The position numbers and the translations under genes are program-made. The notes under the pieces are model-generated. The model was not told where the DNA came from. It made no database searches and saw only the letters and a program-made list of their open reading frames with translations. Source: Promethearchaeota archaeon (GTDB lineage Archaea; Asgardarchaeota; Lokiarchaeia; Sigyniarchaeales; SOKP01). From it: a DNA stretch of 64,000 nt. Below, piece after piece: positions 1 through 64,000 of this stretch (positions within the stretch are counted from its first letter, which is position 1; every line of letters starts with the position of its first letter). The stretch lies in NCBI GenBank assembly GCA_019894975.1, contig JAGXNO010000014.1, forward strand, positions 1 through 64,000, written 5' to 3'.

Positions 1-561
1 ATTATATTCATTACCAGTAACTTCAGTTATGAAATCTAGTAATTCCCAGAGCTGTTCTTTAATATATTTTTTGAAATATTCTTTTTGTCTGTTAGTAGTA
101 TTACTTACTACGTGTGGAATATCGATGGTAAAGTGGGGCACACCACCCATTCTCTCAGATTGAACTTGAAACCAATTAACATGTGTATCACATATTACAT
201 CGCTTGAAAGCATGAATGTTGGTTTTCTTGTACCACCTTCACTCATTTCAGCATTACTTAGCACGGCGCCAATGTTTGTTTTGAAATATGAGCATAAATC
301 ATACGAGTATCCTTGATCTTCAGCAAGTTCAATAAAGTTTTGAGATTTCTTCAGGGCTGCTGAAATCGTTGCTGAATTTTCTGGAAGCATTGGTTGAACA
401 CCCATAGAATATAAAAGTTCCACAGGTGTTCCTGCAGTTGCCCAAGCAGTTGGTGTTCCCTCTCGATGTGCTTGTTCAATTGCTAAAAAATGTCTTCCCA
501 TTTCATTCCTTAGTTTATTGGTTGCATTTAACATCTTGCCAGTTTTCTTCACTTTTGACAT
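1..561 (-). CDS. 2-hydroxyacyl-CoA dehydratase subunit (HgdA/FldB-like), 3' end runs off the window
   Basis: Not in the ORF track. Manual translation from ATG at 561 (SD GGAG upstream) gives MSKVKKTGKMLNATNKLRNEMGRHFLAIEQAHREGTPTAWATAGTPVELLYSMGVQPMLPEN...GYSYDLCSYFK...ICDTHVNWF, and the frame stays open to the window edge. It lies immediately downstream of the partner subunit. Confidence 0.85.
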   Translation of the reverse strand, partial: MSKVKKTGKMLNATNKLRNEMGRHFLAIEQAHREGTPTAWATAGTPVELLYSMGVQPMLPENSATISAALKKSQNFIELAEDQGYSYDLCSYFKTNIGAVLSNAEMSEGGTRKPTFMLSSDVICDTHVNWFQVQSERMGGVPHFTIDIPHVVSNTTNRQKEYFKKYIKEQLWELLDFITEVTGNEYN

Positions 562-575
562 TTTCAATCTCCTTA

Positions 576-1613
576 TTAAATTATTTCTCGAAATGCTTCA
601 AATCTAGTTGTTAATTGATTATATGATTCTCTATTGTATTCCATCTCAACAAAAAGATACGGAATTTCTAACTCTTTAAATTTTTTATTAAAATATGGAT
701 GGGTATATAAAACGGGCTCACAAAATTTTTGAGCGATATTGATAACACCATCTACTTTATAAGTGTGTGCTAAATTCTTTATTATCTCGAATCGTTCATA
801 TGAGGGGAATTTAGTTGAGTAGATTGGCTTGTTTAAATGATATTTAGCTATAGCTTTGATAGGTTCTCCGTCTTCATCAATATTATCATGAAAATATTTA
901 GTTCCTATACATAAATCATCAATTACAATGTGAAAGCCAATATTTTCTAGAAATTGAATGAATTCTGTATCATCTATAACTGAACCTGTTAGTAGTACTT
1001 TTTTTAGCTTTTCATTCGGAAAAGGCTTTCTTTCACTTAAATCTTCCAACTTTGATCTAAGCTTTTTCAAGGCTTCATCTTTATCTGATTGTTGGACATA
1101 CTTAACTAAAGCATGAAGTTCCGAACTTTTTAATATCATTTCTTCTCGAAATCTTGAAATTTTTCTTAACAATCCCCTAATCTGATTCATTTTTTTTATG
1201 GCTTCACGAATTTTTTCAGATGAGATTTTTACATTAAATTTTTCTTCGATTTGTTTTATTAACTCGTTCATATCTTGAATAAAAAAATTTAATGAAGTTT
1301 CACTTCTTTTCAAAGGTGCATTCAAAAAGTATAGAAACTCTATATTCACGCATTCTAACCAAATATCAAACTCACGATTTGTGCAATCACATCCATGCGT
1401 TGTAATAACTCCTTTAATATCATTGTTCAATCCATTTATAGCCTGTTCAAGAATATTTCGTGCCCAGACACAATGAGTTGGAGGTACATGCTCATTTGCT
1501 TTATCTATTCCTATTTTTGGATTTCCAAAAAGTCTCACAGGTGTCATACCCGCAGCAAGAATAATCTCTTCAGGTGTATCGACGCAGGCGTCGAAATACG
1601 CAATTTTTTTCAT
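576..1613 (-). CDS. 2-hydroxyacyl-CoA dehydratase subunit (HgdB/FldC-like)
   Basis: PEEIILAAG start, Fe-S cysteines (HC, GCDC, KFCEP) and the C-terminal QLTTRFEAFRE motif. Confidence 0.9.
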   Translation of the reverse strand: MKKIAYFDACVDTPEEIILAAGMTPVRLFGNPKIGIDKANEHVPPTHCVWARNILEQAINGLNNDIKGVITTHGCDCTNREFDIWLECVNIEFLYFLNAPLKRSETSLNFFIQDMNELIKQIEEKFNVKISSEKIREAIKKMNQIRGLLRKISRFREEMILKSSELHALVKYVQQSDKDEALKKLRSKLEDLSERKPFPNEKLKKVLLTGSVIDDTEFIQFLENIGFHIVIDDLCIGTKYFHDNIDEDGEPIKAIAKYHLNKPIYSTKFPSYERFEIIKNLAHTYKVDGVINIAQKFCEPVLYTHPYFNKKFKELEIPYLFVEMEYNRESYNQLTTRFEAFREII

Positions 1614-1730
1614 TTATATCCCTTATCTAATACTACTTCTTTTAAATTCTCAAGTATTTAAAAAAATATTTATTTGATGCTTTTATTTAATCCTTAATTT
1701 AACGATAATTTTGCTCTTAGGTGACCTAAC

Positions 1731-2039
1731 GTAAGCCAACCCACTGTATCGAGGACCTTATCAAAGGCTATATTAAAGCCAGAAGTAAATATTAAATTAA
1801 AGATTTGGAACACCTATTTAACGGGGAAGCTAGTTAAATTCGATAACTATATGAATTTAATTGTTAAAGATGCCAAGGAGATATATTTCGGTCGTGGGGG
1901 AAAACGCAGTAAAGAGCTAGGGACTGTAATGATCAGGGGTGCCAGCGTTATCTTTATTGGTCAGGATCGTGAAAGATTAGTTTTCCAAGGTGGTGCAGAA
2001 GAGGATTTAATGCATCGAGAAGAAAGTGAAGAGGTATAA
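1731..2039 (+). CDS. lsm: Sm-like (Lsm/SmAP) RNA-binding protein, probable non-canonical GTA start
   Basis: Extending the 1851 ORF upstream gives (V)[49 protein letters not shown] (Sm1 motif) followed by [11 protein letters not shown] (Sm2 motif). The gene is upstream of rpl37e, as in many archaea. SD AGGTGA at 1719-1724. Confidence 0.85.
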
Positions 2040-2044
2040 GGAAA

Positions 2045-2266
2045 ATGGGAAAAGGTACACCGAGTAAAGGAAAGAAGAATAAAGCAGCTAGTCATAAAAC
2101 CTGTCGTCGATGTGGTAATCACTCATACCATCGAAGAAAAAAGTTTTGCGCAAGTTGCGGTTTTGGAAGATCTGCAAAATTACGTCAATATGCATGGCGA
2201 AATAGAACTCGTCCGTCCAATGGTCATAAAGCTTTTTATATGAACAAGAAAAAAGTTAGAGCTTAA
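2045..2266 (+). CDS. rpl37e: 50S ribosomal protein L37e
   Basis: [13 protein letters not shown]...CRRCG...SYH...CASCGFGRS zinc finger. Confidence 0.97.
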
Positions 2267-2399
2267 TCTACTGATTTTATTATAAATTCTTATTCTTAAA
2301 GTAGGAAGAGATATTATTAATTATTAAAATTTCAACTAGATATCTTTATATTTTTCATAGCTTATTTGAAATTAATACGAAACCAAATTTTGAATTTAA

Positions 2400-2774
2400 A
2401 TGAATAGTCTAAAAATTCAACATCTCAACAATGAATTAGATAAGTTGGAAGAAATCAGCGATATCATAGGGACTGCTATTGTAAACCGCAATGGGCTATT
2501 GATCGTTTCAAAATTACCAAGAGATATTGAAGATCGAAAATTTTGTGCGATGGCAGCGACTATGTTTGGTGCTATTGAAACAGCAGCATCAACATTGGGA
2601 AGTAATTCAGTCACTAATTTAACAGTAGAATTTAATGATTTTCAACTTATTATTATGGCTGCCGATGAACAAACAATTTTGGTTTCATTATTAAATTTAA
2701 ATGCTAATTTAGGTTTAATATTGATAGAAATTGAAGAAATAATTAAAAATTTAAAGAATACATTAAAAGAGTGA
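2400..2774 (+). CDS. Roadblock/LC7 domain protein
   Basis: 124 aa with IIGTAIVNRNGLLIVS...AMAATMFGAIETAA...ANLGLILIE, a typical roadblock pattern. Confidence 0.9.
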   Translation: MNSLKIQHLNNELDKLEEISDIIGTAIVNRNGLLIVSKLPRDIEDRKFCAMAATMFGAIETAASTLGSNSVTNLTVEFNDFQLIIMAADEQTILVSLLNLNANLGLILIEIEEIIKNLKNTLKE

Positions 2775-2780
2775 TGACAG

Positions 2781-3521
2781 ATCTTAACTGATAATCAAAA
2801 AGAGAGATATGCACGGCAAATTATCTCTCCAGAAATAGGAGAAGAGGGTCAAGAAAAGATTTCTAAGTTAAAAGTACTTCAGATTGGTTGTGGAGGATTA
2901 GGATCACCGTTTTCTATGTATTTAACTGCAGCAGGAATTAATGAATTGACTTTAATAGATAATGATACTTTAGATATATCAAATCTGCAAAGACAAATTC
3001 TTTATAATGAATCTCAACTTGGTGAAGATAAGGTTAATTCTGCGAAAGAGGTATTATCAAGACTTAATTCTGAAGTCAAAATTAACGCATATAAAGATTT
3101 TATAGATCAAAATTCAGTTAAGAAATATCTAGCCGAAAATAAATATGATTTCATTGTTGATTGTAGTGACAATTTCAAAACTAAGTTTCTAGTCAATAAA
3201 ATAGCATTGGAAAATAACCTAAGATGTGTTATTGCGGGAATCAAAGATTTTTATGGTCAAATTATAACAATAAATCCCAAGAAGTCTGCTTGTTATCAAT
3301 GTGTTTTTTCTGAACCTTTAGATACACCTCAAGGAGAGGGCCCTTTACCCGTTATTGGTGTGACTCCAGGCATATTAGGTACCTTACAGGCTTTGGAAGT
3401 AATCAAGACAGCTCTAGGGCTTCCGAATCTTGAAAATAAAGTTTTGATGGTAAATTTATTAGATTTAAGGTTTAACATAATAGATATTATTAAGAATGAA
3501 GCTTGTTTTTGTTCTAAATGA
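2781..3521 (+). CDS. ThiF/MoeB/UbaA-family E1-like adenylyltransferase, probable ATC start
   Basis: The in-frame upstream extension (I)LTDNQKERYARQIISPEIGEEGQEKISKLKVLQIGCGGLGS supplies the RYxRQ and GxGGLG motifs missing from the tracked 2916 ORF. These are followed by DNDTLDISNLQRQ, DCSDN and CYQC. Confidence 0.9.
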   Translation: MLTDNQKERYARQIISPEIGEEGQEKISKLKVLQIGCGGLGSPFSMYLTAAGINELTLIDNDTLDISNLQRQILYNESQLGEDKVNSAKEVLSRLNSEVKINAYKDFIDQNSVKKYLAENKYDFIVDCSDNFKTKFLVNKIALENNLRCVIAGIKDFYGQIITINPKKSACYQCVFSEPLDTPQGEGPLPVIGVTPGILGTLQALEVIKTALGLPNLENKVLMVNLLDLRFNIIDIIKNEACFCSK

Positions 3522-3555
3522 TATTCAAGAAAAAAAGGGGAGATTTTAGGTCTCC

Positions 3556-4117
3556 TTATTCTAAATTTTGTTCAAAAAATTGTTTAAATAACTGCCCTTT
3601 TTTAGAATAGAGTTTGGATGTTTTTGCACCTTCAAGTTTTCCTTTGTAAATCCCTTCTTTTTTTATCGACGCAGGAATTCCAACTGCCAAGCTTCTAGGT
3701 GGTATCTCCTTACCCAGAAGTACTGCTCCTGCTGCAAGTACTGATCCTTCACCTAGCTTTGAACGATGCAGTACATTTGATCCTATTCCAACAACGCAAC
3801 CATCTTCTATTGTACAAGGTCCGTGAATCATTCTGCTGATTGAAGTCAACTCTTCAAAGATTTGCATGATGACCTATAATACAATCGTTTCCTATGTTTA
3901 CATAACTTCCTGCTTCTATATGGATGGTAACATTTTCTTGAATACTTGTATTTTTTCCAATGTTTATTGAGCCCCAATCACCTCGAAGAATTGCTCCGAA
4001 CCAAACGTTAGAGTTTTCTCCTATAACAACATCCCCAATAATAACTGCTGTCGGAGCAATGTAGGCAGATTCATGAATATCAGGCTTTTTTCCTGTTTCT
4101 GGACTGGGTATAATCAT
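3556..4117 (-). CDS. Gamma-carbonic anhydrase / hexapeptide-repeat protein interrupted by a 31-nt insert (3831-3861)
   Basis: The two tracked ORFs (3854-4117 and 3556-3867) are the N- and C-terminal halves of one protein. Removing 3831-3861 gives ...NDCIIGHHAMIHGPCTIEDG... and an intact 176-aa protein. Confidence 0.9.
3831..3861 (-). other. Candidate bulge-helix-bulge (BHB) intron in mRNA
   Basis: Insert AUCUUUGAAGAGUUGACUUCAAUCAGCAGAA contains an internal UUGAAG/CUUCAA stem. Both junctions fall in 3-nt bulges (AA^A, AA^U) flanking the helix AUGC/GCAG. Exon-exon stems AUC/GAU and AGGUC/GACCU are present. Confidence 0.5.
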
Positions 4118-4260
4118 TATATTTCTTCACCATTCGGTATTATTTGAATCTGAAGAATTAAACCATCAATATTAAAGTTTTGAAAAAGAAAAGAAATGAA
4201 AAAAAATATAAATTAAGTATATTCTATTAGCATTCTTTAAATACTTAGTATTGTCACTTG

Positions 4261-4932
4261 TTATTCCTTTTTTTGTAGATTCATTTCTTCTGAAAAGTAT
4301 CTCTTAATGAATGCAGTTAAGAAATTTTTACCGATTAAATCAGCACCTCTATTTATTAATTCTGATCTAGAGATTTCAGCCTGATTATATCTATTCAGAA
4401 CATCTCGCAATTTTTCTAATTCCGGACCAAGATTTTTTGTTAAAAAATCTTCCAGGTCAGCAATCTTCTCCATTACAGCTTCAATTTTTTCTGAATATTC
4501 TCGGAGTAACTCATGAGTACTTTTCAAGTTATTAGATTTTACATTGATATCTTTTAAAACCTCTTTAGCAACCCATTCTTTCTTACTCATAGCCACGATA
4601 GTGATAAGATTGTTTCCTTCAGTCACTTTTTTAACCTTGATAATCAATGCAATTTCTTGCTTATCGTATTTGCCTTCAGCAAATCCCTTGACTCCTGTTA
4701 ATTCGGAATTAATTGGGTCCAACTCTGTTTCTACAATATGAAAATTATTCTGCCTTAATATAGAACTTACCTCGCTTTCGATTTGATTTAATGACATATC
4801 GTTTTCGAAGGAGATTTCTTTTGTTTTCATTGAATGTGTTTTTTCGTCGAAGATTTCTTTTGAAATTGCCTTTTGGATATTATAATCACAATACTGACGG
4901 GTTGATGGGACTTCTAATTTCCTTATTATCAT
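4261..4932 (-). pseudogene. Hypothetical protein, probably the C-terminal remnant of a larger protein
   Basis: 223-aa ORF with an alpha/beta segment (GVKGFAEGKYDKQEIALII) and a helical tail. It has no convincing start or SD and sits in the fragment mosaic. Confidence 0.5.
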
Positions 4933-5042
4933 TTAGTATTACGCCGACGAATTAAAAATCGTTATGGATTATTATCCTAACTCAAATAACCAAGCAATAA
5001 AATAGAAAAAAATAAAAAAAATTAAAGTTAAAATTTACTCAA

Positions 5043-5279
5043 TTATTTCTCAATTCTTTTTTTCTCTTTCTTCTTCTCAAGAATTTCCTTCTCTAAATCT
5101 TCTTTGAATTTTAAAGCATAATCAGCAATACTTTTACATAAGTTTTCAAATTCCATAGGATCAAATTCTTGACCGAGTTCCCGATTCACGTTTAATTTTT
5201 CTAAATCTTCCCACCTCATATTAATGCCTAAAATAGGAGTAATTTGAATATTATGTTTACGCGCAAGTTTTATTTCTGA
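5043..5279 (-). pseudogene. C-terminal fragment of a TIR-domain protein, paralog of 5955-6989
   Basis: Not in the ORF track. Manual translation SEIKLARKHNIQITPILGINMRWEDLEKLNVNRELGQEFDPMEFENLCKSIADYALKFKEDLEKEILEKKKEKKRIEK* aligns with KELRLGFKHNIQIMPILGENMKWEDLE...FGKEFD of the neighbouring gene. A T-rich terminator-like tract follows. Confidence 0.85.
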
Positions 5280-5427
5280 AGAAATTTAGGATGTCGACAA
5301 AAAATGCAGTTGATAATAATCCAAATCCATTAACGCCAAGATAAATAAACACAAAAACATAATATTCGAGAGATACTACATTATTAATCTGCATATTAAA
5401 GCTGAGGGGATCAGCTAAAATATCTTC

Positions 5428-5919
5428 TTAAAAAAATCTATTTTGCAATTGTGTCAATATTTGTCGCTCAAAAGAATCTTCAGAAAAAAGAGTATTATTC
5501 GGAAAGTCTTCTCTAAAGATGATTTTTGTGCTTGGTTGAGAAGTAACATCCTTAAACAAGTTGTCAGGAGATTGATCAGCAATAGCAAATCCAATCCCTC
5601 GGCTCCGATATTCTTTTAGTAAATCAGAGAATATTTTTGCTATCTGTTCTTTCATGATGAAATCCGCATCATCGCTGTTGTTGGTAATAGGTTTTTCTAA
5701 GATAGCGTGAGCCTAATCAATTAAAATCAGATATTTTAACTCCTCAGCTTCATTGTCTTTTGTAACTGATCTTACAAGTTGAAATATCGCATTCACAATC
5801 AGCATTTTCACAAATTTACTGCACATGGATAAATCAAGAAAAATGTTTTCACCATTCAACCAATCAATGACCCAACTTGGCAAATTCTCAGTGATTTTTA
5901 GTACGACATTCAGGACCAA
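5428..5919 (-). pseudogene. HerA/FtsK/VirB4-like ATPase fragment with a nonsense codon in the Walker B motif
   Basis: The two tracked ORFs are one frame: ...KYLILID(TAG)AHAILEK...LLKEYRSRGIGFAIADQSP...QPSTKIIFR. GAG to TAG in DEAH at 5713-5715. No Walker A half is present. Confidence 0.85.
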
Positions 5920-5954
5920 AATCCCTACATTTTTAGATTTAGAAGCTTTTTTTG

Positions 5955-6989
5955 TTATTTAAGTTTTTTAGCTTTACTTGGTCTCTTCTTTCCCCGAATT
6001 TCTTCTTCTAAATCACTTTTCACTTTAATGATATAATCATATAATTCCTCACGAAATCTACCATATTCTTCAGAATCAAATTCTTTTCCGAATTGTCTAC
6101 TAATATCTAACTCCAAATCTTCCCATTTCATCTCTAAATCTTCCCATTTCATGTTTTCTCCTAATATTGGCATGATTTGTATATTGTGTTTAAATCCTAG
6201 TCTTAATTCCTTAACACAATCTTTTGAATCAATGGAATTCTGTGAAGAAAAGAATATTATTAGTTGACTCCGGGGAACTGTTTTATCCATCCAATCATCT
6301 ATATCTCCCACCATATCCGCCTCGCAATAATGAACTTTTGAAATCCCTTTCTGAGATTCTAAATATTTCACAAGATCACTGATTTGATATTTATCAAAAT
6401 CCTTCATAGCATGACTGATAAAAACTCGAATTCCTCTTCCTTTTATGCCCTTCCTAATAACAACAAGAGAAACAATAGCTGCTATAGTTATTATGGAAAT
6501 ACCTATTATTATAAAAAACCAAATATCGAAAGGAGCACTGTTAATAATTTTTTTTGTTATATTAACATCTTTCCAACTAATATTACCCATAGTATCATTA
6601 GCATAAAATCTGATTGTAACAGAACCTTCTGAAATTTCTTCCCAAACTGCTTCATCAATTACTCCTATTAAACTTGTGATCGATATATTAGTAACACCTC
6701 CATCTAATGTATACCAAAATGCATCTAAATTCCCATCAATGATGGTGATCTCATATCCTGGGGCACCTCCCCACTCCTGATTATGGGTTGGGACGTTGAT
6801 CGTAATTTCTGGCCCTAAAATGTCTTTTCTAACAGATATTTCCTCCCAGTTAATATTTCCTGCTGTGTCGTTTGCATAAAATCTAATAATTACTGTCCCA
6901 TTTAACATGTTAGCCCATGAGGTTTGACTTATCGACTTATTTATAGTAAAAGTTGTATTACTTACTCCATCATCAATTGTATACCACAT
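5955..6989 (-). CDS. Ig-like repeats + transmembrane helix + TIR domain protein (N-terminus disrupted)
   Basis: Two WYTxDxG...IRFYANDTxGNIxW repeats, a TM segment IWFFIIIGISIITIAAIVSLVVIRK, then a TIR domain VFISHA...IIFFSSQNSIDSKDCVKEL. No signal peptide; a 10-bp duplication near 6982-7001 breaks the upstream frame. Confidence 0.85.
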   Translation of the reverse strand: MWYTIDDGVSNTTFTINKSISQTSWANMLNGTVIIRFYANDTAGNINWEEISVRKDILGPEITINVPTHNQEWGGAPGYEITIIDGNLDAFWYTLDGGVTNISITSLIGVIDEAVWEEISEGSVTIRFYANDTMGNISWKDVNITKKIINSAPFDIWFFIIIGISIITIAAIVSLVVIRKGIKGRGIRVFISHAMKDFDKYQISDLVKYLESQKGISKVHYCEADMVGDIDDWMDKTVPRSQLIIFFSSQNSIDSKDCVKELRLGFKHNIQIMPILGENMKWEDLEMKWEDLELDISRQFGKEFDSEEYGRFREELYDYIIKVKSDLEEEIRGKKRPSKAKKLK

Positions 6990-7001
6990 AGTACCACATA
7001 G
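6982..7001. repeat. 10-bp tandem duplication (taccacatag x2)
   Basis: Directly visible. It shifts the frame between upstream YDINGIDTMW and downstream MWYTIDDG. Confidence 0.9.
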
Positions 7002-7357
7002 TATCTATTCCATTAATATCATATATAGAAAATATAACTCCAGAAACTATAGTTAAAGTTGCGAATGACGACTCAATAGAATCCGTTATTATTTAATAGT
7101 TTTCAAATTTACTATTGTAATTCTCTTATTATTGTTTAAAACATAAAATAATGTCTTTACAGTTAATCGGTCCTGGAATAATACATTGTTAATATAAAAA
7201 ACTTTTGAAATTACAAATTTGGTAATGTATGCAAAATTAGATATTTAAAATAAAATTTATCAAAAATCACTTGTAAAAAATAAGTAATAAATAGAATAGT
7301 ATTTTAATAATAATTTAACCAATCAATCCATCTTTAAACAATTAAGGGCAAATAGAA

Positions 7358-9085
7358 ATGGAAGGAAATTTACGATTTATATATAAAAAAGAATACTGGT
7401 ACATCAGTGCATTTATTAATACCAGTGAGATTATTGGAGAAACTAAAGCAGAAGAAATAGAAGCTCTATTATTAGAAAGATTAAAAAATCTAAGTGATAA
7501 GGAATTAGAAAAAACAATTACATTTTTAGAAAAACATCCTAATGCTGAAGAAAAGAGAAATACATTAATGGAAATGACTAAATCTATTACAATCGAATGT
7601 GATTGGGAACCTTTTTTCCAAAATTTCCCCTATACTGATGAAAATAATCCCTATACGGAGGATAATAAAGACTTAGTGTATAATACATTAGGTTACTTCA
7701 AATTGGAAGTAGAATATTTTAAAAATGAGCCATACAATAAAGAAAAAGTGACTCCGGATTTAATACAACAAGTACCATATATTGTTCTTGATATTCTTAA
7801 AGAATTCAGTACAAAAAAAGAAAATCAATTTTTACTTCTTGACACGGAGAGTCCAATTTATGTATTCGTGATATCGACTAAAACAACTCCTATTGAAGTT
7901 CAATGGAATGAACAAAATATAAATAAATATAAAAATGATCTCGGATATTGGACACAAATTTATGCTGGTCAATGGCGTGACTATAGTGAAGATCTATTTG
8001 AAAGAAGAGTTAAAAAAAATCTATCAAATCGTTTATCTGAATTGCACTATATTAAGAGAAATTCTGGATTTATTTACATGACAGAAAGAAACTATGAAAC
8101 AGAATTTTTATATATAAAAGACTACCTTTTAGAACCAACCCCAGAAATGAGAGCAGTGCTATTCGCATTAATGACGATCAATCGTTCTCTTGATGTTTTA
8201 TTTATGAAGAGATATTCGGATGTTTTTATGAGCTTAGAGAGAATTGAAAAAAAAACTAATAATCTGAGATTTTTAAGAGGAATGATTCAGACAAAGATGA
8301 GTCTTATCTATAACAAATTGGATAGGAATCCACGTCAACATTATAAAAGAGTCTTAACCCATTTGATAAGAAAATTCCGTATTGAAGAGATTGTGAGAAG
8401 AACAAATAACAAATTCAAGATGTTATATGATTCGATGCAGGAATTATATTTAAAAAGAAGTGAAGAAAACCAAAAAAGAACCAAAAAAGCTCTCTACTTC
8501 CTGAATATATTATTAGGCGCAGGATTTATAGTAGAATTTGTCAATACAATAAGAATTGCTTTTAGCTTAGAAGAAACAGCTCAACCGTCACCTATAATAC
8601 ATGGATTAATTTCAATAATTTTAGGAGCATCCTTATTAATAACTATTGGTTATTTTACATATAGTAGATATAAGTTAAAAGCTTCAGAATTGGGACATAC
8701 TGTTGACGCTGTTATTCAAGATGATAAGCAGAATATAATATTAATTAAAAGAAAATATGCCCCTTACAAAGGAAAATATGCACTTCCTGGTGGATTTATA
8801 AAATACAATGAAGATCCAGAACAAGCTATAATCAGAGAAGTGAGAGAAGAAACGAATCTTGCTATAGAGATCATAAAAAGAATAGGGACATATGATCAAA
8901 AAGGTCGAGATCCACGTGGGAGAATTGTATCAACAGCATTTAGATGTCGTCTTATAAAAGATATTTCCAGAATGAAAGGTGGAGATGATGCCATTGCTAC
9001 TGAAGCTATCCCAATTGCAGAAATCAAAAATATGGATTTAGCTTTTGATCATAAACTTATATTAAAAGATGCGGGTATTTTATAA
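7358..9085 (+). CDS. Membrane protein with large soluble N-terminal domain, two TM helices (CorA-like layout) and C-terminal ADP-ribose pyrophosphatase-type NUDIX domain
   Basis: NUDIX box GGFIKYNEDPEQAIIREVREETNL plus RDPRG, GDDA and LAFDH. Long helices precede the TMs LYFLNILLGAGFIVEFV and IIHGLISIILGASLLITIGYF. The CorA-like call is inferred from architecture only. Confidence 0.75.
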   Translation: MEGNLRFIYKKEYWYISAFINTSEIIGETKAEEIEALLLERLKNLSDKELEKTITFLEKHPNAEEKRNTLMEMTKSITIECDWEPFFQNFPYTDENNPYTEDNKDLVYNTLGYFKLEVEYFKNEPYNKEKVTPDLIQQVPYIVLDILKEFSTKKENQFLLLDTESPIYVFVISTKTTPIEVQWNEQNINKYKNDLGYWTQIYAGQWRDYSEDLFERRVKKNLSNRLSELHYIKRNSGFIYMTERNYETEFLYIKDYLLEPTPEMRAVLFALMTINRSLDVLFMKRYSDVFMSLERIEKKTNNLRFLRGMIQTKMSLIYNKLDRNPRQHYKRVLTHLIRKFRIEEIVRRTNNKFKMLYDSMQELYLKRSEENQKRTKKALYFLNILLGAGFIVEFVNTIRIAFSLEETAQPSPIIHGLISIILGASLLITIGYFTYSRYKLKASELGHTVDAVIQDDKQNIILIKRKYAPYKGKYALPGGFIKYNEDPEQAIIREVREETNLAIEIIKRIGTYDQKGRDPRGRIVSTAFRCRLIKDISRMKGGDDAIATEAIPIAEIKNMDLAFDHKLILKDAGIL

Positions 9086-9218
9086 AAAATCGATTTTTAA
9101 AAATTTTTTATTCTTTATTATTTACAATAAATAAGGCGTCTTAATTTTTATAATCAAACAACTTATCTTTTCTTAAATCCTTAAATAATATAATAAACAC
9201 TGATTCCTTTCCGGAAAA

Positions 9219-10163
9219 ATGACTGTCAAACAACTGCAAGAAGAAATTTTAACACTAAAAAAGCAAAATGATGTAATAATTTTAGCTCATTATTATCAAC
9301 CAATTGAAATTCAAGAAATTGCTGATTATATAGGAGATTCTCTTGGATTATCTCGAACATCTAATGAAAAAACAAATACAGATTATATTATATTTGCCGG
9401 GGTTGATTTTATGGCTGAGACTGCGTCAATTTTAAATCAGGATAAACATGTGTTGATTCCGAATTATGAATCATGTTGTCCAATGGCAGCATTTCTTACT
9501 CCTGAAATGGTTATAGATTTTAAGCAAAAACATCCCGGATTACCCGTGGTTGTGTATGTCAATTCTACCGCAGCAGTAAAAGCAGAATCGGATATTTGCT
9601 GCACTTCTTCAAATGCAGTGAAAATAACTGAGAATATCAGTAAAGAATTTAATGTAAAAAGCGTTTTATTTGGCCCTGATGCGAATCTAGCGGATTATAC
9701 AGAACAAATGTCGAAAATCAAAACAATAAAAATGCCAAAGTCCGGTCATTGCTACGTGCATTCTCAGATAACTGTGGGTGATATAGAAATTGGGAGAGAA
9801 CGTTATCCTGAAGCAAAACTACTTGTTCATCCCGAATGTGTTCGAGAAGTAAGAGATTTAGCAGATTTTGTGGGATCTACTGCGCATATGTATAATAGAG
9901 TAAAGGACAGTTCTCAAGATGAAAAGGAATTCATTATCGGTACTGAGCAGGGGTTAGTAGAACGTATAGCTCAAGATTTTCAGGATAAAACATTTCACCT
10001 CGCAAAAGATAAGTTGATTTGTTATAATATGAAAAAGCATAATCTCGAATTGATTAAGTATCTTTTAGAAAATTTGGATGATAAAACTTTTGAAGTTAAA
10101 GTCCCTTCTGAAATAGCAAAGCGTGCTATAGAACCGATCGAAAAAATGTTAAAATATTCTTAA
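9219..10163 (+). CDS. nadA: Quinolinate synthase
   Basis: ILAHYYQ, GDSL, GVDFMAET, CPMA, YVNSTAAVKA, CHVH-like CYVH, HPEC, GST, CxxMK motifs. Confidence 0.97.
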   Translation: MTVKQLQEEILTLKKQNDVIILAHYYQPIEIQEIADYIGDSLGLSRTSNEKTNTDYIIFAGVDFMAETASILNQDKHVLIPNYESCCPMAAFLTPEMVIDFKQKHPGLPVVVYVNSTAAVKAESDICCTSSNAVKITENISKEFNVKSVLFGPDANLADYTEQMSKIKTIKMPKSGHCYVHSQITVGDIEIGRERYPEAKLLVHPECVREVRDLADFVGSTAHMYNRVKDSSQDEKEFIIGTEQGLVERIAQDFQDKTFHLAKDKLICYNMKKHNLELIKYLLENLDDKTFEVKVPSEIAKRAIEPIEKMLKYS

Positions 10164-11696
10164 CTAAAAAAAACTAGTGATTTTCTTTTGGTTTCTATTA
10201 AATAAATATCTTTGAAAAGCGTTTGAAGGTTTTCCTGATAAAAGTGCGGTTGTTTGTGATTGTTCCTCAAATTTTTTGATATCCTTATGGTTAAACTTGA
10301 ATTCCTTTTTAATTTCTTCTAATCTAAATAGCCACTTAACAAAATTTTTATATAATCTGCCGCCATTACTTGCTTTTGAAGTATGAGTTTTTTCATAATA
10401 TTTAATATCTTCATCTGAGTAATTTGTATAATTTCTAAAGTTTTGCCCCATCCAAAAAAACCTTGAAACGGAATTTGAAAACTTAGTAATTCTACAACCT
10501 GTTAATTTAACGGTCTTCAAATTGGGTAACCTATTAAGAAAGTCTGGAATTTCTTCAATATTAATATTTCCTGAAAGATCCAAGACTTCTAGATTATTAA
10601 GCTCTTTGATTCCTTCAATATTTTCTATATAATTATTTTTTAAATATAATTTCTTTAGCTTTGTAAGATTATCAAGTTTTGTTATCTTATTTATTCTATT
10701 ACTACTTAGATCCAATTCTTCAATATTCTCAGAATTCTCCTCAAAACCTTTGATATCCTCTATCTTCTCAATCATTCTGTTCTTTAAATTAATTTTTGAA
10801 TCTAAAATAAGACCTATTAATCTATCATTATAAGTTATGATTTTAAGATCTAAATTATAAAAATTGATTTTAGCTTTACTTAGAAATTTGAGAATGGGAA
10901 AACTTCTCACACTCTTATATTTATTATAAATTATTTCTACAAAATCCTGCCTTTTGATTTCTGGAATCTTTTCAATCGCTTTCAGTAAGATCAAATATTT
11001 ATATTTAAATCGAAATCTGTTTATAAAGGAAGAAGTCTGTTGCTTAATAATTTTGATAGATTCAGGATTTAAAGTATTATTAAGTTTTGGAATAACATTC
11101 CTGCAGTATTCATCGATACTTGGAAAGTTTATATCAAGTAGCATGCTTTCAAATTCATCTTCTGTCAGGTAATGTAAATAACCATTTTGAGTTAGGAATC
11201 TAATTACTGTTGGGTGTCCTGTTGCATATCTCAAAGCAATTTCCTCTTTGAATTTTCGCTTAGCAATAGGATCTCCGGCATCAACAAGAGCTTTTAACAA
11301 AGGAAATGCTAAATTGCGATGAAGTATTCTTGTATCATAATTATTCTCTGCCCATGTTTGAATGTTTGAACAATGCCCCCAAAATTCTGTTTCTGGTGGA
11401 ACTTTACCATGATTCCTTTCCATAGAGCGATTGAGTTTAACCGCAGCTTCATCAATCGATTCAATCTCATCATACTCTTCGATTCTATCAGTAGATATAT
11501 TCAATAACAGATACATACATTGCATAAATCTTCGATTATTCACATAGATATTAGTTCTTCCTCCTTCAAGTTTTAGCTTAAGATATTGATTAATTGTGAA
11601 TTCTTTTTTTAAAGGTATTTGTCTTATTGCTAAGAAGAAGATAACAAAAACGAAAGCGAATATTCCATACTTTTGAAATTCAAGCATCTCTTTCAC
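10164..11696 (-). CDS. Leucine-rich repeat protein with a Lokiarchaeia-type N-terminal domain and N-terminal hydrophobic anchor
   Basis: PETEFWGHCSNIQTWAENNYDTRILHRNLAFPLLK domain, LRRs (LDLSSNRI, LYLKNNYI, LDLSGN) and a hydrophobic YGIFAFVFVIFFLAI segment. Confidence 0.8.
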   Translation of the reverse strand: MKEMLEFQKYGIFAFVFVIFFLAIRQIPLKKEFTINQYLKLKLEGGRTNIYVNNRRFMQCMYLLLNISTDRIEEYDEIESIDEAAVKLNRSMERNHGKVPPETEFWGHCSNIQTWAENNYDTRILHRNLAFPLLKALVDAGDPIAKRKFKEEIALRYATGHPTVIRFLTQNGYLHYLTEDEFESMLLDINFPSIDEYCRNVIPKLNNTLNPESIKIIKQQTSSFINRFRFKYKYLILLKAIEKIPEIKRQDFVEIIYNKYKSVRSFPILKFLSKAKINFYNLDLKIITYNDRLIGLILDSKINLKNRMIEKIEDIKGFEENSENIEELDLSSNRINKITKLDNLTKLKKLYLKNNYIENIEGIKELNNLEVLDLSGNINIEEIPDFLNRLPNLKTVKLTGCRITKFSNSVSRFFWMGQNFRNYTNYSDEDIKYYEKTHTSKASNGGRLYKNFVKWLFRLEEIKKEFKFNHKDIKKFEEQSQTTALLSGKPSNAFQRYLFNRNQKKITSFF

Positions 11697-11766
11697 AAAA
11701 TAGGATTTTTGTTATTTTGAAGATATTTTTTTATAGATGTCCAATACTTATAAAAAGCGACACTAA

Positions 11767-12876
11767 CTAGGATTCTTGATTTGATGATAAAGTAAGGATA
11801 TTCAAATTAATATCAATATTAATGCCACTTAAAATATTTTCCTTGAGCTTTAAACCCTCTTTAGACATTAATAATTTTTTCGATTGAGTGATACCTTCCA
11901 TTATTTTTTCTCTTTCCATATCTAAGAAACCCATCTCAATAGCATTCTTAATTATTTGGTTTAATACTAATAATTGAAATTGTACTTGAATAGCGTCCCA
12001 TATCAACCCCATCTCCTTTAAATGATCAGTTATTTCTTCGGCAATAATGTCTAAATCGTAGATCATATCGTAGATCCCTTCTTGAAGATTAATTATTTCA
12101 TCAATTAATTTGTCTTTTATAAGTCGTAAAGTTGTAGTTCCCAATAAATCTTCTTCATGAAAGAAGAAATCAGTATCTCCTCTTTGAATTAAATAAAATC
12201 CAAAATCACTCTTAATTAATTTCGATCTGGCCAAGTAGTTAATTGCTTCCCTCGATACCTTATAAACTTCGCAGAATTGTTCTAAATTTAATTTATATCC
12301 AACAAATTTTTGAGGGGTGGGTTCATCGAAATGCCAGTAATTTCTTGCGAATGCTCCCTGTCCTAAGATTGAGTTATAAAAGATATAAAAAAGAGAGAGA
12401 TACAAATCCCTGTCTTGCTGTAATTCAAAGAAATTATCACCAATTTTAGAGATGATTCTTACAATGTGGATTATAAAAGCATCTACAACACTTATTTCCT
12501 TATAGAAATCGATAAGATCCTCGAGTTTTCTTACATTGTCTTTTAATTCATTAACTATAAATAGCTCATCTTTTAACTTTAAAGGCTCCTCTCCAAGTTT
12601 TTCAATTCCTCGTTCTGTAATTATATATCCTTGATACTGTTTATTGGTCTGTTTGTCTGTAAATATTCTTTGCTCTACGTTTTTCTTTTCTCTATGAAAA
12701 TTTAGATATTTGGAAACAGTCGATCTGCTTAGATTCGAATATTTTATTAAGTTAGTGAATCTCTGTGGACCTAAATTTCTAAGGATAAATAATATTCTCC
12801 TACTATTATCCTCAATGTTACTCGATTTATTTAATAACTCATTCTTTAATTTTTTTGAAATATTCCAGCTTTCCAT
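11767..12876 (-). CDS. Winged-helix transcriptional regulator with large C-terminal domain
   Basis: RILFILRNLGPQRFTNLIKYSNLSRSTVSKYL...YIITERG, an ArsR/MarR-like wHTH. Confidence 0.75.
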   Translation of the reverse strand: MESWNISKKLKNELLNKSSNIEDNSRRILFILRNLGPQRFTNLIKYSNLSRSTVSKYLNFHREKKNVEQRIFTDKQTNKQYQGYIITERGIEKLGEEPLKLKDELFIVNELKDNVRKLEDLIDFYKEISVVDAFIIHIVRIISKIGDNFFELQQDRDLYLSLFYIFYNSILGQGAFARNYWHFDEPTPQKFVGYKLNLEQFCEVYKVSREAINYLARSKLIKSDFGFYLIQRGDTDFFFHEEDLLGTTTLRLIKDKLIDEIINLQEGIYDMIYDLDIIAEEITDHLKEMGLIWDAIQVQFQLLVLNQIIKNAIEMGFLDMEREKIMEGITQSKKLLMSKEGLKLKENILSGINIDINLNILTLSSNQES

Positions 12877-12895
12877 ACTAATAAGAAGTTAGTCT

Positions 12896-12933
12896 AAGTA
12901 TAAAAACCTATACTTTTTTTCTATACTTATACT
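12896..12933. promoter_or_regulatory. Inverted repeat AAGTATA-N6-TATACTT plus extra TATACT half-sites, putative autoregulatory operator
   Basis: IR at 12896-12915 and half-sites at 12922-12933, 20-57 bp upstream of the wHTH gene. Confidence 0.45.
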
Positions 12934-13190
12934 AAAAGAATTATGAAATACCAATATTCATAAAAAAAGTATATTTTCAAGAAAAATTAGTCTGATGTGA
13001 ATTTTTAATAATTCAGAACCTTTTCGAGTTGATTAACATTGAAAAATTTTTGCTATAACATTGATTTAATTATACTGATTCATGTAAACTGAAGTTTGAT
13101 GTAAAATACCGAAGACCTTAAGTAAAAGCTCTCTCAATATCTTTTTAATAGAACATAAAAAAAAAATTTAATAAAATAGTTTGAAATAAT

Positions 13191-13445
13191 ATGACACAAT
13201 TCAGATTTAGATTAACGGGAGTACCCCCAGATCAGGCTATAAAATTGATCGAGCTAGATCCTAATAATTCAATAGCGGAGATCAAAAAAACAGTCCAAAG
13301 GGAATATAAATTAAACCCTATTTTAGCGATTCAATTTATTTTTAAAGGAAAAGTTTTACCTGACCAATTAAAGTTCACAAAAATAGGGATTCATCCAAAG
13401 AAAGACGTTATTACCGTAATGGCTACACAAGCTGGTGGAAGGTAG
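13191..13445 (+). CDS. Ubiquitin-like protein ending GG-R
   Basis: 84-aa beta-grasp pattern: SIAEIKKTV, QFIFKGKVLPD (compare ubiquitin RLIFAGKQLED), C-terminus ATQAGGR. Confidence 0.85.
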   Translation: MTQFRFRLTGVPPDQAIKLIELDPNNSIAEIKKTVQREYKLNPILAIQFIFKGKVLPDQLKFTKIGIHPKKDVITVMATQAGGR

Positions 13446-13498
13446 CCATTCCATCAATTTAATAAGAGTATAACGGGGTTAACACGGGGTTTATAAGA

Positions 13499-13537
13499 GA
13501 AAAAAGCTGGCCACTTTTTCTTTTTTATTTTTTTTTA
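13499..13537. terminator. Hairpin with T tracts between convergent genes
   Basis: AAAAAG-CTGGCCA-CTTTTT followed by long T runs. Confidence 0.5.
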
Positions 13538-13559
13538 GAATTTCATATTGATTCTAGTC

Positions 13560-13985
13560 TTAATACTCAATATACATAGGCTCTCCATACTCATTTAGTT
13601 TAGAAGAAACCAAACCCTCAACTATTTCTGAAAAAGGTTTAAATTCTGAAATTTCCCCGTTGAAATCGTCCAATGAATTCTTAAATTCAGTAAGAAAAGC
13701 GGTCAGTATGCTTTCTGCAATATCTTCCAGTAATTCTTTTTTTATTTTTTTATTACCACATTTGAGAACCAAATGATAATTGGATCTAGCGGTATAAAAG
13801 AAAAAGATAAAGTTATCAAGAGTTAGCATCCTTAAACTTTCCTTGAAACTATTTTTTGTAAATCTACAAATGATATCAAAATAACTTGCTAATGATTGAT
13901 GATCATCAATTAAATTTACATTTACAAAATTATGATAGAACAAAGCTATACCAGCCTTATTTATTATCATTATTTCTTGAATCAT
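13560..13985 (-). CDS. Longin-like domain protein
   Basis: MIQEIMIINKAGIALFYHNF start and FNGEISEFKPF end, typical of Asgard longins. Confidence 0.75.
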   Translation of the reverse strand: MIQEIMIINKAGIALFYHNFVNVNLIDDHQSLASYFDIICRFTKNSFKESLRMLTLDNFIFFFYTARSNYHLVLKCGNKKIKKELLEDIAESILTAFLTEFKNSLDDFNGEISEFKPFSEIVEGLVSSKLNEYGEPMYIEY

Positions 13986-14178
13986 ATTAATCCTGTTATT
14001 TAGATAACTTTTTGATATCCTTATTGAGTTTATAAAGAAACTGTAACTCTGAAAGATTTCTCACATAATTTATGGGAAAATTAGTTTTTAAACTTTTATT
14101 CTAGAATTTATTTACTTCTAAATAAACCTCTAAACACGAATAATTAAGAAAAAAAAGAAAATACAATAAAATTGATTT

Positions 14179-15231
14179 CTAAATAATTTGTTCAATTGGT
14201 ATTTTTTTAATATTGTTAAAAGCAGTTGTTAAACATCTTTCCGCGTCGAATACAATATTATTTATTATATCCGACACACACTCTACACTATCAATAAGTT
14301 CAGCGCTTTGACCTAGAAATGCAACACCCTCTTCAATTTTTCCTTCATATGTTCTTTCTAGTTCAGCTAATTCCCGTTCTACTTTTGCCATTGAAGTCTC
14401 AGCAGCTTGTTTTTCTTCTTTACTTTCAACAAGGTTATGGTTGTCAGCCAGTTTATTTTTCCATACCCTAGCGGGCCCAAAAATTCCTGTTTTCAGCTCA
14501 GTATCTGAAGCAGATGATTCTACAACGATTTTCTTATAATTATCATGAAATTCACATTCCTTGGTTGAGATGAATCTAGTACCCATTGCGATAGCACCCA
14601 CACCCATAGATAAAGCAGATGCTAATCCTTCACCAGTAGCATAACCCCCTGAGGCTATTATCGGAACATTTGGTAGACTTTTCATTATTCGCTGTAATAA
14701 AACTAAGGTGCTTATATTTTCATATGACTGATGTCCCCCACCTTCAGTCCCTGTAATAACTAATCCATCAACACCAGTATCAATAAGTTTTTGTGCTAGA
14801 TAGAGTGAAGGTGCGACATGAAAATGCTTGATATTTGAACCACTCTCTTTTAATTTTTCATAGTGTTTATTATACATCAATCTCGGAGATCCTGCGCTTG
14901 TGATTAAATAAACACACTGTTCCTTAATTCTTGGGTTTTCCATGATAAATTTTGGAAGTTGTCGGCAAAGTTTTATAGCATCTGGTTGTAATCTAGCTGT
15001 TCTTATGTTAAACCCAAAAGGTTTGTCGGTGTGTTCAACAACATATTCCATACTTTTTTTCATTTCATCCAGAGTTACAGTCCCGTGTACCGTAACATGA
15101 CTCAACACACCTAATCCTCCTGCTTCTGATACTGCCACAGTTAATTTAGTTGTATAAAAAGGTCCCATTGGAGCACTTAAAATTGGATGTTTAATCCCTA
15201 ACATTCTTGTAATGTCTGTTTCTATTACCAT
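14179..15231 (-). CDS. Nitronate monooxygenase / FabK-like flavin oxidoreductase
   Basis: LGIKHPILSAPM, AVSEAGGLG, GTEGGGH, IIASGG, MGTRF. Confidence 0.9.
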   Translation of the reverse strand: MVIETDITRMLGIKHPILSAPMGPFYTTKLTVAVSEAGGLGVLSHVTVHGTVTLDEMKKSMEYVVEHTDKPFGFNIRTARLQPDAIKLCRQLPKFIMENPRIKEQCVYLITSAGSPRLMYNKHYEKLKESGSNIKHFHVAPSLYLAQKLIDTGVDGLVITGTEGGGHQSYENISTLVLLQRIMKSLPNVPIIASGGYATGEGLASALSMGVGAIAMGTRFISTKECEFHDNYKKIVVESSASDTELKTGIFGPARVWKNKLADNHNLVESKEEKQAAETSMAKVERELAELERTYEGKIEEGVAFLGQSAELIDSVECVSDIINNIVFDAERCLTTAFNNIKKIPIEQII

Positions 15232-15708
15232 TCTGAATCACTATATTCAAAGAAAATTCAAAGTTTAATAAATTAAATCTTCAATTATTAAATTAAACGA
15301 TTAGTTATTTTAATCAAAAAATCATTTATAAAACTTTTACATAAAAACACACTATCAGAAGTATTATATTTATAAAGAGCTTATTAAAATTTCTGAGGAA
15401 TTTTATTAAAATCTCTTTTTGAAATATTATTTGTAAGATAAACTATGTATTATACCTTAAGTGTAAGGATTTTGTTTTCCAACATATGATATGATTGGAT
15501 TTCAACAAAAATAGACCGTTTCACACAAAAAAAGGTTTATCCCGTCATTAAAATTTCGAAATCTTCTGATTATTTTTTAAAAAATCTATAAATAAAAGAC
15601 TATTTAATTAGATGAATGACTAATTAGTTAAGTATATTTACGTAATTTAATCGTACAAAGTCAAAATTTCATACTAATTCAACTAAATATTAAAATATGG
15701 TGTATAAA

Positions 15709-15897
15709 ATGGCATGGGGAGGATCGCTTAATAAAGAAGGTTCTGATTATCTTAGGAGCATAAGAAAGGCTGAAGATGTGATTCAATTTCTAGAAAATCT
15801 AAAAGATCAACTAATCGGTGAGGAACAAATCCATGTGACCAATGTAATTGAAATTATAACTAATTATATAACAAAACTTTCTGAGAAAGGAAAATAG
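15709..15897 (+). CDS. Small hypothetical helical protein (62 aa)
   Basis: ATG at 15709 lies 6 nt after GGTG. Protein-like amphipathic sequence in an otherwise empty intergenic space. Confidence 0.65.
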   Translation: MAWGGSLNKEGSDYLRSIRKAEDVIQFLENLKDQLIGEEQIHVTNVIEIITNYITKLSEKGK

Positions 15898-15900
15898 AAA

Positions 15901-16470
15901 TTAGCTCAAATTAACAATTTTTTTTAAAATTGTAATTACCTGTTCTGCAGCATTTTGAATTGTGCTTGTAAGATTAAAGGCAAAGAATGGTAAATCTATA
16001 TTTTCACTTCTCTCTTCTAGCGTAATCTCATTTTCCTTATACAAATTTAATTGAGTGAAACCCTCAAGACTTTCAGGTACAAATCCTATCATAGCAACCT
16101 TTATTTCAGGTAACTGCTCAGCTATTAAATCAATTACAACATGAATTGGAATGGTGTGTGAAGAAATTGGCACAGATTCTTGAATATGTTTACGTTCTAT
16201 TATAGCTATCGTTCCTGGAGATTTTTTTAATGTACATGTATCTATTAATATTAGATGTGATGCTTGAAAGTTAACAATTTCATCCATTCTATTCATAGGA
16301 TCAACACCCGCATTGATAAACAAAAATTTTTCATTTGAAAAATTTAAGAGTTCACTAATTATATATGGTCCTACTCCATCATCAGAGAGTTTTTCCTCTC
16401 CAATACCCATGAATACAACTTTATTCGCATCTTCAAGAATATCTAATAATTTGTTAAAAAAATCCTTCAT
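15901..16470 (-). CDS. hycI: Hydrogenase maturation protease (HycI-like)
   Basis: VVFMGIG...DDGVG, LILID, SSHTIP. Confidence 0.85.
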   Translation of the reverse strand: MKDFFNKLLDILEDANKVVFMGIGEEKLSDDGVGPYIISELLNFSNEKFLFINAGVDPMNRMDEIVNFQASHLILIDTCTLKKSPGTIAIIERKHIQESVPISSHTIPIHVVIDLIAEQLPEIKVAMIGFVPESLEGFTQLNLYKENEITLEERSENIDLPFFAFNLTSTIQNAAEQVITILKKIVNLS

Positions 16471-16592
16471 AACAAAGAAAATTTCTTATACGTAATTATT
16501 TTTTTGAATTTCATATTCTTTTTGATTTTTCCATTAATCACGGAGAATAGGGATAAATTCATTAATTATTATAGATTTTAATTCAGTATTAC

Positions 16593-17195
16593 ATGACTGA
16601 AGAATCAAATGAGAAAACGGAAAAGATTCAATTAGAGGGAATAATTAAAGAAGATAAAATTATTGTCTCAGACAAAAGAGGGATTGAAGAATTTTATAGG
16701 CCATCTTATATTGGAACTATTGAACAAGATAGTCAAGAACAAGACATTTTAGTTTTTGATGCTATGGAAGTTTTGCTCCTAATCGAAAGGCACAGAATAT
16801 TGGTTTGGGAGGATAATGATAAGAGCAAACAATTATATGATTTTGAAGGTTTACTGACTTACTTTACAAAATTTGACAATCGATTATGGCATAAGTATAT
16901 TATTTATATGGATTTAAGGAAAAGAGGGTATATTGTTAGGATGGGTTATGGTAATGGAATAGAATTTCGTGTTTTTAAGAGAGGTGCTGATTTTGAGAAA
17001 GATACTGCACAATTCTTAATATTTCCTGTATTTGAAGGTGATCCCATCGAATTAAGAGATTTAGATAAAATTTCTCGAGTCGCTTTAAGCTCCCGTAAAG
17101 ATTTAATTGTGGCAACAGTGGACAGGTTGAGCAAGCCTATCTACTACAGTGTAAAGAAATTTCAATTATCAAATAAAGAGGAAAATAGCGAGTAG
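16593..17195 (+). CDS. endA: tRNA-splicing endonuclease subunit, probably non-catalytic (structural)
   Basis: YMDLRKRGYIVR..G.EFRVFKRGA, RVALSSRKDLIVATVD...IYY. The catalytic Tyr and His positions read F and T. Confidence 0.85.
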   Translation: MTEESNEKTEKIQLEGIIKEDKIIVSDKRGIEEFYRPSYIGTIEQDSQEQDILVFDAMEVLLLIERHRILVWEDNDKSKQLYDFEGLLTYFTKFDNRLWHKYIIYMDLRKRGYIVRMGYGNGIEFRVFKRGADFEKDTAQFLIFPVFEGDPIELRDLDKISRVALSSRKDLIVATVDRLSKPIYYSVKKFQLSNKEENSE

Positions 17196-17199
17196 GGTA

Positions 17200-18858
17200 A
17201 TGCAGGATAAGTTTGTATGTGATACATCTGTTATCTTCAACGGATCGATTCTCGATTTAATTGAGAAGGGAGAATTAGGGGAATATCCTGAAATACTAAT
17301 TTCTAATATTGTTGTCGCGGAAATTGAATATAGGACAAATATTCATAAGGAAATCGGATTTTATGGGTTAAATGTTCTTAAAGAGTTACGTAAGCTAAAT
17401 GATGAGAAGGTAATTAAATTAGAAATAGTAGGAAATCGTCCTACTAGAGAGGAAATTAAAATGGCACCAGGAGGAGAACTCGATGCTCTTATTAGAGATA
17501 CTGCTCTAGAAAATAACGCAGTAATTATTACAGCAGACAGAATCCAAGGAGATGTAGGAGTATTTGAAGGTTTAGAGGTTTTTTATGTAAAAGAAAGAGC
17601 AATCTATAAGCCAAAAGAACCGCTTTCCCTAAAGTTACTTGAATACTTTGATGATAAAACAATGAGTGTTCATCTTAAAAGAAATCTTCCACCATATGCC
17701 AAGAAAGGATCACCTGGAAACTGGCTTCTTCAGAAAATTGATGAGCAAATAATAAGCCCTAAACTGATAGAAGATATTGCTCTTGAAGTAATAGAAAATG
17801 TAAGGGAAGATGATCGCTCTTTTATTGAAATTGAAAAAATGGGCGCCGTTGTTGCCCAATTACGAGAATTTAGAATTGTCATTACTCGCCCACCATTTTC
17901 AAACGATGTAGAGATTACTGCGGTTCGTCCACTTGTCAGTTTAAAATTATCTGATTATTCCATTGATGCTAAATTACAAAGAAGATTGGAGAAGGCAGAA
18001 GGGATCCTTGTATGTGGTTCCCCTGGAGCAGGTAAAAGTACGTTTTGTGCAGCATTGGCAAATGATTATTTAAACCAAAATAAAGTTGTGAAAACACTAG
18101 AAAGTGTAAGAGATTTACAAGTAAGACCTGAAATTACTCAATACACTAAGTTGGAGGGGAATCTAGAAAATTCTGCGGATATTCTTTTGCTAGTACGACC
18201 AGATTTTACTATCTTTGATGAAGTGAGGACTACAAAAGATTTTGAGATCTACGCAGATTTTCGTCTATCTGGTGTTGGAATGGTTGGTGTTGTTCACTCT
18301 TCTTCTGCGATTGATGCAATACAAAGATTCATTGGACGTATAGAACTTGGTATGCTCCCTTCTATAATAGATACAATAATATTCATAGAGGGGGGAGATA
18401 TATCAACCGTTCTGATAATTAAAATGACTGTTAAAGTTCCTTCTGGATTTAGAGATAGAGATTTAGCAAGACCGGTAGTGGAAGTAAGAGATTATAAGAC
18501 GCGAAAGTTAGAGTATGAAATATATTCGTTTGGTCAAGATATCGTTATTAATCCAATAGGTCCTAAAAAATCAAAATTTCAACCAGATAAATATGGGGAT
18601 CTCTCCTCTTTTAGAAAGAGTAAATCAAAACAAGAAAGAATCAATCTCGACCTCGAAGTAGGGAAGGATAAAATTATATTAAGAGCTGTTCCTTCATATG
18701 CGAGTCAAAATATTATTATATTTGCCAATAATGAAGAGATTTTCACAGGATCCTTAAGTAGAAATGGTGAAATTAACCTTTCACTATCAAATAAAGAAGG
18801 ACGACGACTTCTTAAAGAAATTGATAGAAAGAAGGATATTTATGCTAAAAGAAAATAA
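17200..18858 (+). CDS. PIN-domain ATPase (PINA-like)
   Basis: PIN domain (VCDTSVI, GELDALIR), Walker A GSPGAGKST, LLVRPDFTIFDEVR, GMVGVVH, AIQRFIGRIELG. Confidence 0.92.
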   Translation: MQDKFVCDTSVIFNGSILDLIEKGELGEYPEILISNIVVAEIEYRTNIHKEIGFYGLNVLKELRKLNDEKVIKLEIVGNRPTREEIKMAPGGELDALIRDTALENNAVIITADRIQGDVGVFEGLEVFYVKERAIYKPKEPLSLKLLEYFDDKTMSVHLKRNLPPYAKKGSPGNWLLQKIDEQIISPKLIEDIALEVIENVREDDRSFIEIEKMGAVVAQLREFRIVITRPPFSNDVEITAVRPLVSLKLSDYSIDAKLQRRLEKAEGILVCGSPGAGKSTFCAALANDYLNQNKVVKTLESVRDLQVRPEITQYTKLEGNLENSADILLLVRPDFTIFDEVRTTKDFEIYADFRLSGVGMVGVVHSSSAIDAIQRFIGRIELGMLPSIIDTIIFIEGGDISTVLIIKMTVKVPSGFRDRDLARPVVEVRDYKTRKLEYEIYSFGQDIVINPIGPKKSKFQPDKYGDLSSFRKSKSKQERINLDLEVGKDKIILRAVPSYASQNIIIFANNEEIFTGSLSRNGEINLSLSNKEGRRLLKEIDRKKDIYAKRK

Positions 18859-18871
18859 TGTAAATAATAAG

Positions 18872-19693
18872 TTAGAATTCAACCATACCTGATTTCTTTA
18901 ATAATATTAAAGCATCTAAAGTCCATATAGGTCTCCACCAAGGTAAGTTTTGATAAACTATTTTAAGGCCTCCATCGTCCTTAAGACCATTAAGAAAATT
19001 ACTTGCTTCACGATCTAACACCTCTTTATCCACATGATCGAGAGAGTGATACCAGTGTCGTCCAAATAAAAGATAATGTTCCTTATTGTTTTCAAAAATA
19101 CTTGGAAGTTGATTAATAATCTGTCGAAGTACTATTTTTTCCTCTTTGGTTTCTCCTAAGTATTTCAAATATACATAATAAGGATACTCATAGAGAGCAA
19201 ATTCCTCTGGAACTGAGCTGTTTGAATAAAAATTTTTAACTTTTTTAAAAAAAGTTGTATCTTTTAATCCCCATTTCTTAAGAAATCCTGATAGAGCAAA
19301 TATTCTTAACTCATCAGGACCACCCCACCATTCTTGAAAAGGATAATTACTCATGTTTTTGGGGGGATGAAAAATATATCCCTCTTCCTTCTGTTCTGTA
19401 ATAATCCATTGAAATAGCTGTTCTGTGATTTTATTATCTACATGTTCCAAAATATCAAGAATATACATCGCAGTTTCAGCACCAATAGCACTACTATCTG
19501 GGCATAATAGATCAGGTTCTAAGCCATTTCCAAATCCTCCATCAACATTTTGGTATGAAAGCAAGCTCTTAATAACATCTTCTTTTCTCCCTTCTTCAAA
19601 GAAATAGGAAAATAACTTACGTTCAAGAAGTCTTCCATTATTGAAAATGAAGTTCTTTATCGTTTTTAACAGATTATGGCTTATTTTTATCAT
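18872..19693 (-). CDS. Prenyltransferase/squalene-cyclase-like alpha-barrel hypothetical protein
   Basis: NGRLLER...YQNVDGGFGNGLEPD, a QxxDGGF repeat. Confidence 0.7.
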   Translation of the reverse strand: MIKISHNLLKTIKNFIFNNGRLLERKLFSYFFEEGRKEDVIKSLLSYQNVDGGFGNGLEPDLLCPDSSAIGAETAMYILDILEHVDNKITEQLFQWIITEQKEEGYIFHPPKNMSNYPFQEWWGGPDELRIFALSGFLKKWGLKDTTFFKKVKNFYSNSSVPEEFALYEYPYYVYLKYLGETKEEKIVLRQIINQLPSIFENNKEHYLLFGRHWYHSLDHVDKEVLDREASNFLNGLKDDGGLKIVYQNLPWWRPIWTLDALILLKKSGMVEF

Positions 19694-19725
19694 TATAGCA
19701 TTTTAGGTATTTTTATTTTTATTCT

Positions 19726-20484
19726 TTAATCTAATATTGTCAATTTTTTTACTTTTTCCATTATTGGGGGTAAAACATCTTCAATTAGTTCGTCGAATCT
19801 TATATCTGCCACCGTATCATAAGGTGTATCACCTTTATTGATGATAATTAACTTAGCTCCACTTTGCTTAGCATATCCAGGCATATTTGCTGCAGGAGAG
19901 ACAACTAAAGAAGAGCCAACCACGAAAAAGACGTCACTTTGCTCAGATCTTCGAATGGCCTCGCTCAATTCATCATAAGGAAGCGGGTCGCCAAAATCCA
20001 CGATACTGTTAATTAGTCTTCCCTCACAATGTGGGCATTTTGGTTGACCTTCTTTGACACCAGCTTGTCTCATACCACGACCCCATTTTGCTTTATCCCA
20101 TCCTGCTTCTTCAAATAGTATCTTTTTATTACATGAAAGACATTTCATGAAAAATTGATTACCATGGAGTTCACTCATTATCTCAAAAGGGATTCCTGAT
20201 TTAGCATGTAACCCATCAATATTTTGAGAAATAACATAATCTAGTTTTTCCATCTCTAATAATTCTACTACTGAAAAATGATTAGCATTAGGTTCTGCTT
20301 GATCCCAAGGAACTTTTGATTTTGGGGGAGGCAATCCTTTATCTCTTCTAGTCCACAAGCCATCTGGACCACGAAAATCAGGTATACCACTACCGGTTGA
20401 ACACCCTGCACCGGTGAATACAACCAATCTTTCAGACTCAGCTATCCATTTTGCTGCTAGATCAATTTTTTCTTCTAAATTCAT
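19726..20484 (-). CDS. cobB: Sir2-family NAD-dependent deacylase
   Basis: FTGAGCSTGSGIPDFRG, SQNIDGLH, ELHG, two CxxC, GSSLVVSPAA. Confidence 0.95.
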   Translation of the reverse strand: MNLEEKIDLAAKWIAESERLVVFTGAGCSTGSGIPDFRGPDGLWTRRDKGLPPPKSKVPWDQAEPNANHFSVVELLEMEKLDYVISQNIDGLHAKSGIPFEIMSELHGNQFFMKCLSCNKKILFEEAGWDKAKWGRGMRQAGVKEGQPKCPHCEGRLINSIVDFGDPLPYDELSEAIRRSEQSDVFFVVGSSLVVSPAANMPGYAKQSGAKLIIINKGDTPYDTVADIRFDELIEDVLPPIMEKVKKLTILD

Positions 20485-20693
20485 AAAAAACATTAAATAA
20501 AGAGGATATAAAAAGGTTTTTGAAATGCTTTAAAGGTGTTTGAATGGTGAAAATAAAGTAGTTTAAATATATTGATATAAATGAAAAAACAGTGGATTCA
20601 CTTGCCCGTTGTTAGAATTTGACATATAATGGGTTTTGCTTTAAAAAAGGTTTAAATAACAGATATTTGGTTACCTATTTAGAAAATTAGGAG

Positions 20694-21098
20694 TTGAGGA
20701 TTATTATCTCACAAGTAGTTAAATTTGATGAAAGTGCTCTTAAAACCATAGAACAAGATTACAAAAAGACTGTGTGTTCAGAGGTACAAGCGAAGTTAAT
20801 TCGCGGGATAGCACAAATTATTTGTGAATTCATAAATATTCCAGAACAGGCTATGAATGGTGCTGCTTTGAATGCTTTAAGAGAATGGGAATCCATAAAT
20901 GATAAAAACGTTAGCAAAATCGCAGACATGCCAATAGGAAAAAGATTAAATGCAGTAAAAGAAATCTTTAGTATTGGTAAGAGAATAATCAAGAAAATGG
21001 CATCAAATCCTAAAGATAAAAATGAAGACTTGATTGATATTTCTTTTGAAAGAGCTTTCAGGTTCTTTCTTAATTATTTCTATCAACATCAACATTGA
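20694..21098 (+). CDS. Hypothetical protein
   Basis: 134-aa helical ORF. The true start may be ATC near 20706, 6 nt after TGAGG. Confidence 0.7.
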   Translation: MRIIISQVVKFDESALKTIEQDYKKTVCSEVQAKLIRGIAQIICEFINIPEQAMNGAALNALREWESINDKNVSKIADMPIGKRLNAVKEIFSIGKRIIKKMASNPKDKNEDLIDISFERAFRFFLNYFYQHQH

Positions 21099-21826
21099 GA
21101 TTTATTAATTATCTGACTTATCAGATTCTGGTAATTGTCTTCTAAATTGTAATAAAAGATCATTTCTTCTGGTTCTTCAATATCATTTAAACTAGTGATG
21201 TTATGCGAATCACATCCCATAGCAACAAGCACCTTTCCTTTTCTTAACTCCTCGAAAAATAATTGGTTTTTACGTGCATAATATTCAGGATACCTTGAGT
21301 TGAATTCAAAATAAATATTATTTTCTTTAAGAAAAGAAATTAGAATATCAAGATTATCATAAATGAAATAGGATGGATCGAAATGAGCTAAACCCAAAAT
21401 GGGAAAATCACTCAAATCGTTTGAAATTTTTTTCCAATAAGTTAGTATGTTCCTTAAAAATGCGAGAGTTTCCACATTTTCAAGATATTCAAATATTATG
21501 AGATCAAAATTTGCAGGTTTAATCTTTCTAATAAACTGTTCAGAACTCGAAAGATCAACCTCAAGACCTTTAAGAATTCTTAATTTTTTTTTTTTATCTC
21601 TTAGATAATTTTGACAAAGTGTTATCTCTGTCAAATATTCCGAGATTTTGTCCTCATTCTTTAATTTTGAAACCCATTCTTTCCAGGAATCTGTGAAATG
21701 ATCTGTAATGGCAATGTAATCTAAATCGGATCTTAAAGCTCTTCCAACGATTTCTTTTATACTATTTTTTCCGTCAGAAAAATTTGAGTGAATATGAAGA
21801 TTAATTTGAGGGTGAAGATTTTTCAT
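21089..21826 (-). CDS. PHP-domain phosphoesterase
   Basis: NLHIHSNFSDG, IAITDH, GLEVD, LAH, GCDSH. Confidence 0.9.
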   Translation of the reverse strand: MKNLHPQINLHIHSNFSDGKNSIKEIVGRALRSDLDYIAITDHFTDSWKEWVSKLKNEDKISEYLTEITLCQNYLRDKKKKLRILKGLEVDLSSSEQFIRKIKPANFDLIIFEYLENVETLAFLRNILTYWKKISNDLSDFPILGLAHFDPSYFIYDNLDILISFLKENNIYFEFNSRYPEYYARKNQLFFEELRKGKVLVAMGCDSHNITSLNDIEEPEEMIFYYNLEDNYQNLISQIINKSQC

Positions 21827-21864
21827 AACTAATTTCTCTTTTATGAAATAGATTATATCTTTAT

Positions 21865-23745
21865 CTAAATTCCAAGTGTTTTGGTTTCTCGATTTAAATA
21901 TAGACTAAATATACCACTGAATAATAAAATTATACCGAAAAATAATAAAACCGAATTGAAAAGAAACTCTGCTGTTTTTTCTAGGATTACGTCACTACCA
22001 ATGGTGATACTTTGTATAGAAATAATATCTAAAATAAGTAAGGTGACTAAAGAAAAAATAAATAGTGCAGATGCGATTTGAATAAGACTTATTAATAAAT
22101 TAATGTAATAGATAAATTTGGATTTGATCCTTCTTAATTCTATTATTCTACCAACTCCTACATCTATAGCCACTTCTTTTTTATTTATTCTTTTTATGAA
22201 AAAATAGACTAATTCTTTAAGAGGAAAAATATCAAAGAAAATTGTACCACTTGAAAAAATGCAAACAAATATTAAGGCACGGATTAAAACAAAAGAAAAT
22301 ATGGTAGTAAATCCCTGTGTGGGAGATATTAATATACCTAAGTTATTTATAATCCAGATAAAAATCCCAACAAGAATAAGAGCAAAAAATTTTATACCTG
22401 CAAAAGTAAAGATTATTGAATGTCGATCTGCAATAGTCAATAGATAATAAGCAATCCCAATAACAAGAATAAATAGTCCTAAAAGAATGGCACTAGGATT
22501 TAAGGCAAATGATAAAATTAAACAGGTGGAACCAACAATTAGAGGTAAGTATGGAAAAAATGGGGCTTTAAATGGACGATCTAGTTCTTTTCTCTTATAT
22601 CTAAGACTAACAGCAGCAAAGTTCACGAACGCTAATCCAAAAAAATAAATAAATGTTGTTATATTTGCTGTGAAACCTACATTGGCGAATATTATCGCTA
22701 AAATTGTAAATACAATCGCGATTCCCGAAGTTATTATCAAAACTAAATATGGTATATTCGTTTTTTTGCTTGTTTTCAATAGTTTCTGAGATACATATTG
22801 ATCTCTTGCTAAAGCATGCATTACACTCACTGCTGACCCTAAAGCGACATTCATTGCAATGAAGGTCGAAATTGTGGCGGCTATACCCATTAGTAAATAT
22901 CCAAAAGGCCCCAAAACATCATTAAGAATCAAAGCTAACAAAATTGGAGATTCGTCGGGATTATCACCAATATTAATCATAGAAACGGTCGTAATCAATA
23001 AATAAATTAAAAGGGTTATTACAATCGCATAAATATTTGTTTTAGGGATATTTTTAGAAGGATTTTTAAGATCAGCATTTAAATAGGCTAAATTTGAAGT
23101 GATACCGGTAAAAAAAATAAAGAGAGATGAGAACATAAGAATTACCAGTAAAAAATTCGTGTCTGAAATTAAAAATCCTGTATCAAAATTCGAAGAATTA
23201 GTAATAGGGGCAATTATAAACCCAGATATAATGAAGATGCCAAAAATTATCAATAATATAATCGTGAGGTTAATTAAAGCCCTTAGCGCAAGTTTTTGAG
23301 TTCTGAATACAACAATAGTAGTAAGCAATATTGATAGCACCGCGATTACAATAGAAAAATTTTGCATGATAGGGGATGGAAAAAAGGCTTTAATAACCAC
23401 AAAAAACGCCTGAGCAGAAAAAGAAAATGTTCCGATATTAGCAATCCATAAGAAAAATCCTATTATAAATGCCAAGAAACCACCTAAGGCTTCCTTACTG
23501 AAGTTATAAGCACCTCCAGAAACGGGTAAGCTAGTTGATAATTCACTATAATTTAAGGCAGTGAAGAAAATTAATATTCCACCTAGAATTAGACCAATTA
23601 AAACACCTGATTGAGCTTGCCCAATAGCTGTTCCTAATAGTATAAAGACTGAGCCTCCAATTCCACAACCAATTCCATAAAGTATTCCTGAGGATAAACT
23701 TATCGTTCGTGAAGAGGTGATTCCTTCTCGTTCTTTTTCAATCAA
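21865..23745 (-). CDS. APC-family amino acid permease with extra C-terminal TM helices
   Basis: GCGIGGSVF, NYSELSTSLPVSGGAY, KNPSKNIPK, LDRPFKAPFFP. Confidence 0.9.
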   Translation of the reverse strand: MIEKEREGITSSRTISLSSGILYGIGCGIGGSVFILLGTAIGQAQSGVLIGLILGGILIFFTALNYSELSTSLPVSGGAYNFSKEALGGFLAFIIGFFLWIANIGTFSFSAQAFFVVIKAFFPSPIMQNFSIVIAVLSILLTTIVVFRTQKLALRALINLTIILLIIFGIFIISGFIIAPITNSSNFDTGFLISDTNFLLVILMFSSLFIFFTGITSNLAYLNADLKNPSKNIPKTNIYAIVITLLIYLLITTVSMINIGDNPDESPILLALILNDVLGPFGYLLMGIAATISTFIAMNVALGSAVSVMHALARDQYVSQKLLKTSKKTNIPYLVLIITSGIAIVFTILAIIFANVGFTANITTFIYFFGLAFVNFAAVSLRYKRKELDRPFKAPFFPYLPLIVGSTCLILSFALNPSAILLGLFILVIGIAYYLLTIADRHSIIFTFAGIKFFALILVGIFIWIINNLGILISPTQGFTTIFSFVLIRALIFVCIFSSGTIFFDIFPLKELVYFFIKRINKKEVAIDVGVGRIIELRRIKSKFIYYINLLISLIQIASALFIFSLVTLLILDIISIQSITIGSDVILEKTAEFLFNSVLLFFGIILLFSGIFSLYLNRETKTLGI

Positions 23746-23803
23746 ATCTAAATCATTAAAATAATCCTAATGTCATAAAATTTAATTTGAATACAGTTCT
23801 AAA

Positions 23804-25264
23804 TTATGATTTCTCAAGGTGGAATATTCCGGAAATAATTGATAGAATAGATCCAATTAAAAGGAAGACCACCATTAAAAAGGTATTTATATTTACTTCC
23901 CCTACGTCTATTAAATTAAAAAATATTCCTATGACCCAAATTGCAAAAAATATTCCTGCTCCTATTAATATTCCACCAAAAAATTTTGAAGCTCTATAAA
24001 TAGCAGATAATATTTCTAATCTATGAATCCGGCTTTCTTTATCTCTGATTTCCTTTTCTTGATTTTCTAATTCTTCTTTCAGCTGCTGAAGTATGAGACG
24101 AGAATCATTAGTACTACCATCAATTGCTTCTTTAGCTTTTCTTAATTTTTCATGATCGGATTCCATACGTTGTAATTTTTCTGTTATAGCATTTAGACGC
24201 TCTTCTCTTTCAAGATATTCTGTGTTTGATGTTTCTATATCTTTCTTTAGATCTTCAATCCTTTTTTCATTTATATCAATTAAATTTTGTTTACCATTTA
24301 GTTGTTCATCAAAAGATTCAGTTGAGTCTTTTAATTCTTGAATTCGAGATTCCATGTCAATTAATTGCTGTTGCTTATCTGCGAGTTGTACTTTATATTT
24401 AGCAAGAAGTTCTTCATATGTTTCTCTTTGTTTTTCCATTTCAGGAAATCCATCATGATAATCTTCGATTCTTTGTTCGACATCTTTTATCCTAATTTCT
24501 TTTTTATCAATTTGTTCTGTTAGAAGTTTCTTTTCCTCTTCCTTTGCTTGTATTTCAGAATTAGAATGTTCTAATTCTACTTTATTTTTATTAAGATAAA
24601 ATCGTAATGTTTCGTTTTCTGCACTTTGACTCTTTATCTTTTTCTCAAGAGATTCTGATTCTTCCCTTTGTTTTTCCAGTTTAGTTTCGTTTTCTAAAAT
24701 TTCTTGATTTAATTTGGATATTTTTCCTCTCAGTTCATCTTGAGAGGAAACTTTTTCTTTTACAGAGTCAGTAAGAACAATTAAATCAACTTGTCTACTT
24801 TCATATGTTTTGACTAATTGTTCATTATTTCTTAATAATTCCTTATACTCCTCATCTAGGTTATCTTTGCTCTCTTTAGTTATTTCAAATCGTTCATCCA
24901 AATTTTTCATTTCTTCAGTTCTTCGATTGTACTTGTCTTCAAGTGCCGAAATTGTCTCTTCAATGGCGGTTAAATATTCTTCTTTATCATCAATTTTTTT
25001 TGTTATTGTGTCAAGTCTAAGGTGTGCCTCTCTTAATTCTTCGCTTATTTCTTCTACTGGTTTTTTATCTTTTTCTTTCTCTTCTTCTGATTCACCATCA
25101 GTTATAGTTTCTGAGATATTTTCAATACTACTCTCAAATGTTCTCAATTTTTTATCGATCATATCTCTGGAATTTTTAGCTTTAGATAAAAACTCCTTAT
25201 CTATTCTCTCTGTATCCTTTTCTGGTTTAATTTCCTTTTCTTCTCTTTCAATCTCGTCTGTCAT
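23804..25264 (-). CDS. Long coiled-coil protein with C-terminal two-TM anchor
   Basis: About 420 aa of E/K-rich heptads followed by two hydrophobic helices. Confidence 0.8.
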   Translation of the reverse strand: MTDEIEREEKEIKPEKDTERIDKEFLSKAKNSRDMIDKKLRTFESSIENISETITDGESEEEKEKDKKPVEEISEELREAHLRLDTITKKIDDKEEYLTAIEETISALEDKYNRRTEEMKNLDERFEITKESKDNLDEEYKELLRNNEQLVKTYESRQVDLIVLTDSVKEKVSSQDELRGKISKLNQEILENETKLEKQREESESLEKKIKSQSAENETLRFYLNKNKVELEHSNSEIQAKEEEKKLLTEQIDKKEIRIKDVEQRIEDYHDGFPEMEKQRETYEELLAKYKVQLADKQQQLIDMESRIQELKDSTESFDEQLNGKQNLIDINEKRIEDLKKDIETSNTEYLEREERLNAITEKLQRMESDHEKLRKAKEAIDGSTNDSRLILQQLKEELENQEKEIRDKESRIHRLEILSAIYRASKFFGGILIGAGIFFAIWVIGIFFNLIDVGEVNINTFLMVVFLLIGSILSIISGIFHLEKS

Positions 25265-25664
25265 AGTGTCATTTTTTGAATATTGGAAATAAAATATCTT
25301 TACTCATATAAAATTAGAATTAGAAATTATAATATTTAATTATTGCAGTTGCAAAATCTATTTTGTTCAAATAGTTTTCGATATAAATAGAACATTATTT
25401 TGCACATCAATTTATTCTTATGCATAATACTTATTTTAGCTATTTAAATTTTGATTTTTTTTCTTTTTTCTCTGTGAATTTGGATAAATTAAAGGGATAA
25501 CTTTAAATATTACCGATACAGAATTGAGACTTGGGATTTTTCTATCTCATTTATTATTGAAACATTGAGTTAGTGTGAATTTCAAGAGTATATGTAAATA
25601 TGTATAACTCTATTATTGTAATTCAATCTTAAAGGGAAACATAAAAGCTCCTATATGCTTGACC

Positions 25665-26645
25665 TTATTTTGATTGATAGAAATCCATAAAGTTAATGAC
25701 TTCTTCATAACTTGTTTTTGGCATTGGTCCAAAGGATTGGACCTTTAATGCACCTACAGCATTAGCAAATTTAGTTGCTTTTGTTAAATCCCACTTATTT
25801 AAATATGCTACGATAAAAGCCCCTCCAAATGAGTCTCCTGCCCCAGTTGGATCGATTTCATCAGCTTTATATCCTGGAATGTGTGTTCCATGTTTTTGGT
25901 CTTTTGAAAATATCATCGATCCTCTTTTACCTTGTTTTAAAACTACTATTTCAGGGCCCATATCTAATAATTTAATACAGGCTTCTTTTTCCCCTTTAAC
26001 CCCAGCTAACATCTCTGCTTCTTCTCCACTTGGAAGTAAGATTGTTGTATTCTCCAACACAGGTTTGCTAATATTCAATATAATTTCTATGTCTAGCATC
26101 TCGGGCCTAAGATTTGGATCAAATGAGATTAGTACATTTGGATTTTTCTCCTTGGCTAATCTAATCGCCTTATAACATGCTTCCCGAGATTGTTTACTGA
26201 TTGAAAGAGAACTCCCCATTATATGAAGATTTTTTATATTCTCAAAATAATTCTCTTTCACATTGAGAGGAGAAGTATCTCCCGCAGCACCCGCAGCAAA
26301 AATGAACTTACGAGTGCCATCAGAGTTATACTGATTAAAAGCTATCCCTGTAGTTTTATCTTTAGCTACCTGTATCTGAGAAATATCAACTCCATCTTCT
26401 ATTAATTTCTCTTGAATACAATTACCAAACTCATCATCACCAACTATCCCTATAAATCCTACTGTTATACCAAATGGTTTTCCCATACGAGCAGCAGAAT
26501 CAATAAAAATTGCGGGGGCTCCACTTGGAAAGGGCCCCTTATAGAAAGATCCAATTTGACCATGAGGTATATCAACTTCAGTCCGCATAATCTCAACTAA
26601 TAATTCACCAACTGAAATAATATCTGGGGTCGTTCTTATTTTCAT
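25665..26645 (-). CDS. PfkB-family sugar kinase
   Basis: PSGAPAI, VGDDEFG, SFDPNLR, DPTGAGDSF. Confidence 0.93.
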   Translation of the reverse strand: MKIRTTPDIISVGELLVEIMRTEVDIPHGQIGSFYKGPFPSGAPAIFIDSAARMGKPFGITVGFIGIVGDDEFGNCIQEKLIEDGVDISQIQVAKDKTTGIAFNQYNSDGTRKFIFAAGAAGDTSPLNVKENYFENIKNLHIMGSSLSISKQSREACYKAIRLAKEKNPNVLISFDPNLRPEMLDIEIILNISKPVLENTTILLPSGEEAEMLAGVKGEKEACIKLLDMGPEIVVLKQGKRGSMIFSKDQKHGTHIPGYKADEIDPTGAGDSFGGAFIVAYLNKWDLTKATKFANAVGALKVQSFGPMPKTSYEEVINFMDFYQSK

Positions 26646-26736
26646 TTATAATCTTCTTCAACTAATTAAAATAAACTTATTAGTTTTTCATAACGTATTA
26701 AAAAGGTAAGAGAATAAGATTATGAGAGCTTGCGAT

Positions 26737-27645
26737 TTACCCAAATTTTTGGCGAAAGGATTCAATTGTAGAAGAAATTTCATTTAAATGTATTTTTAAT
26801 TCTTTAGGGTTGGTTCCTTTTAATTTATCTAAATTTCCGATAACATCTTTCAGTTCGTCAACCCATAAATTCATTAAAATTTCTCTTTCTTTATTTTTAC
26901 ATGCTAATTTAATTTCATCATTAATCCATTCTTTAGCGTTCTCAAATATCTGCTTTTTAAGCACATCTACTGTTATTTTGATCAAATCCTGTTGACTTTT
27001 AAGATCTTCCAGCTTAGGTTTAAGATTATTTCTAAATTCAGTGGTATCTTCCTCGAAGTTTTTTAACATATCTCTAAGTACTTCTTCTTTTGTATCAAAC
27101 TCTTCTTTCATCCCTTGAAATTTAAGTGAAAAGTCACTATTTACTGCTTGAATGCTTTCAATTATGATTTTGATTTTGTCTTCAACATTGTTGAATTGAT
27201 TCTTAATAGTATCCTCAAGTTTTTTAGATGAGTTTCCTAATTCCTCTGTGATAGTTGCGTAATTTCCATCTATATTAACTTTAAGGGTATTGACTTTTTC
27301 TTTTAACTCTTGATCAAAGATATTAGTAATATCTTCAATCTTTTTGTTAATATTATCAATTTTTTCTTTCAATCCCTCCTCGAGTTTGTCTAATCTATCA
27401 GATGAATCTTGTTCAATTTTATTAATTTGGCTAGTTAAATTCTGATTAAGTTTATTTACTTCATCATCAATCTTCTGTCCAATTTTTTTTAATTGATCAT
27501 TTAATTTTTTATCAGTTTTATTCACTTGATCAAGAGTTTTCTGATCAAGCGATTTGATTTGTTGATTCAACTTCTGATCAATTTTCTTTATCTGTTCCTT
27601 CAATCCCTGTAATTCTTTTTGTGGAATTTCTTCTGAATTTGAAAT
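26737..27645 (-). CDS. Coiled-coil protein with 11-residue repeats, probable ATT start
   Basis: SD GGAGGGA, then TAA immediately followed by ATT TCA AAT (SNSEEIPQKELQG), in frame with the tracked 27603 ORF. Hendecad repeats IKKIDQKLNQQ/IKSLDQKTLDQ/VNKTDKKLNDQ. Confidence 0.75.
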   Translation of the reverse strand: MSNSEEIPQKELQGLKEQIKKIDQKLNQQIKSLDQKTLDQVNKTDKKLNDQLKKIGQKIDDEVNKLNQNLTSQINKIEQDSSDRLDKLEEGLKEKIDNINKKIEDITNIFDQELKEKVNTLKVNIDGNYATITEELGNSSKKLEDTIKNQFNNVEDKIKIIIESIQAVNSDFSLKFQGMKEEFDTKEEVLRDMLKNFEEDTTEFRNNLKPKLEDLKSQQDLIKITVDVLKKQIFENAKEWINDEIKLACKNKEREILMNLWVDELKDVIGNLDKLKGTNPKELKIHLNEISSTIESFRQKFG

Positions 27646-27665
27646 TTAAATCCCTCCTTAGTCTA

Positions 27666-28712
27666 TTACACGTTATATATATTATTTTGATGAATTGTAT
27701 CTTTATTACTTTCTTGATTTTCTTTTTTGAGTTGAGAGTTGATTATCATTAACTCATTTTCCTCTCTATTTAATTTTTGAAGCAATTCACTGTTTTGTTC
27801 AGAATCGCTTTTAGATGAATTTAATAAAGCTGCTAGTGTATCAATTACCTCTCCTGTTGATTTAATATTAGACTTCTTTATATGAGCCAAAGCTTTTTCT
27901 AACTCAGAAAGGTTTATTAAAAACTGATCGAGTATATTATCCTTCTGATGCCTAACTTTATCTATTTCTTGTTGGATAAATTCATTATATTTTAATTCAT
28001 TAATTTCCTCATCAGTTGAATCTTTAGGTTTGTGTTCAGTTTTTATCTTCATTGATTTTAATGCAGAATCAATGGATTTTAGGTTAATCAATTTACTCTT
28101 CAAAGATTTCTCATCTTTATGGATTGATTTTAAAAAATCTTCAGCTGAATTTTCTTTAATAAGATCGGGTGTTAGTAACTCTGCTCTCTGCAGATAAGTA
28201 TATAATAATAGTTCAAAACATTCTTTAACATTCAAAGAAGTTTTTGCAGACATCAGAATAAAATGATCCCTCTCACTAAAGAAATTTTGAAGGAGATTTT
28301 TAATACCAACATTCTCATCAAAGAGGTCTAGCTTATTGCCAACAAAAAGTGAAATACATTCATCTGTCGATTTATTTATTTTTTCCTCAAAGTCCTTTTT
28401 AAGATTCTGTAAGGTAACTTCTGGTTTAGTTAAGTCAAAAACGAGTAAAGCCAGATCGGCATTAGAGTAATGAGCGGGATTATAGGGATTGAAGGATTTT
28501 TGACCCCCCAGATCCCATACAGTTAATCTAATTATTTTCGATGTTGTGCTCAATGAATATTCCTTTTTAAATGTAAGACTCCCAATTGTAGGCATATATG
28601 TCTCAGGAAATTCCTCTCCTAAGAAAGTGTTTATAATAGCCGTTTTTCCTACTTCTCCATTTCCAAGAACAATCAGTTTTAAGTTAATTATGTCTGCCAA
28701 TCGATTAATCAT
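27666..28712 (-). CDS. Rab/Ras-like small GTPase with C-terminal coiled coil
   Basis: G1 GNGEVGKT, G2 YMPTIG, G3 WDLGGQ, G4 NKLD, G5 SAK, then a helical tail of about 170 aa. Confidence 0.92.
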   Translation of the reverse strand: MINRLADIINLKLIVLGNGEVGKTAIINTFLGEEFPETYMPTIGSLTFKKEYSLSTTSKIIRLTVWDLGGQKSFNPYNPAHYSNADLALLVFDLTKPEVTLQNLKKDFEEKINKSTDECISLFVGNKLDLFDENVGIKNLLQNFFSERDHFILMSAKTSLNVKECFELLLYTYLQRAELLTPDLIKENSAEDFLKSIHKDEKSLKSKLINLKSIDSALKSMKIKTEHKPKDSTDEEINELKYNEFIQQEIDKVRHQKDNILDQFLINLSELEKALAHIKKSNIKSTGEVIDTLAALLNSSKSDSEQNSELLQKLNREENELMIINSQLKKENQESNKDTIHQNNIYNV

Positions 28713-29020
28713 CTAGAAAAGCAATTTTTATAAATTTGTAAAAATTTTGAAAGGTGTCTAGGTCATTTCTTAATTACTATTTAATTCTTAAAAACAAAAT
28801 AGGATACAGATATTTAAACTTATTTAGAACAAGCTTTCTTCCTTCTGAGTATGAATCGATTTGAATCAAAAAACAGCTGATATAATTAAAAAATTGTTAG
28901 GTCACTTTTACCTTCTTTTCTAAGCAATGCTTTTAAAGAGTTAAAAACTTTTTATTTTTTCCATTTCTTATAGGATCAATATTAAAATAAAATTTAAAAT
29001 AATAATAGTTGTTTAAGGAA

Positions 29021-30058
29021 ATGGTTATAAAGACAAAAGTTACAGAAATGTTAGGGATTAAACATCCAATAATTGCTGCACCTATGGGACCCTTTTATAC
29101 AAAAGAGTTGGCAGTAGCGGTGTCTGAAGCGGGAGGATTAGGAGTTTTAAGCCATACTAATATGTTTGGAAAGAATAGTATCGAAGAAATGAAGAGAGAT
29201 ATGGAGTTTGTGATAGAACATACAGATAAACCATTCGGATTTAATATTAGGACTGCTAGATTACAACTCGATGCGGCAAATCTTTGTCGTCAAATTCCAA
29301 AATTCATTATGGACAACCCAAAACTCAAAGAACAATGTATATATGCTATTACCAGCGCAGGATCCTCAAAAACACTTCCAAAAGCAAAACCTTACCAGAA
29401 ATTGAAAGAAGGGGGCTCAAATATTAAACATTTCCATGTAGCCCCAGCTCTATGGTTAGCGGATAAATGTGTTGCTTCCGGGGTTGATGGGATGGTTGTT
29501 ACTGGTTGGGAAGGTGGTGGTCACCAGAGTTATGAAAAAATAAGCTCTTTAGTTCTTCTGCAAGAAGTTAAACAAAAACACCCCGATTTTCCAGTTGTAG
29601 CATGTGGAGGGTTTGCAAGTGGGGAGGGTTTAGCTTCAGCTTTAGCAATGGGTGCAGGAGCAATTGCAATGGGATCTAGATTTATCGCATCGAAAGAGAG
29701 CGAATTTCACGATAAATACAAAAACATAGTACCCCCTGCAAAATCAAGTGATACTACATGGGTGACAGGAGTTTTAGGACCGATTCGTTTATGGAAAAAT
29801 CAATATTCATTACATCATGGAGTTGTGTCATCTAAAGAAGAAAAAATGGCATTAGAAGCTCAAATCACCCCCCAAATGGTAATGGAAGACCAAAAACATT
29901 ATGAAATGACGTATGATGGTGGTATTGAGGAGGGTGCTGTTCTTCTAGGACAAAGTATTGGAGTTATTAATTCAATAGATAATGTGCAACACATAATTAA
30001 TGATATTGTTACGGTTGCTGAAAAAAGGTTAAAGGAAGCTAATTCATTTATTTTTTAA
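29021..30058 (+). CDS. Nitronate monooxygenase / FabK-like flavin oxidoreductase (paralog of 14179-15231)
   Basis: LGIKHPIIAAPM, GWEGGGH, VVACGG, MGSRF. Confidence 0.9.
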   Translation: MVIKTKVTEMLGIKHPIIAAPMGPFYTKELAVAVSEAGGLGVLSHTNMFGKNSIEEMKRDMEFVIEHTDKPFGFNIRTARLQLDAANLCRQIPKFIMDNPKLKEQCIYAITSAGSSKTLPKAKPYQKLKEGGSNIKHFHVAPALWLADKCVASGVDGMVVTGWEGGGHQSYEKISSLVLLQEVKQKHPDFPVVACGGFASGEGLASALAMGAGAIAMGSRFIASKESEFHDKYKNIVPPAKSSDTTWVTGVLGPIRLWKNQYSLHHGVVSSKEEKMALEAQITPQMVMEDQKHYEMTYDGGIEEGAVLLGQSIGVINSIDNVQHIINDIVTVAEKRLKEANSFIF

Positions 30059-30139
30059 CTTCCTATCAAACTACGTTAAATACTTATATTGTTTTTTTTC
30101 TTATTCTATTATATTTTAAACAAAATCATAATTCTTAAG

Positions 30140-30379
30140 ATGAATGCAAAAAAAAAAATAGATCTAATTTCTGAAGTGCTAGACAGATATGATGATGGTG
30201 TTTGTTTTTATTGCGGTAGCACTCTAAATGGTAATATGCAAAATGAAGATTTCGATGAAGGTTATTCTGATGATTGGTGTCCTGATTGCAGTGAAAGCAT
30301 TGATCCTAATGATGATTGGGAAGAAGCATGCCTTATTGCGATTGAGAAACTGATTCATGGCAAAAAGTTCGAGCCCTAG
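30140..30379 (+). CDS. Small acidic zinc-finger protein
   Basis: CFYC...CPDC pair. ATG at 30140 is preferred over the tracked TTG. Confidence 0.7.
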   Translation: MNAKKKIDLISEVLDRYDDGVCFYCGSTLNGNMQNEDFDEGYSDDWCPDCSESIDPNDDWEEACLIAIEKLIHGKKFEP

Positions 30380-30411
30380 TTTTAATATCGTTCTGTAAAG
30401 AGAGATAAAGA

Positions 30412-30984
30412 GTGGAACAAAATTTAAAAATTAATGTGGTTGGAACAAGTAGTTCAGGGAAAACAACATTTTGTAGGAAATTATCTAGGATTTTATCTAT
30501 ACTCCATATCGAAATGGATGCACTATTCTGGGGCCCAAATTGGTGTTTACCTACTGATGAAGAATTTTTTCCAAAATTACGTTTAGCTTTAAAAGGGGAC
30601 AGTTGGATATTGGATGGAAACTATACAAGAAGCATCCCCATAAAATGGGAAAGTGTTACTACCATTATTTGGCTTGATTTTAGTTTCCTTCGTACATTGT
30701 ATCAAGCAGTTAATAGAGCAATTAAAAGAATTATTACAAGGGAAGAAATCTGGCCTGGTACTGGAAATAGGGAGGCGTTAAAGAGTTTGTTTAGCAAGGA
30801 TTCTATTGTACTTTTTATGATAAAATCTTATAGAAAGTTCAGACCATTCTATGAACCTTTAATTAAATCTGGTGATTATTCAAATATACAATTTATTAGG
30901 CTTAGATCACCTAGGGAAGTCAAATTATTTCTTACTAGAGTTAAAAAAAATAGAGATTTAATTTTTGACAGAACCACATCCTAA
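30412..30984 (+). CDS. Adenylate-kinase-like P-loop protein (FlaR/topology-modulation type)
   Basis: VVGTSSSGKTT, IEMDALFW, WILDGNY, IWLD. Confidence 0.85.
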   Translation: MEQNLKINVVGTSSSGKTTFCRKLSRILSILHIEMDALFWGPNWCLPTDEEFFPKLRLALKGDSWILDGNYTRSIPIKWESVTTIIWLDFSFLRTLYQAVNRAIKRIITREEIWPGTGNREALKSLFSKDSIVLFMIKSYRKFRPFYEPLIKSGDYSNIQFIRLRSPREVKLFLTRVKKNRDLIFDRTTS

Positions 30985-31007
30985 ATAAATTTGCAAAGCT
31001 CAATATC

Positions 31008-31469
31008 CTAAATTTTTCCTTGGCAGAAACAATCTGAGGAGTTTGAAATCTCTTCTCCACAGGGACACATTTTTGGGTGGGAGTATTTAACACAGATTTT
31101 ATTGATTGTATTACATGAGAAAAGTAAATTAAATTTTTCACTTTCGTTGTGAGCATCTTCAGGATTTAATCCCAATTCGTTGAATAATAAAAGTTCAAGA
31201 AGACGATTATGCCTATTCAATTCTTTTGCAAGCTCAAAACCTGATTTAGTTAATAGAACTTCATGGTATGGTTTATATTCTACATAACCTTGATTTTTAA
31301 GCCTTTTAATACAACTTCCCAACGTAGAATGAGAGATTCCAGTCTTATGAAATACGTCTAAGTGACTTAAAAAAGGATCATTATCTAACATCTGCTTAAT
31401 CTCTCCAATTTTTAAACTCTTTCCCGATTTTAGTAAAGTTTTGACAACAATATAATCTATATCAATCAT
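31008..31469 (-). CDS. DtxR/MntR-family metal-dependent repressor
   Basis: IKRLKNQGYVEYKPY..V.LT..G...A....RHNRLLE, AHNESE, HPKMCPCG. Confidence 0.88.
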   Translation of the reverse strand: MIDIDYIVVKTLLKSGKSLKIGEIKQMLDNDPFLSHLDVFHKTGISHSTLGSCIKRLKNQGYVEYKPYHEVLLTKSGFELAKELNRHNRLLELLLFNELGLNPEDAHNESEKFNLLFSCNTINKICVKYSHPKMCPCGEEISNSSDCFCQGKI

Positions 31470-31487
31470 TTCAAATCTTTTTTATTT

Positions 31488-32246
31488 TTAATGGTTATGC
31501 ATACCTAAAGATAACAAAACCCACATTAATGCTATTCCAACAATAATAAGTAATAATTGTTGAATAATATATTTTAATTGAGTATTTTTATGTAACTCCG
31601 GAGTTAAATCAGATAAGGCTATATATAAAAAGCTTGCTGCTGAAACGGCTAACAAGAACGGAACGAAAACATCTAAGGGATCTAATAGAAAATATGCAAC
31701 GATTGCAGCGGGAATTGTGGTAGAACTCGAAAGGGTATTAAATAATATCGCTTTCTTTTTTGAATATCCCGAGTGTAACAATATAGCAAAATCCCCTGTT
31801 TCCTGTGGGATTTCATGAGAAATAATTGTTATACCTACAATAATTCCAAGATGGAATTCGGTTAGAAACGCAGCAGTTATAACAATACCATCAGTGAGAT
31901 TATGTAATGCATCTCCTAAAAGTATAATTGGTCCTGAAGCATGGGAATGAACTTCACACGTGGTATCACGACAATTTCTCCAAGTAATAATTTTCTCTAA
32001 AAAGAAAAATCCAATAATTGCGATTAGAACAGTTGGCATAATGAAATGAGGTTCACCACCAGAGCTCTCAATAGCTTCAGGTATTAATCCCAATAAAGAT
32101 GCAGTAAGTAATACTCCTGTGGCAAAAGATAATAAAGAGGGTACTAGTTTTTTCTGTACATCCTCTTTTAATGCCATAAAAAGCGCTGCTGCGGCTATCG
32201 CACCAATACTGCCCATAATGCTAAATAGGATAATCCAGATAAGAAT
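31488..32246 (-). CDS. ZIP-family metal transporter, probable ATT start
   Basis: LLSFATGVLL, GDALHNLTDG, HEIPQETGDF. The upstream extension (I)LIWIILFSIMG completes TM1. SD AGGTGA lies 6 nt before the ATT. Confidence 0.93.
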   Translation of the reverse strand: MLIWIILFSIMGSIGAIAAAALFMALKEDVQKKLVPSLLSFATGVLLTASLLGLIPEAIESSGGEPHFIMPTVLIAIIGFFFLEKIITWRNCRDTTCEVHSHASGPIILLGDALHNLTDGIVITAAFLTEFHLGIIVGITIISHEIPQETGDFAILLHSGYSKKKAILFNTLSSSTTIPAAIVAYFLLDPLDVFVPFLLAVSAASFLYIALSDLTPELHKNTQLKYIIQQLLLIIVGIALMWVLLSLGMHNH

Positions 32247-32271
32247 TTTATTTCACCTTGGTTTAATAAAA

Positions 32272-32291
32272 ATTTACGATCCTTCGTAAAT
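32272..32291. promoter_or_regulatory. Perfect inverted repeat ATTTACGA-N4-TCGTAAAT, putative DtxR/MntR operator
   Basis: Lies between a BRE/TATA-like GAAAAGTTTAAG (minus strand, about 32317-32328) and the SD of the ZIP-DtxR operon. Confidence 0.6.
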
Positions 32292-32446
32292 CAAGTAACG
32301 AGTAGAGAATATTACTCTTAAACTTTTCTTATAACAAATTGACCGTAAAAAGAATTATTTTTGAATTTCCTTTCTTATTGAGTAAATTAATTTTATAAAG
32401 GCTTAAAAATTCAAGATTCTTAGATAACTATAAAAAGGCGATTTTA

Positions 32447-33055
32447 ATAATAGAAAACAATAAAACATCTAAAAATGGTAATTTCAAAGAGCACCTTACA
32501 CCGAGATTTATCCTTTCTCTTTCAATAATTGGTGTGTTTTCTGGGCTTATTTGCGTACTAACGATAATTATATCTATTCCAATTCCTGCTACTCAAGGTT
32601 TTATTAATATTGGTGATGCTGGAGTAATGATTTGTGGATTATTGTTTGGCCCAGTTATTGGGGGTCTTTCTGGAGGAATAGGGTCATCACTTGCTGATGT
32701 TTTATTAGGATATACAATATATGCTCCTGGAACTTTTATTATTAAAGGCTTAGAAGGTTTTTTAGTAGGCATTATTGCGAATCCAAAAAGAAATTATCAA
32801 AAAATTAATTATAGAGATATCTTAGCAGTTCTAGCTGGGGGATCTTTAATGGCATATGGGTATTTTTTGTACGAGATATTCATTTTTGGTGTTCCGGCTG
32901 CAGTATATGAATTGATTTTAAATGGTATAATTCAATTTGGTGTAGGGGGTGTAATTGCTCTTATATTTATTGCTACTGCAAGAAAACCCATAATTGATAA
33001 CCTACCACAGGTTTTTGACAAAGTTTTTTCTTCAAAAGAAAAAAATAAAAATTAA
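32447..33055 (+). CDS. ECF transporter S component, probable ATA start (32447 or 32450)
   Basis: IPIPATQGFINIGD, GGIGSSLADV..GY..YAPGTFIIKG.EG. The upstream frame adds the rest of TM1 (PRFILSLSIIGV). AGGCGA at 32436-32441. Confidence 0.88.
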   Translation: MIENNKTSKNGNFKEHLTPRFILSLSIIGVFSGLICVLTIIISIPIPATQGFINIGDAGVMICGLLFGPVIGGLSGGIGSSLADVLLGYTIYAPGTFIIKGLEGFLVGIIANPKRNYQKINYRDILAVLAGGSLMAYGYFLYEIFIFGVPAAVYELILNGIIQFGVGGVIALIFIATARKPIIDNLPQVFDKVFSSKEKNKN

Positions 33056-33057
33056 TT

Positions 33058-34014
33058 TTAAAAGTTAGAATAGGTCATAAATTTATTTCCTGAACCCAGA
33101 CTATAGAGTTCAAATTTTTGACCCCGTTTTGTTTCACAAAACATCTGAATCATCGGGAATAAATAGATTTGCGTAGTGATTTGAGAGTCATTATCTTTCT
33201 CATGTTTTTTATAGTCACTTCTAGCGGCACCAATTGTCTTGCTTATATTTTTGTTCATATAACCCAAGGAAGCTTCTGATTTAGATTCTAGTTCTTTGAA
33301 ATCACTAAATCTAATCCCTTCTACATCTTCAATCATACTATGAAGATCATCTCCAATTTCTTTTTCATATTTCGTCTGTGCACTACTATGTAGTATTGGA
33401 ACACCAGTTATTACCGTTTTAAAGGGAACTGGAAGGATATCATATTTATACATGTTTTTATGGCCCCCACATTCTTTACATGGTTCAGTTTTGTTTCCAG
33501 TTCCATAACAAGCACCACAAGAATAAGAAAATTGTTTCTTCTCTTTATTCTGTTCTTCACCTACCAAAACAGTAAGAGTTTCTTCTATTTTTCCAGTTCC
33601 CTTGCAAGTCTTACATCTATCTTCTAAGTATCCTTTACCTTTACAATTTTTACATGGAACTGCTTGAATAGATTCATACTGAGGAACCTTCTCATCTCCT
33701 TTCCAGTTTTCTTTGTTTATTTTGGTTGCGCCTTTAAAAGAATAGAATTGTTCTCTGCCTACTCTAGGAGGGGTAACTAAATTTTCCTCTTTCCCTTTTG
33801 GAGCTGGACCAAGAGACTTTTTTACAGCAAAATATATAGCTGCTTCTTTCATTGTATCCTTTACATATTCTGCAGCACTAATTGCCTCTAATGAGAAAGC
33901 TGCACCTTTGGTTCCAAACTGTTTTTCCATCTTTTTCCGATCTATTCTTGCTGCTTTTTGTTTCCATCGTTCGAAAATTTCGTCAAGATTAGGTGTTTTA
34001 ATTCGAATCGACAT
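33058..34014 (-). CDS. DnaJ-type CxxCxGxG zinc-finger protein without J domain (SSUH2-like architecture)
   Basis: CKNCKGKG, CKTCKGTG, CGACYGTG and CKECGG repeats. No HPD motif. Confidence 0.75.
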   Translation of the reverse strand: MSIRIKTPNLDEIFERWKQKAARIDRKKMEKQFGTKGAAFSLEAISAAEYVKDTMKEAAIYFAVKKSLGPAPKGKEENLVTPPRVGREQFYSFKGATKINKENWKGDEKVPQYESIQAVPCKNCKGKGYLEDRCKTCKGTGKIEETLTVLVGEEQNKEKKQFSYSCGACYGTGNKTEPCKECGGHKNMYKYDILPVPFKTVITGVPILHSSAQTKYEKEIGDDLHSMIEDVEGIRFSDFKELESKSEASLGYMNKNISKTIGAARSDYKKHEKDNDSQITTQIYLFPMIQMFCETKRGQKFELYSLGSGNKFMTYSNF

Positions 34015-34158
34015 TTTATCATCACATATAACGTTAAATTAAAAATTTCAATAAATTTATTTAATTGATTTAGAATTATTAAAATATAAAATGATATAAT
34101 TTATTAGTTTTATATAAATTAATAATAAAAACCTAAATTAGAGAAAAATTGTGAAATA

Positions 34159-34320
34159 ATGTCAGCAGAGGAACGTACATCAGTAGAATATTTTCTAGAA
34201 TGGATTAAAGGGGGAGCTTTTGGGCAATGGGTTGAACACTTCTTAAACCAAGGAGATGAAGGAAAGCTTAGACAGATTAAGGAAGTCTATGATAAAATCA
34301 AGCAAGTTTTTGGATTTTAA
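34159..34320 (+). CDS. Small protein (53 aa), below the ORF-track cutoff
   Basis: MSAEERTSVEYFLEWIKGGAFGQWVEHFLNQGDEGKLRQIKEVYDKIKQVFGF*. GC-richer than its flanks, with GTGA upstream and a T tract downstream. Confidence 0.75.
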   Translation: MSAEERTSVEYFLEWIKGGAFGQWVEHFLNQGDEGKLRQIKEVYDKIKQVFGF

Positions 34321-34437
34321 ATTTCTATTCTTTTTTATTAACCTAATTTCAAATACTTTCATCTCTTTTATAGAAAAATTGAAGTGCAACTTTTTATTTG
34401 TTTTAATTATAATTTAATATTTTGAAAGGTACGATAT

Positions 34438-37107
34438 TTGAGCTTAACTTCAAGAGATTTTTTTATTGTTTTAGATAGGGCACAAAAGTCTAAGAAAGAC
34501 CTAATTTTTAATGTTAACTTCTTTTATCTTAAAAACTATAAGGAAAAAACTTTTAGATTTTCCTATGTCAACGAGCCTTTTTTTAGAGGTATAGTTCTTT
34601 TTGGTTTAGACTTTAAAAACCGAATTCGTCCCTTGAGTTTCAGTAAAATTGAAAAAGATGGAAAATACAATCCAGTTGACCCTCATCTTTTTGAAAGATT
34701 TTTATTTTCTTCCAATAATAGATTTATTGCATTTTCAAGCCAATCTTCTCCTGAAGATCTGATAGCTATTAATGAAATGCTTCAAAATTTCCAGGTTAAG
34801 AAAAATAAAATAAAAAATTTAACTTTTTGTAAATCTTGTTTAAGTACTCAGAAATTCACAATTTTAAATGAAAATCTTCAAATCAAATCAGTTAAAGATC
34901 AAATAATATGTGCTGATTGCGCCTTTGATATCATTTTTAGACAAGCAAAACTTAGAGGATTAATCAATCAAGATCGAATCAATCTAAAATTGAAAGGCTT
35001 TTTTACTCATATGATCTTGAAATTTAGAGATGTAAAAAAAGTTTTAAGCACATTTCAAGCAGATTTCAATCCTGTTATTAATAAAGATATTACACTTTAT
35101 GATATAGAACAAAAACCTTCGATTAGTAAGAAATATCTAAATCAAAAAATTGATGACATAGAGATCCCCCAACCTTTTAAAGAAGTTTTAAGACAATTAA
35201 AATTGAATTCTCTATTACCAATCCAAGCTCTCTCTGTTGAGAATGGTTTACTAAACGAAAATTCAAGTCAATTAATAATGGCTCCTACTTCAGGGGGAAA
35301 AACGTTAGTAGGCGAATTAGCGGGAATTTCAAAAGTTTTAAGAGACAAAACCTCAAAAATGCTGTATCTGGTACCTATTGTTGCCTTAGCTAATTTACGA
35401 ACAGAAGAGTTTAAAGAAAGATATAAATCTTTAAACTTAAGAATCTTAAAAAAGGTAGGGGAATCATTATTCGACAAGAGTGAGCAAATTCCTTCCGAAA
35501 ATTTAAAAGATGCAAATTTAATTATAGCTACCTATGAAGCAATAGATTACATCTTGAGAAGTGGACAAAAAGCACTTTTAGGAAATGTTGATACCATCGT
35601 TGTTGATGAAATTCAAACTTTAATTGATTCAGAGAGAGGTTATTTGTTAGATGGTTTTATTACTCGTTTGAAATTGTTTTATACAGAAGCTCAGTTCTTA
35701 TATCTAAGTGCAACATTAGGAGAGCCAAAACTTCTAGCCGATAAATTAAATTGTAAACTGATAATGTATAACAATAGACCTGTGCCAATTGAGAGACACC
35801 TATTATTATGTCTTAGTGAAGCGCAAAAATATAAACACATTTCTAAATTGGTTAAAGCTGCTTATTTTAAAAAATCAAAATATGGATTTAAAGGGCAATC
35901 AATAATTTTTACGAACACAAGAAAAAAGTGTGAGTCAATCACATCAAATTTACAGGAGAAGGGAATAGAAATATCAGCGTATCATTCAGGGTTAACTAAT
36001 GAAGAAAGAAAAATCATTGAGGGAAATTTCCGTTCTCAGAGAATATTTGGAGTAGCTGCTACAGCAGCGTTAGCTGCAGGAGTTGATCTTCCCGCAAGTC
36101 AAGTAATTTTTGAATCATTAGCAATGGGGATAAAATGGTTAACAGTTGCTGAATTCGAACAGATGTTAGGCCGTAGTGGTAGATTAAAAAAACATGAAAA
36201 GGGTTTAGCATATTTATTAGTAGAACCAGGAAAGATTTATTCTCCTAAAATGAAAGAAACTGAAGAAGAAATCGCAATTAAATTATTAAAAGGTAAGATC
36301 AAAGATTTTGAGCTTCCCCCAAATGAGAGTAAAAGTTTAACAGAATTATTGGCTTTAATATCAATGTTCAATGAAGGCATTAAGAAAGACCTTATCTACA
36401 GTTTTTTTAATCTTTTAATTAATAATAATTATGAATTTGAGTCGTTTTTAAAGAAATTAAATCAGAAGAAATTAGTAAGGATAAAAGAAAACTTTTTGTA
36501 TAAACCAACGCATCTAGGTCAAGCCATTGCAAAATCTTTCCTTACAATAGAGCAATGTTTAGAAATTGTGAAGAAGGTAAAAGAAAGGAAAAAGTCAGTC
36601 ATAGAAATTGCTCTTGACATTCAACCAATTAAAAATGTCTATTTGTCGAAAGGATTGGTCATAGATTTAGCAAAAAATGTGAATATGAGGTATCGTAGCA
36701 ACAATTTATTTAGTGGCAGTGTTCTTTCTCTTATGAATGCGGAATATGTTCGGAAGCGAAAATCGTTTTCTAAAGAATTCATTGATTTCATTTCGAAATG
36801 GGTAAGTGAAATTTTCAATTGTAAATGCAAAGATTCTCCATATTGTGATTGTGGTAGATTAAACCTTGAAAAGATGATTTTGAATTTACGTGTAGAGCAC
36901 AATTTATCGATAGAGGAAATCTGTGACCATTTCAATGAGGAATACAAAATTGTTATTTACAAAGGTGATATGATTGGGTATCTTGAAAATTTAATCTACA
37001 GTTTAGAAAGTATCAAAAATATTTTAGAGGGAAATTTTGATTTAGAACAAAAATTCAAAGTTGAAGTGCAAGAGATCCCAAATTTGATTGAGAAGATTAA
37101 ATATTGA
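34438..37107 (+). CDS. Archaea-specific Ski2-like SF2 helicase (COG1202 type)
   Basis: APTSGGKT, DEIQ, LSAT, YHSG, QMLGRSGR, N-terminal CxxC pairs and C-terminal CKCKDSPYCDC. Confidence 0.9.
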   Translation: MSLTSRDFFIVLDRAQKSKKDLIFNVNFFYLKNYKEKTFRFSYVNEPFFRGIVLFGLDFKNRIRPLSFSKIEKDGKYNPVDPHLFERFLFSSNNRFIAFSSQSSPEDLIAINEMLQNFQVKKNKIKNLTFCKSCLSTQKFTILNENLQIKSVKDQIICADCAFDIIFRQAKLRGLINQDRINLKLKGFFTHMILKFRDVKKVLSTFQADFNPVINKDITLYDIEQKPSISKKYLNQKIDDIEIPQPFKEVLRQLKLNSLLPIQALSVENGLLNENSSQLIMAPTSGGKTLVGELAGISKVLRDKTSKMLYLVPIVALANLRTEEFKERYKSLNLRILKKVGESLFDKSEQIPSENLKDANLIIATYEAIDYILRSGQKALLGNVDTIVVDEIQTLIDSERGYLLDGFITRLKLFYTEAQFLYLSATLGEPKLLADKLNCKLIMYNNRPVPIERHLLLCLSEAQKYKHISKLVKAAYFKKSKYGFKGQSIIFTNTRKKCESITSNLQEKGIEISAYHSGLTNEERKIIEGNFRSQRIFGVAATAALAAGVDLPASQVIFESLAMGIKWLTVAEFEQMLGRSGRLKKHEKGLAYLLVEPGKIYSPKMKETEEEIAIKLLKGKIKDFELPPNESKSLTELLALISMFNEGIKKDLIYSFFNLLINNNYEFESFLKKLNQKKLVRIKENFLYKPTHLGQAIAKSFLTIEQCLEIVKKVKERKKSVIEIALDIQPIKNVYLSKGLVIDLAKNVNMRYRSNNLFSGSVLSLMNAEYVRKRKSFSKEFIDFISKWVSEIFNCKCKDSPYCDCGRLNLEKMILNLRVEHNLSIEEICDHFNEEYKIVIYKGDMIGYLENLIYSLESIKNILEGNFDLEQKFKVEVQEIPNLIEKIKY

Positions 37108-37110
37108 AAA

Positions 37111-38307
37111 TTAAGTAGTATGTATTTCTATTATATCTCCATCTTTTAAAATATAATCTAAACCCACTTTCTTGCGTTTTTGGCGAGCTCCTTCTCGAAT
37201 CACCACAGCATGCTCAAAGGATTCAAAGAAGCTCTTATGGATCTTAATTGCAGCATCTTTAATAGTTGAGTCTTCATCCATAATTAATGGTTTTTCTGCA
37301 ATCCTTCTCGCTGAGCTCATTGTATAAATTCGTATTTTCTTTAGATATTTCAAAATTAATTCCCCAAAATTTTTGGGAAAATTTTGTTTTTGTACGCTAA
37401 TCCCCATGATTTTTGGAAATGTTTTTAAATATTCTCGTTCTAATTTATCGAAGGGTTCCTCAGTGTAGGGGAGATCACCTTTCGTTGCTATAATTAAGGC
37501 TTGTTTATATACAACAGATGGCGTTAATGCATCAACAAGATCATCAAGTGAGATTAATCCCAGAATTTTTATTATAGCGTTCCTGATCCCGTTTTCACGG
37601 ACAATTTCTTTAACTTTTTCTGTAAAGTCTTCAATATCCCCAATTTTTTTAGCTTCACCTGTTAAGTATAAAACCTGAATTTTGTTTGAACCAGTTTTTT
37701 GAACTGTTAGAGGAGGGGGAGGGATATTGATTCTAATTTCTGCTTTCGTTAATTCATCCACAAGTAAAGTCATTTGTTCTTCAATAGGTCTTGTTAAATC
37801 AACGCATAAGCAAATTAAATCACAGGATCTTAGTTGAGAAAGTATTTCTTTCCCATTACCTATACCCTCTGATGCACCCTTCATGATAGAAGGCATTTCA
37901 ACAATTTGGAATCGAATATTGTTAAAATGATATATTCCTATTTCAGGTAAAGCTGTAAACTTGCCTATTTTTTCCTTTGCTGCTCCAGTAAGATAATTTA
38001 AAAGAGATGTTTTACCTACACCAGGAGTATAATGAGCACTTATCATTATTATCTGGATCCCTTCCTTTTTAATAGAAAAGGGGCTAATAACTTTTTGGGT
38101 GGTTTTTAGTTGCCGTTGCCGGTCCTCAAGTTCACGTTTCATCTTTGCAATTCGAGATTTGTTTAATGCTATAATTTTCTCAGTTCCTTTATGTTTAGGA
38201 ACTAAAGAGATGAATTCCCCCAGCAATTTAATTTTTTGTTCTAAAGATCCTGCATCTAAATACTCTTGGTACTTTACTTTAGCATCTGCTCCAATATTCG
38301 AACTCAA
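37111..38307 (-). CDS. DRG/OBG-family GTPase with TGS domain, divergent motifs
   Basis: PKHKGTEK, PGVGKTS, TKGD, and TGS domain (IHKSF...KKVGLDYILKDGDIIEI). Confidence 0.88.
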   Translation of the reverse strand: MSSNIGADAKVKYQEYLDAGSLEQKIKLLGEFISLVPKHKGTEKIIALNKSRIAKMKRELEDRQRQLKTTQKVISPFSIKKEGIQIIMISAHYTPGVGKTSLLNYLTGAAKEKIGKFTALPEIGIYHFNNIRFQIVEMPSIMKGASEGIGNGKEILSQLRSCDLICLCVDLTRPIEEQMTLLVDELTKAEIRINIPPPPLTVQKTGSNKIQVLYLTGEAKKIGDIEDFTEKVKEIVRENGIRNAIIKILGLISLDDLVDALTPSVVYKQALIIATKGDLPYTEEPFDKLEREYLKTFPKIMGISVQKQNFPKNFGELILKYLKKIRIYTMSSARRIAEKPLIMDEDSTIKDAAIKIHKSFFESFEHAVVIREGARQKRKKVGLDYILKDGDIIEIHTT

Positions 38308-38332
38308 AACTCAATCCCTATAAAGAATGTTT

Positions 38333-38788
38333 TCAAAATATAGATCTAAAACGATCCTCTGTTTTTAGTTTTAAATCTCCCAAAATTTCATTAATACGTG
38401 GTTCAAAATCTTTGAAATATTTGGGTTTTTTAGAAAAAATATCATTTAATGAATAACGGTTTAAAAAATAAGTAACAATTTCATCTAGTTGTTCTTTAAC
38501 TACTGGAACTTCTGTTCCTTTTTCTATAATGGCAAAAGATAATAGTGGTTGCTTATTTTCTGCTTCACTGCCTGGTATTTGTATCATTTCGCAGTAACAG
38601 ACTAACTTAAAGCTTGCTAGTGAGATAACATTAATATCGTCTCCAAAAACTTCACTTGTAAAACTTTCTAGTGCTGTTAAAAAACCTGCACGTAAATTTG
38701 GATCTAAGACATTATCCGAAGATGAATAATACTTAATTTCAATTAAGCTTTTCATACCGATATTAATTCCAACTTCTAAAATTGCCAT
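38333..38788 (-). CDS. Longin-like domain protein
   Basis: DPNLRAGFLTALESFTSEVF, a motif typical of Asgard longin-type proteins. Confidence 0.65.
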   Translation of the reverse strand: MAILEVGINIGMKSLIEIKYYSSSDNVLDPNLRAGFLTALESFTSEVFGDDINVISLASFKLVCYCEMIQIPGSEAENKQPLLSFAIIEKGTEVPVVKEQLDEIVTYFLNRYSLNDIFSKKPKYFKDFEPRINEILGDLKLKTEDRFRSIF

Positions 38789-38956
38789 TTTTTCTAAGGA
38801 ACTTATTTCTAACTTAAAAATATTATTAAAATTCGCTATTTTGTTTTATAGTAATAATGAAAGTTTTTATTACTATCTTTTTTTAAAAAAATTCAATTAA
38901 TTATAATTTTAATTGTTTTTAATTTTATAAAAGGTTATTATCAAATTATATTATAG

Positions 38957-39820
38957 CTATATATCTCCTATTTGGTTTTTATATGCCGTAAAGGTATTGT
39001 GGAGTAGAAAATGAACTGTAAGGGGACCAATACCCCCAGGAGAAGGAGCAATTTTACCACTTTTTTCATAAACGTCATTAAAATTTATATCTCCACATAA
39101 TTTTCCGTTGACTCTGTTGATACCTACATCGATTATTATCGCTCCTTCTTTTATTTTTTCTTTAGTTACAAAATTTGGATGGCTTACAGCTACAACTAAA
39201 ATATCTGCTCTTCTCATATGGTTTTCGATATTTATAGTTGATGTATGACATACTGAGATTGTAGCATTTCGTTTAAGCATCATAAAGATTAAAGGCTTAC
39301 CAACAAGATTTGAACGATTAACGATGACTACTTCTTTTCCTTTTAGTTCAATATTATAGTATTCTAGTAAGGTAATAATTCCCGTAGGAGTACAAGGTGC
39401 TAGGTTTTCGTCGTAATCATATAATTTACCCTTATTTACAGGAGTTAATCCATCTACGTCCTTTTTTGGAGATATAATTTCGATGTATTTTAGTGCATTT
39501 GAAGCGTGGGATTTTGGAAGAGGTAATTCTAGTAAAATACCGTGTACATTAGAATCTGAGTTAAGTTTATTGATTTCCTCTGCAATTTTCTCTTCTGAAA
39601 CATTTTCATCTAATTCTAAAATATCGGATTCAATACCTACAAGAGCCCCGGTTCTTTTCTTCATATTCAAATAAACTTTTGAAGCGGGATCATCCCCAAT
39701 TATTATGGTAACCAATTTAGGTTTAATACCTATTCTATCTACAACCTTACTTATGTCTTCCTTAAGAGATAAATTCAATTTATCAGCTAAAGCTTTTCCA
39801 TCTAAAATTTTATCTTTCAT
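38957..39820 (-). CDS. folD: Methylenetetrahydrofolate dehydrogenase/cyclohydrolase
   Basis: ILDGK, DPASKVY, KDVDG, PCTP, RSNLVGKP, IDVG, PGGIGP. Confidence 0.96.
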   Translation of the reverse strand: MKDKILDGKALADKLNLSLKEDISKVVDRIGIKPKLVTIIIGDDPASKVYLNMKKRTGALVGIESDILELDENVSEEKIAEEINKLNSDSNVHGILLELPLPKSHASNALKYIEIISPKKDVDGLTPVNKGKLYDYDENLAPCTPTGIITLLEYYNIELKGKEVVIVNRSNLVGKPLIFMMLKRNATISVCHTSTINIENHMRRADILVVAVSHPNFVTKEKIKEGAIIIDVGINRVNGKLCGDINFNDVYEKSGKIAPSPGGIGPLTVHFLLHNTFTAYKNQIGDI

Positions 39821-39908
39821 GATTAAATGTGTTGACTATTATACTTAAATATACACTCTGATTTTATTAACCTTTTAAAAACCTGCCGTTAATAACAAGG
39901 AAGAAAAT

Positions 39909-41000
39909 TTATATTCGTCGTCTCCTCCAGACGACTACCCCGATACCTGCAATTAATCCAATACTTGCCATTATAATCACTAAAATAAAGTAATTGAATT
40001 CTACCATGAAAACTTCTGAGGCTAATTTGGATAAGGAATTAAATATTTTTAAAGTTTCAAAAGCATAATAAGAAGATATAACTGAGGAGGTTAGTTGATC
40101 AGTTCCTTGAGTTAGATCAGCAAATCCTCCATCTTGAAAGTTTTGGTGATTAAGCACCCACCGTATAGTTGAGGCATCGTGTAACATAGTTTCATCAATG
40201 ATAGATATAGCTTTTACACTATAGAATGTACTACTCAATAAGGCGTAATTCGCAGTGATATCTGGTAAATATCCTCCATAGTTTTTCGTATCTGATTGAT
40301 ATTGAACAAAGAAGGTGTCCAAATACGTTAGGGTTTGATTTTCATCTGCTAATTCATTAATAACATCTAATTCATGTAAAATAGAAACAGCATAATATGT
40401 ACTAAGTATTGTAGATGATAAACTACTATTACCTCCATATCCGCCATCACTATTATTGCAATGTAAAACCCAATTCTTATGAGTTGTAATATTAGGAACG
40501 GGTTTTAGAATTAAATCATAAATTTGAACAACAAAATACGTAGAACTTATACTTGCTAATGCGGATGTATTTGAATAGGAGAATCCCCCACCAATTTGCT
40601 CAGTTTTGTTAATATAATCATAAATTCGGTCTTCTAATTCTACCTCTATCGTATAATCCAAGAGAGCCAATGATTTAAGTAAAAAATACGAATCATATAA
40701 TTCAACATCATCATTGTTAAACATTTGCTCTAAATCAGTTTCTAATTTTGTTTCAAGATCAGTAATTTCGTGAGCATTTAAACCGTACTGATCTAGGATT
40801 TCTAGAGCATAAGCTGTTGCTTCATTAAGAGGATTTGTTGCTTCAATTCCGTTTTTAAATCCTTCACCGCGAATTTCATTGCTAAAAAGAAAATCAGTTA
40901 AATAGGTTCTTCGAGTTTTAGCAAATGCAATAGGAGTCACATTCAATATTATAAAAAACACGAGGAAAATAATTGTAAAGTACCGATATTTGTTCTTCAA
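39909..41000 (-). CDS. Secreted, C-terminally membrane-anchored prenyltransferase-beta/squalene-cyclase repeat protein
   Basis: Signal peptide, repeats EQIGGGF, CNNSDGGY, YGGY and HQNFQDGGF each followed by STY-like helices, and a C-terminal TM ending WRRRRI. Confidence 0.8.
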   Translation of the reverse strand: MKNKYRYFTIIFLVFFIILNVTPIAFAKTRRTYLTDFLFSNEIRGEGFKNGIEATNPLNEATAYALEILDQYGLNAHEITDLETKLETDLEQMFNNDDVELYDSYFLLKSLALLDYTIEVELEDRIYDYINKTEQIGGGFSYSNTSALASISSTYFVVQIYDLILKPVPNITTHKNWVLHCNNSDGGYGGNSSLSSTILSTYYAVSILHELDVINELADENQTLTYLDTFFVQYQSDTKNYGGYLPDITANYALLSSTFYSVKAISIIDETMLHDASTIRWVLNHQNFQDGGFADLTQGTDQLTSSVISSYYAFETLKIFNSLSKLASEVFMVEFNYFILVIIMASIGLIAGIGVVVWRRRRI

Positions 41001-41149
41001 ATATAAAACCTAGGCTTATTATAAAATTTTAATTGTTTAAATTTATCTTGAAATTAAAAATTATCTATAAACAGAATATATTAATTAGATATCTTTTAAA
41101 ATAAGTTAAATATAAGTTTGATTAGTATTTCTTTAAAAATCTTTCATAT

Positions 41150-42673
41150 TTAAAGAATATCACTGATATCCCTATATAATAATTCTGGATTAGATTGAAA
41201 CTGTTCATATGTGATGAAAAGATTCTGAAACGAGGGTAAACTTCCTAGAATGGCTGCTCCGTTAAAAATCGTAAATTGTAAGTTGTCTGGAACAAAAAAT
41301 TTCAAAACCTTATTAGAGGCTTCCATATATTCAGTAAATTCTTGTGCGGGTGTTTTACCTTTTTCACTAGCTTCTACATCAGTTTCCTTAATACCTTCTA
41401 CTGATCTTCCACAGTATGGACAAAAAATAGAGGATATGTCTGCAATATCTTTTTTACAGAAAGGACATGTTCCTTTCTGTGATCCTTGTTTTCCATTAGG
41501 AGATAATCGATCAATTTTTATTTCTGGTAAAGCTAATCTTCCACCACATGAAGGACAATGTTCTATACCAGAAGAAAGATCAACATATGCTCCGCAATGA
41601 CTACAAGTATCGTTTTTCTTCTTCGACATTTCAGCTGCTTGAAGTTGAATCAATTCGTTTTTAACAGCAATTAAGGTTGGTTTTGGTCTTGGAATTGAAC
41701 CTAGCTGAGGGAGTACATTACCAAGTTCAGATTCAAAACGTTCCTCAAATCCACTATAAGAAAGATTTCCTCCTGAGAATACAATATGAGACAATAAATC
41801 ATGCCAGTAATTATTGTCTAATATCCTTAAACTCGTAATAATAGCATCAGGTAAATTCATGACAGTACTATACCCTAACATTCCAGGATTAAACAGCACT
41901 TCCGGAGCTTGAGAGAGAATATTATTTGGAATCTTTATTGTAGAACCATCTGGCATCGGCGTAGTAAATGTGTCGTTTGATTTAGATGGATTATTCGGAT
42001 CTAAGACGAAATAACAATTTTTTTCTTTAATTTCTTGAATAATTTCATCCACCGCACTAGATGCTATGTTTATCCCTTCTCTCATTAGTAGATTTTTTAA
42101 ATTATGATTAACATCAACACCAGCTAAAGGAAGTTTTTGTACTGAATGTTGAATCATTTGCCCGTTTATTATTGGACAAACCCAAGTAAGTCCGTCTCCT
42201 GATTCAATAACTAAACCTGTAGTTAATCCTACACTAAATAGTGATAATAGGGGGGTTGGCATCATAATCAAACTTCGGACATGATGAGTTTCAAATAAAA
42301 GTCTCGCGATATATTCCTTTGTCTCTTTATTCATGAATGGTGGTTCACAATAGAATACAGGGTAATCTGACAGATTTTCAATTCGAAGCAAACTGTAAAA
42401 AACATAATTGAGAATCTCGTAGAAACTATCCCAATCCATGATAGCGCCCCTCTCTATGGGATGTTTGATTTTAAGCACTCCTCTCATTCGAGAAACATCG
42501 TGACCGACATACATACCTCTTGCGTTTACATCAACCATTACAGCTTTATATTTTTCTGTACCTGTGATGCAAGGAAATACAAATCTAGGGCTCGGTTCTC
42601 CTGCAAACCCAACCTTTACGTAAGCGGAGCCGATATCGATTATTATTGGTGTGCCGGGTAAGGGTAATGCCAT
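41150..42673 (-). CDS. Actin-related protein with double zinc-ribbon insertion
   Basis: IIIDIGSAYVKVGFAGE, HPIERG, TGLVIESGDG, IKEKNCY, APEVLFNP, IVFSGG, GAAILGSL. Four CxxC motifs inserted near the C-terminus. Confidence 0.93.
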   Translation of the reverse strand: MALPLPGTPIIIDIGSAYVKVGFAGEPSPRFVFPCITGTEKYKAVMVDVNARGMYVGHDVSRMRGVLKIKHPIERGAIMDWDSFYEILNYVFYSLLRIENLSDYPVFYCEPPFMNKETKEYIARLLFETHHVRSLIMMPTPLLSLFSVGLTTGLVIESGDGLTWVCPIINGQMIQHSVQKLPLAGVDVNHNLKNLLMREGINIASSAVDEIIQEIKEKNCYFVLDPNNPSKSNDTFTTPMPDGSTIKIPNNILSQAPEVLFNPGMLGYSTVMNLPDAIITSLRILDNNYWHDLLSHIVFSGGNLSYSGFEERFESELGNVLPQLGSIPRPKPTLIAVKNELIQLQAAEMSKKKNDTCSHCGAYVDLSSGIEHCPSCGGRLALPEIKIDRLSPNGKQGSQKGTCPFCKKDIADISSIFCPYCGRSVEGIKETDVEASEKGKTPAQEFTEYMEASNKVLKFFVPDNLQFTIFNGAAILGSLPSFQNLFITYEQFQSNPELLYRDISDIL

Positions 42674-42752
42674 TTTAATTCAATAATTTATTTAATTTAC
42701 TTTTTCTCAATTATTTTACAAAAATTATGATTTTATAGTTTTTATAATTTTA

Positions 42753-43181
42753 TTATGTTTTCATATAGTCAAATAGTTTTTTTAAGATTTGGCTTTGAAC
42801 GATTAATCCAATTAATTGGTTATTATCATTTACAACAGGTAAACGTTGAATATTTTTAGCAAACATCAATTCTAAAATAGTTTCTAATGTGTCATTTTTT
42901 TTAACAACAAAAGGCTCAGAGGTCATTAAATCTTTAACAGTAGTGTTGGGTGTCTCCACACTCATAGCAAACCTAGCCAATCGTATATCTCTTTGAGTAA
43001 TAATTCCAATTAATTGTTTACTTTTTTGATCTTTAATTACTGGGAGCCCTCCAATCTTTTTTCTCAACATTAAAAGCTCTGTTTTACTGATCTTTTCATT
43101 TGGAGTCGTAAAAAGAGGATTTCTATTCATAATCTCTGATACTTCGATTTTACTAAAATTCTGTAAACGGTCATCCCCCAT
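42753..43181 (-). CDS. CBS-domain pair protein
   Basis: VSEIM..NP, GGLPVI, IGIITQRDI, RLPVV. Confidence 0.92.
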   Translation of the reverse strand: MGDDRLQNFSKIEVSEIMNRNPLFTTPNEKISKTELLMLRKKIGGLPVIKDQKSKQLIGIITQRDIRLARFAMSVETPNTTVKDLMTSEPFVVKKNDTLETILELMFAKNIQRLPVVNDNNQLIGLIVQSQILKKLFDYMKT

Positions 43182-43288
43182 ATTAAAACCCCATCGTTAA
43201 AATTTATCTAAAACCCTTTTCCAAAAAATAGTATATCATTTTGTTAATCTTAATGAAATAAATTATTGTCTAAATTAAAAATTATTCA

Positions 43289-43669
43289 TTAATTGGTTTT
43301 CATGCTCCCTTCAAGATTATGTTCAATTTTACTTATCTCTTTATAATACCTATTATAGACGTCTAAAAGATACTGTCCCCACTCGTTTAATTTAATCCAT
43401 CCACCTCCTCCAACTCCACCCCTATTAGTTTCTACTACAGGCTTTCCTGTTCTTTTTTCAATTCGCTTTAGAATATTCCATGCATATTTGTATGAATAAT
43501 TACACTCTTTCGCAGCTTGAGTTAATGAGCCATCTTTATTTTTTTTAATATTTTTTAGTAAATCCGCCCACCCACTCCCCAATATATTCTTATTCTCAAA
43601 TCGTAACCAAAATTTGATTCCAAAGCTGATTTTACGTTTTAGTTCCTCAATTTTGGGTTCTTTACCCAT
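43289..43669 (-). CDS. ModE-like winged-helix regulator (N-terminal domain only)
   Basis: GSLTQAAKECNYSYKYAW...RGGVGGGG..L. Confidence 0.88.
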   Translation of the reverse strand: MGKEPKIEELKRKISFGIKFWLRFENKNILGSGWADLLKNIKKNKDGSLTQAAKECNYSYKYAWNILKRIEKRTGKPVVETNRGGVGGGGWIKLNEWGQYLLDVYNRYYKEISKIEHNLEGSMKTN

Positions 43670-43771
43670 AATAATTATTTATTTTTTGGATATTAATAAT
43701 TATAGCTTTTAAAAGAAAAACATTAAAATCAAGCTAGTTTTCTTTGTTTAAAATAGATTAGGTATTAAATC

Positions 43772-44521
43772 ATGTTTGCTTTAAAGGATGATTCTGAGAA
43801 AATTGGGAGGGAAGTTATCAAAAATCTGTATTACTTCTCAGAAAATCAAATGCTTGATTGTAATCAATATGTTATTCAAAATAAGGATAATGGCGATTTA
43901 AGCTTATTTGATGCAGGGAATGCTATTTCTCTTGAAGGTTTATTTAAAGGAATGGAAAAGTTTAACTTAAAATATGAAAAAATAACTAAACTGTTTCTCA
44001 CTCATGAGCACGTAGACCATGTGTTAGGTATTTATAAATTACTAGAGAAATTAAAAGATAATCCTCCAGAGATTTATGCTTATGGAGAAACTGCAAAAAT
44101 CCTAGAAAAAGGAGAAGAAAAGAAAATTTTGCCTAGTATGTTCGGTTTGACCGCAAAGAGATTTGGTATTGAGATTAAACCATTACAAATTATTGACTTG
44201 CTGGATCTTAAAGAAATTCAACCTTCTTCTGATTTTAAATTTAAAATTTATTATACTCCTGGTCATTCATTAGGTTCAATATGCTATTACGAGCCAATAA
44301 AAAAGGTGTTAATTCCGGGTGATTTGGTCTTTACCGGAGGTAATTTTGGACGATATGATTTTCCGGGTGGTTCGTTACCGACATTAATAAATTCTATAAA
44401 GTCTATGAATAACTTAGATGTAAAATTCCTTTTGCCCGGTCATATGGGAATAAGCGAGAATGGAAATAAATCAGTAGAACTCTCATATAGAATGATTAAA
44501 TCAATGGGCACTTTCTATTAG
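43772..44521 (+). CDS. Metallo-beta-lactamase fold hydrolase
   Basis: THEHVDH, TPGHS, GDLVF, LPGH. Confidence 0.92.
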
Positions 44522-45372
44522 CGGATTTTAAAAATCTTTTTATTTGGTTTATCTTTTTCAACAGCTTCACGCCTAATTGTCTCGGTTAGGTTTTTCTTCA
44601 AATCTTCAGCTAAAACACCTAGCTTATTTGTAGTCGCCGTGATTTCTTCCATTGAAGCTGTTTGCTGTTCAGATGATGCACTAATTTCTTCCATTGAATT
44701 ATGAGTGATTTGTATTTTATGAATAATATCATTGATTTTCCCCCCTGTTTCTAAAACAGTATTTTTTGATTCTTCCGCTAATTTCCTTACTTCGTCTGCT
44801 ACTACCGCAAATCCTCGTCCCTGATCACCTGCAGGCCCTGCTTCAATACTAGCATTCAAAGCTAATAAATTAGTTTGTTCTGATATATTTGTGATAATAT
44901 TCATGATATTTCGTAATTCATTTGACGAAATCATTACAGATTGACTATTTTCAGCAACCTCTTGAGTTGCAGATGATATTTCTTCGGATGAAGCAGATAT
45001 TTCACTAGCACTCGCAGCTAATTCTGAAGCTATATTTGAAACATTAATAGCACTTTCTGATGATGTTCTAATTATATCAGAAATAGTAGTGTCTTGATTT
45101 CTGATTATTTTTATTATTCTTAGCATAACAAAAAGAGCGGCTAAGTAATCAATAGGAATTACTGTCATTATAGCGATTAAATTGCTATTAAATACACCTA
45201 CAGCAAATTGGACTGCAAGAATCGTCATGAGGACTACAAACCATATAGCCAATGATACTTGGAGAACTAATTTGTTTCCTTTTTTCTTATAATAATAAAA
45301 ACAAAACATCATGGTACCTAGGCATATCATCACTGCAATCATTATACTTTGTTCAATAGGAATTGGTTCCAT
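44518..45372 (-). CDS. Short methyl-accepting-chemotaxis-like protein with three TM helices
   Basis: [16 protein letters not shown]...[16 protein letters not shown] signalling hairpin. Confidence 0.9.
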
Positions 45373-45647
45373 AAATTTGCCACCTAATTTAAAAGATTCA
45401 TAGTGTACTCCCTATTTTAAAATACTCGCCTTATTTATGCTTTTGGTAAATATGAAAAGTTATAGAGTTGATAACAGAAATTAGTAGTCAATTATGTGCA
45501 ATTTTGAAACCTTAAGTAAAGGTGATCACCGTTAGAATATTCTATATTTAAGGTATAACAATAAGATACTAATATTTATATAAACCATCTATCTATTATT
45601 TTAATAATCCTCTTTAAATTAAAAAAAGGATGAAGAGAAGATATATT

Positions 45648-46313
45648 ATGTCTGAAAAACAAGTTAAACATCCAACTGAAATATTTTTAAGGAGTTATCC
45701 GAAAGTAATATTTTATTGGCCACTTTTGATAACATCCTTTATTCTATGGATAATTCAAGCATTAGTTACAGAAAATTCTGTGGCATTAGGATATGCTTGG
45801 TTTATTGTGTTCTTTGTTAACATTTTCGTGACTGCTTTTGATTTTTCATCAACAAAGTTCTTTGTTTTAATTCTCGCTATTATAATTGTTTTAATGATTG
45901 TTATTTTCTTGGTTTTGCCAAATTTCTCAGTTTCTCTTACTGGGATTGAAATTGATTTAGGGTTACCATGGCAATTCTATATGGTGATGACAATAATTTT
46001 AGCGTTTATATTAGGATTAGTTATACTTAGTACAAGGTTTGAATACTATAAAGTCGAAAGAAACGAGATTATCCATAAAAAAGGTATTTTTAGTTCAGCT
46101 GAGAGATTCCCTGTGAAGAGTTTAAGATTTAAGAAAGAGATTCCTGATGTCTTTGAATTCTTCATGCTTAGGGCCGGAAGCTTAACAATCATGCCCGGAA
46201 AAGCAGATGAGGTTATGATCTTACCCACAGTTCTAAATATCAGCAAAAGGGAGAAGCAGCTTGATTGGTTGCTTTCTCACGTGTCGGTTGAACCTGATGA
46301 AATAGATACTTAG
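45648..46313 (+). CDS. Membrane protein with four TM helices and a soluble C-terminal domain
   Basis: Hydrophobic helices, then EYYKVERNEIIHKKG...AGSLTI (bacterial PH-like pattern). Confidence 0.7.
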   Translation: MSEKQVKHPTEIFLRSYPKVIFYWPLLITSFILWIIQALVTENSVALGYAWFIVFFVNIFVTAFDFSSTKFFVLILAIIIVLMIVIFLVLPNFSVSLTGIEIDLGLPWQFYMVMTIILAFILGLVILSTRFEYYKVERNEIIHKKGIFSSAERFPVKSLRFKKEIPDVFEFFMLRAGSLTIMPGKADEVMILPTVLNISKREKQLDWLLSHVSVEPDEIDT

Positions 46314-46413
46314 AAATAAAAAAAAATATCCAATTTTTTTTAATATTTTACTTTTTTAATAAATAATCTATATGATCAAATTTAAGAGTTAAATCTCACT
46401 TTTAAATACACAT

Positions 46414-47139
46414 ATGTCTCATCAACCAATAGTGCTTTTTGATTTTGATGGTATTATCATTACCCAAAAGGCTTTAGAATATACAGCTTCTATTTTTTTA
46501 AAAAATAGCTTTTATAATTGGAAAAACATAGAAAAATTGAGGCTTATAGACCTCGCTCGAATGTTTGAAGAAGCAGATTCAAAGAATAGAATAAAAGCAT
46601 TATTAGGAATAATTAAAGTGTATAAACAGTATATCCCCCGTTTATGGAAAAGAATTCTTTTTTTTATGAAATTCAGAAGGGCATATCCTAAATATGAGAA
46701 ATATGAGACTTTAAAACCTGATTTAGAGGAAATATTAACCAAGTTTAAAGAGCATAACTTTATTTTAGGGATTGTTTCTAACACAAGCAAAATTCGGTTA
46801 AATCACTTTGGTGAGAAGTTTAACTTGACCAAATATTTTTCTGTATTTATTTCTCGAGACGACACACCATATAGAAAACCAAGCGCTTTTCCAATATTTG
46901 CTGCTTTAAATATAATAAAAAAGAAATTTGATATTTCGATAGAAAACAACAATGTATACTATGTAGGTGATTTACCTCATGATATTCAATGTGCTAAGAA
47001 CGCAAAAGTCGCAAGTATTGCGTTACTGTCGGGTCATGGCACTAAAGAAGGCCTTGAGAATTCAGACCCTTCCTTCATAATTAAAGATTTGAAAGATTTA
47101 TTAGAAATCAACTCATTCAAAAAATTCTTATTAGATTAA
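46414..47139 (+). CDS. HAD-family hydrolase
   Basis: LFDFDG, GIVSN, RKP, YVGD..HDI. Confidence 0.9.
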   Translation: MSHQPIVLFDFDGIIITQKALEYTASIFLKNSFYNWKNIEKLRLIDLARMFEEADSKNRIKALLGIIKVYKQYIPRLWKRILFFMKFRRAYPKYEKYETLKPDLEEILTKFKEHNFILGIVSNTSKIRLNHFGEKFNLTKYFSVFISRDDTPYRKPSAFPIFAALNIIKKKFDISIENNNVYYVGDLPHDIQCAKNAKVASIALLSGHGTKEGLENSDPSFIIKDLKDLLEINSFKKFLLD

Positions 47140-47178
47140 AAATTACATTCCTTTATAGATATTTAATTTTTAATTAAA

Positions 47179-49908
47179 ATGTTTAATCTAAAGGAATTTC
47201 AAAACGATTCGGTTCTTGAACCATTAGTTGATAAGCTTAACAAAATTTTAAGCAAAAATAAAACTCAAAAAGTAATCAAAGTAATAGAAGAGCTAGAGAT
47301 TTTATTAAATCAACCTGAAAATGTTGTTGCTACAACCTATATTTTAAGTATACTAGTTGAACATGATTCGAAACTTATAACTGAGGGAATTATACAAAAA
47401 ACAGAAACTCTCCTCAATTCCGATAATCCGAAATTAAGAGTAAATTCAATATTGATTATTGGATTTAAACTTTTGACATCTCCAGATCTTGTTAATACTT
47501 ATTTTAAAGTATTAGCAAAATATTTGATAGATAATTCGGTTGATGTAAGGGATAATGTTCATTTCTTTTTACATGAATTAGTAAAAGTAAATCCAAATCT
47601 CGTTGAGGATATTAAAGATTCAATAATAAATAGTCTTTCTATAGAAAAAAATAAAGAAAACCAATTATCATTATTTAATTTACTAAGTTTCTGCAAAGAA
47701 TTGGACTTTAACCAATCATTTGAACTAAGAGAAATTTCAAAATCATTAATTTCATCATATTCTGATGATACGAACTCAGAAATTACCCCTCTATTATTTA
47801 AGATCATTACTCAATTTTTCCCTAAAATGAAAGAGATTAAAATTGAGATTCTGAGTATTGACGAACTTTTGGAATTGTTAGATAGCCAGTTTCTTATGAA
47901 AAGGCATAATTTTACGCAAATACTAAAGAAATCGAATATAACACTAAAGGATTATTTAAAAGAAATCGAAAAATCAGATCTAAATGATAAAAAAATTCTT
48001 TTTTACACAAGGAATAAAAAAAATTCAATATTTGTCTATGAATTGGAAAAAATTAAACTCATTAATTTTTTTAAAGAAGGATTGAAATTATCTACAAAGG
48101 AATTTCAAGATACCTTTTCTCAAATAATACAAAATGATTCAGAATTAAAGCTTTTTATCAATACGTTAATCAACTTAAAAATAATTAATGGATATTATTC
48201 AGATTTAGGGATTTTCTATTCATATGATCATTTTAAATCAGAAATGGCAAATAATCTAATCCAAAATGGCATTATTAATATAAGGAAATATAATTACCTT
48301 CCTCCTGAATTTATAGGAAATATAATAAAGGATATCAAGAAATCCCAAAAGGATAAATTACTATCAGGAAAAGAGGAAAAATCATATTATTCACTAAAAA
48401 AAATAAAAGAACAAATTAATGTAGAAGCAGCAAAAAACAGTGTAATTGATCTAAAATCATATAGAGAAAGATTGAGGGATAAGGATTTCATTGACTTAAT
48501 AAAAAATTTACCTAAGGAATATTTAACTAATTATCGTAAAGGAACTCAATGGTTAACTAACTTAGGTACTCTTAAAATATCAAATGAAATCCAAAGCTCG
48601 AAGATATTTGGATTTTTTGATATAAACAAGAATTCCAAAAAAATCAGTATTAGTCAGATTTTGCTAATAGATGTATTTGATCACCTTGTTGATGCTAGAA
48701 GTGGTATTTGGGATAAAAGAAGAGAAGTTTTCTACTACTCAAAATATTTAACAGAAAAAATTGAAACCATTAGATTGATATCCGATGAAGGAGAGAAAGC
48801 TAATCAAATAAAATTATTAGCAAATGAGTTGGGTATTGATGAAAACTTGATATTAACTAAAATTGATGAAAATTTAGAATTTATAGCTAAGGAAATAACA
48901 AAAAAAGAACAGATAAATGTTCGCGAGTATCTCGAGAAAACTGGAATGGATTTGGATTCATTCATGAAATTTATTGATGAAATTGGGATTACTTTCTTTA
49001 AAAAAGATGATTTATTCATTTTTGATCCAGCAAAAATCGAGGAGGCAAAGAATGATATTAAATATATGCTGCTGGATAAATCAAAATCGGAAGACTCTAT
49101 TATCCTTGGAAATTTAAATATCAAATCTGATTTAGTTAAAGAATTAATAAAAGATTTACTTAAGGATGGTAAATTGAAAGGACTATTTCATGAAGATGAA
49201 GGAGAAATACAATTTTTTACAGAAAGGGGAATTCGAAATATTATGTTAGAAAATAGTTTTATATTTTCATTCAATGACCTATTTTATGGAAAGGATTTAA
49301 ACCAAGAAGAAATTGATTTAATGAGATTGGTTTTTAATGATTTAGTAAAAAGTGGAAAACTGAAAGGCACATTTGATGAGGAAACTTTGACTTTTTCAAG
49401 TGACGAGGTAATATTTGCCAACGATTACAATACAGTTCTATTCGAATTTGAGAAAAATGTAAATAATTACATTTTTATATTTGAGTCTGAATTTGAAAGG
49501 ATTAAAAAAATACTTACAAAAAAAGAAGAGACTATATTTCCTCAAGAAATAAAACTTATACAAGAGATTATTGACAAAATAAATGAAAAATATGTAAAAT
49601 GGCGAAGTGGTTTAGACGCTTTTATTCGTAGATTTAATAAGAAATTTTTGAGAGATCAAGGTGTTAGCACAAAAGGATACAGAGAAATGTTCTCAACTGG
49701 TGAGAAAAAAGAAGTAAAGTCTTTTGAGGAAGATCAAGAAGTACATGAACATATGAAAAACTTTGAGGCTTGGGTAAAATTATTTAATCGAATTGAAGTA
49801 AAGTTTCCAAATATAATCTTTTACCAAAAACGATTGATAAACAATCAACAGGATAAAGATACAAGATTCAAACTTATGGAATTATCAAGTGAATTGAATT
49901 TGATTTAG
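47179..49908 (+). CDS. HEAT-repeat plus tandem winged-helix/PCI-like protein
   Basis: N-terminal HEAT-like repeats (LLNSDNPKLRVNS, LIDNSVDVRDN). Repeated LxxxGKLKGxF(D) WH/PCI-type motifs. Confidence 0.65.
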   Translation: MFNLKEFQNDSVLEPLVDKLNKILSKNKTQKVIKVIEELEILLNQPENVVATTYILSILVEHDSKLITEGIIQKTETLLNSDNPKLRVNSILIIGFKLLTSPDLVNTYFKVLAKYLIDNSVDVRDNVHFFLHELVKVNPNLVEDIKDSIINSLSIEKNKENQLSLFNLLSFCKELDFNQSFELREISKSLISSYSDDTNSEITPLLFKIITQFFPKMKEIKIEILSIDELLELLDSQFLMKRHNFTQILKKSNITLKDYLKEIEKSDLNDKKILFYTRNKKNSIFVYELEKIKLINFFKEGLKLSTKEFQDTFSQIIQNDSELKLFINTLINLKIINGYYSDLGIFYSYDHFKSEMANNLIQNGIINIRKYNYLPPEFIGNIIKDIKKSQKDKLLSGKEEKSYYSLKKIKEQINVEAAKNSVIDLKSYRERLRDKDFIDLIKNLPKEYLTNYRKGTQWLTNLGTLKISNEIQSSKIFGFFDINKNSKKISISQILLIDVFDHLVDARSGIWDKRREVFYYSKYLTEKIETIRLISDEGEKANQIKLLANELGIDENLILTKIDENLEFIAKEITKKEQINVREYLEKTGMDLDSFMKFIDEIGITFFKKDDLFIFDPAKIEEAKNDIKYMLLDKSKSEDSIILGNLNIKSDLVKELIKDLLKDGKLKGLFHEDEGEIQFFTERGIRNIMLENSFIFSFNDLFYGKDLNQEEIDLMRLVFNDLVKSGKLKGTFDEETLTFSSDEVIFANDYNTVLFEFEKNVNNYIFIFESEFERIKKILTKKEETIFPQEIKLIQEIIDKINEKYVKWRSGLDAFIRRFNKKFLRDQGVSTKGYREMFSTGEKKEVKSFEEDQEVHEHMKNFEAWVKLFNRIEVKFPNIIFYQKRLINNQQDKDTRFKLMELSSELNLI

Positions 49909-49910
49909 AA

Positions 49911-50198
49911 CTAGCGTTTTTTACTTTTTTCTATCTGAGCAAGAAATGTATCAATATCGATTTTTTGGTCTGATAAAATTTTGTAAGTTTTAGGATTTGT
50001 AATTCCATTCAATGTTAGTATTCCTTCTTGTTCGAGGAATTTTAAGGCTCTCCATATAAAATTGATCTTAGAACGATCTGACGATTTTATGTTAGCACAT
50101 CTTCTAATTTTTTTAGTATTTACGAGGTTTACGTTATTATCAATTAATTTGTTTATCGCGTTAAGTGTGTCTTTCAAGTTATTCAAGAAAAAATCCAT
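49911..50198 (-). CDS. Small winged-helix-like protein
   Basis: VNTKKIRR...FIWRALKFLEQEGIL...PKTYKI. Confidence 0.65.
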   Translation of the reverse strand: MDFFLNNLKDTLNAINKLIDNNVNLVNTKKIRRCANIKSSDRSKINFIWRALKFLEQEGILTLNGITNPKTYKILSDQKIDIDTFLAQIEKSKKR

Positions 50199-50402
50199 TT
50201 TTACTAGAGCCCCTCTTAAAAGAAACTAATTAATTGTACTCTCCTTAAGTAAATTACTCATTTAAAAAGTAATTTTGATTTTTTAAGTATTATAAAATTA
50301 TGCAAACATCTTTTTAAACTTTGTTTATTCCAGAAAGTAATTGACCGAAAGCTTGATTTCATCAAAAATTTAAAAGAAAAGTTGATTAAGGCTGAAATAT
50401 CT

Positions 50403-52013
50403 TTAATGTCGGAATACTCTTTTCCCACAAAATATTAAAGCACAGTCTAATTCATCAGCTCGTTTGATTATTTCTTCATCCCTTATTGATCCACCAGGAT
50501 GAATAATTGCCTTAGCCCCTACTTCAACAGCTGCCTCCAAACCATCTGGAAATGGGAAAAAAGAGTCGGTTCCCATAACAGAATTCTTTAACTCTTCTTT
50601 ATGTCCAAATTCAATTGCTTTTTGGATAGCTAACTTAACTACATGCACTCGACTTTGTTGGCCTGCGCCAATACCAATAGAATAAATGCCATTATCATGG
50701 ATTTGGGCAAAACATGCAGAATTTGATTTTGCCCATTTTGAAACTTTATACGCAAAGATTAATGCTTCCTTTTCGATATTATCTACTTTTTTTTTACTTA
50801 CTACATTCCATTCTTTAATAACAGGTTTACTGTCATATTCCTGGATTAAAACTCCCCCCAGAGTAGACCGAATTTCTAAATTATTATATATTTCATCTCT
50901 CTTATCAAGGAAGTTATTAAATTCTAAAATCCTCATGTTTTTTTTCTGTTTCAAAATTTCTAGAGCTTCAAGTTCAAATGAAGGTGCCAATATAACATCT
51001 ACAAATATGTTTTCCTTATTTACAATAAAATCTGCAACGGAAGTGGTTAGTTCCTTGTTTACGCCCCATATTCCCCCAAAAGCAGACATTGGATCGCATT
51101 TGAATGCCATTTGAATACATCTTAGTTGGTCTTTCTTGTCAATGGCTAAACCATTGGGAGAAGTGTGTTTTAGAATTGCTGTTACGTGGTATTCCTTTTG
51201 AAAATCTAATAACATTTGAATGCAAGAATCGATATCAAGAAAATTATTGAATGAAATCTCCTTACCTCCTAATTGTTTGAAATTATGCAATCCCAATTTT
51301 GCGGATAGATCCCTATAATAAGCTGCAGATTGATCCCAATTTTCCCCATATCTGCAATCTTGAACTTTTTCATACGCTTTTATGATTGTATCAGGTAATA
51401 TTGCATCGGGATTGTAATATTTTTGGAGGTAATTTGCAATAGCTCCATTGTATTCTGCCATAATCGAAAATACTTTTTGGGCTAGGAAGAGCCGGGTTTT
51501 ATCAGTTATAGATCCTTCATTTGTTCTAAGCTCGTTAATGATTATATTATAGTATTCTGGACTCGGAACTACTATTACATCCGGAAAATTCTTAGCTGCT
51601 GAACGAATCATAGTAGGACCGCCAATATCTATCATCTCTAGAGCCTCTGCAAGTGTGATATCTGGTTTCTCAATAACCTTTTGAAATTGATATAAATTGC
51701 ATACAACCATGTCAATTGGTTTAATATTATATTTAATTGCTTCATCAATGTCTTTCTGTATACTTCTGCGATATAATAGTCCCCCTTCAATTCTTGGGTG
51801 TAATGTTTTAATTCTTCCGTCAAACATCTCAGGTGATTCAGTGAATTCAGAGATTTTTTTATAAGTAATTCCACTTTCCTTCAGGAGTGTTCCGGTTCCA
51901 CCCGTTGAAAGAATTTCAACATCAAATTCATTTTTTAGTACTTTAGCAAAATCTAAAACTCCCTTTTTATCGAAAACACTAATTATTACTCTCTCAATTT
52001 TTTTCATTGACAA
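50403..52013 (-). CDS. purH: AICAR transformylase / IMP cyclohydrolase
   Basis: ISVFDK, STGGT, GRIKTLHP, IDIGGPTMIRSAAKN, RYGEN, SFNN, FFPFPDG, RVFRH. Confidence 0.97.
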   Translation of the reverse strand: MSMKKIERVIISVFDKKGVLDFAKVLKNEFDVEILSTGGTGTLLKESGITYKKISEFTESPEMFDGRIKTLHPRIEGGLLYRRSIQKDIDEAIKYNIKPIDMVVCNLYQFQKVIEKPDITLAEALEMIDIGGPTMIRSAAKNFPDVIVVPSPEYYNIIINELRTNEGSITDKTRLFLAQKVFSIMAEYNGAIANYLQKYYNPDAILPDTIIKAYEKVQDCRYGENWDQSAAYYRDLSAKLGLHNFKQLGGKEISFNNFLDIDSCIQMLLDFQKEYHVTAILKHTSPNGLAIDKKDQLRCIQMAFKCDPMSAFGGIWGVNKELTTSVADFIVNKENIFVDVILAPSFELEALEILKQKKNMRILEFNNFLDKRDEIYNNLEIRSTLGGVLIQEYDSKPVIKEWNVVSKKKVDNIEKEALIFAYKVSKWAKSNSACFAQIHDNGIYSIGIGAGQQSRVHVVKLAIQKAIEFGHKEELKNSVMGTDSFFPFPDGLEAAVEVGAKAIIHPGGSIRDEEIIKRADELDCALIFCGKRVFRH

Positions 52014-52125
52014 TCATTCTGTCTGTTCTTATATGATTATAATGATAGTAACAAACTAAAGTTTGTTGTAGTTAAAAATTTGTTAATAGAGATTTAATAA
52101 TCTGAAAGAACAAATAAAAAATGAT

Positions 52126-53598
52126 CTAAAATTTTCCAATAAGATCATGAGGGGCTGTTTCACGTTGACCTACAACTGAAACGATTCCAAGGGATACTTC
52201 TTTCATTTTCTGAATAGATTCAGCACCTGCATAAATCATGCCATTTGCTAAACCTTCTTTCAAAGTTGCTAATACACCTAAAACATCTCCTACATAGGGC
52301 ACATAGTTAGATACTCCTTCAGTTAACATTTTTGATCCCTCCACATATCTATCTGAGATATATCCTGATGTCCTTGCTTCCTTAGATCCCATACCTCTAT
52401 AGACTTTTACTTTTCTTCCCATTATAGTATCAATAAAACCAGGAGATTCATCTGTACCTGCAAAAAAGTGACCAGACATCATTAAATCCGCACCAACGGC
52501 AAACGCCTTAGGTAAATCACCGGGATTCTTAAACCCGCCATCAGCAATAAGAGATATACTCGAGTTATAATCTTGGATAGCATCAGCTACTTGAGCTGTA
52601 GCAAAAAGAGTTGGTGCACCTACTCCTGTCTGTTGTGAAGTTGTACATATTGAACCGGAACCCATTCCCACTTTTAATCCAATAAATCTCTCTTCCACAA
52701 AATCAACTTTAGTCATTAAATATTCTGCTGCTTGATATGTACCTATGTTACCTAACACAAAATCAGATTCTAAAAATTTCATTAATTTTACTGTGCCATC
52801 AATATCATCTTTCTTATAAAAATCAGCTACATCGATAAAATAAATATCTACATATTTATCTATTTCTTTCAATAAATTTTGGGAATGTGAAGACTCTGGA
52901 AATCTAGGAGATAACCCTAAACCGCATAATAAGTGTCCATCTTCATCTTTAGATGCTAAAGGAAACTCTGGAGCTAAATCCTTTTTGGTGATTAGTCCCT
53001 TTAGAAATCCATTTTCATCTATAATTGGAAGCTTTTCCTTGCGTGAATTATATAATATTTGCAAAGCTTCTTCCCGAGATGCACCGGGTTTAATAGAAAT
53101 TACATCCTTAGTCATATAATCTTTAATAGTTCCATTTTTAATATCTTGTTCAAGAAAAGGAAGATCTCTTTTAGTAAATATCCCACATACCTTCTTTTCA
53201 TTATTGGTGACAACGATACCGCTAATATTATAATTATCCATCATAAATTTTGCTTTTGAGACTTTTCCATTTGGATTGATAGTTGCAACATCATCTATAA
53301 CAAATGATCTGGCTCTTTTAACAATTCGGACCATCTCTAGTTGCCTTTCAAAGGAGCAATTCCGGTGTAAAACACCAAGACCTCCATGTAATGCCATACT
53401 TATTGCCATATTTTCTTCCGTAACTGTATCCATCGCAGATGAAATTATAGGAAGATTAAAATGATACTTTCCTCCTAAACTGGAAGATAAATTAACATTA
53501 CTAGGAGAAAAATCTGTAAATCCAGGTAATATTAAAACATCATCAAATGTCGCAATAAGCTTATTTGAATGGACTTTTTTTCTATAATAATCTGACAT
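52126..53598 (-). CDS. guaB: IMP dehydrogenase
   Basis: TFDDVLILP, SSAMDTVTE, CBS pair, KVGMGSGSICTT, IADGG, YRGMGS. Confidence 0.96.
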   Translation of the reverse strand: MSDYYRKKVHSNKLIATFDDVLILPGFTDFSPSNVNLSSSLGGKYHFNLPIISSAMDTVTEENMAISMALHGGLGVLHRNCSFERQLEMVRIVKRARSFVIDDVATINPNGKVSKAKFMMDNYNISGIVVTNNEKKVCGIFTKRDLPFLEQDIKNGTIKDYMTKDVISIKPGASREEALQILYNSRKEKLPIIDENGFLKGLITKKDLAPEFPLASKDEDGHLLCGLGLSPRFPESSHSQNLLKEIDKYVDIYFIDVADFYKKDDIDGTVKLMKFLESDFVLGNIGTYQAAEYLMTKVDFVEERFIGLKVGMGSGSICTTSQQTGVGAPTLFATAQVADAIQDYNSSISLIADGGFKNPGDLPKAFAVGADLMMSGHFFAGTDESPGFIDTIMGRKVKVYRGMGSKEARTSGYISDRYVEGSKMLTEGVSNYVPYVGDVLGVLATLKEGLANGMIYAGAESIQKMKEVSLGIVSVVGQRETAPHDLIGKF

Positions 53599-53758
53599 TA
53601 GTAACCACCAATTCTGAAAGATTTTACGATTTAATAGAAGAACGCTTGAATTTTCGAATTAAAAAGTAAAAACTTTTGAATTTTATTATTAAAGAAAATT
53701 TAGTTTATAAAATTTTGTGTGTTTTGATTTTTACAGAAAAAAATGGGAAAAAAATGGG

Positions 53759-54580
53759 TTAATTAGGTATATCTTTTTTTACGAAAACAAGTAGGCTTGC
53801 AACTATTAATCCTGTATTTATATAACCTAAAATAATGATATCACGAAGATAAAGTGTAAAGTCAGAATGAACTAAATATTCAGAAGGATTAAAATAGTAG
53901 AATATTGATATGTATTTAATACCTTGAACTGATTCGTCCATGTATACATAGAATTCACCAAGGAAAAACATTAAAAATAAAATTATCACACCTAGTGCCA
54001 TTGATTTTCTCGTTGTAAGAAAAATTGTAGAAAATAACATTGCAATCATTGCGAGAGCACCTAAAAAAAGGATCACGCTGATATAAGTCAACCAGAGCCT
54101 GTCGAAAAATAACCCTTCTCCTTGGAATGTCGAGGAAAAGGCCATCCCTCCCATAGTTATAAGAAAAAAGATTCCCATTGTAGCTGCTATAAATATATAA
54201 AGAAATGAGATTTTACTTCCTAGGAAACTATATCGAGTGATAGGCTTAGAGAGTGTAAGATCAATTGTCTTCTCCTCGACTTCTCGAGATAGAAGCCCAC
54301 TCGCCATAAACACAATATATATTCCTGCGTACAGCCACATGAATGTTAGTATTTCTAAGCTCCAGAATCCATAGGGATTAGCAAAAATTTCGATATCACC
54401 AAAAAATTCCAAAAATCCTTCAGGAAAAGCATTAATAACGGATTCAATTGCTGCCAGATCTAAGCTTTCTAACATATTGATGATAAAGTAACTTAATAAT
54501 CCTATAATTCCACCCAAAATTAAGAGTATGTATTTTTTAGAAAGGATAGATTCTTTCAGGCTTGTTATATACTGTTTCAT
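53759..54580 (-). CDS. ABC-2 type transporter permease
   Basis: EVEEKTIDLTLSKPITR motif and six TM helices. Confidence 0.9.
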   Translation of the reverse strand: MKQYITSLKESILSKKYILLILGGIIGLLSYFIINMLESLDLAAIESVINAFPEGFLEFFGDIEIFANPYGFWSLEILTFMWLYAGIYIVFMASGLLSREVEEKTIDLTLSKPITRYSFLGSKISFLYIFIAATMGIFFLITMGGMAFSSTFQGEGLFFDRLWLTYISVILFLGALAMIAMLFSTIFLTTRKSMALGVIILFLMFFLGEFYVYMDESVQGIKYISIFYYFNPSEYLVHSDFTLYLRDIIILGYINTGLIVASLLVFVKKDIPN

Positions 54581-55536
54581 TTAGAATTCCACTCCTTTTT
54601 TTTTTTGATTTCAGTATTTTGAGATGAGGATACTTCATAATATTTTAAGAAAATATCTTCCAATGCAGGACTTGTAATATCAGTATCAACTATATCAGTT
54701 TCTGAAAGTAGATTAAGTACTTTTGATAATTCCTCTCGAGGTACTAAAAAAGATGCGTGAGTGTCATTGAAAATGACTTTTTCTAAGTTTTCGCATGGTA
54801 ATTGCTTTGAGAATTCCTCTAATCCTTGTGCCGATGTGAATTCAACTTTAATCTCTTTCATAGCCATACTTTTTAGTTGTTGAATTGTCGCTACCTCAAC
54901 GACAGTACCCTCTCGGATGATCCCTACCCGATGAGCAACTCTTTCTACTTCATTTAATAGATGAGAACTCAATAAAACTGTAGATCCAGTTTCTTCTTGT
55001 TGCTTATGGAGAATATTATAAAATTCTGCAGTAATAAGTGGATCTAAACCAGAAGTAGGTTCATCAAGTATAAGAAGTTCTACCTCAGGAGCAAGTGCAA
55101 GAATTATTCCAATTTTTTGTTTATTTCCTTTACTAAGCTCTTTTACCTTCCTATCAAGTTCTAATCCGAAAACTGCTGCTAATTCATCTATACGTCTTTC
55201 TGGAATATCATTTTGATATAATCCAAGGAGATACTCAATATTTCGTCGAGCTGTTTTTTCTTGAAACAAACCTAATTCCCCTGGTAAATAAACTGTACGC
55301 TGACGGATTGCCACAGAATCGAGTTGAGTATCAAGGTTAAAAATTCTTGCTTCTCCAGAAGTTCTCCGAATAAGATCTAATAAGATTCGAATAGTTGTAG
55401 TTTTTCCCGCACCGTTAGGTCCAAGTAATCCAAAAATTTCACCTTTAAAAATATCTAAGCTTAAATTTTCGATTCCTCTACTTTTTCCATAAAACTTTGT
55501 CAATTCTTTTGTTTGAATTATAATATCTTTAGACAT
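54577..55536 (-). CDS. ABC transporter ATP-binding protein
   Basis: GPNGAGKTT, LSKGNKQK, ILDEPTSGLD, SSH. Confidence 0.95.
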   Translation of the reverse strand: MSKDIIIQTKELTKFYGKSRGIENLSLDIFKGEIFGLLGPNGAGKTTTIRILLDLIRRTSGEARIFNLDTQLDSVAIRQRTVYLPGELGLFQEKTARRNIEYLLGLYQNDIPERRIDELAAVFGLELDRKVKELSKGNKQKIGIILALAPEVELLILDEPTSGLDPLITAEFYNILHKQQEETGSTVLLSSHLLNEVERVAHRVGIIREGTVVEVATIQQLKSMAMKEIKVEFTSAQGLEEFSKQLPCENLEKVIFNDTHASFLVPREELSKVLNLLSETDIVDTDITSPALEDIFLKYYEVSSSQNTEIKKKKEWNSK

Positions 55537-55607
55537 TTTATTTGCTTTTTAGATTTTTATTTAATTATCTTTCTTTTTTTCGATTTTTATATTTATCCAT
55601 TATAAAT

Positions 55608-55623
55608 TAGGTTATTTAACCTA
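55608..55623. promoter_or_regulatory. Inverted repeat TAGGTTA-N2-TAACCTA, putative operator
   Basis: Perfect IR between the divergent ABC operon and the two wHTH regulators. Confidence 0.5.
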
Positions 55624-55695
55624 TTTAAATGTTTTCACAAGATTTGAAGAAAGGAAAAATATTTAAACAAGTTAGTCTATATATTAATTGAAGAA

Positions 55696-56238
55696 ATGAC
55701 AGAAGATACGGGCAATAAAGAGGATTCTGAAAACCATTATCATCTTTTTAGTGAAAGACTAAGAAAATATGAAAATAAACTAGTAGAATTTTTTGTCGAC
55801 ATTGGAACACGGAAAAGAGTAAATCCCAAAATGCTTAAAATTTCCTCTTATTTATTAATACATGGAAGTTTGACTCAATCAGAATTAAAAGAGTTAACAG
55901 GACTTTCAATGGGTACAATATCAACATTCCTATCAGTTATGATAGGTATGGGTCGGTTTCAGAAAGAAAGAATTCCTAAAACTCATACATTTGAATACTC
56001 CTATTCTGGCAATCTTGAAGAAATGACAATTAGGGGAATAGATGTGATGGTCAGCAGTCTTACTTCCATGGGTGTTTATTTAAATGCTAAAAAGAAACAA
56101 TTAAAGGATTTAGCGGTACAAAATAAAAAAGGAGCTGAACATCTTTCTCAAAGGATTGACGAATTACTAGATATCTTTGAGTTTTATAAAGAGGTATTCC
56201 CTAACTTATATAAAGAAGCATTACCAAAAAAGACATGA
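55696..56238 (+). CDS. GbsR/MarR-like winged-helix regulator
   Basis: LLIHGSLTQSELKELTGLSMGTISTFL. Confidence 0.85.
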   Translation: MTEDTGNKEDSENHYHLFSERLRKYENKLVEFFVDIGTRKRVNPKMLKISSYLLIHGSLTQSELKELTGLSMGTISTFLSVMIGMGRFQKERIPKTHTFEYSYSGNLEEMTIRGIDVMVSSLTSMGVYLNAKKKQLKDLAVQNKKGAEHLSQRIDELLDIFEFYKEVFPNLYKEALPKKT

Positions 56239-56259
56239 TATTAAAGAGGTAGAAATCTG

Positions 56260-56766
56260 GTGAGTGAAATTGAGTTTGATCCTGAAGTATTCTTAATTGA
56301 GGAAGAGATTTTTAATCTGTTAGCTTCAACACCTATGTTTGTTGGTCGGGATCCGATGTTTATAAAAATTTTAGGATTGTTTATGACCAGGAAATATCTA
56401 ACACAAAAAACACTACAGAGAATAACAGGATTATCTGCAGGTAAAATTTCTGAGGAAGTAAATGAAATGCTGCAGATGGGACTCATAGAAAAAGCGGATA
56501 TCTCAAAGAAAGGAAAGATAATTTATTCTGCGAATTCTGCCGGTTTGATGCTGCTAAAATTTAGTAAAAGTATTGTAAATAGGATGGTTAAATGGGAGAA
56601 AGAAATAAAAGAAATGAAGTTAGAACTAGAAACCAACAAAGAGCTATTGGAGAATGAAAATGGTTATACCCGAATTTTAGAGTTATACAGTTATTTCTTA
56701 GATGCTGTTAAAAAGTATAGGAAATCTTTTGAAGCGATTGATGATGAAATAAAGGCCTCAAATTAA
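56260..56766 (+). CDS. GbsR/MarR-like winged-helix regulator
   Basis: LTQKTLQRITGLSAGKISEEVNEMLQMGLIE. Confidence 0.85.
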   Translation: MSEIEFDPEVFLIEEEIFNLLASTPMFVGRDPMFIKILGLFMTRKYLTQKTLQRITGLSAGKISEEVNEMLQMGLIEKADISKKGKIIYSANSAGLMLLKFSKSIVNRMVKWEKEIKEMKLELETNKELLENENGYTRILELYSYFLDAVKKYRKSFEAIDDEIKASN

Positions 56767-56776
56767 TTTTAGTTAA

Positions 56777-57685
56777 TTACATTTGAGTTAAGTTTTTTCT
56801 AGGCAATTTTTTGATTCTTGGGTCATTTAAGTAAGAATCTAATGTTTTTACAAACATTTCTCTATCTACTTTTATATTTGTTGAATCAATAGAACAATAA
56901 TTACTTACATGGTCATTGAACACTTGAGAAGTGACATTCTCACCTAAATTTGCAATTATATCTCTTTCTTCTTTTAGGTTTTCGAAAGGGCTTAATAATG
57001 TAAATTCTCCTGATTGTAAATCCTCCCAAAGAGGTGTAGAAGGGGAGATATTTAATGTGCGGAACCTAAATATGGTTGGGTTTATTTCCGTTAATACTCT
57101 AGCCGTCTCTTTTACATGTTCTTCAGAATATTTATATCCCCCTAAACCAAGTATGATATAGAGTGAGAGTTTAATGCCAGCATTTAAAAGTCTTTTTCCT
57201 GCTTTTATAAAGGAAGCTGCTGTCGTCCCTTTTTTCATTAATCTTAATACGGTATTTGAACCGCTTTCTAATCCCATATATACTATATCTAATCCCGCTT
57301 CAGCTAATTTATCTAATTCTTCATCTGATTTTCTTAATATATCCAATGCTTTGGCATAACAGCTGACTCTTTGAACATTCCTAAGTGCAATTCTCACATA
57401 CTTAATAATCTCAACCAAATAATCTGTTGGTGCTGAAGTGGGATTCCCCCCAGCTAGAAATACAGGAAATCCATGATAATTATATTTAGCTGCTTGATCA
57501 ATATCGTCTTTTACGTCTTCTATTGGACGTAGAGCATAATCTTGAGTAGTTCCATACATACCTTTGTAAGTTCCACAAAATTTGCATTTGTTCCATGAAC
57601 ATCCTCCTGTAACAGCGATTAATACAGAATAGGCTTCTACGGGAGGTCTTATAACAATATGCTCAGGCGGGAATTTGACGGTCAT
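56777..57685 (-). CDS. Radical SAM protein
   Basis: IRPPVEA..., GCSWNKCKFC (CX4CX2C variant), YMGLESG. Confidence 0.92.
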   Translation of the reverse strand: MTVKFPPEHIVIRPPVEAYSVLIAVTGGCSWNKCKFCGTYKGMYGTTQDYALRPIEDVKDDIDQAAKYNYHGFPVFLAGGNPTSAPTDYLVEIIKYVRIALRNVQRVSCYAKALDILRKSDEELDKLAEAGLDIVYMGLESGSNTVLRLMKKGTTAASFIKAGKRLLNAGIKLSLYIILGLGGYKYSEEHVKETARVLTEINPTIFRFRTLNISPSTPLWEDLQSGEFTLLSPFENLKEERDIIANLGENVTSQVFNDHVSNYCSIDSTNIKVDREMFVKTLDSYLNDPRIKKLPRKNLTQM

Positions 57686-57814
57686 TTTCTGTGAACAAAA
57701 GTATTAGTTTATAATTGATTGTGTAATGATTAATTTAATTAAAATCAGATAAATTTTTAGATATTATTATTATATTTTACAATTATTTGAAAAAATTTAT
57801 TTAAGGTTATTAGC

Positions 57815-59424
57815 TTGAACCACGGGTTTAATTGGGATTTTAACTATCCCTCTCAAAGAATGCCTGTTCTGGCAAAAAACATTGTATCTACATCTCAACC
57901 TTTAGCCTCTCAGGCAGGACTTAGAATGTTGTTGAAAGGTGGAAATGCAATTGATGCTGCGATTGCTGCAGCAATTACTTTAACCGTAGTAGAACCAACA
58001 AGTAATGGAATCGGAAGTGATGCTTTTGTGTTATTGTGGGATGGTAAAAAAATTATTGGTTTAAATGCAAGTGGAAGATCTCCAGATGCATGGGAACCGA
58101 GTCGTTTTTCTGATCTTAAGGAGATGCCTTTAATAGGTTGGGATGCTGTGACTGTACCAGGTGCTGTGTCTGCTTGGGTTGAACTTTCGAGAAATTATGG
58201 TCAACTTTCATTTATAGAATTATTCGAGCCAGCAATTAACTATGCTGAGAAGGGATTTCTAGTCTCACCTATAACTGCAAGAGCTTGGCAATCTGCACTT
58301 GTTTCTTATGAAAGTGATATGCCAAATTTCAGAAATTTATATCCTGATATCTATGATGCTTTTTTTCGAAATGGAAAAGCGCCAGAACCAGGTAGCATGT
58401 TTAAGTTTCCTGCTCAGGCTAAATCTTTAAGATTAATTGCGGAAACAGAAGGGGAGGCTTTTTACTTTGGTAAAATAGCTAAAAAGATCGTGAAACATTC
58501 TGAAAATACAGGGGGATGCTTAACATTAGAAGATTTAGAACGCCATAAGGTGACTTGGGAAAAATCACTAACAATTAATTATAAAAATATTACTCTACAT
58601 GAAATCCCACCTAATGGTCAAGGTATAGCAGCATTGATTATGCTTGGAATAATTGAAAAACTTGATTTAAGTTCATTTGAATTAGATTCTACTGATTTAG
58701 TTCATTTGCAATTAGAAGCTATGAAATTAGCATTCGCGGATGCTTATCGTTATATTTCAGATCCAACATCATTAGAATTTGATGCATCTAACTTGTTACG
58801 ATCTGAATATCTTACAGAAAGAGCCAATTGCATTAATTTAAAAGAAACTAAACAATTTAAAGCTGGGATCCCTAAAGGGGGAGACACAGTATATCTAACT
58901 GCAGCAGATTCTGATGGGATGATGATCTCCTATATCCAGTCAAATTATACTGGTTTTGGGTCAGGTATTGTCATTCCTAATACGGGAATAAGCCTTCAGA
59001 ATAGGGGAAACGGATTCTCTTTAGAAGAGGGGCACCCTAATCAAGTAGGCCCTAATAAACGTCCATTTCATACGATAATTCCTGCTTTCGTCACAGAAAA
59101 GGGGAAACCTTTAATGAGTTTTGGGGTTATGGGGGGCCGATGCAACCACAAGGTCATGCACAATTAATGATTCGAATCTTTGAGTATAATCAGAATCCTC
59201 AAGCAGCATTAGATTCTCCACGATGGCGTATTTCCCAAGATATGGAAGTTTATCTCGAATCTGGATTTAGTAAAGAATTATTTACAGGATTAGCTCAACT
59301 TGGGCATAGAATTTCTTTAAAAAATTATACAGCCTTTGGAGGGGGACAAATAATTTATAAACTTAATGATGGTTATTTGGGGGCATCTGATTGGCGTAAA
59401 GATGGTAATGCTGTAGGTTTTTAA
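57815..59424 (+). CDS. ggt: Gamma-glutamyltransferase, frameshifted at a G6 run (59131-59136)
   Basis: GGNAIDAA, GDTVY (catalytic Thr), NRG, KRPFHTIIP, FGVMGG. MQPQG continues in another frame; adding one base restores GVMGGPMQPQG. Confidence 0.92.
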
Positions 59425-59650
59425 CATATAAGTTAACAAGTTACAAATTTAAGAACGTAAATCACAAAAAAATTCATACTTTTTTTCCATTTTTGTAATA
59501 ATAGTTAGATCTTATAGTTATCAATTTTTCAAATAACATATTTAAATTTTCAAAAATTATTCCAGTTAAAGAAATTTAAGATTTTGATTTTCAATTAAAT
59601 TCAAAGAAACTTAGATTTAAATCTTCAATATTTAGAGGGTATTCGAACTA

Positions 59651-60247
59651 ATGAGTCATGACGGAAAAGATGTTGTTTTCAGTTTTAAAATAGTAATATG
59701 TGGGGCCAACGCTGCCGGGAAAACGTGTCTTTTTAATCGATACTGCTTTAATTCATTTGGTTTCGACACATCACCAACAATTGGAATAAATTTTCATTCA
59801 GTTTACTTAAAGATTAATTTTAAAGAAAACCCAGATGAACTAAAGGAAAACTATGTTGTCAATTCTATTTTTGATTTTGGTGGTCAAGAACGCTTCAAAC
59901 CTTTGCTTCCTAGATTTATTGAGGGTGCTAACGGAGCAGTATTAATTTTTGATTTAGTTAACCCTTTTACATTTAGTCAATTAGATTTCTGGTATGAACA
60001 AATCATTAAATTTGCTGTAAATCCGGATATACCAATACTTCTTGTAGGAACGAAAAGTGATTTAATAGAAAAAACTCCTCCATCAGAAATTGTCCAAGAG
60101 AATCTTATTCATAATTATATAAAAGAAAAAAAATTAGATGGTTTTTTTAGAACATCTTCTTTAGAGAATTCAAATGTCTTAGAAGTCTTTAAAGAAATAA
60201 ATGATATAATGTTAAGAAAGCTGCATATCCCCTATGTTGTAGCTTAA
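59651..60247 (+). CDS. Rab-like small GTPase
   Basis: GANAAGKT, SPTIG, FDFGGQERF, GTKSD, TSS. Confidence 0.9.
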   Translation: MSHDGKDVVFSFKIVICGANAAGKTCLFNRYCFNSFGFDTSPTIGINFHSVYLKINFKENPDELKENYVVNSIFDFGGQERFKPLLPRFIEGANGAVLIFDLVNPFTFSQLDFWYEQIIKFAVNPDIPILLVGTKSDLIEKTPPSEIVQENLIHNYIKEKKLDGFFRTSSLENSNVLEVFKEINDIMLRKLHIPYVVA

Positions 60248-60265
60248 GAGAAAATTGTAAAGAAA

Positions 60266-61342
60266 TTAAAACTCTCTCTCATATACAAAATCTGAGAATT
60301 CATTAAAGAAGATTTTTTGTTCCCTATTGAGATCAGGATAGATATCCTTTAAATTATTTTTTGCTTGTTCTACTAAATTTTTCGCTAAATGCTCAGCTAT
60401 CATTAAAGCATTAGTTTGAGTAAATATATCCTTCACACTTTTCACATCATTATTAGTGAGAGTTTCTTTACGATATACTTCATTCAGAATTTTTGATTGC
60501 TCTTCATCCGTGTTGTTTACAGCGAGAATGTAGATAATTTTAGATCTATTTTTCGCTTTTATATCATCTGTTAAATCTATGATATCGTCCCTAATGGCAT
60601 GAGCTTGACCAATACTTAGTAACGCATCGCTTAATGGTTTAATTTGATAATGAATGTTACCTTTAGCTAAAATAGCCCCTATTTTTGCAGATTTCTCAAA
60701 TAAACGGGCCCTCTGATACTCAGCAATATTTAAATACTGTTCTAAAGTCATAATTATATTATTATAATTCATATATTCTTCAATTAACTGGCCCTTCATT
60801 AAGAAATCCATCGCTTGGGTATATTCATTGATAGCTAAAAGTTTAGTTTGTTCTGGGAATTTCGCAGATTTTAATATATCCAATCCTAATAGATATCCTT
60901 GCATTCCACCTAGTATCGACATGTCTCTCCCATATAAATTTACTAACTCCTCCTTAATTGGGGCATTTGTATCTTTGTATGTCTGATTTAATTCATTCTT
61001 TAATTGAACATGAAAAGTTGGTTTATCTCTTCTTATTAAATCATCGTCTAATAAGTCGTCATGTATTAAATGTCCGCTATGTAGTAATTCAACTGCGATA
61101 GAAACTTCCCGGATTTGCTCGATCTGATCTTCTAAATACATTGGATTCACAATACCTGAAAAAGCAGCGTTCATTAAAACGGGATGGATTCTCTTTGCTT
61201 TCTCATTTAAAATAAATTCTTCGAGCTGTGTAATGAAATCTTTTAGAAGAATATCTTTTTCAATTTTGCTTATCCGAATGAAATATTTTTCCAATTCTCC
61301 GTCTACGAAAAATTTCTCTGTTTTTAAGTATTCTTCTATCAT
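60266..61342 (-). CDS. Polyprenyl diphosphate synthase (GGPP synthase-like)
   Basis: KRIHP, ELLH...LIHDDLLDDDLIRR, GQ, IRDDIID. Confidence 0.9.
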   Translation of the reverse strand: MIEEYLKTEKFFVDGELEKYFIRISKIEKDILLKDFITQLEEFILNEKAKRIHPVLMNAAFSGIVNPMYLEDQIEQIREVSIAVELLHSGHLIHDDLLDDDLIRRDKPTFHVQLKNELNQTYKDTNAPIKEELVNLYGRDMSILGGMQGYLLGLDILKSAKFPEQTKLLAINEYTQAMDFLMKGQLIEEYMNYNNIIMTLEQYLNIAEYQRARLFEKSAKIGAILAKGNIHYQIKPLSDALLSIGQAHAIRDDIIDLTDDIKAKNRSKIIYILAVNNTDEEQSKILNEVYRKETLTNNDVKSVKDIFTQTNALMIAEHLAKNLVEQAKNNLKDIYPDLNREQKIFFNEFSDFVYEREF

Positions 61343-61449
61343 TTTAAGATCATAAATAAATCGTTAGTCTTAATATAAAACATATAATAATTTAATTTAA
61401 TTATATCTAATTCCTATTAATTTTATACTAAAGGAGAATTTTAATTTTT

Positions 61450-61962
61450 ATGTTAATAGCTTGTATTTCTGACAGCCATGATCATATGGATCACATCTTA
61501 AAAGCAGTTTCAATTATAAATGAAAAAAAGGTTAGTGCCGTTATTCATTGCGGGGATTATGTTGCACCTTTTGTTAAGAAATGGTTTGATCACCTTGATG
61601 ATTCAATAAAGAAAAATTTTTTTGGAGTATTTGGTAATAATGATGGAGAAAAGTTGTTTTTAAAACAAAATTTAGGCCAGATATGTAAGTTTGCTCAAAA
61701 CGGGAATGAGTTAATTTTAGAATTAGGAGGAAAGAGAATTTTTGCATCCCATATGCCAAAACAAGAGACAATAAAAGCATTAGCAAATTCTGGGGAGTTT
61801 GATATTATTTTAACAGGACATACTCATGCTTTAAGAAATGAAAAAAATGATAAAGGGGTTTTAATAATAAATCCCGGGGAATTGTGTGGATATTTAACAG
61901 GTAAAGCAACATTTGCTTTAATAGATACAGACAAAATGGAATCAGATATCATTGAATTATAA
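61450..61962 (+). CDS. Metallophosphoesterase (YfcE/MJ0936 family)
   Basis: ISDSHD, HCGD, GNND, GHTH, INPG. Confidence 0.93.
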   Translation: MLIACISDSHDHMDHILKAVSIINEKKVSAVIHCGDYVAPFVKKWFDHLDDSIKKNFFGVFGNNDGEKLFLKQNLGQICKFAQNGNELILELGGKRIFASHMPKQETIKALANSGEFDIILTGHTHALRNEKNDKGVLIINPGELCGYLTGKATFALIDTDKMESDIIEL

Positions 61963-62016
61963 TATTATTTTCTCTCATTTTTACTTATAATTAATCCTTG
62001 CTCATTGAATTATTAA

Positions 62017-63432
62017 ATGTCAACATTATCACCTAAGGAAATTTACGGAGATTTTAAAAAAAGAAATTTAGATAAAAGTAAAGCTTCAGAATTATTGATA
62101 TCAGTCATTGAAAATCCTCTTGAATCAGATACTCGGATTAGGGTATCGAGTATAAAATTTTTAGGTCTAATAGGGTCAAAAGAAAAAAAAGTATATTTTT
62201 TCCTTGAGAACTTACTAATTTCTGATTTAAATGAGATAGTACGAGGAAATGCTGCAAGTACAATTATAAAGAATTTTCCCGAGTATGCATTTGAACCAAT
62301 TAAATGGTCTTTAGAATATGAAAAATCAGAGTCTTGTATAATTTTAATTATCAAAGCATTGGAAAAAACTAAAAATATGAAATTAAAATCGTTGCTAAAG
62401 ACTATTGATTATATCGATTTTAAAGACGAAATCTTTTTCCCTTTTGGAACTCACCCAACTATCAATTTAAGTAGTAAATATATTGATAGGATATCAAATA
62501 TTAAAGGTCTAAAGAATCTAATAAATCTAAATAAACTATATCTAAATTTTAATAGAATTACAGAAATAGACGGTTTAGAAAACCTAATAAATTTAAAATC
62601 CCTACATTTTCAATGGAATAATATTAGGGTAATTAAAGGATTGGAACACTTAAAGTTATTAGAATACCTCTACCTAAATAACAATGAGATCATTAAGATC
62701 CAAGGTATACATAACCTTTCTAATTTAAAATCTTTAATGATTTATGATAACCAGATCACAGAGATACAAAATTTAGACCATTTAGCAAACTTAGAAATTT
62801 TAAATCTACGTAACAACGGAATCTGTGAAATTAAAGGATTGAGTTGTCTCAATAATTTAAAAAGATTAGACTTAAGTAATAATAGGATAACTGAAATAAA
62901 AGGTCTAGATAACCTTCCTAACTTAGTATTTTTAGATTTAAGTTACAATCAAATATCTGAAATTAAAGGTTTAGATAATTTAAAAAACTTAAAAAATTTA
63001 GATCTTAGAAATAATCAAATAACTGCGATAAAAAAATTAGATATTTTAAAACAGCTACAACACCTATATTTAGGATTCAATAGGATATCAATAAAAGAAG
63101 ATAGTGAGCAAAACAGTATCCTTGATAATATAAATATCGAGGAAAATAATATTTCAAGTTCACTCTTTGATTTCTTTTATCATTATAAATCACCAGAAAA
63201 CTTAGATAACAAGAAATTTTTAGAAATAAGTGACGTTAAATTTATACCAGAATTATTCAAATCTCCTTCTATATTTAAAGAAATAAAATTGATGAGAAAT
63301 CCTTTAGATTTTTTTTCAAGTTCATCATGGACTGTGATATGGAAAAATAATGAGTTTGAAATTTTTCAACTTAGCAAATTTGGAAAGATAACATGGATTC
63401 AGAGAAGAAGGAATCAATATTTCTCTGAATAA
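62017..63432 (+). CDS. HEAT + SDS22-type leucine-rich repeat protein
   Basis: LENLLISDLNEIVRGNA HEAT repeat and about nine 22-aa LRRs (LxxLxLxxNxIxEIKGL). Confidence 0.9.
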   Translation: MSTLSPKEIYGDFKKRNLDKSKASELLISVIENPLESDTRIRVSSIKFLGLIGSKEKKVYFFLENLLISDLNEIVRGNAASTIIKNFPEYAFEPIKWSLEYEKSESCIILIIKALEKTKNMKLKSLLKTIDYIDFKDEIFFPFGTHPTINLSSKYIDRISNIKGLKNLINLNKLYLNFNRITEIDGLENLINLKSLHFQWNNIRVIKGLEHLKLLEYLYLNNNEIIKIQGIHNLSNLKSLMIYDNQITEIQNLDHLANLEILNLRNNGICEIKGLSCLNNLKRLDLSNNRITEIKGLDNLPNLVFLDLSYNQISEIKGLDNLKNLKNLDLRNNQITAIKKLDILKQLQHLYLGFNRISIKEDSEQNSILDNINIEENNISSSLFDFFYHYKSPENLDNKKFLEISDVKFIPELFKSPSIFKEIKLMRNPLDFFSSSSWTVIWKNNEFEIFQLSKFGKITWIQRRRNQYFSE

Positions 63433-63490
63433 TTTTATTCGAGCTTTACTTACCTAAAATTTTAATTATGATTTCCTAATCTTTAATATT

Positions 63491-64000
63491 ATGCCACTCC
63501 CTTTAGAAGGAAAAGTTATTTTAGATTTATCACGTATGCTTCCCGGCCCTTATTGTTCTATGATTTTAGGGGATCTTGGAGCGGAAGTCATTCGTGTTGA
63601 GGACCCAAACTATGCTTATGGTAATCCCCCTCCTTTTTTCCAAAAAGACAAATATCGTGAGAGCGCCTTTCATTCAATTCTAATGAGGAACAAGAAATCA
63701 GTAACTCTTAATCTTAAAAAGCCTGAAGCTAGGGAGATTTTTTATGAAATGGTTAAGCGAGCAGATGTAGTTCTCGATACTTTTCGACCAAAAGTAATGA
63801 ATAAATTAAAAATTGATTATGATACTTTAGCTTTAATCAATCCCTCAATAATCTGTTGCTCTCTAACTGGATATGGTCAATATGGCCCCTACGAGCAGAT
63901 TGCGGGTCATGATCTCAATTATATTGGAATTTGTGGTATTTTAGATTTAAATAAGGAGAGGGAAATCTATGGATCTGAAGAGAAAATGAAAACTCCTATA
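63491..64000 (+). CDS. Family III CoA-transferase (CaiB/BaiF), runs off the window
   Basis: Not in the ORF track. Manual translation MPLPLEGKVILDLSRMLPGPYCSMILGDLGAEVIRVE...RNKKSVTLNLK...GYGQYGPY...GHDLNY. Confidence 0.92.
   Translation, partial: MPLPLEGKVILDLSRMLPGPYCSMILGDLGAEVIRVEDPNYAYGNPPPFFQKDKYRESAFHSILMRNKKSVTLNLKKPEAREIFYEMVKRADVVLDTFRPKVMNKLKIDYDTLALINPSIICCSLTGYGQYGPYEQIAGHDLNYIGICGILDLNKEREIYGSEEKMKTPI

Follow-up and report, generated by a model that had tools for sequence, protein, structure and literature searches.

Near-cognate ATT, ATA and ATC codons behind Shine-Dalgarno motifs as probable translation starts in a Promethearchaeota genus

Archaea with eukaryote-type initiation factors are, to our knowledge, thought to begin translation at AUG, GUG or UUG. 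An earlier note on the window (the whole 64,000-nucleotide stretch analysed here) had nevertheless listed five genes in which none of these codons stands where the N-terminus is expected, while a Shine-Dalgarno (SD) motif does. These genes raise the question of where their translation begins, and of whether they are oddities of one locus or members of a wider class.

Start sites of the five window genes

All five sites are present as the note had described them, with ATT, ATA, ATC (collectively ATH) or, once, GTA behind an SD (Table 1), and its two reference spacings, TGGTGG-N6-ATG for guaB at 53598 and AGTGA-N6-ATG for NMO at 15231, were both reproduced. Each non-canonical codon lies 5–7 nt past the match to the anti-SD (16S 3' end ...GGATCACCUCCU); the 16S tail is GGATCACCTCCT, and the SDs of the near-cognate starts are complementary to this 3' end. 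In-frame stops were located 0–2 codons 5' of the codon in the Lsm, E1-like, coiled-coil and ZIP genes, as had been claimed, and no in-frame ATG, GTG or TTG occurs between the upstream stop and the conserved N-terminal domains. When orthologous 5' regions were aligned, the same codon proved to be ATG, GTG or TTG, or else a conserved ATH, in relatives at all five sites.

Table 1. Coordinates of the proposed start sites and genes in the window
Feature	Position	Strand	Remarks
SD AGGTGA, Lsm gene	1719..1724	+	TGA at 1722-1724 is an in-frame stop
Lsm/Sm-like protein gene, GTA start, 102 aa	1731..2039	+	PF01423 residues 15-77; AGGTGA-N6-GTA 1731
SD GAGTGA, E1-like gene	2769..2774	+	Overlaps stop of upstream Roadblock/LC7 gene (2400-2774)
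E1-like (ThiF family) gene, ATC start, 246 aa	2781..3521	+	PF00899 residues 10-242; GAGTGA-N6-ATC 2781
Possible sixth case (candidate): AGGAG, then ATT 20700 / ATT 20703 / ATC 20706	20689..20708	+	
SD GGAGGGA, coiled-coil gene	27651..27657	-	9 nt past stop of Ras-family GTPase gene (27666-28712)
Coiled-coil protein gene, ATT 27645 start, 302 aa	26737..27645	-	TAA directly upstream; GGAGGGA 27657-27651, N5, ATT 27645
SD AGGTGA, ZIP transporter gene	32253..32258	-	TGA of SD is an in-frame stop
ZIP metal transporter gene, ATT 32246 start, 252 aa	31488..32246	-	PF02535; AGGTGA 32258-32253, N6, ATT 32246
SD-like AAGGCGAT, ECF-S gene	32435..32442	+	Identical motif and N7 before TTG in two closest orthologues
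ECF transporter S component gene, ATA start, 201 aa	32450..33055	+	PF07155 residues 23-177

In the Lsm gene, the first ATG (1851) encodes residue 41, which lies within the LSM domain. The codon matching the GTA is ATG (18) or GTG (2) in 20 of 22 congeners, and the SD AGGTGA was absent from the 22 congeners searched. Codons 2–13 show 83% identity at the protein level and 57% at the DNA level. Since the GTA is identical in four independent assemblies and a sister lineage carries AGGTGA-N6-ATA ahead of the same gene, the GTA is not a consensus error. The series suggests a start codon and an SD that co-evolve, from (i) ATG without an SD, through (ii) SD and ATA, to (iii) SD and GTA. The gene is the first in its direction, with no same-strand gene upstream, and a leaderless transcript was also considered, a conserved AT-rich box being present 18 nt 5' of it. 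GTA occurs as a start in this one case and leaves two mismatches to the initiator anticodon; it could be a very weak start, or else a recent lesion in a gene that is being lost. The Pfam-matched core of the protein would also survive a start at ATA 1770, against which the conservation of codons 2–13 is the sole argument.

The lone GTA, together with the nature of the source assembly (a MAG of 175 contigs with 8.6% contamination), invites the explanation that ATG or GTG in truth occupies these sites, obscured by assembly or consensus errors, or that the genes are decaying pseudogenes. This explanation is largely refuted, and we regard it as extremely improbable: beyond the agreement of the Lsm assemblies and the sister-lineage ATA, dozens of species with independent assemblies carry ATH at the matching site, and the ORFs are intact, with protein-level conservation maintained through synonymous change.

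The ATC of the E1-like gene follows an in-frame TGA TGA (2772–2777), and the first ATG of this gene (2916) encodes residue 46, past the start of the ThiF domain; the claim that the Lsm and E1-like extensions carry essential parts is borne out, with both domains beginning before the first ATG. The start codon is ATT, ATC or ATA in 21 of 21 congeners and never ATG, with GTGA-N6 ahead of it and a spacer that varies freely. Among 76 Promethearchaeota MAGs, 47 orthologues carry ATH versus 25 with a canonical codon (23 ATG, one TTG and one GTG). SD strength averages -8.1 kcal/mol in ATH-bearing and -5.0 kcal/mol in ATG-bearing orthologues, with SDs at or below -5 kcal/mol in 98% versus 39% of them, respectively, in sets whose related species are non-independent and whose p-values are therefore overstated. 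The conserved ATH of this gene looks selected rather than sloppy, and the "relaxed start-codon fidelity" proposed in the earlier note may hold but is unsupported as worded.

The arrangement of this gene also bears on recoding, in which the N-terminus would be supplied by a frameshift from an out-of-frame ATG or by readthrough of an upstream TGA. Out-of-frame ATGs are present at 2774 (E1-like) and 32475 (ECF-S), the former overlapping the Roadblock stop 4 nt ahead of the E1-like frame, and the Roadblock and E1-like ORFs share one frame with TGA TGA between them. We nevertheless give recoding next to no weight: the out-of-frame ATG is missing from most congeners; the E1-like spacer is variable and in many cases contains between one and three stops (TGA TGA, TGA TAA, TGA TAA TAA); conserved slippery sites are absent; and no same-strand gene precedes Lsm, ZIP or ECF-S. 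Among the E1-like orthologues, neither a conserved upstream frame or ATG nor a slippery site or readable stop, as programmed frameshifting or readthrough would require, was found to feed into the ORF. A frameshift from ATG 2774 specifically is ruled out by the orthologues.

For the remaining three genes, initiation at the near-cognate codon is likewise favored by comparison with relatives. The codon matching the coiled-coil start is ATA (8), ATT (6) or ATG (3) behind GGTGA-N5/6, and the closest orthologue has TTA in place of the next canonical codon, TTG 27603. ZIP orthologues carry ATT (12), ATC (1), ATG (7) or TTG (1) at the matching codon, with no clear difference in SD strength between the ATH-bearing and the ATG-bearing ones; the Met of the next ATG (32216) is replaced by Leu or Phe in most of them. 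For the ECF-S gene, where 32447 and 32450 had both been offered as starts, the orthologues favor ATA 32450, at N7 behind AAGGCGAT, over 32447: it aligns with TTG in the two genomes G003 and G008, and more distant orthologues have ATG or GTG starts. The candidate sixth case in Table 1 is an ORF of 131–135 aa with no known family, in which TTG 20694 abuts the SD.

Conventional annotation instead takes the next canonical codon downstream as the true start, with the upstream in-frame stretch as an untranslated leader. Gene callers choose this codon, such products stand in the public record, and the loss would be merely 14 residues in the coiled-coil protein and 10 in ZIP. Downstream starts would, however, remove half of the LSM domain, the nucleotide-binding motif of ThiF and the first transmembrane helices; moreover, the downstream codons have no SD, and their Met, Leu or Val is unconserved as a start among orthologues. 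Among candidates with long extensions, 20 further sites were tested (17 ATH, one CTG and one ACG), and at 13 of them the extension contains the beginning of a Pfam domain (within residues 1–32 of the proposed start), with TFB, V-ATPase E, AOR and small GTPases as examples. A downstream start is thus very unlikely as a general account. If these genes begin at ATT, ATA or ATC (once GTA), standard gene finders therefore shorten their proteins, as the earlier note had predicted; the exact truncated products of the E1-like (201 aa), Lsm (62 aa) and ZIP (242 aa) genes are held in public collections.

Frequency of ATH starts across the genome and genus

The expectation that SD-positioned initiation at codons other than ATG, GTG and TTG would recur holds across the genome and the genus. 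ATH starts are SD-dependent and about 10-fold enriched when the codons at SD-N6 are counted genome-wide: at spacing 6 behind exact SD 5-mers, ATH compared with all other codons gave an odds ratio of 10.4 (p=1.3e-17). ATH was also enriched over permutations of the same composition, with (i) ATT at 16/1168 versus TTA and TAT at 2/1759, (ii) ATA at 14/979 versus AAT at 0/1071, and (iii) ATC at 7/309 versus 0/1260. Spacings peak at 5–8 for canonical starts and at 6 for ATH, a difference in sharpness that was not significant (chi-square p=0.16); our "zone" method finds too few cases at spacing 5, because there the GTG within GGTGA falls in frame.

At spacings of 5–7, 62 ATH sites were observed against 12.8 expected, so that ∼13 of the 62 are expected by chance and the excess is ∼49. 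Among 3291 ORFs of at least 100 codons this amounts to at least 1.5%, or perhaps 2–3% counting weaker SDs, and it is a lower bound, covering SD-led starts only. The earlier figure of 5 of 55 genes therefore overestimates the genome average, which is ∼1.5–3% of genes. The share of ATH starts is ∼9–14% among SD-led genes (about one for every ten canonical genes led by an SD) rather than 9% among all genes, and this ratio to canonical genes stays at 9–14% under looser SD definitions. The non-canonical usage itself stands, but an arbitrary codon set does not: the codons are essentially ATT, ATA and ATC, with a few CTG and ACG. Enrichment was weak in G038, a genome from another family of the same order, and not significant in G065, a composition-matched Asgard genome (GC 31.5%) of another family (800 kb sampled in each).

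These sites also allowed us to weigh translational coupling, in which ATH would serve solely ribosomes re-initiating after an upstream gene and never de novo initiation. The E1-like and coiled-coil genes do lie within 0–20 nt of an upstream gene; the Lsm, ZIP and ECF-S genes, however, are first genes, and a same-strand ORF ends within 40 nt of 15 of the 62 ATH starts versus 114 of 316 canonical SD-led starts, that is, without enrichment of coupling at the 62 genome-wide sites. We consider exclusive coupling very improbable. Most likely, then, at least ∼50 genes genome-wide, along with the five intact window genes, begin at ATT, ATA or ATC (once GTA), ∼6 bases past an SD, and these near-cognate codons are very probably real translation start sites, used habitually and conserved in this Promethearchaeota genus.

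The aIF1 gene and the initiator tRNA

The gene for aIF1, the start-codon proofreader (G000:C104:8819), has no canonical start itself; ATT occupies the position in 22 of 22 congeners with a match, and the leader ahead of the AUU is nearly invariant in these 22 species. Elsewhere in the order, two other genera have ATA and three more have TTG or GTG; three other Asgard families start the gene at ATA or CTG. The fidelity factor's own gene thus carries a weak near-cognate start. Of the fidelity components in which the earlier note had suggested seeking substitutions, aIF1 carries order-specific changes (G47F, L62A and C68S, at positions that do not vary among 30 other Asgard lineages), whereas the initiator tRNA is canonical. 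The assembly contains one, with anticodon CAU, an A1:U72 pair, three G:C pairs in the anticodon stem and, as parsed by hand, two putative introns.

A dedicated initiator, or elongator tRNA-Ile, might instead read AUH, so that the proteins would begin with Ile; all three Ile codons are used interchangeably, and tRNA detection in this MAG is incomplete (15–29 tRNAs by ARAGORN with and without introns and by Rfam tRNA). We find this hardly credible. The single initiator-type tRNA has no paralogue in the assembly at up to 4 mismatches, a pattern search of the assembly returned no initiator-like tRNA with another anticodon, ATH and ATG interchange at shared sites, and the CTG, ACG and GTA cases misfit an Ile reader.

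With the ordinary initiator as reader, the SD would pair with the 16S rRNA 3' end and so put AUU, AUA or AUC into the P site, or, in Lsm, GUA, one step further from AUA. The initiator tRNA would most likely initiate there despite the third-position mismatch, Met-tRNAi presumably decoding the near-cognate codon. Such starts may give lower or regulated output, and the lineage may tolerate them because its aIF1-dependent discrimination is weaker or tunable.

Relation to known systems and implications

Near-cognate initiation has several precedents. NCBI table 11 lists ATT, ATC, ATA and CTG as alternative initiators, and animal mitochondria start at AUA and AUU, which is the codon set seen here; however, the table lists possibilities and not frequencies, and mitochondria, unlike this archaeon, have no SD and a different initiator and decoding system. 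In Escherichia coli, infC (encoding IF3) and pcnB are initiated at AUU, and, as here, an SD precedes the near-cognate codon, whose reader is the normal initiator tRNA (in our case presumably so). E. coli has a handful of such genes, whereas this lineage has at least ∼50 per genome, with all three AUH codons and genus-wide conservation; the host, moreover, is an archaeon with eukaryote-type factors (aIF1/1A/2). Both infC, discussed in PMC4705826, and aIF1 here are genes of a factor that rejects non-canonical starts and are themselves near-cognate-initiated.

A eukaryotic parallel is eIF1, the homologue of aIF1, which is autoregulated via a poor initiation context (Ivanov et al. 2010, cited in PMC6237735); in Sulfolobus, according to the same article, aIF1 discriminates against non-canonical starts. 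In both cases the fidelity factor's own mRNA has a weak start, which for eIF1 is an AUG in a weak Kozak context and for aIF1 here an AUU behind an SD-like leader, as read from the genome. Within the Asgard archaea, PMC13394414 proposes a "rare ATT start codon" for AtubA of a Kariarchaeaceae (Heimdall-type) MAG. As in our genes, a coding sequence had been called too short; taking an ATT upstream of it, at a plausible distance from an RBS, as the start brings back the missing first β-strand. There, however, a single gene is mentioned in passing as rare, without genome-wide or comparative analysis. Apart from this one anecdote, our search of the open-access literature and bioRxiv found no systematic description of such starts.

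Public protein sets of the prokaryotes most closely related to eukaryotes would, on these results, contain shortened conserved proteins, some of them eukaryotic-signature proteins that people express and solve (AtubA in PMC13394414 being one case), and callers limited to ATG, GTG and TTG will repeat the error. A lineage with habitual AUH starts behind SDs, that of aIF1 included, is also a natural system in which to study e/aIF1 start-codon stringency. More tentatively, and as a possibility to which we give the lesser chance, start-codon selection might have been re-tuned in this Loki-type order, with the AUH starts forming a regulated set under aIF1 control. If so, AUH-initiated genes would rise together when aIF1 is scarce, among them those for TFB, V-ATPase E, small GTPases, Roadblock proteins, the E1-like enzyme and aIF1 itself, and the arrangement would correspond, in archaea, to eIF1-dependent weak-start control in eukaryotes and might be its forerunner.

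Near-cognate codons at five window genes and their orthologues

Five genes of the window had been described as beginning at near-cognate codons set by a ribosome-binding site (SD). On re-reading, each site was as the earlier note gave it, as was the SD spacing of the reference genes guaB and NMO (see the table; ATH denotes ATT, ATA, or ATC, canonical starts are ATG, GTG, and TTG, and N6 is a 6-nt spacer). Orthologous loci were taken from 24 congeneric species (congeners), together with 16 genomes representing three further families of the order, and in their aligned 5' regions the matching codon was a canonical or near-cognate start for all five genes.

Coordinates of proposed starts and other features (window positions unless a contig is named; C55 is the contig of the window and C104 another contig of the same genome)
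Feature	Position	Strand	Context
Lsm start	GTA 1731	+	AGGTGA-N6; TGA within SD is an in-frame stop
E1-like (ThiF family) start	ATC 2781	+	GAGTGA-N6; TGA TGA before
Coiled-coil start	ATT 27645	-	GGAGGGA-N5; TAA immediately 5'
ZIP start	ATT 32246	-	AGGTGA-N6
ECF-S start	ATA 32450	+	AAGGCGAT-N7
guaB (reference)	53598		SD-N6-ATG
NMO (reference)	15231		SD-N6-ATG
Possible sixth start	20689-20708	+	AGGAG, then ATT ATT ATC
Candidate start just past the window	C55:68061	+	GGTGA-N6-ATC; 225-codon ORF
Roadblock/LC7 gene, E1-like gene directly behind	2400-3521		Roadblock/LC7 is eukaryotic-signature-type
Ras-family GTPase gene, coiled-coil gene directly behind	26737-28712		GTPase is eukaryotic-signature-type
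TIR-domain protein	5955-6989	-
Protein with MCP signalling domain	44518-45372	-
Initiator-type tRNA(CAU)	C104 complement 32242-32373	-	A1:U72; three G:C pairs in anticodon stem
aIF1 (SUI1) gene	C104:8813-9139		proposed start ATT 8819

The ThiF profile covers the E1-like protein from residue 10 on, and residue 46 is the first encoded by ATG. The proposed start codon is ATT in 16, ATC in 4, and ATA in 1 of the 21 congeners in which it was found, with (A/G)GTGA 6 nt ahead, and the intervening spacer varies freely, often with a second stop inside it. Across 76 MAGs of the Promethearchaeota (an Asgard phylum previously named Lokiarchaeota), the codon is ATT (37), ATC (6), ATA (4), ATG (23), TTG (1), or GTG (1), and the N-terminus (M/I)LTExQKxRYSRQ is common to all of the MAG orthologues. 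Two other routes into this reading frame, a frameshift from the out-of-frame ATG at 2774 and readthrough from the Roadblock gene, are therefore ruled out by the combined pattern of codon, spacer, and N-terminus. A near-cognate codon at this site is accompanied by a stronger SD (mean -8.1 kcal/mol in ATH-bearing versus -5.0 kcal/mol in ATG-bearing orthologues), a contrast whose p-value is overstated because the species compared are related.

At the matching codon, ZIP orthologues carry ATT (12), ATC (1), ATG (7), or TTG (1), and most of them have Leu or Phe in place of the methionine chosen by the gene caller (32216). Coiled-coil orthologues carry ATA (8), ATT (6), or ATG (3) behind GGTGA-N5/6. 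For ECF-S, 32447 and 32450 had both been offered as starts; the two closest orthologues have an identical AAGGCGAT-N7 followed by TTG, with TAA just 5' in one, and 32450 is therefore preferred and 32447 abandoned. At the possible sixth start, the sole canonical codon, TTG at 20694, abuts the SD, and the ORF of 131-135 aa matches no Pfam family.

The GTA codon of Lsm

The LSM domain spans residues 15-77 counted from GTA, which places the first ATG (1851) at residue 41. The GTA is matched by ATG in 18 and GTG in 2 of the 22 congeners compared, and the remaining two have ATG one or two codons farther upstream; none of the 22 has an SD before Lsm. Codons 2-13 have been kept as coding sequence, because they are more similar to the congener orthologues in protein (83% identity) than in DNA (57%), and their changes are mainly synonymous (7.3 synonymous versus 2.0 non-synonymous codon changes). 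Between the in-frame stop and these codons lie only CCT, AAC, and GTA.

The earlier note had allowed that such codons could be consensus errors. An exact match to the shortened 62-aa Lsm product on record pointed to independent assemblies, four of which (three ENA, one Logan; 99.5-100% identical) contain the same AGGTGACCTAAC-GTA, and a sister lineage from three JGI metagenomes (∼87% DNA identity) has AGGTGACATAAC-ATA. The GTA is thus not such an error. Comparison of these sequences indicates a likely path from ATG without an SD, through SD plus ATA, to GTA. We infer that initiation occurs at GUA, which would unite two mismatches that are each tolerated singly (GUG and AUA). An AT-rich box, GAATAATTTT, is present in all of the SD-less congeners, with its 3' end 18 nt upstream of the Lsm start (window 1690-1730), suggesting that the Lsm mRNA of those species is leaderless or has only a very short leader; in the present genome, the SD is placed between this box and GTA.

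Genome-wide enrichment of SD-led ATH codons

The source genome is a MAG of 175 contigs (3.93 Mb, GC 31.6%), of which the window represents bases 1-64000 of C55; its 16S rRNA terminates at the 3' end in ...GGATCACCTCCT, which gives GGAGGTGATC as the SD consensus. A canonical start with an exact SD 5-mer at spacing 4-9 is present in just 518 of 3291 ORFs of at least 100 codons (∼16%). In all 3291 ORFs, we examined every codon from the upstream in-frame stop to the first canonical start, leaving out of the enrichment test those with a canonical start in the next four codons. ATH codons were enriched at spacing 6, the distance singled out by the earlier note: 37/2456 follow an exact SD 5-mer, versus 21/14365 other codons (OR 10.4, p=1.3e-17). 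Permutations of the same composition were flat (TTA+TAT, 2/1759; AAT, 0/1071; five ATC permutations, 0/1260). CTG occurred in 3/78 cases at spacing 6-7, and ACG in single cases.

At spacing 5-7, 62 ATH codons were observed versus 12.8 expected, an excess of 49, or 9.5% relative to the 518 canonical genes with an SD; two other SD definitions, looser or stricter, gave 8.7% and 14%. The method detects SD-led ATH starts only, and the true number of ATH genes is probably above the strict count, since two of the five window sites escape the strict definition; by extrapolation, it is perhaps 80-100 genes (2-3%). Control samples, both small, were taken from two other Asgard genomes: one of another family (G065; GC 31.5%, 800 kb) showed no significant enrichment (4 versus 1.6 expected, p=0.10), and one of another family in the same order (G038; GC 31.3%, 800-kb sample) showed a weak one (5 versus 1.4, p=0.03). 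The signal is therefore not created by low GC alone, and the trait is strongest in this genus and family.

Chance matches are estimated to make up 20% of the candidate lists. For the 20 candidates farthest from the next canonical codon (40-97 codons), a Pfam domain begins at residues 1-32 from the proposed start in 13, namely TFB zinc ribbon, V-ATPase subunit E, AOR N-terminal domain, GPN-loop GTPase, RagA/Gtr1-like GTPase, Ras-like GTPase, Roadblock/LC7, CoA-binding domain, alpha/beta hydrolase, FaeA-like wHTH, DUF7347 (score under the Pfam cut-off), zf-AN1 (start codon CTG), and 4Fe-4S dicluster (start codon ACG). None of the candidates in this check contradicted its proposed start. Several small GTPases and Roadblock proteins are among the genome-wide candidates, which may be an enrichment or may simply mirror the abundance of these families in the genome.

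Initiator tRNA, aIF1, and the reach of the trait

Translational coupling was considered as a basis of the ATH starts and rejected: a neighbouring ORF on the same strand ends within 40 nt at 15/62 ATH sites versus 114/316 canonical SD-led genes. The initiator tRNA and aIF1 had been named as places where fidelity might be altered. The assembly holds one initiator-type tRNA, with the loop CUCAUAA, and no initiator paralogue with a different anticodon was found there; on these grounds, the simplest reading is that Met-tRNAi would read AUH, anchored by the SD duplex. A hand parse places putative introns after position 37 and between the variable region and the T arm of this tRNA, whereas ARAGORN predicts a single 50-nt intron placed elsewhere. 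ARAGORN also predicts a tRNA-SeC(TCA) in the genome, so some of its TGA codons may be decoded as selenocysteine.

The gene for aIF1, the archaeal start-codon proofreading factor and homologue of eIF1, has no ATG, GTG, or TTG before its zinc knuckle, and its start is ATT in each of the 22 congeners with a match. Its 20-nt leader, AAAGGTTGTGATAAGAGAGT, is near-invariant in these congeners, a conservation far above that of other leaders, which suggests a regulatory element. In other genera of the order, the gene starts with ATA, TTG, or GTG (ATG in 0/7 read), and elsewhere in the phylum mostly with ATG or GTG, with ATA or CTG in three families. In this family and in family f2, aIF1 carries G47F, L62A, and C68S (numbered from the ATT start), positions occupied in 30 other sampled Asgard aIF1 by G47 (30/30), L62 (30/30), and C68 (26/30). 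These substitutions are possibly fidelity-related, a lead rather than evidence. Bacterial infC autoregulates via an AUU start (see also PMC4705826). Passages of PMC6237735 describe discrimination by Sulfolobus aIF1 against non-canonical starts and autoregulation of eIF1 via a weak start. By analogy, an aIF1 feedback loop is plausible in this lineage.

SD-led near-cognate starts are known from E. coli infC and pcnB, and the initiators of table 11 include ATT, ATC, ATA, and CTG. In open-access full text and bioRxiv, the sole prior mention found was a remark in PMC13394414 on the "rare ATT start codon" of a Heimdall-type tubulin gene. The expectation that gene callers would truncate such proteins was borne out: public collections list exact copies of the shortened E1-like, Lsm, and ZIP proteins as called genes. 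What appears to be new is the scale, about one ATH start per ten SD-led canonical genes, with genus-wide conservation and core information-processing genes included, and the occurrence in an archaeon whose initiation factors are of the eukaryotic type.

What the first reader, a model, noticed from the sequence alone, without database searches (positions are those of the whole stretch)
3805..3880. Candidate bulge-helix-bulge intron inside a protein-coding gene of an Asgard archaeon
Seen: the gamma-CA gene is broken by exactly 31 nt (3831-3861). Removing them restores the metal-binding hexapeptide turn IGHHAMIHG and a full 176-aa ORF with no other lesion. On the mRNA strand the region folds as exon stems AGGUC/GACCU and AUC/GAU, central helix AUGC/GCAG (3 of 4 pairs), 3-nt bulges AAA and AAU, then a U-A pair and the intron hairpin UUGAAG/CUUCAA. 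Cutting each bulge after its second nucleotide removes precisely the frame-restoring 31 nt. Established: this is the hBHBh' geometry and cut position used by archaeal tRNA-splicing endonucleases, and such mRNA introns are known mainly from crenarchaeal cbf5. Inference: this organism may splice mRNA with EndA and RtcB, which would matter for the lineage closest to eukaryotes. Caveats: the helices are imperfect, and the site is close to a fragment mosaic, so a captured DNA scrap or a misassembly is possible.
Basis: partly seen in the sequence, partly recalled or inferred. Interest (0 to 1): 0.88.

Follow-up and report, generated by a model that had tools for sequence, protein, structure and literature searches.

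The report
tRNA-type mini-intron in Asgard carbonic-anhydrase gene
A carbonic-anhydrase-like gene of an Asgard archaeon is split by a 31-base insert shaped like the introns archaea cut out of tRNAs; related species keep it with matching base changes while the protein stays under selection, so it is very probably spliced out of the mRNA, which the papers I could search document for only one archaeal coding sequence (cbf5).

Summary
Observation confirmed. A 31-nt insert (3861-3831, minus strand) breaks a gamma-carbonic-anhydrase-like gene; removing it gives a 176-aa ORF. It is neither a misassembly nor decay: 8 species plus metagenome contigs give 16 distinct alleles (30-31 nt) at this codon, other orthologues lack it, and both exons have dN/dS 0.02-0.18. 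The bulge-helix-bulge shape is conserved: three central-helix pairs hold in 48/48 cells, the fourth is A.G (13) or A-U (3, two independent changes), and the hairpin covaries (0/500 shuffles). In three alleles the downstream ATG has become TTG, and only the canonical endonuclease cut restores Met86 (invariant in 182/182 intact homologues), which argues against gene fission. The genome encodes two EndA subunits and RtcB, has tRNA introns with similar G.A-mismatched helices, and has five more homology-defined 30-32-nt inserts of this shape in other genes. Not shown: any spliced RNA (the one RNA run found misses the gene). Caveat: a frame-breaking 29-nt register is predicted more stable. Verdict: cbf5-type, EndA/RtcB-spliced mRNA intron (about 0.88). 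The scan's notes report this intron and this class in other genomes; I found no paper reporting it in Asgard coding genes.

The parts
3862..4117 (-). Exon 1 of the gamma-CA-like (hexapeptide-repeat) gene: codons 1-85 plus the A of Met86; carries the first two predicted Zn-ligand histidines (H66, H83)
   Evidence: PF00132; alignment to PDB 1v3w
3831..3861 (-). 31-nt BHB-type intron (phase 1, inside the Met86 codon A|UG); in-frame UGA at 3856-3854; hairpin 3857-3852/3845-3840; 3' strand of central helix 3836-3833
3556..3830 (-). Exon 2: UG of Met86 to the stop; carries the third predicted Zn ligand H88 (3825-3823)
3861..3875 (-). 5' junction: outer stem AGGUC, exon helix AUC, central helix strand AUGC, bulge AA^A (predicted cut between 3862 and 3861)
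3817..3836 (-). 3' junction: central helix strand GCAG, bulge AA^U (predicted cut between 3831 and 3830), exon helix GAU, outer stem GACCU
16593..17195 (+). tRNA-splicing endonuclease subunit gene on the same contig (probably the structural beta subunit; the paralogue with the catalytic Tyr/His/Lys is on contig C22). Candidate trans-acting factor; its linkage to the gene is not claimed to be meaningful
   Evidence: (PF01974)

Best explanation
The 31-nt insert is an endonuclease-spliced mRNA intron of the cbf5/tRNA type. Shown from sequence: it entered the Met86 codon once, in the ancestor of one clade of a Promethearchaeota (Lokiarchaeia) genus, and has been kept under selection for a relaxed bulge-helix-bulge fold while both exons stay under purifying selection. 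Inferred from established archaeal biochemistry: the pre-mRNA folds into the motif; the two-subunit EndA cuts each 3-nt bulge after its second base; RtcB joins the exons into HHAMIHG, restoring the 176-aa beta-helix with all three Zn-ligand histidines; the excised 31-mer is probably circularised or degraded. The early in-frame UGA would stop ribosomes on unspliced message. No regulatory role is shown; the intron may simply be tolerated because it can be removed.
For: Same-site insert in 8 species (7 x 31 nt, 1 x 30 nt) and 16 distinct alleles. The other orthologues listed in a 154-genome order-wide search are uninterrupted at this site. The intron-bearing copies form one group: 93/86 support on protein, 83/81 on DNA. 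dN/dS is 0.02-0.18 in each exon at dS 0.3-2.6 (exon 2 of the 30-nt allele was not validly scored there). Central-helix pairs 2-4 are paired in 48/48 cells; pair 1 is A.G in 13 and A-U in 3, never A.A or A.C, with G-to-U arising at least twice. H plus h': 81.7% paired, 16 two-sided changes, covariation 0.219, 0/500 shuffles, slid controls 33-49%. Three alleles end in U, so only the canonical cut gives Met86, which is invariant in 182/182 intact homologues. Synonymous sites flanking the junction are frozen in the intron clade (7/13 invariant against 11/101 elsewhere; 0-1 of 7-9 in samples of intronless orthologues). Two EndA paralogues and a full-length RtcB are present. tRNA-Lys(UUU), -Arg(GCG) and -Arg(CCU) introns of the same genome (26-32 nt, boundaries assigned by me) also have 3/4 helices with a terminal G.A. 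Five further homology-defined 30-32-nt frame-breaking inserts in this genome each have a register with H of 3/4 or 4/4.
Against: No spliced RNA or peptide seen: the only RNA run found does not cover the gene, and no full-length protein nests within the intron clade. A register shifted by one base (UGCA/UGCA, bulge GAA) would excise 29 nt and leave a stop; it has 4/4 pairs in 8 of 16 alleles and is 0.2-5.7 kcal/mol more stable in nearest-neighbour energies for the 10 alleles tested. Strictly the motif is 'relaxed' in this allele, and a preprint on Asgard tRNA introns notes that the relaxed class alone is often met by chance (10.64898/2026.10.13.758758). The alleles are related, so the shuffle counts overstate significance. 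The genome has gamma-CA paralogues (48%, 35% and 33% identical), so essentiality cannot be argued.
Confidence: 0.88

Rival explanations
1. Gene fission: the insert supplies a stop (UGA) and the second half re-initiates at Met86, so two polypeptides (87 and 91 aa) assemble into a split beta-helix without splicing.
For: The in-frame TGA at intron positions 6-8 is invariant in all 16 alleles, exon 2 starts at ATG in 13 of them, and both halves are under purifying selection, which fission also predicts. This lineage uses unusual start codons elsewhere, so TTG could serve.
Against: Three alleles have lost the ATG (TTG) while the exon-1 A that completes the spliced ATG is invariant in 16/16. No Shine-Dalgarno-like motif in any of 10 alleles, though only 37-44% of operon-internal genes have one, so this is weak. 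The would-be start codon lies inside a conserved helix. Fission does not explain pairing of the insert's 3' end with exon-1 codons, the two G-to-U changes, hairpin covariation, or frozen synonymous sites. The tail residues of the first half are unconstrained (NL, NF, KM, KI, KA, IF, RM, NY, MM, KD). Other inserts of this kind in the genome are not followed by ATG.
Confidence: 0.05
2. The insert is removed from the RNA, but by another route or at a non-canonical register (for example a different nuclease, or EndA producing a mixture of 31-nt and 29-nt excisions).
For: The competing register is predicted more stable and is perfect in half of the alleles.
Against: Symmetric cuts in the shifted register always remove 29 nt and leave a stop. 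Its fourth pair is broken in 8/16 alleles with no compensation, while the same base covaries with intron base 2 in the productive register (U-A, A-U, G-U). At 31 nt it is too short for a group I or II ribozyme (own knowledge), and there is no Rfam match.
Confidence: 0.04
3. Translational recoding (programmed frameshift or ribosome hop) reads across the insert.
For: A hairpin and an in-frame stop near the take-off point resemble bypass signals (own knowledge of T4 gene 60).
Against: 31-nt alleles need a frame change and 30-nt alleles do not. There is no matched take-off and landing codon in the right frame. Frameshifting would leave about 10 extra residues between two Zn ligands, and intact homologues have no gap there.
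Confidence: 0.02
4. Pseudogene, captured DNA scrap or misassembly.
For: A degenerate region lies at about 4930-5960 in this genome; paralogues exist; one relative has a truly decayed copy (G017).
Against: Independent assemblies from NCBI, JGI, ENA and Logan carry the insert at the same codon. Every allele with a complete exon 2 keeps it open (89-93 codons; one contig ends at 60). dN/dS is below 0.2. The 31-mer has no other copy in the genome (best match 13 nt; profile search best E 0.25).
Confidence: 0.01

Closest known systems
BHB intron in the cbf5 (pseudouridine synthase) pre-mRNA of Crenarchaeota (Watanabe 2002; Yokobori 2009, PMC2738675)
   Same: Short (cbf5 introns are 16-44 bp), no ORF, inside a coding sequence at a functionally critical codon, relaxed BHB at the borders, predicted cuts between the second and third bulge bases, host with a two-subunit EndA, patchy presence among relatives.
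   Different: Different phylum (Promethearchaeota, Asgard), unrelated gene, apparently a recent gain within one genus, one of at least six such inserts in coding genes of this genome; splicing was shown experimentally for cbf5 and not here.
BHB intron in the 5' UTR of Haloferax volcanii HVO_1309 mRNA (Schwarz 2020, PMC7714728)
   Same: An mRNA substrate of the tRNA-splicing endonuclease.
   Different: That intron is untranslated and does not break a reading frame; here removal is needed to make the full protein.
Non-canonical tRNA introns of Asgard archaea (bioRxiv 10.64898/2026.10.13.758758)
   Same: Same superphylum, repeated recent gains, BHB or relaxed-BHB borders, two EndA paralogues in most genomes; tRNA introns of this genome are 26-32 nt with similar mismatched helices.
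   Different: That paper covers tRNA genes only (0 occurrences of 'mRNA' or 'cbf5'). No sequence match links this intron to a tRNA intron in this genome.
Gamma-class carbonic anhydrase-like proteins (P. horikoshii PDB 1v3w; YrdA/Cap type)
   Same: An intact homologue 82% identical to the spliced product matches 1v3w at E 8.5e-36, with the His motifs aligned.
   Different: Enzyme activity was not tested; the host protein is ordinary apart from its interrupted gene.

Membership tests
Archaeal endonuclease-spliced (BHB) mRNA intron, cbf5 type | Short intervening sequence absent from orthologues, whose removal restores a conserved ORF | tested here: met
Archaeal endonuclease-spliced (BHB) mRNA intron, cbf5 type | Two 3-nt bulges on opposite strands of a 4-bp central helix, strict form (4/4 pairs) | tested here: not met
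   3/4 with terminal A.G in this allele and in 13 of 16; 4/4 in 3 alleles. cbf5 introns are themselves mostly unconventional (PMC2738675), so this lowers 'canonical BHB' only.
Archaeal endonuclease-spliced (BHB) mRNA intron, cbf5 type | Relaxed BHB with flanking exon helix h and intron helix h', conserved by covariation | tested here: met
   h 3/3 in all 16 alleles; H pairs 2-4 in 48/48 cells; h' two-sided changes in 5 of 9 pairs, 0/500 shuffles
Archaeal endonuclease-spliced (BHB) mRNA intron, cbf5 type | Exon borders fall after the second base of each bulge | tested here: met
   In alleles L158, L164 and L165 only this cut yields the invariant Met86; a prediction from homology, not a mapped cut
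Archaeal endonuclease-spliced (BHB) mRNA intron, cbf5 type | Host encodes a two-subunit splicing endonuclease and an RtcB ligase | tested here: met
   Two PF01974 genes (one with the Tyr/His/Lys motifs) and a full-length RtcB; subunit assembly inferred
Archaeal endonuclease-spliced (BHB) mRNA intron, cbf5 type | Spliced mRNA detected in vivo | tested here: inconclusive
   The one RNA run found has no contig over the gene; no joined product in protein or contig searches
Archaeal endonuclease-spliced (BHB) mRNA intron, cbf5 type | Cleavage by EndA in vitro | not testable with these tools
   bench experiment
Group I/II self-splicing or homing-endonuclease intron | Ribozyme core or intron-encoded ORF | tested here: not met
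   31 nt, single hairpin, no Rfam match at E up to 1
Gamma-carbonic anhydrase-like (YrdA/Cap) protein | Hexapeptide-repeat beta-helix with three His metal ligands | tested here: met
   PF00132 in both exons; H66, H83 and H88 align with the 1v3w His motifs (ligand assignment from own knowledge); H88 lies in exon 2

The most novel reading that the evidence does not exclude
In this Asgard lineage, tRNA-type splicing is a routine step of mRNA maturation: 30-32-nt BHB introns are gained repeatedly in ordinary protein-coding genes, persist across species divergence, and make expression of many genes depend on EndA and RtcB. The relatives of the eukaryotic host would then have multi-gene mRNA splicing without a spliceosome.
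Probability: 0.78. Interest if true: 0.88.

Novelty: new variant of a known kind. Interest (0 to 1): 0.74.

Why it matters
In the papers I could search, splicing inside an archaeal coding sequence is documented for one gene, cbf5; introns in other protein genes were only predicted (PMC2738675, PMC7714728). A conserved, selected intron in an ordinary metabolic gene of an Asgard archaeon, with five more candidates found here in the same genome, would turn that exception into a general process in the archaeal group closest to eukaryotes. It bears on how introns could spread in coding genes before the spliceosome, although the chemistry differs and no ancestry is implied. It also means annotation pipelines call such genes as two fragments (as seen), so Asgard gene inventories may miss intact genes. 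This locus is a good test substrate: 16 natural alleles, a register conflict, and a cut site fixed by homology.

Tried and rejected
RNA evidence: one metatranscriptome held 5% of the words; laid on window 1-18000 it had no contig over 3001-4800, so no result either way. Its one joint (14564-14720) is at low likeness with a 26-nt side and was not pursued. A junction pattern allowing 0-60 nt found one uninterrupted JGI contig (L068), but it is an intronless relative closest to G021 (83.5%), outside the intron clade. Three protein searches found no full-length or partial junction-spanning product from the clade; the best intact homologue is 82-83% identical and falls outside it; P0122 has a different gene context. 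No donor found for the intron (blastn best 13 nt; nhmmer best E 0.25); a by-eye likeness of one allele to the tRNA-Arg(GCG) intron was not supported by that search. A first structure score that favoured long stems was useless, and one census script timed out. The broken copy in G017 is a decayed pseudogene, not a second intron site. No structure or complex prediction was run: halves of a split gene pass by likeness and would not separate fission from splicing. I did not submit the joined protein to the external tools because it has no reference. Literature searches for Asgard or Promethearchaeota mRNA introns returned nothing relevant; the library lacks most subscription papers.

Full report
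Observation. The gene runs 4117..3556 on the minus strand and its frame stops after 87 codons at a TGA inside the insert. Removing 3861-3831 yields a 176-aa ORF. Many deletion lengths reopen the frame, so frame restoration alone proves nothing; the length and site are fixed by homology, because 26 intronless orthologues from the same genus align with a gap of exactly 31 columns between the Ala85 and Met86 codons. With exons fixed, 21 of 20,000 shuffled inserts match the central helix and hairpin, and this is the only 31-nt window of 505 in the gene that meets the geometry. The 31-mer has no other copy in the 3.9-Mb assembly.

Organism and host gene. Sister genomes carry GenBank titles of Promethearchaeota; two are titled Thor- and Hodarchaeota but are the same sequences as genomes that GTDB places in the window's genus. 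Both exons hit PF00132. An intact homologue 82% identical to the spliced product matches P. horikoshii 1v3w at E 8.5e-36. By that alignment and my own knowledge of the family, the metal ligands are H66 and H83 in exon 1 and H88 in exon 2, so the unspliced product lacks one ligand and half the protein.

Distribution. Eight species of the genus carry the insert at this codon: seven of 31 nt and one of 30 nt with an in-frame TGA. JGI, ENA, NCBI and Logan contigs bring the total to 16 distinct alleles. The other orthologues listed in an order-wide search of 154 genomes are uninterrupted here. The intron-bearing copies form one group (93/86 on protein, 83/81 on DNA), although a smaller tree left one intronless sister unresolved. 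One gain is the simplest reading. Misassembly is excluded, and the degenerate stretch at about 4930-5960 is a separate, nearly genome-specific feature.

Selection. Pairwise dN/dS is 0.02-0.17 in exon 1 and 0.02-0.18 in exon 2, at dS 0.3-2.6 (the 30-nt allele's exon 2 was mis-framed in that run and is left out). So both halves are still making something useful. Among the seven 31-nt genome alleles the inserts are 20-28 of 31 identical despite that synonymous divergence. Synonymous sites in codons 78-94 are invariant at 7 of 13 in the intron clade against 11 of 101 elsewhere in the gene; random sets of eight intronless orthologues, which are more divergent, show 0-1 of 7-9 there. This fits an RNA structure that includes exon bases.

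Structure across alleles. The exon helix is 3/3 in all 16. Central-helix pairs 2-4 are paired in 48 of 48 cells, and the only changes are G-C to G-U. Pair 1 is A.G in 13 alleles and A-U in three, and the tree forces at least two separate changes. For H plus h', 81.7% of cells pair, with 16 two-sided changes and covariation 0.219; none of 500 shuffles reaches these, and slid controls give 33-49%. The alleles are related, so these counts are not probabilities.

The cut position. In the window's allele an AA repeat allows three equivalent cuts. In three alleles (L158, L164, L165) the insert ends in U, and only the cut after the second base of each bulge yields HHAMIHG; the neighbouring cuts give Leu or Lys at a position that is Met in 182 of 182 intact homologues. 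The three are close kin and probably reflect one change. The same alleles turn the downstream ATG into TTG, while the exon-1 A that completes the spliced ATG never varies. This is the best evidence against the main rival, gene fission with re-initiation at Met86. That rival also leaves the exon-intron pairing unexplained, has no Shine-Dalgarno support (weak evidence), and the tail residues of the first half vary freely.

The caveat. A register shifted by one base (UGCA/UGCA with a GAA bulge) would remove 29 nt and leave a stop. It is perfect in 8 of 16 alleles and 0.2-5.7 kcal/mol more stable by nearest-neighbour energies in the 10 alleles tested, and in this allele ViennaRNA gives the central helix a probability of only 0.10-0.14. 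Against it: its fourth pair is broken without compensation in the other 8 alleles, including the window's, whereas the same base covaries with intron base 2 in the productive register. Three of four tRNA introns I examined in this genome also have 3/4 helices with a terminal G.A pair (boundaries assigned by me, and checked by ARAGORN calling the spliced tRNA), so the enzyme probably accepts such helices. Some mis-splicing cannot be excluded and is a testable prediction.

Machinery and class. The genome encodes two EndA paralogues, one with the catalytic Tyr/His/Lys motifs on C22 and one without them at window 16593-17195, plus RtcB. Defining inserts by homology alone (paralogues, and 1.6 Mb of an intronless congener), I found five more frame-breaking inserts of 30-32 nt: in an acyl-CoA-ligase-like gene (C101), a JAMM gene (C120), a small 74-aa gene (C124), an Elf1-like Zn-ribbon gene (C94) and a Rab-like GTPase gene (C89); gene names are my reading of the motifs. 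Each has a homology-compatible register with H of 4/4 (four) or 3/4 (one), and none is followed directly by ATG. The scan's earlier notes report this gamma-CA intron in other genomes and many similar inserts; I used them as leads and count only what I tested.

What is not shown. No spliced RNA: the single RNA run found has no contig over the gene, and no joined product turned up in protein or contig searches. EndA cleavage and RtcB ligation are inferred from established archaeal biochemistry.

Comparison with print. The cbf5 intron of Crenarchaeota is the same kind: 16-44 bp, relaxed BHB, two-subunit EndA, in a critical codon; that paper says introns in other protein genes were predicted but unconfirmed (PMC2738675). 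Haloferax has a spliced 5' UTR intron (PMC7714728). A 2026 preprint documents repeated tRNA-intron gain in Asgard archaea but does not mention mRNA. Five searches found no report for Asgard coding genes, within a library that lacks most subscription journals.

Verdict. A real, conserved feature, best explained as an EndA/RtcB-spliced mRNA intron (0.88). The mechanism is of a known kind; the lineage, the ordinary host gene and the several-genes-per-genome scale are new relative to the papers searched. Interest 0.74, held back by the lack of direct RNA evidence at this locus.

Noticed in passing
window 1720-2039 (+): The Sm/LSm gene upstream of rpl37e appears to start at GTA (1732-1734), 6 nt after an AGGTGA Shine-Dalgarno-like motif, where five relatives have ATG; the first ATG is 40 codons downstream.
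   Followed up: partly
window about 2770-2790 (+): The ThiF-family gene has conserved coding sequence upstream of its first ATG and seems to start at ATC; eight aligned relatives have ATC, ATT or ATA at that place after an AGGTGA/AAGTGA-like motif, suggesting a conserved non-AUG start.
   Followed up: partly
window 16593-17195 (+): tRNA-splicing endonuclease subunit lacking the catalytic Tyr and His (probable beta subunit), upstream of a PIN/ATPase-like gene; the catalytic paralogue is on contig C22.
   Followed up: partly
window about 4930-5960: Degenerate stretch of short ORF fragments (TIR-tail-like, HerA-like by eye), absent from the relatives checked except for 280 nt in L066.
   Followed up: partly
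G000 contigs C101:40054, C120:71352, C124:315, C94:40858, C89:25371: Five more homology-defined 30-32-nt frame-breaking inserts with BHB-like geometry in protein-coding genes of the same genome.
   Followed up: partly
G000 C90:15748-15852, C89:52605-52707, C97:24955-25061, C87:60478-60614: tRNA-Lys(UUU), -Arg(GCG) and -Arg(CCU) have 26-32-nt variable-region introns with 3/4 central helices and a terminal G.A pair; tRNA-Asp(GUC) has a canonical 29-nt anticodon intron and seems to have a second one in the D-arm.
   Followed up: partly
G000 C48:320-1171: A second, partial RtcB match (profile positions 150-426) on a contig of about 1.2 kb; may be contamination (8.6% estimated) or a paralogue.
   Followed up: no
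G017:C24:96800-98400 (L156): A decayed gamma-CA pseudogene fragment with an in-frame TAG, unlike the clean intron-split copies.
   Followed up: yes
G000 C10, C77, C103, C109: Several members of one large paralogous family are split near residue 715-720 of an 849-aa reference, with 17-73 extra bases; these look like two-gene arrangements and no BHB register stood out.
   Followed up: partly
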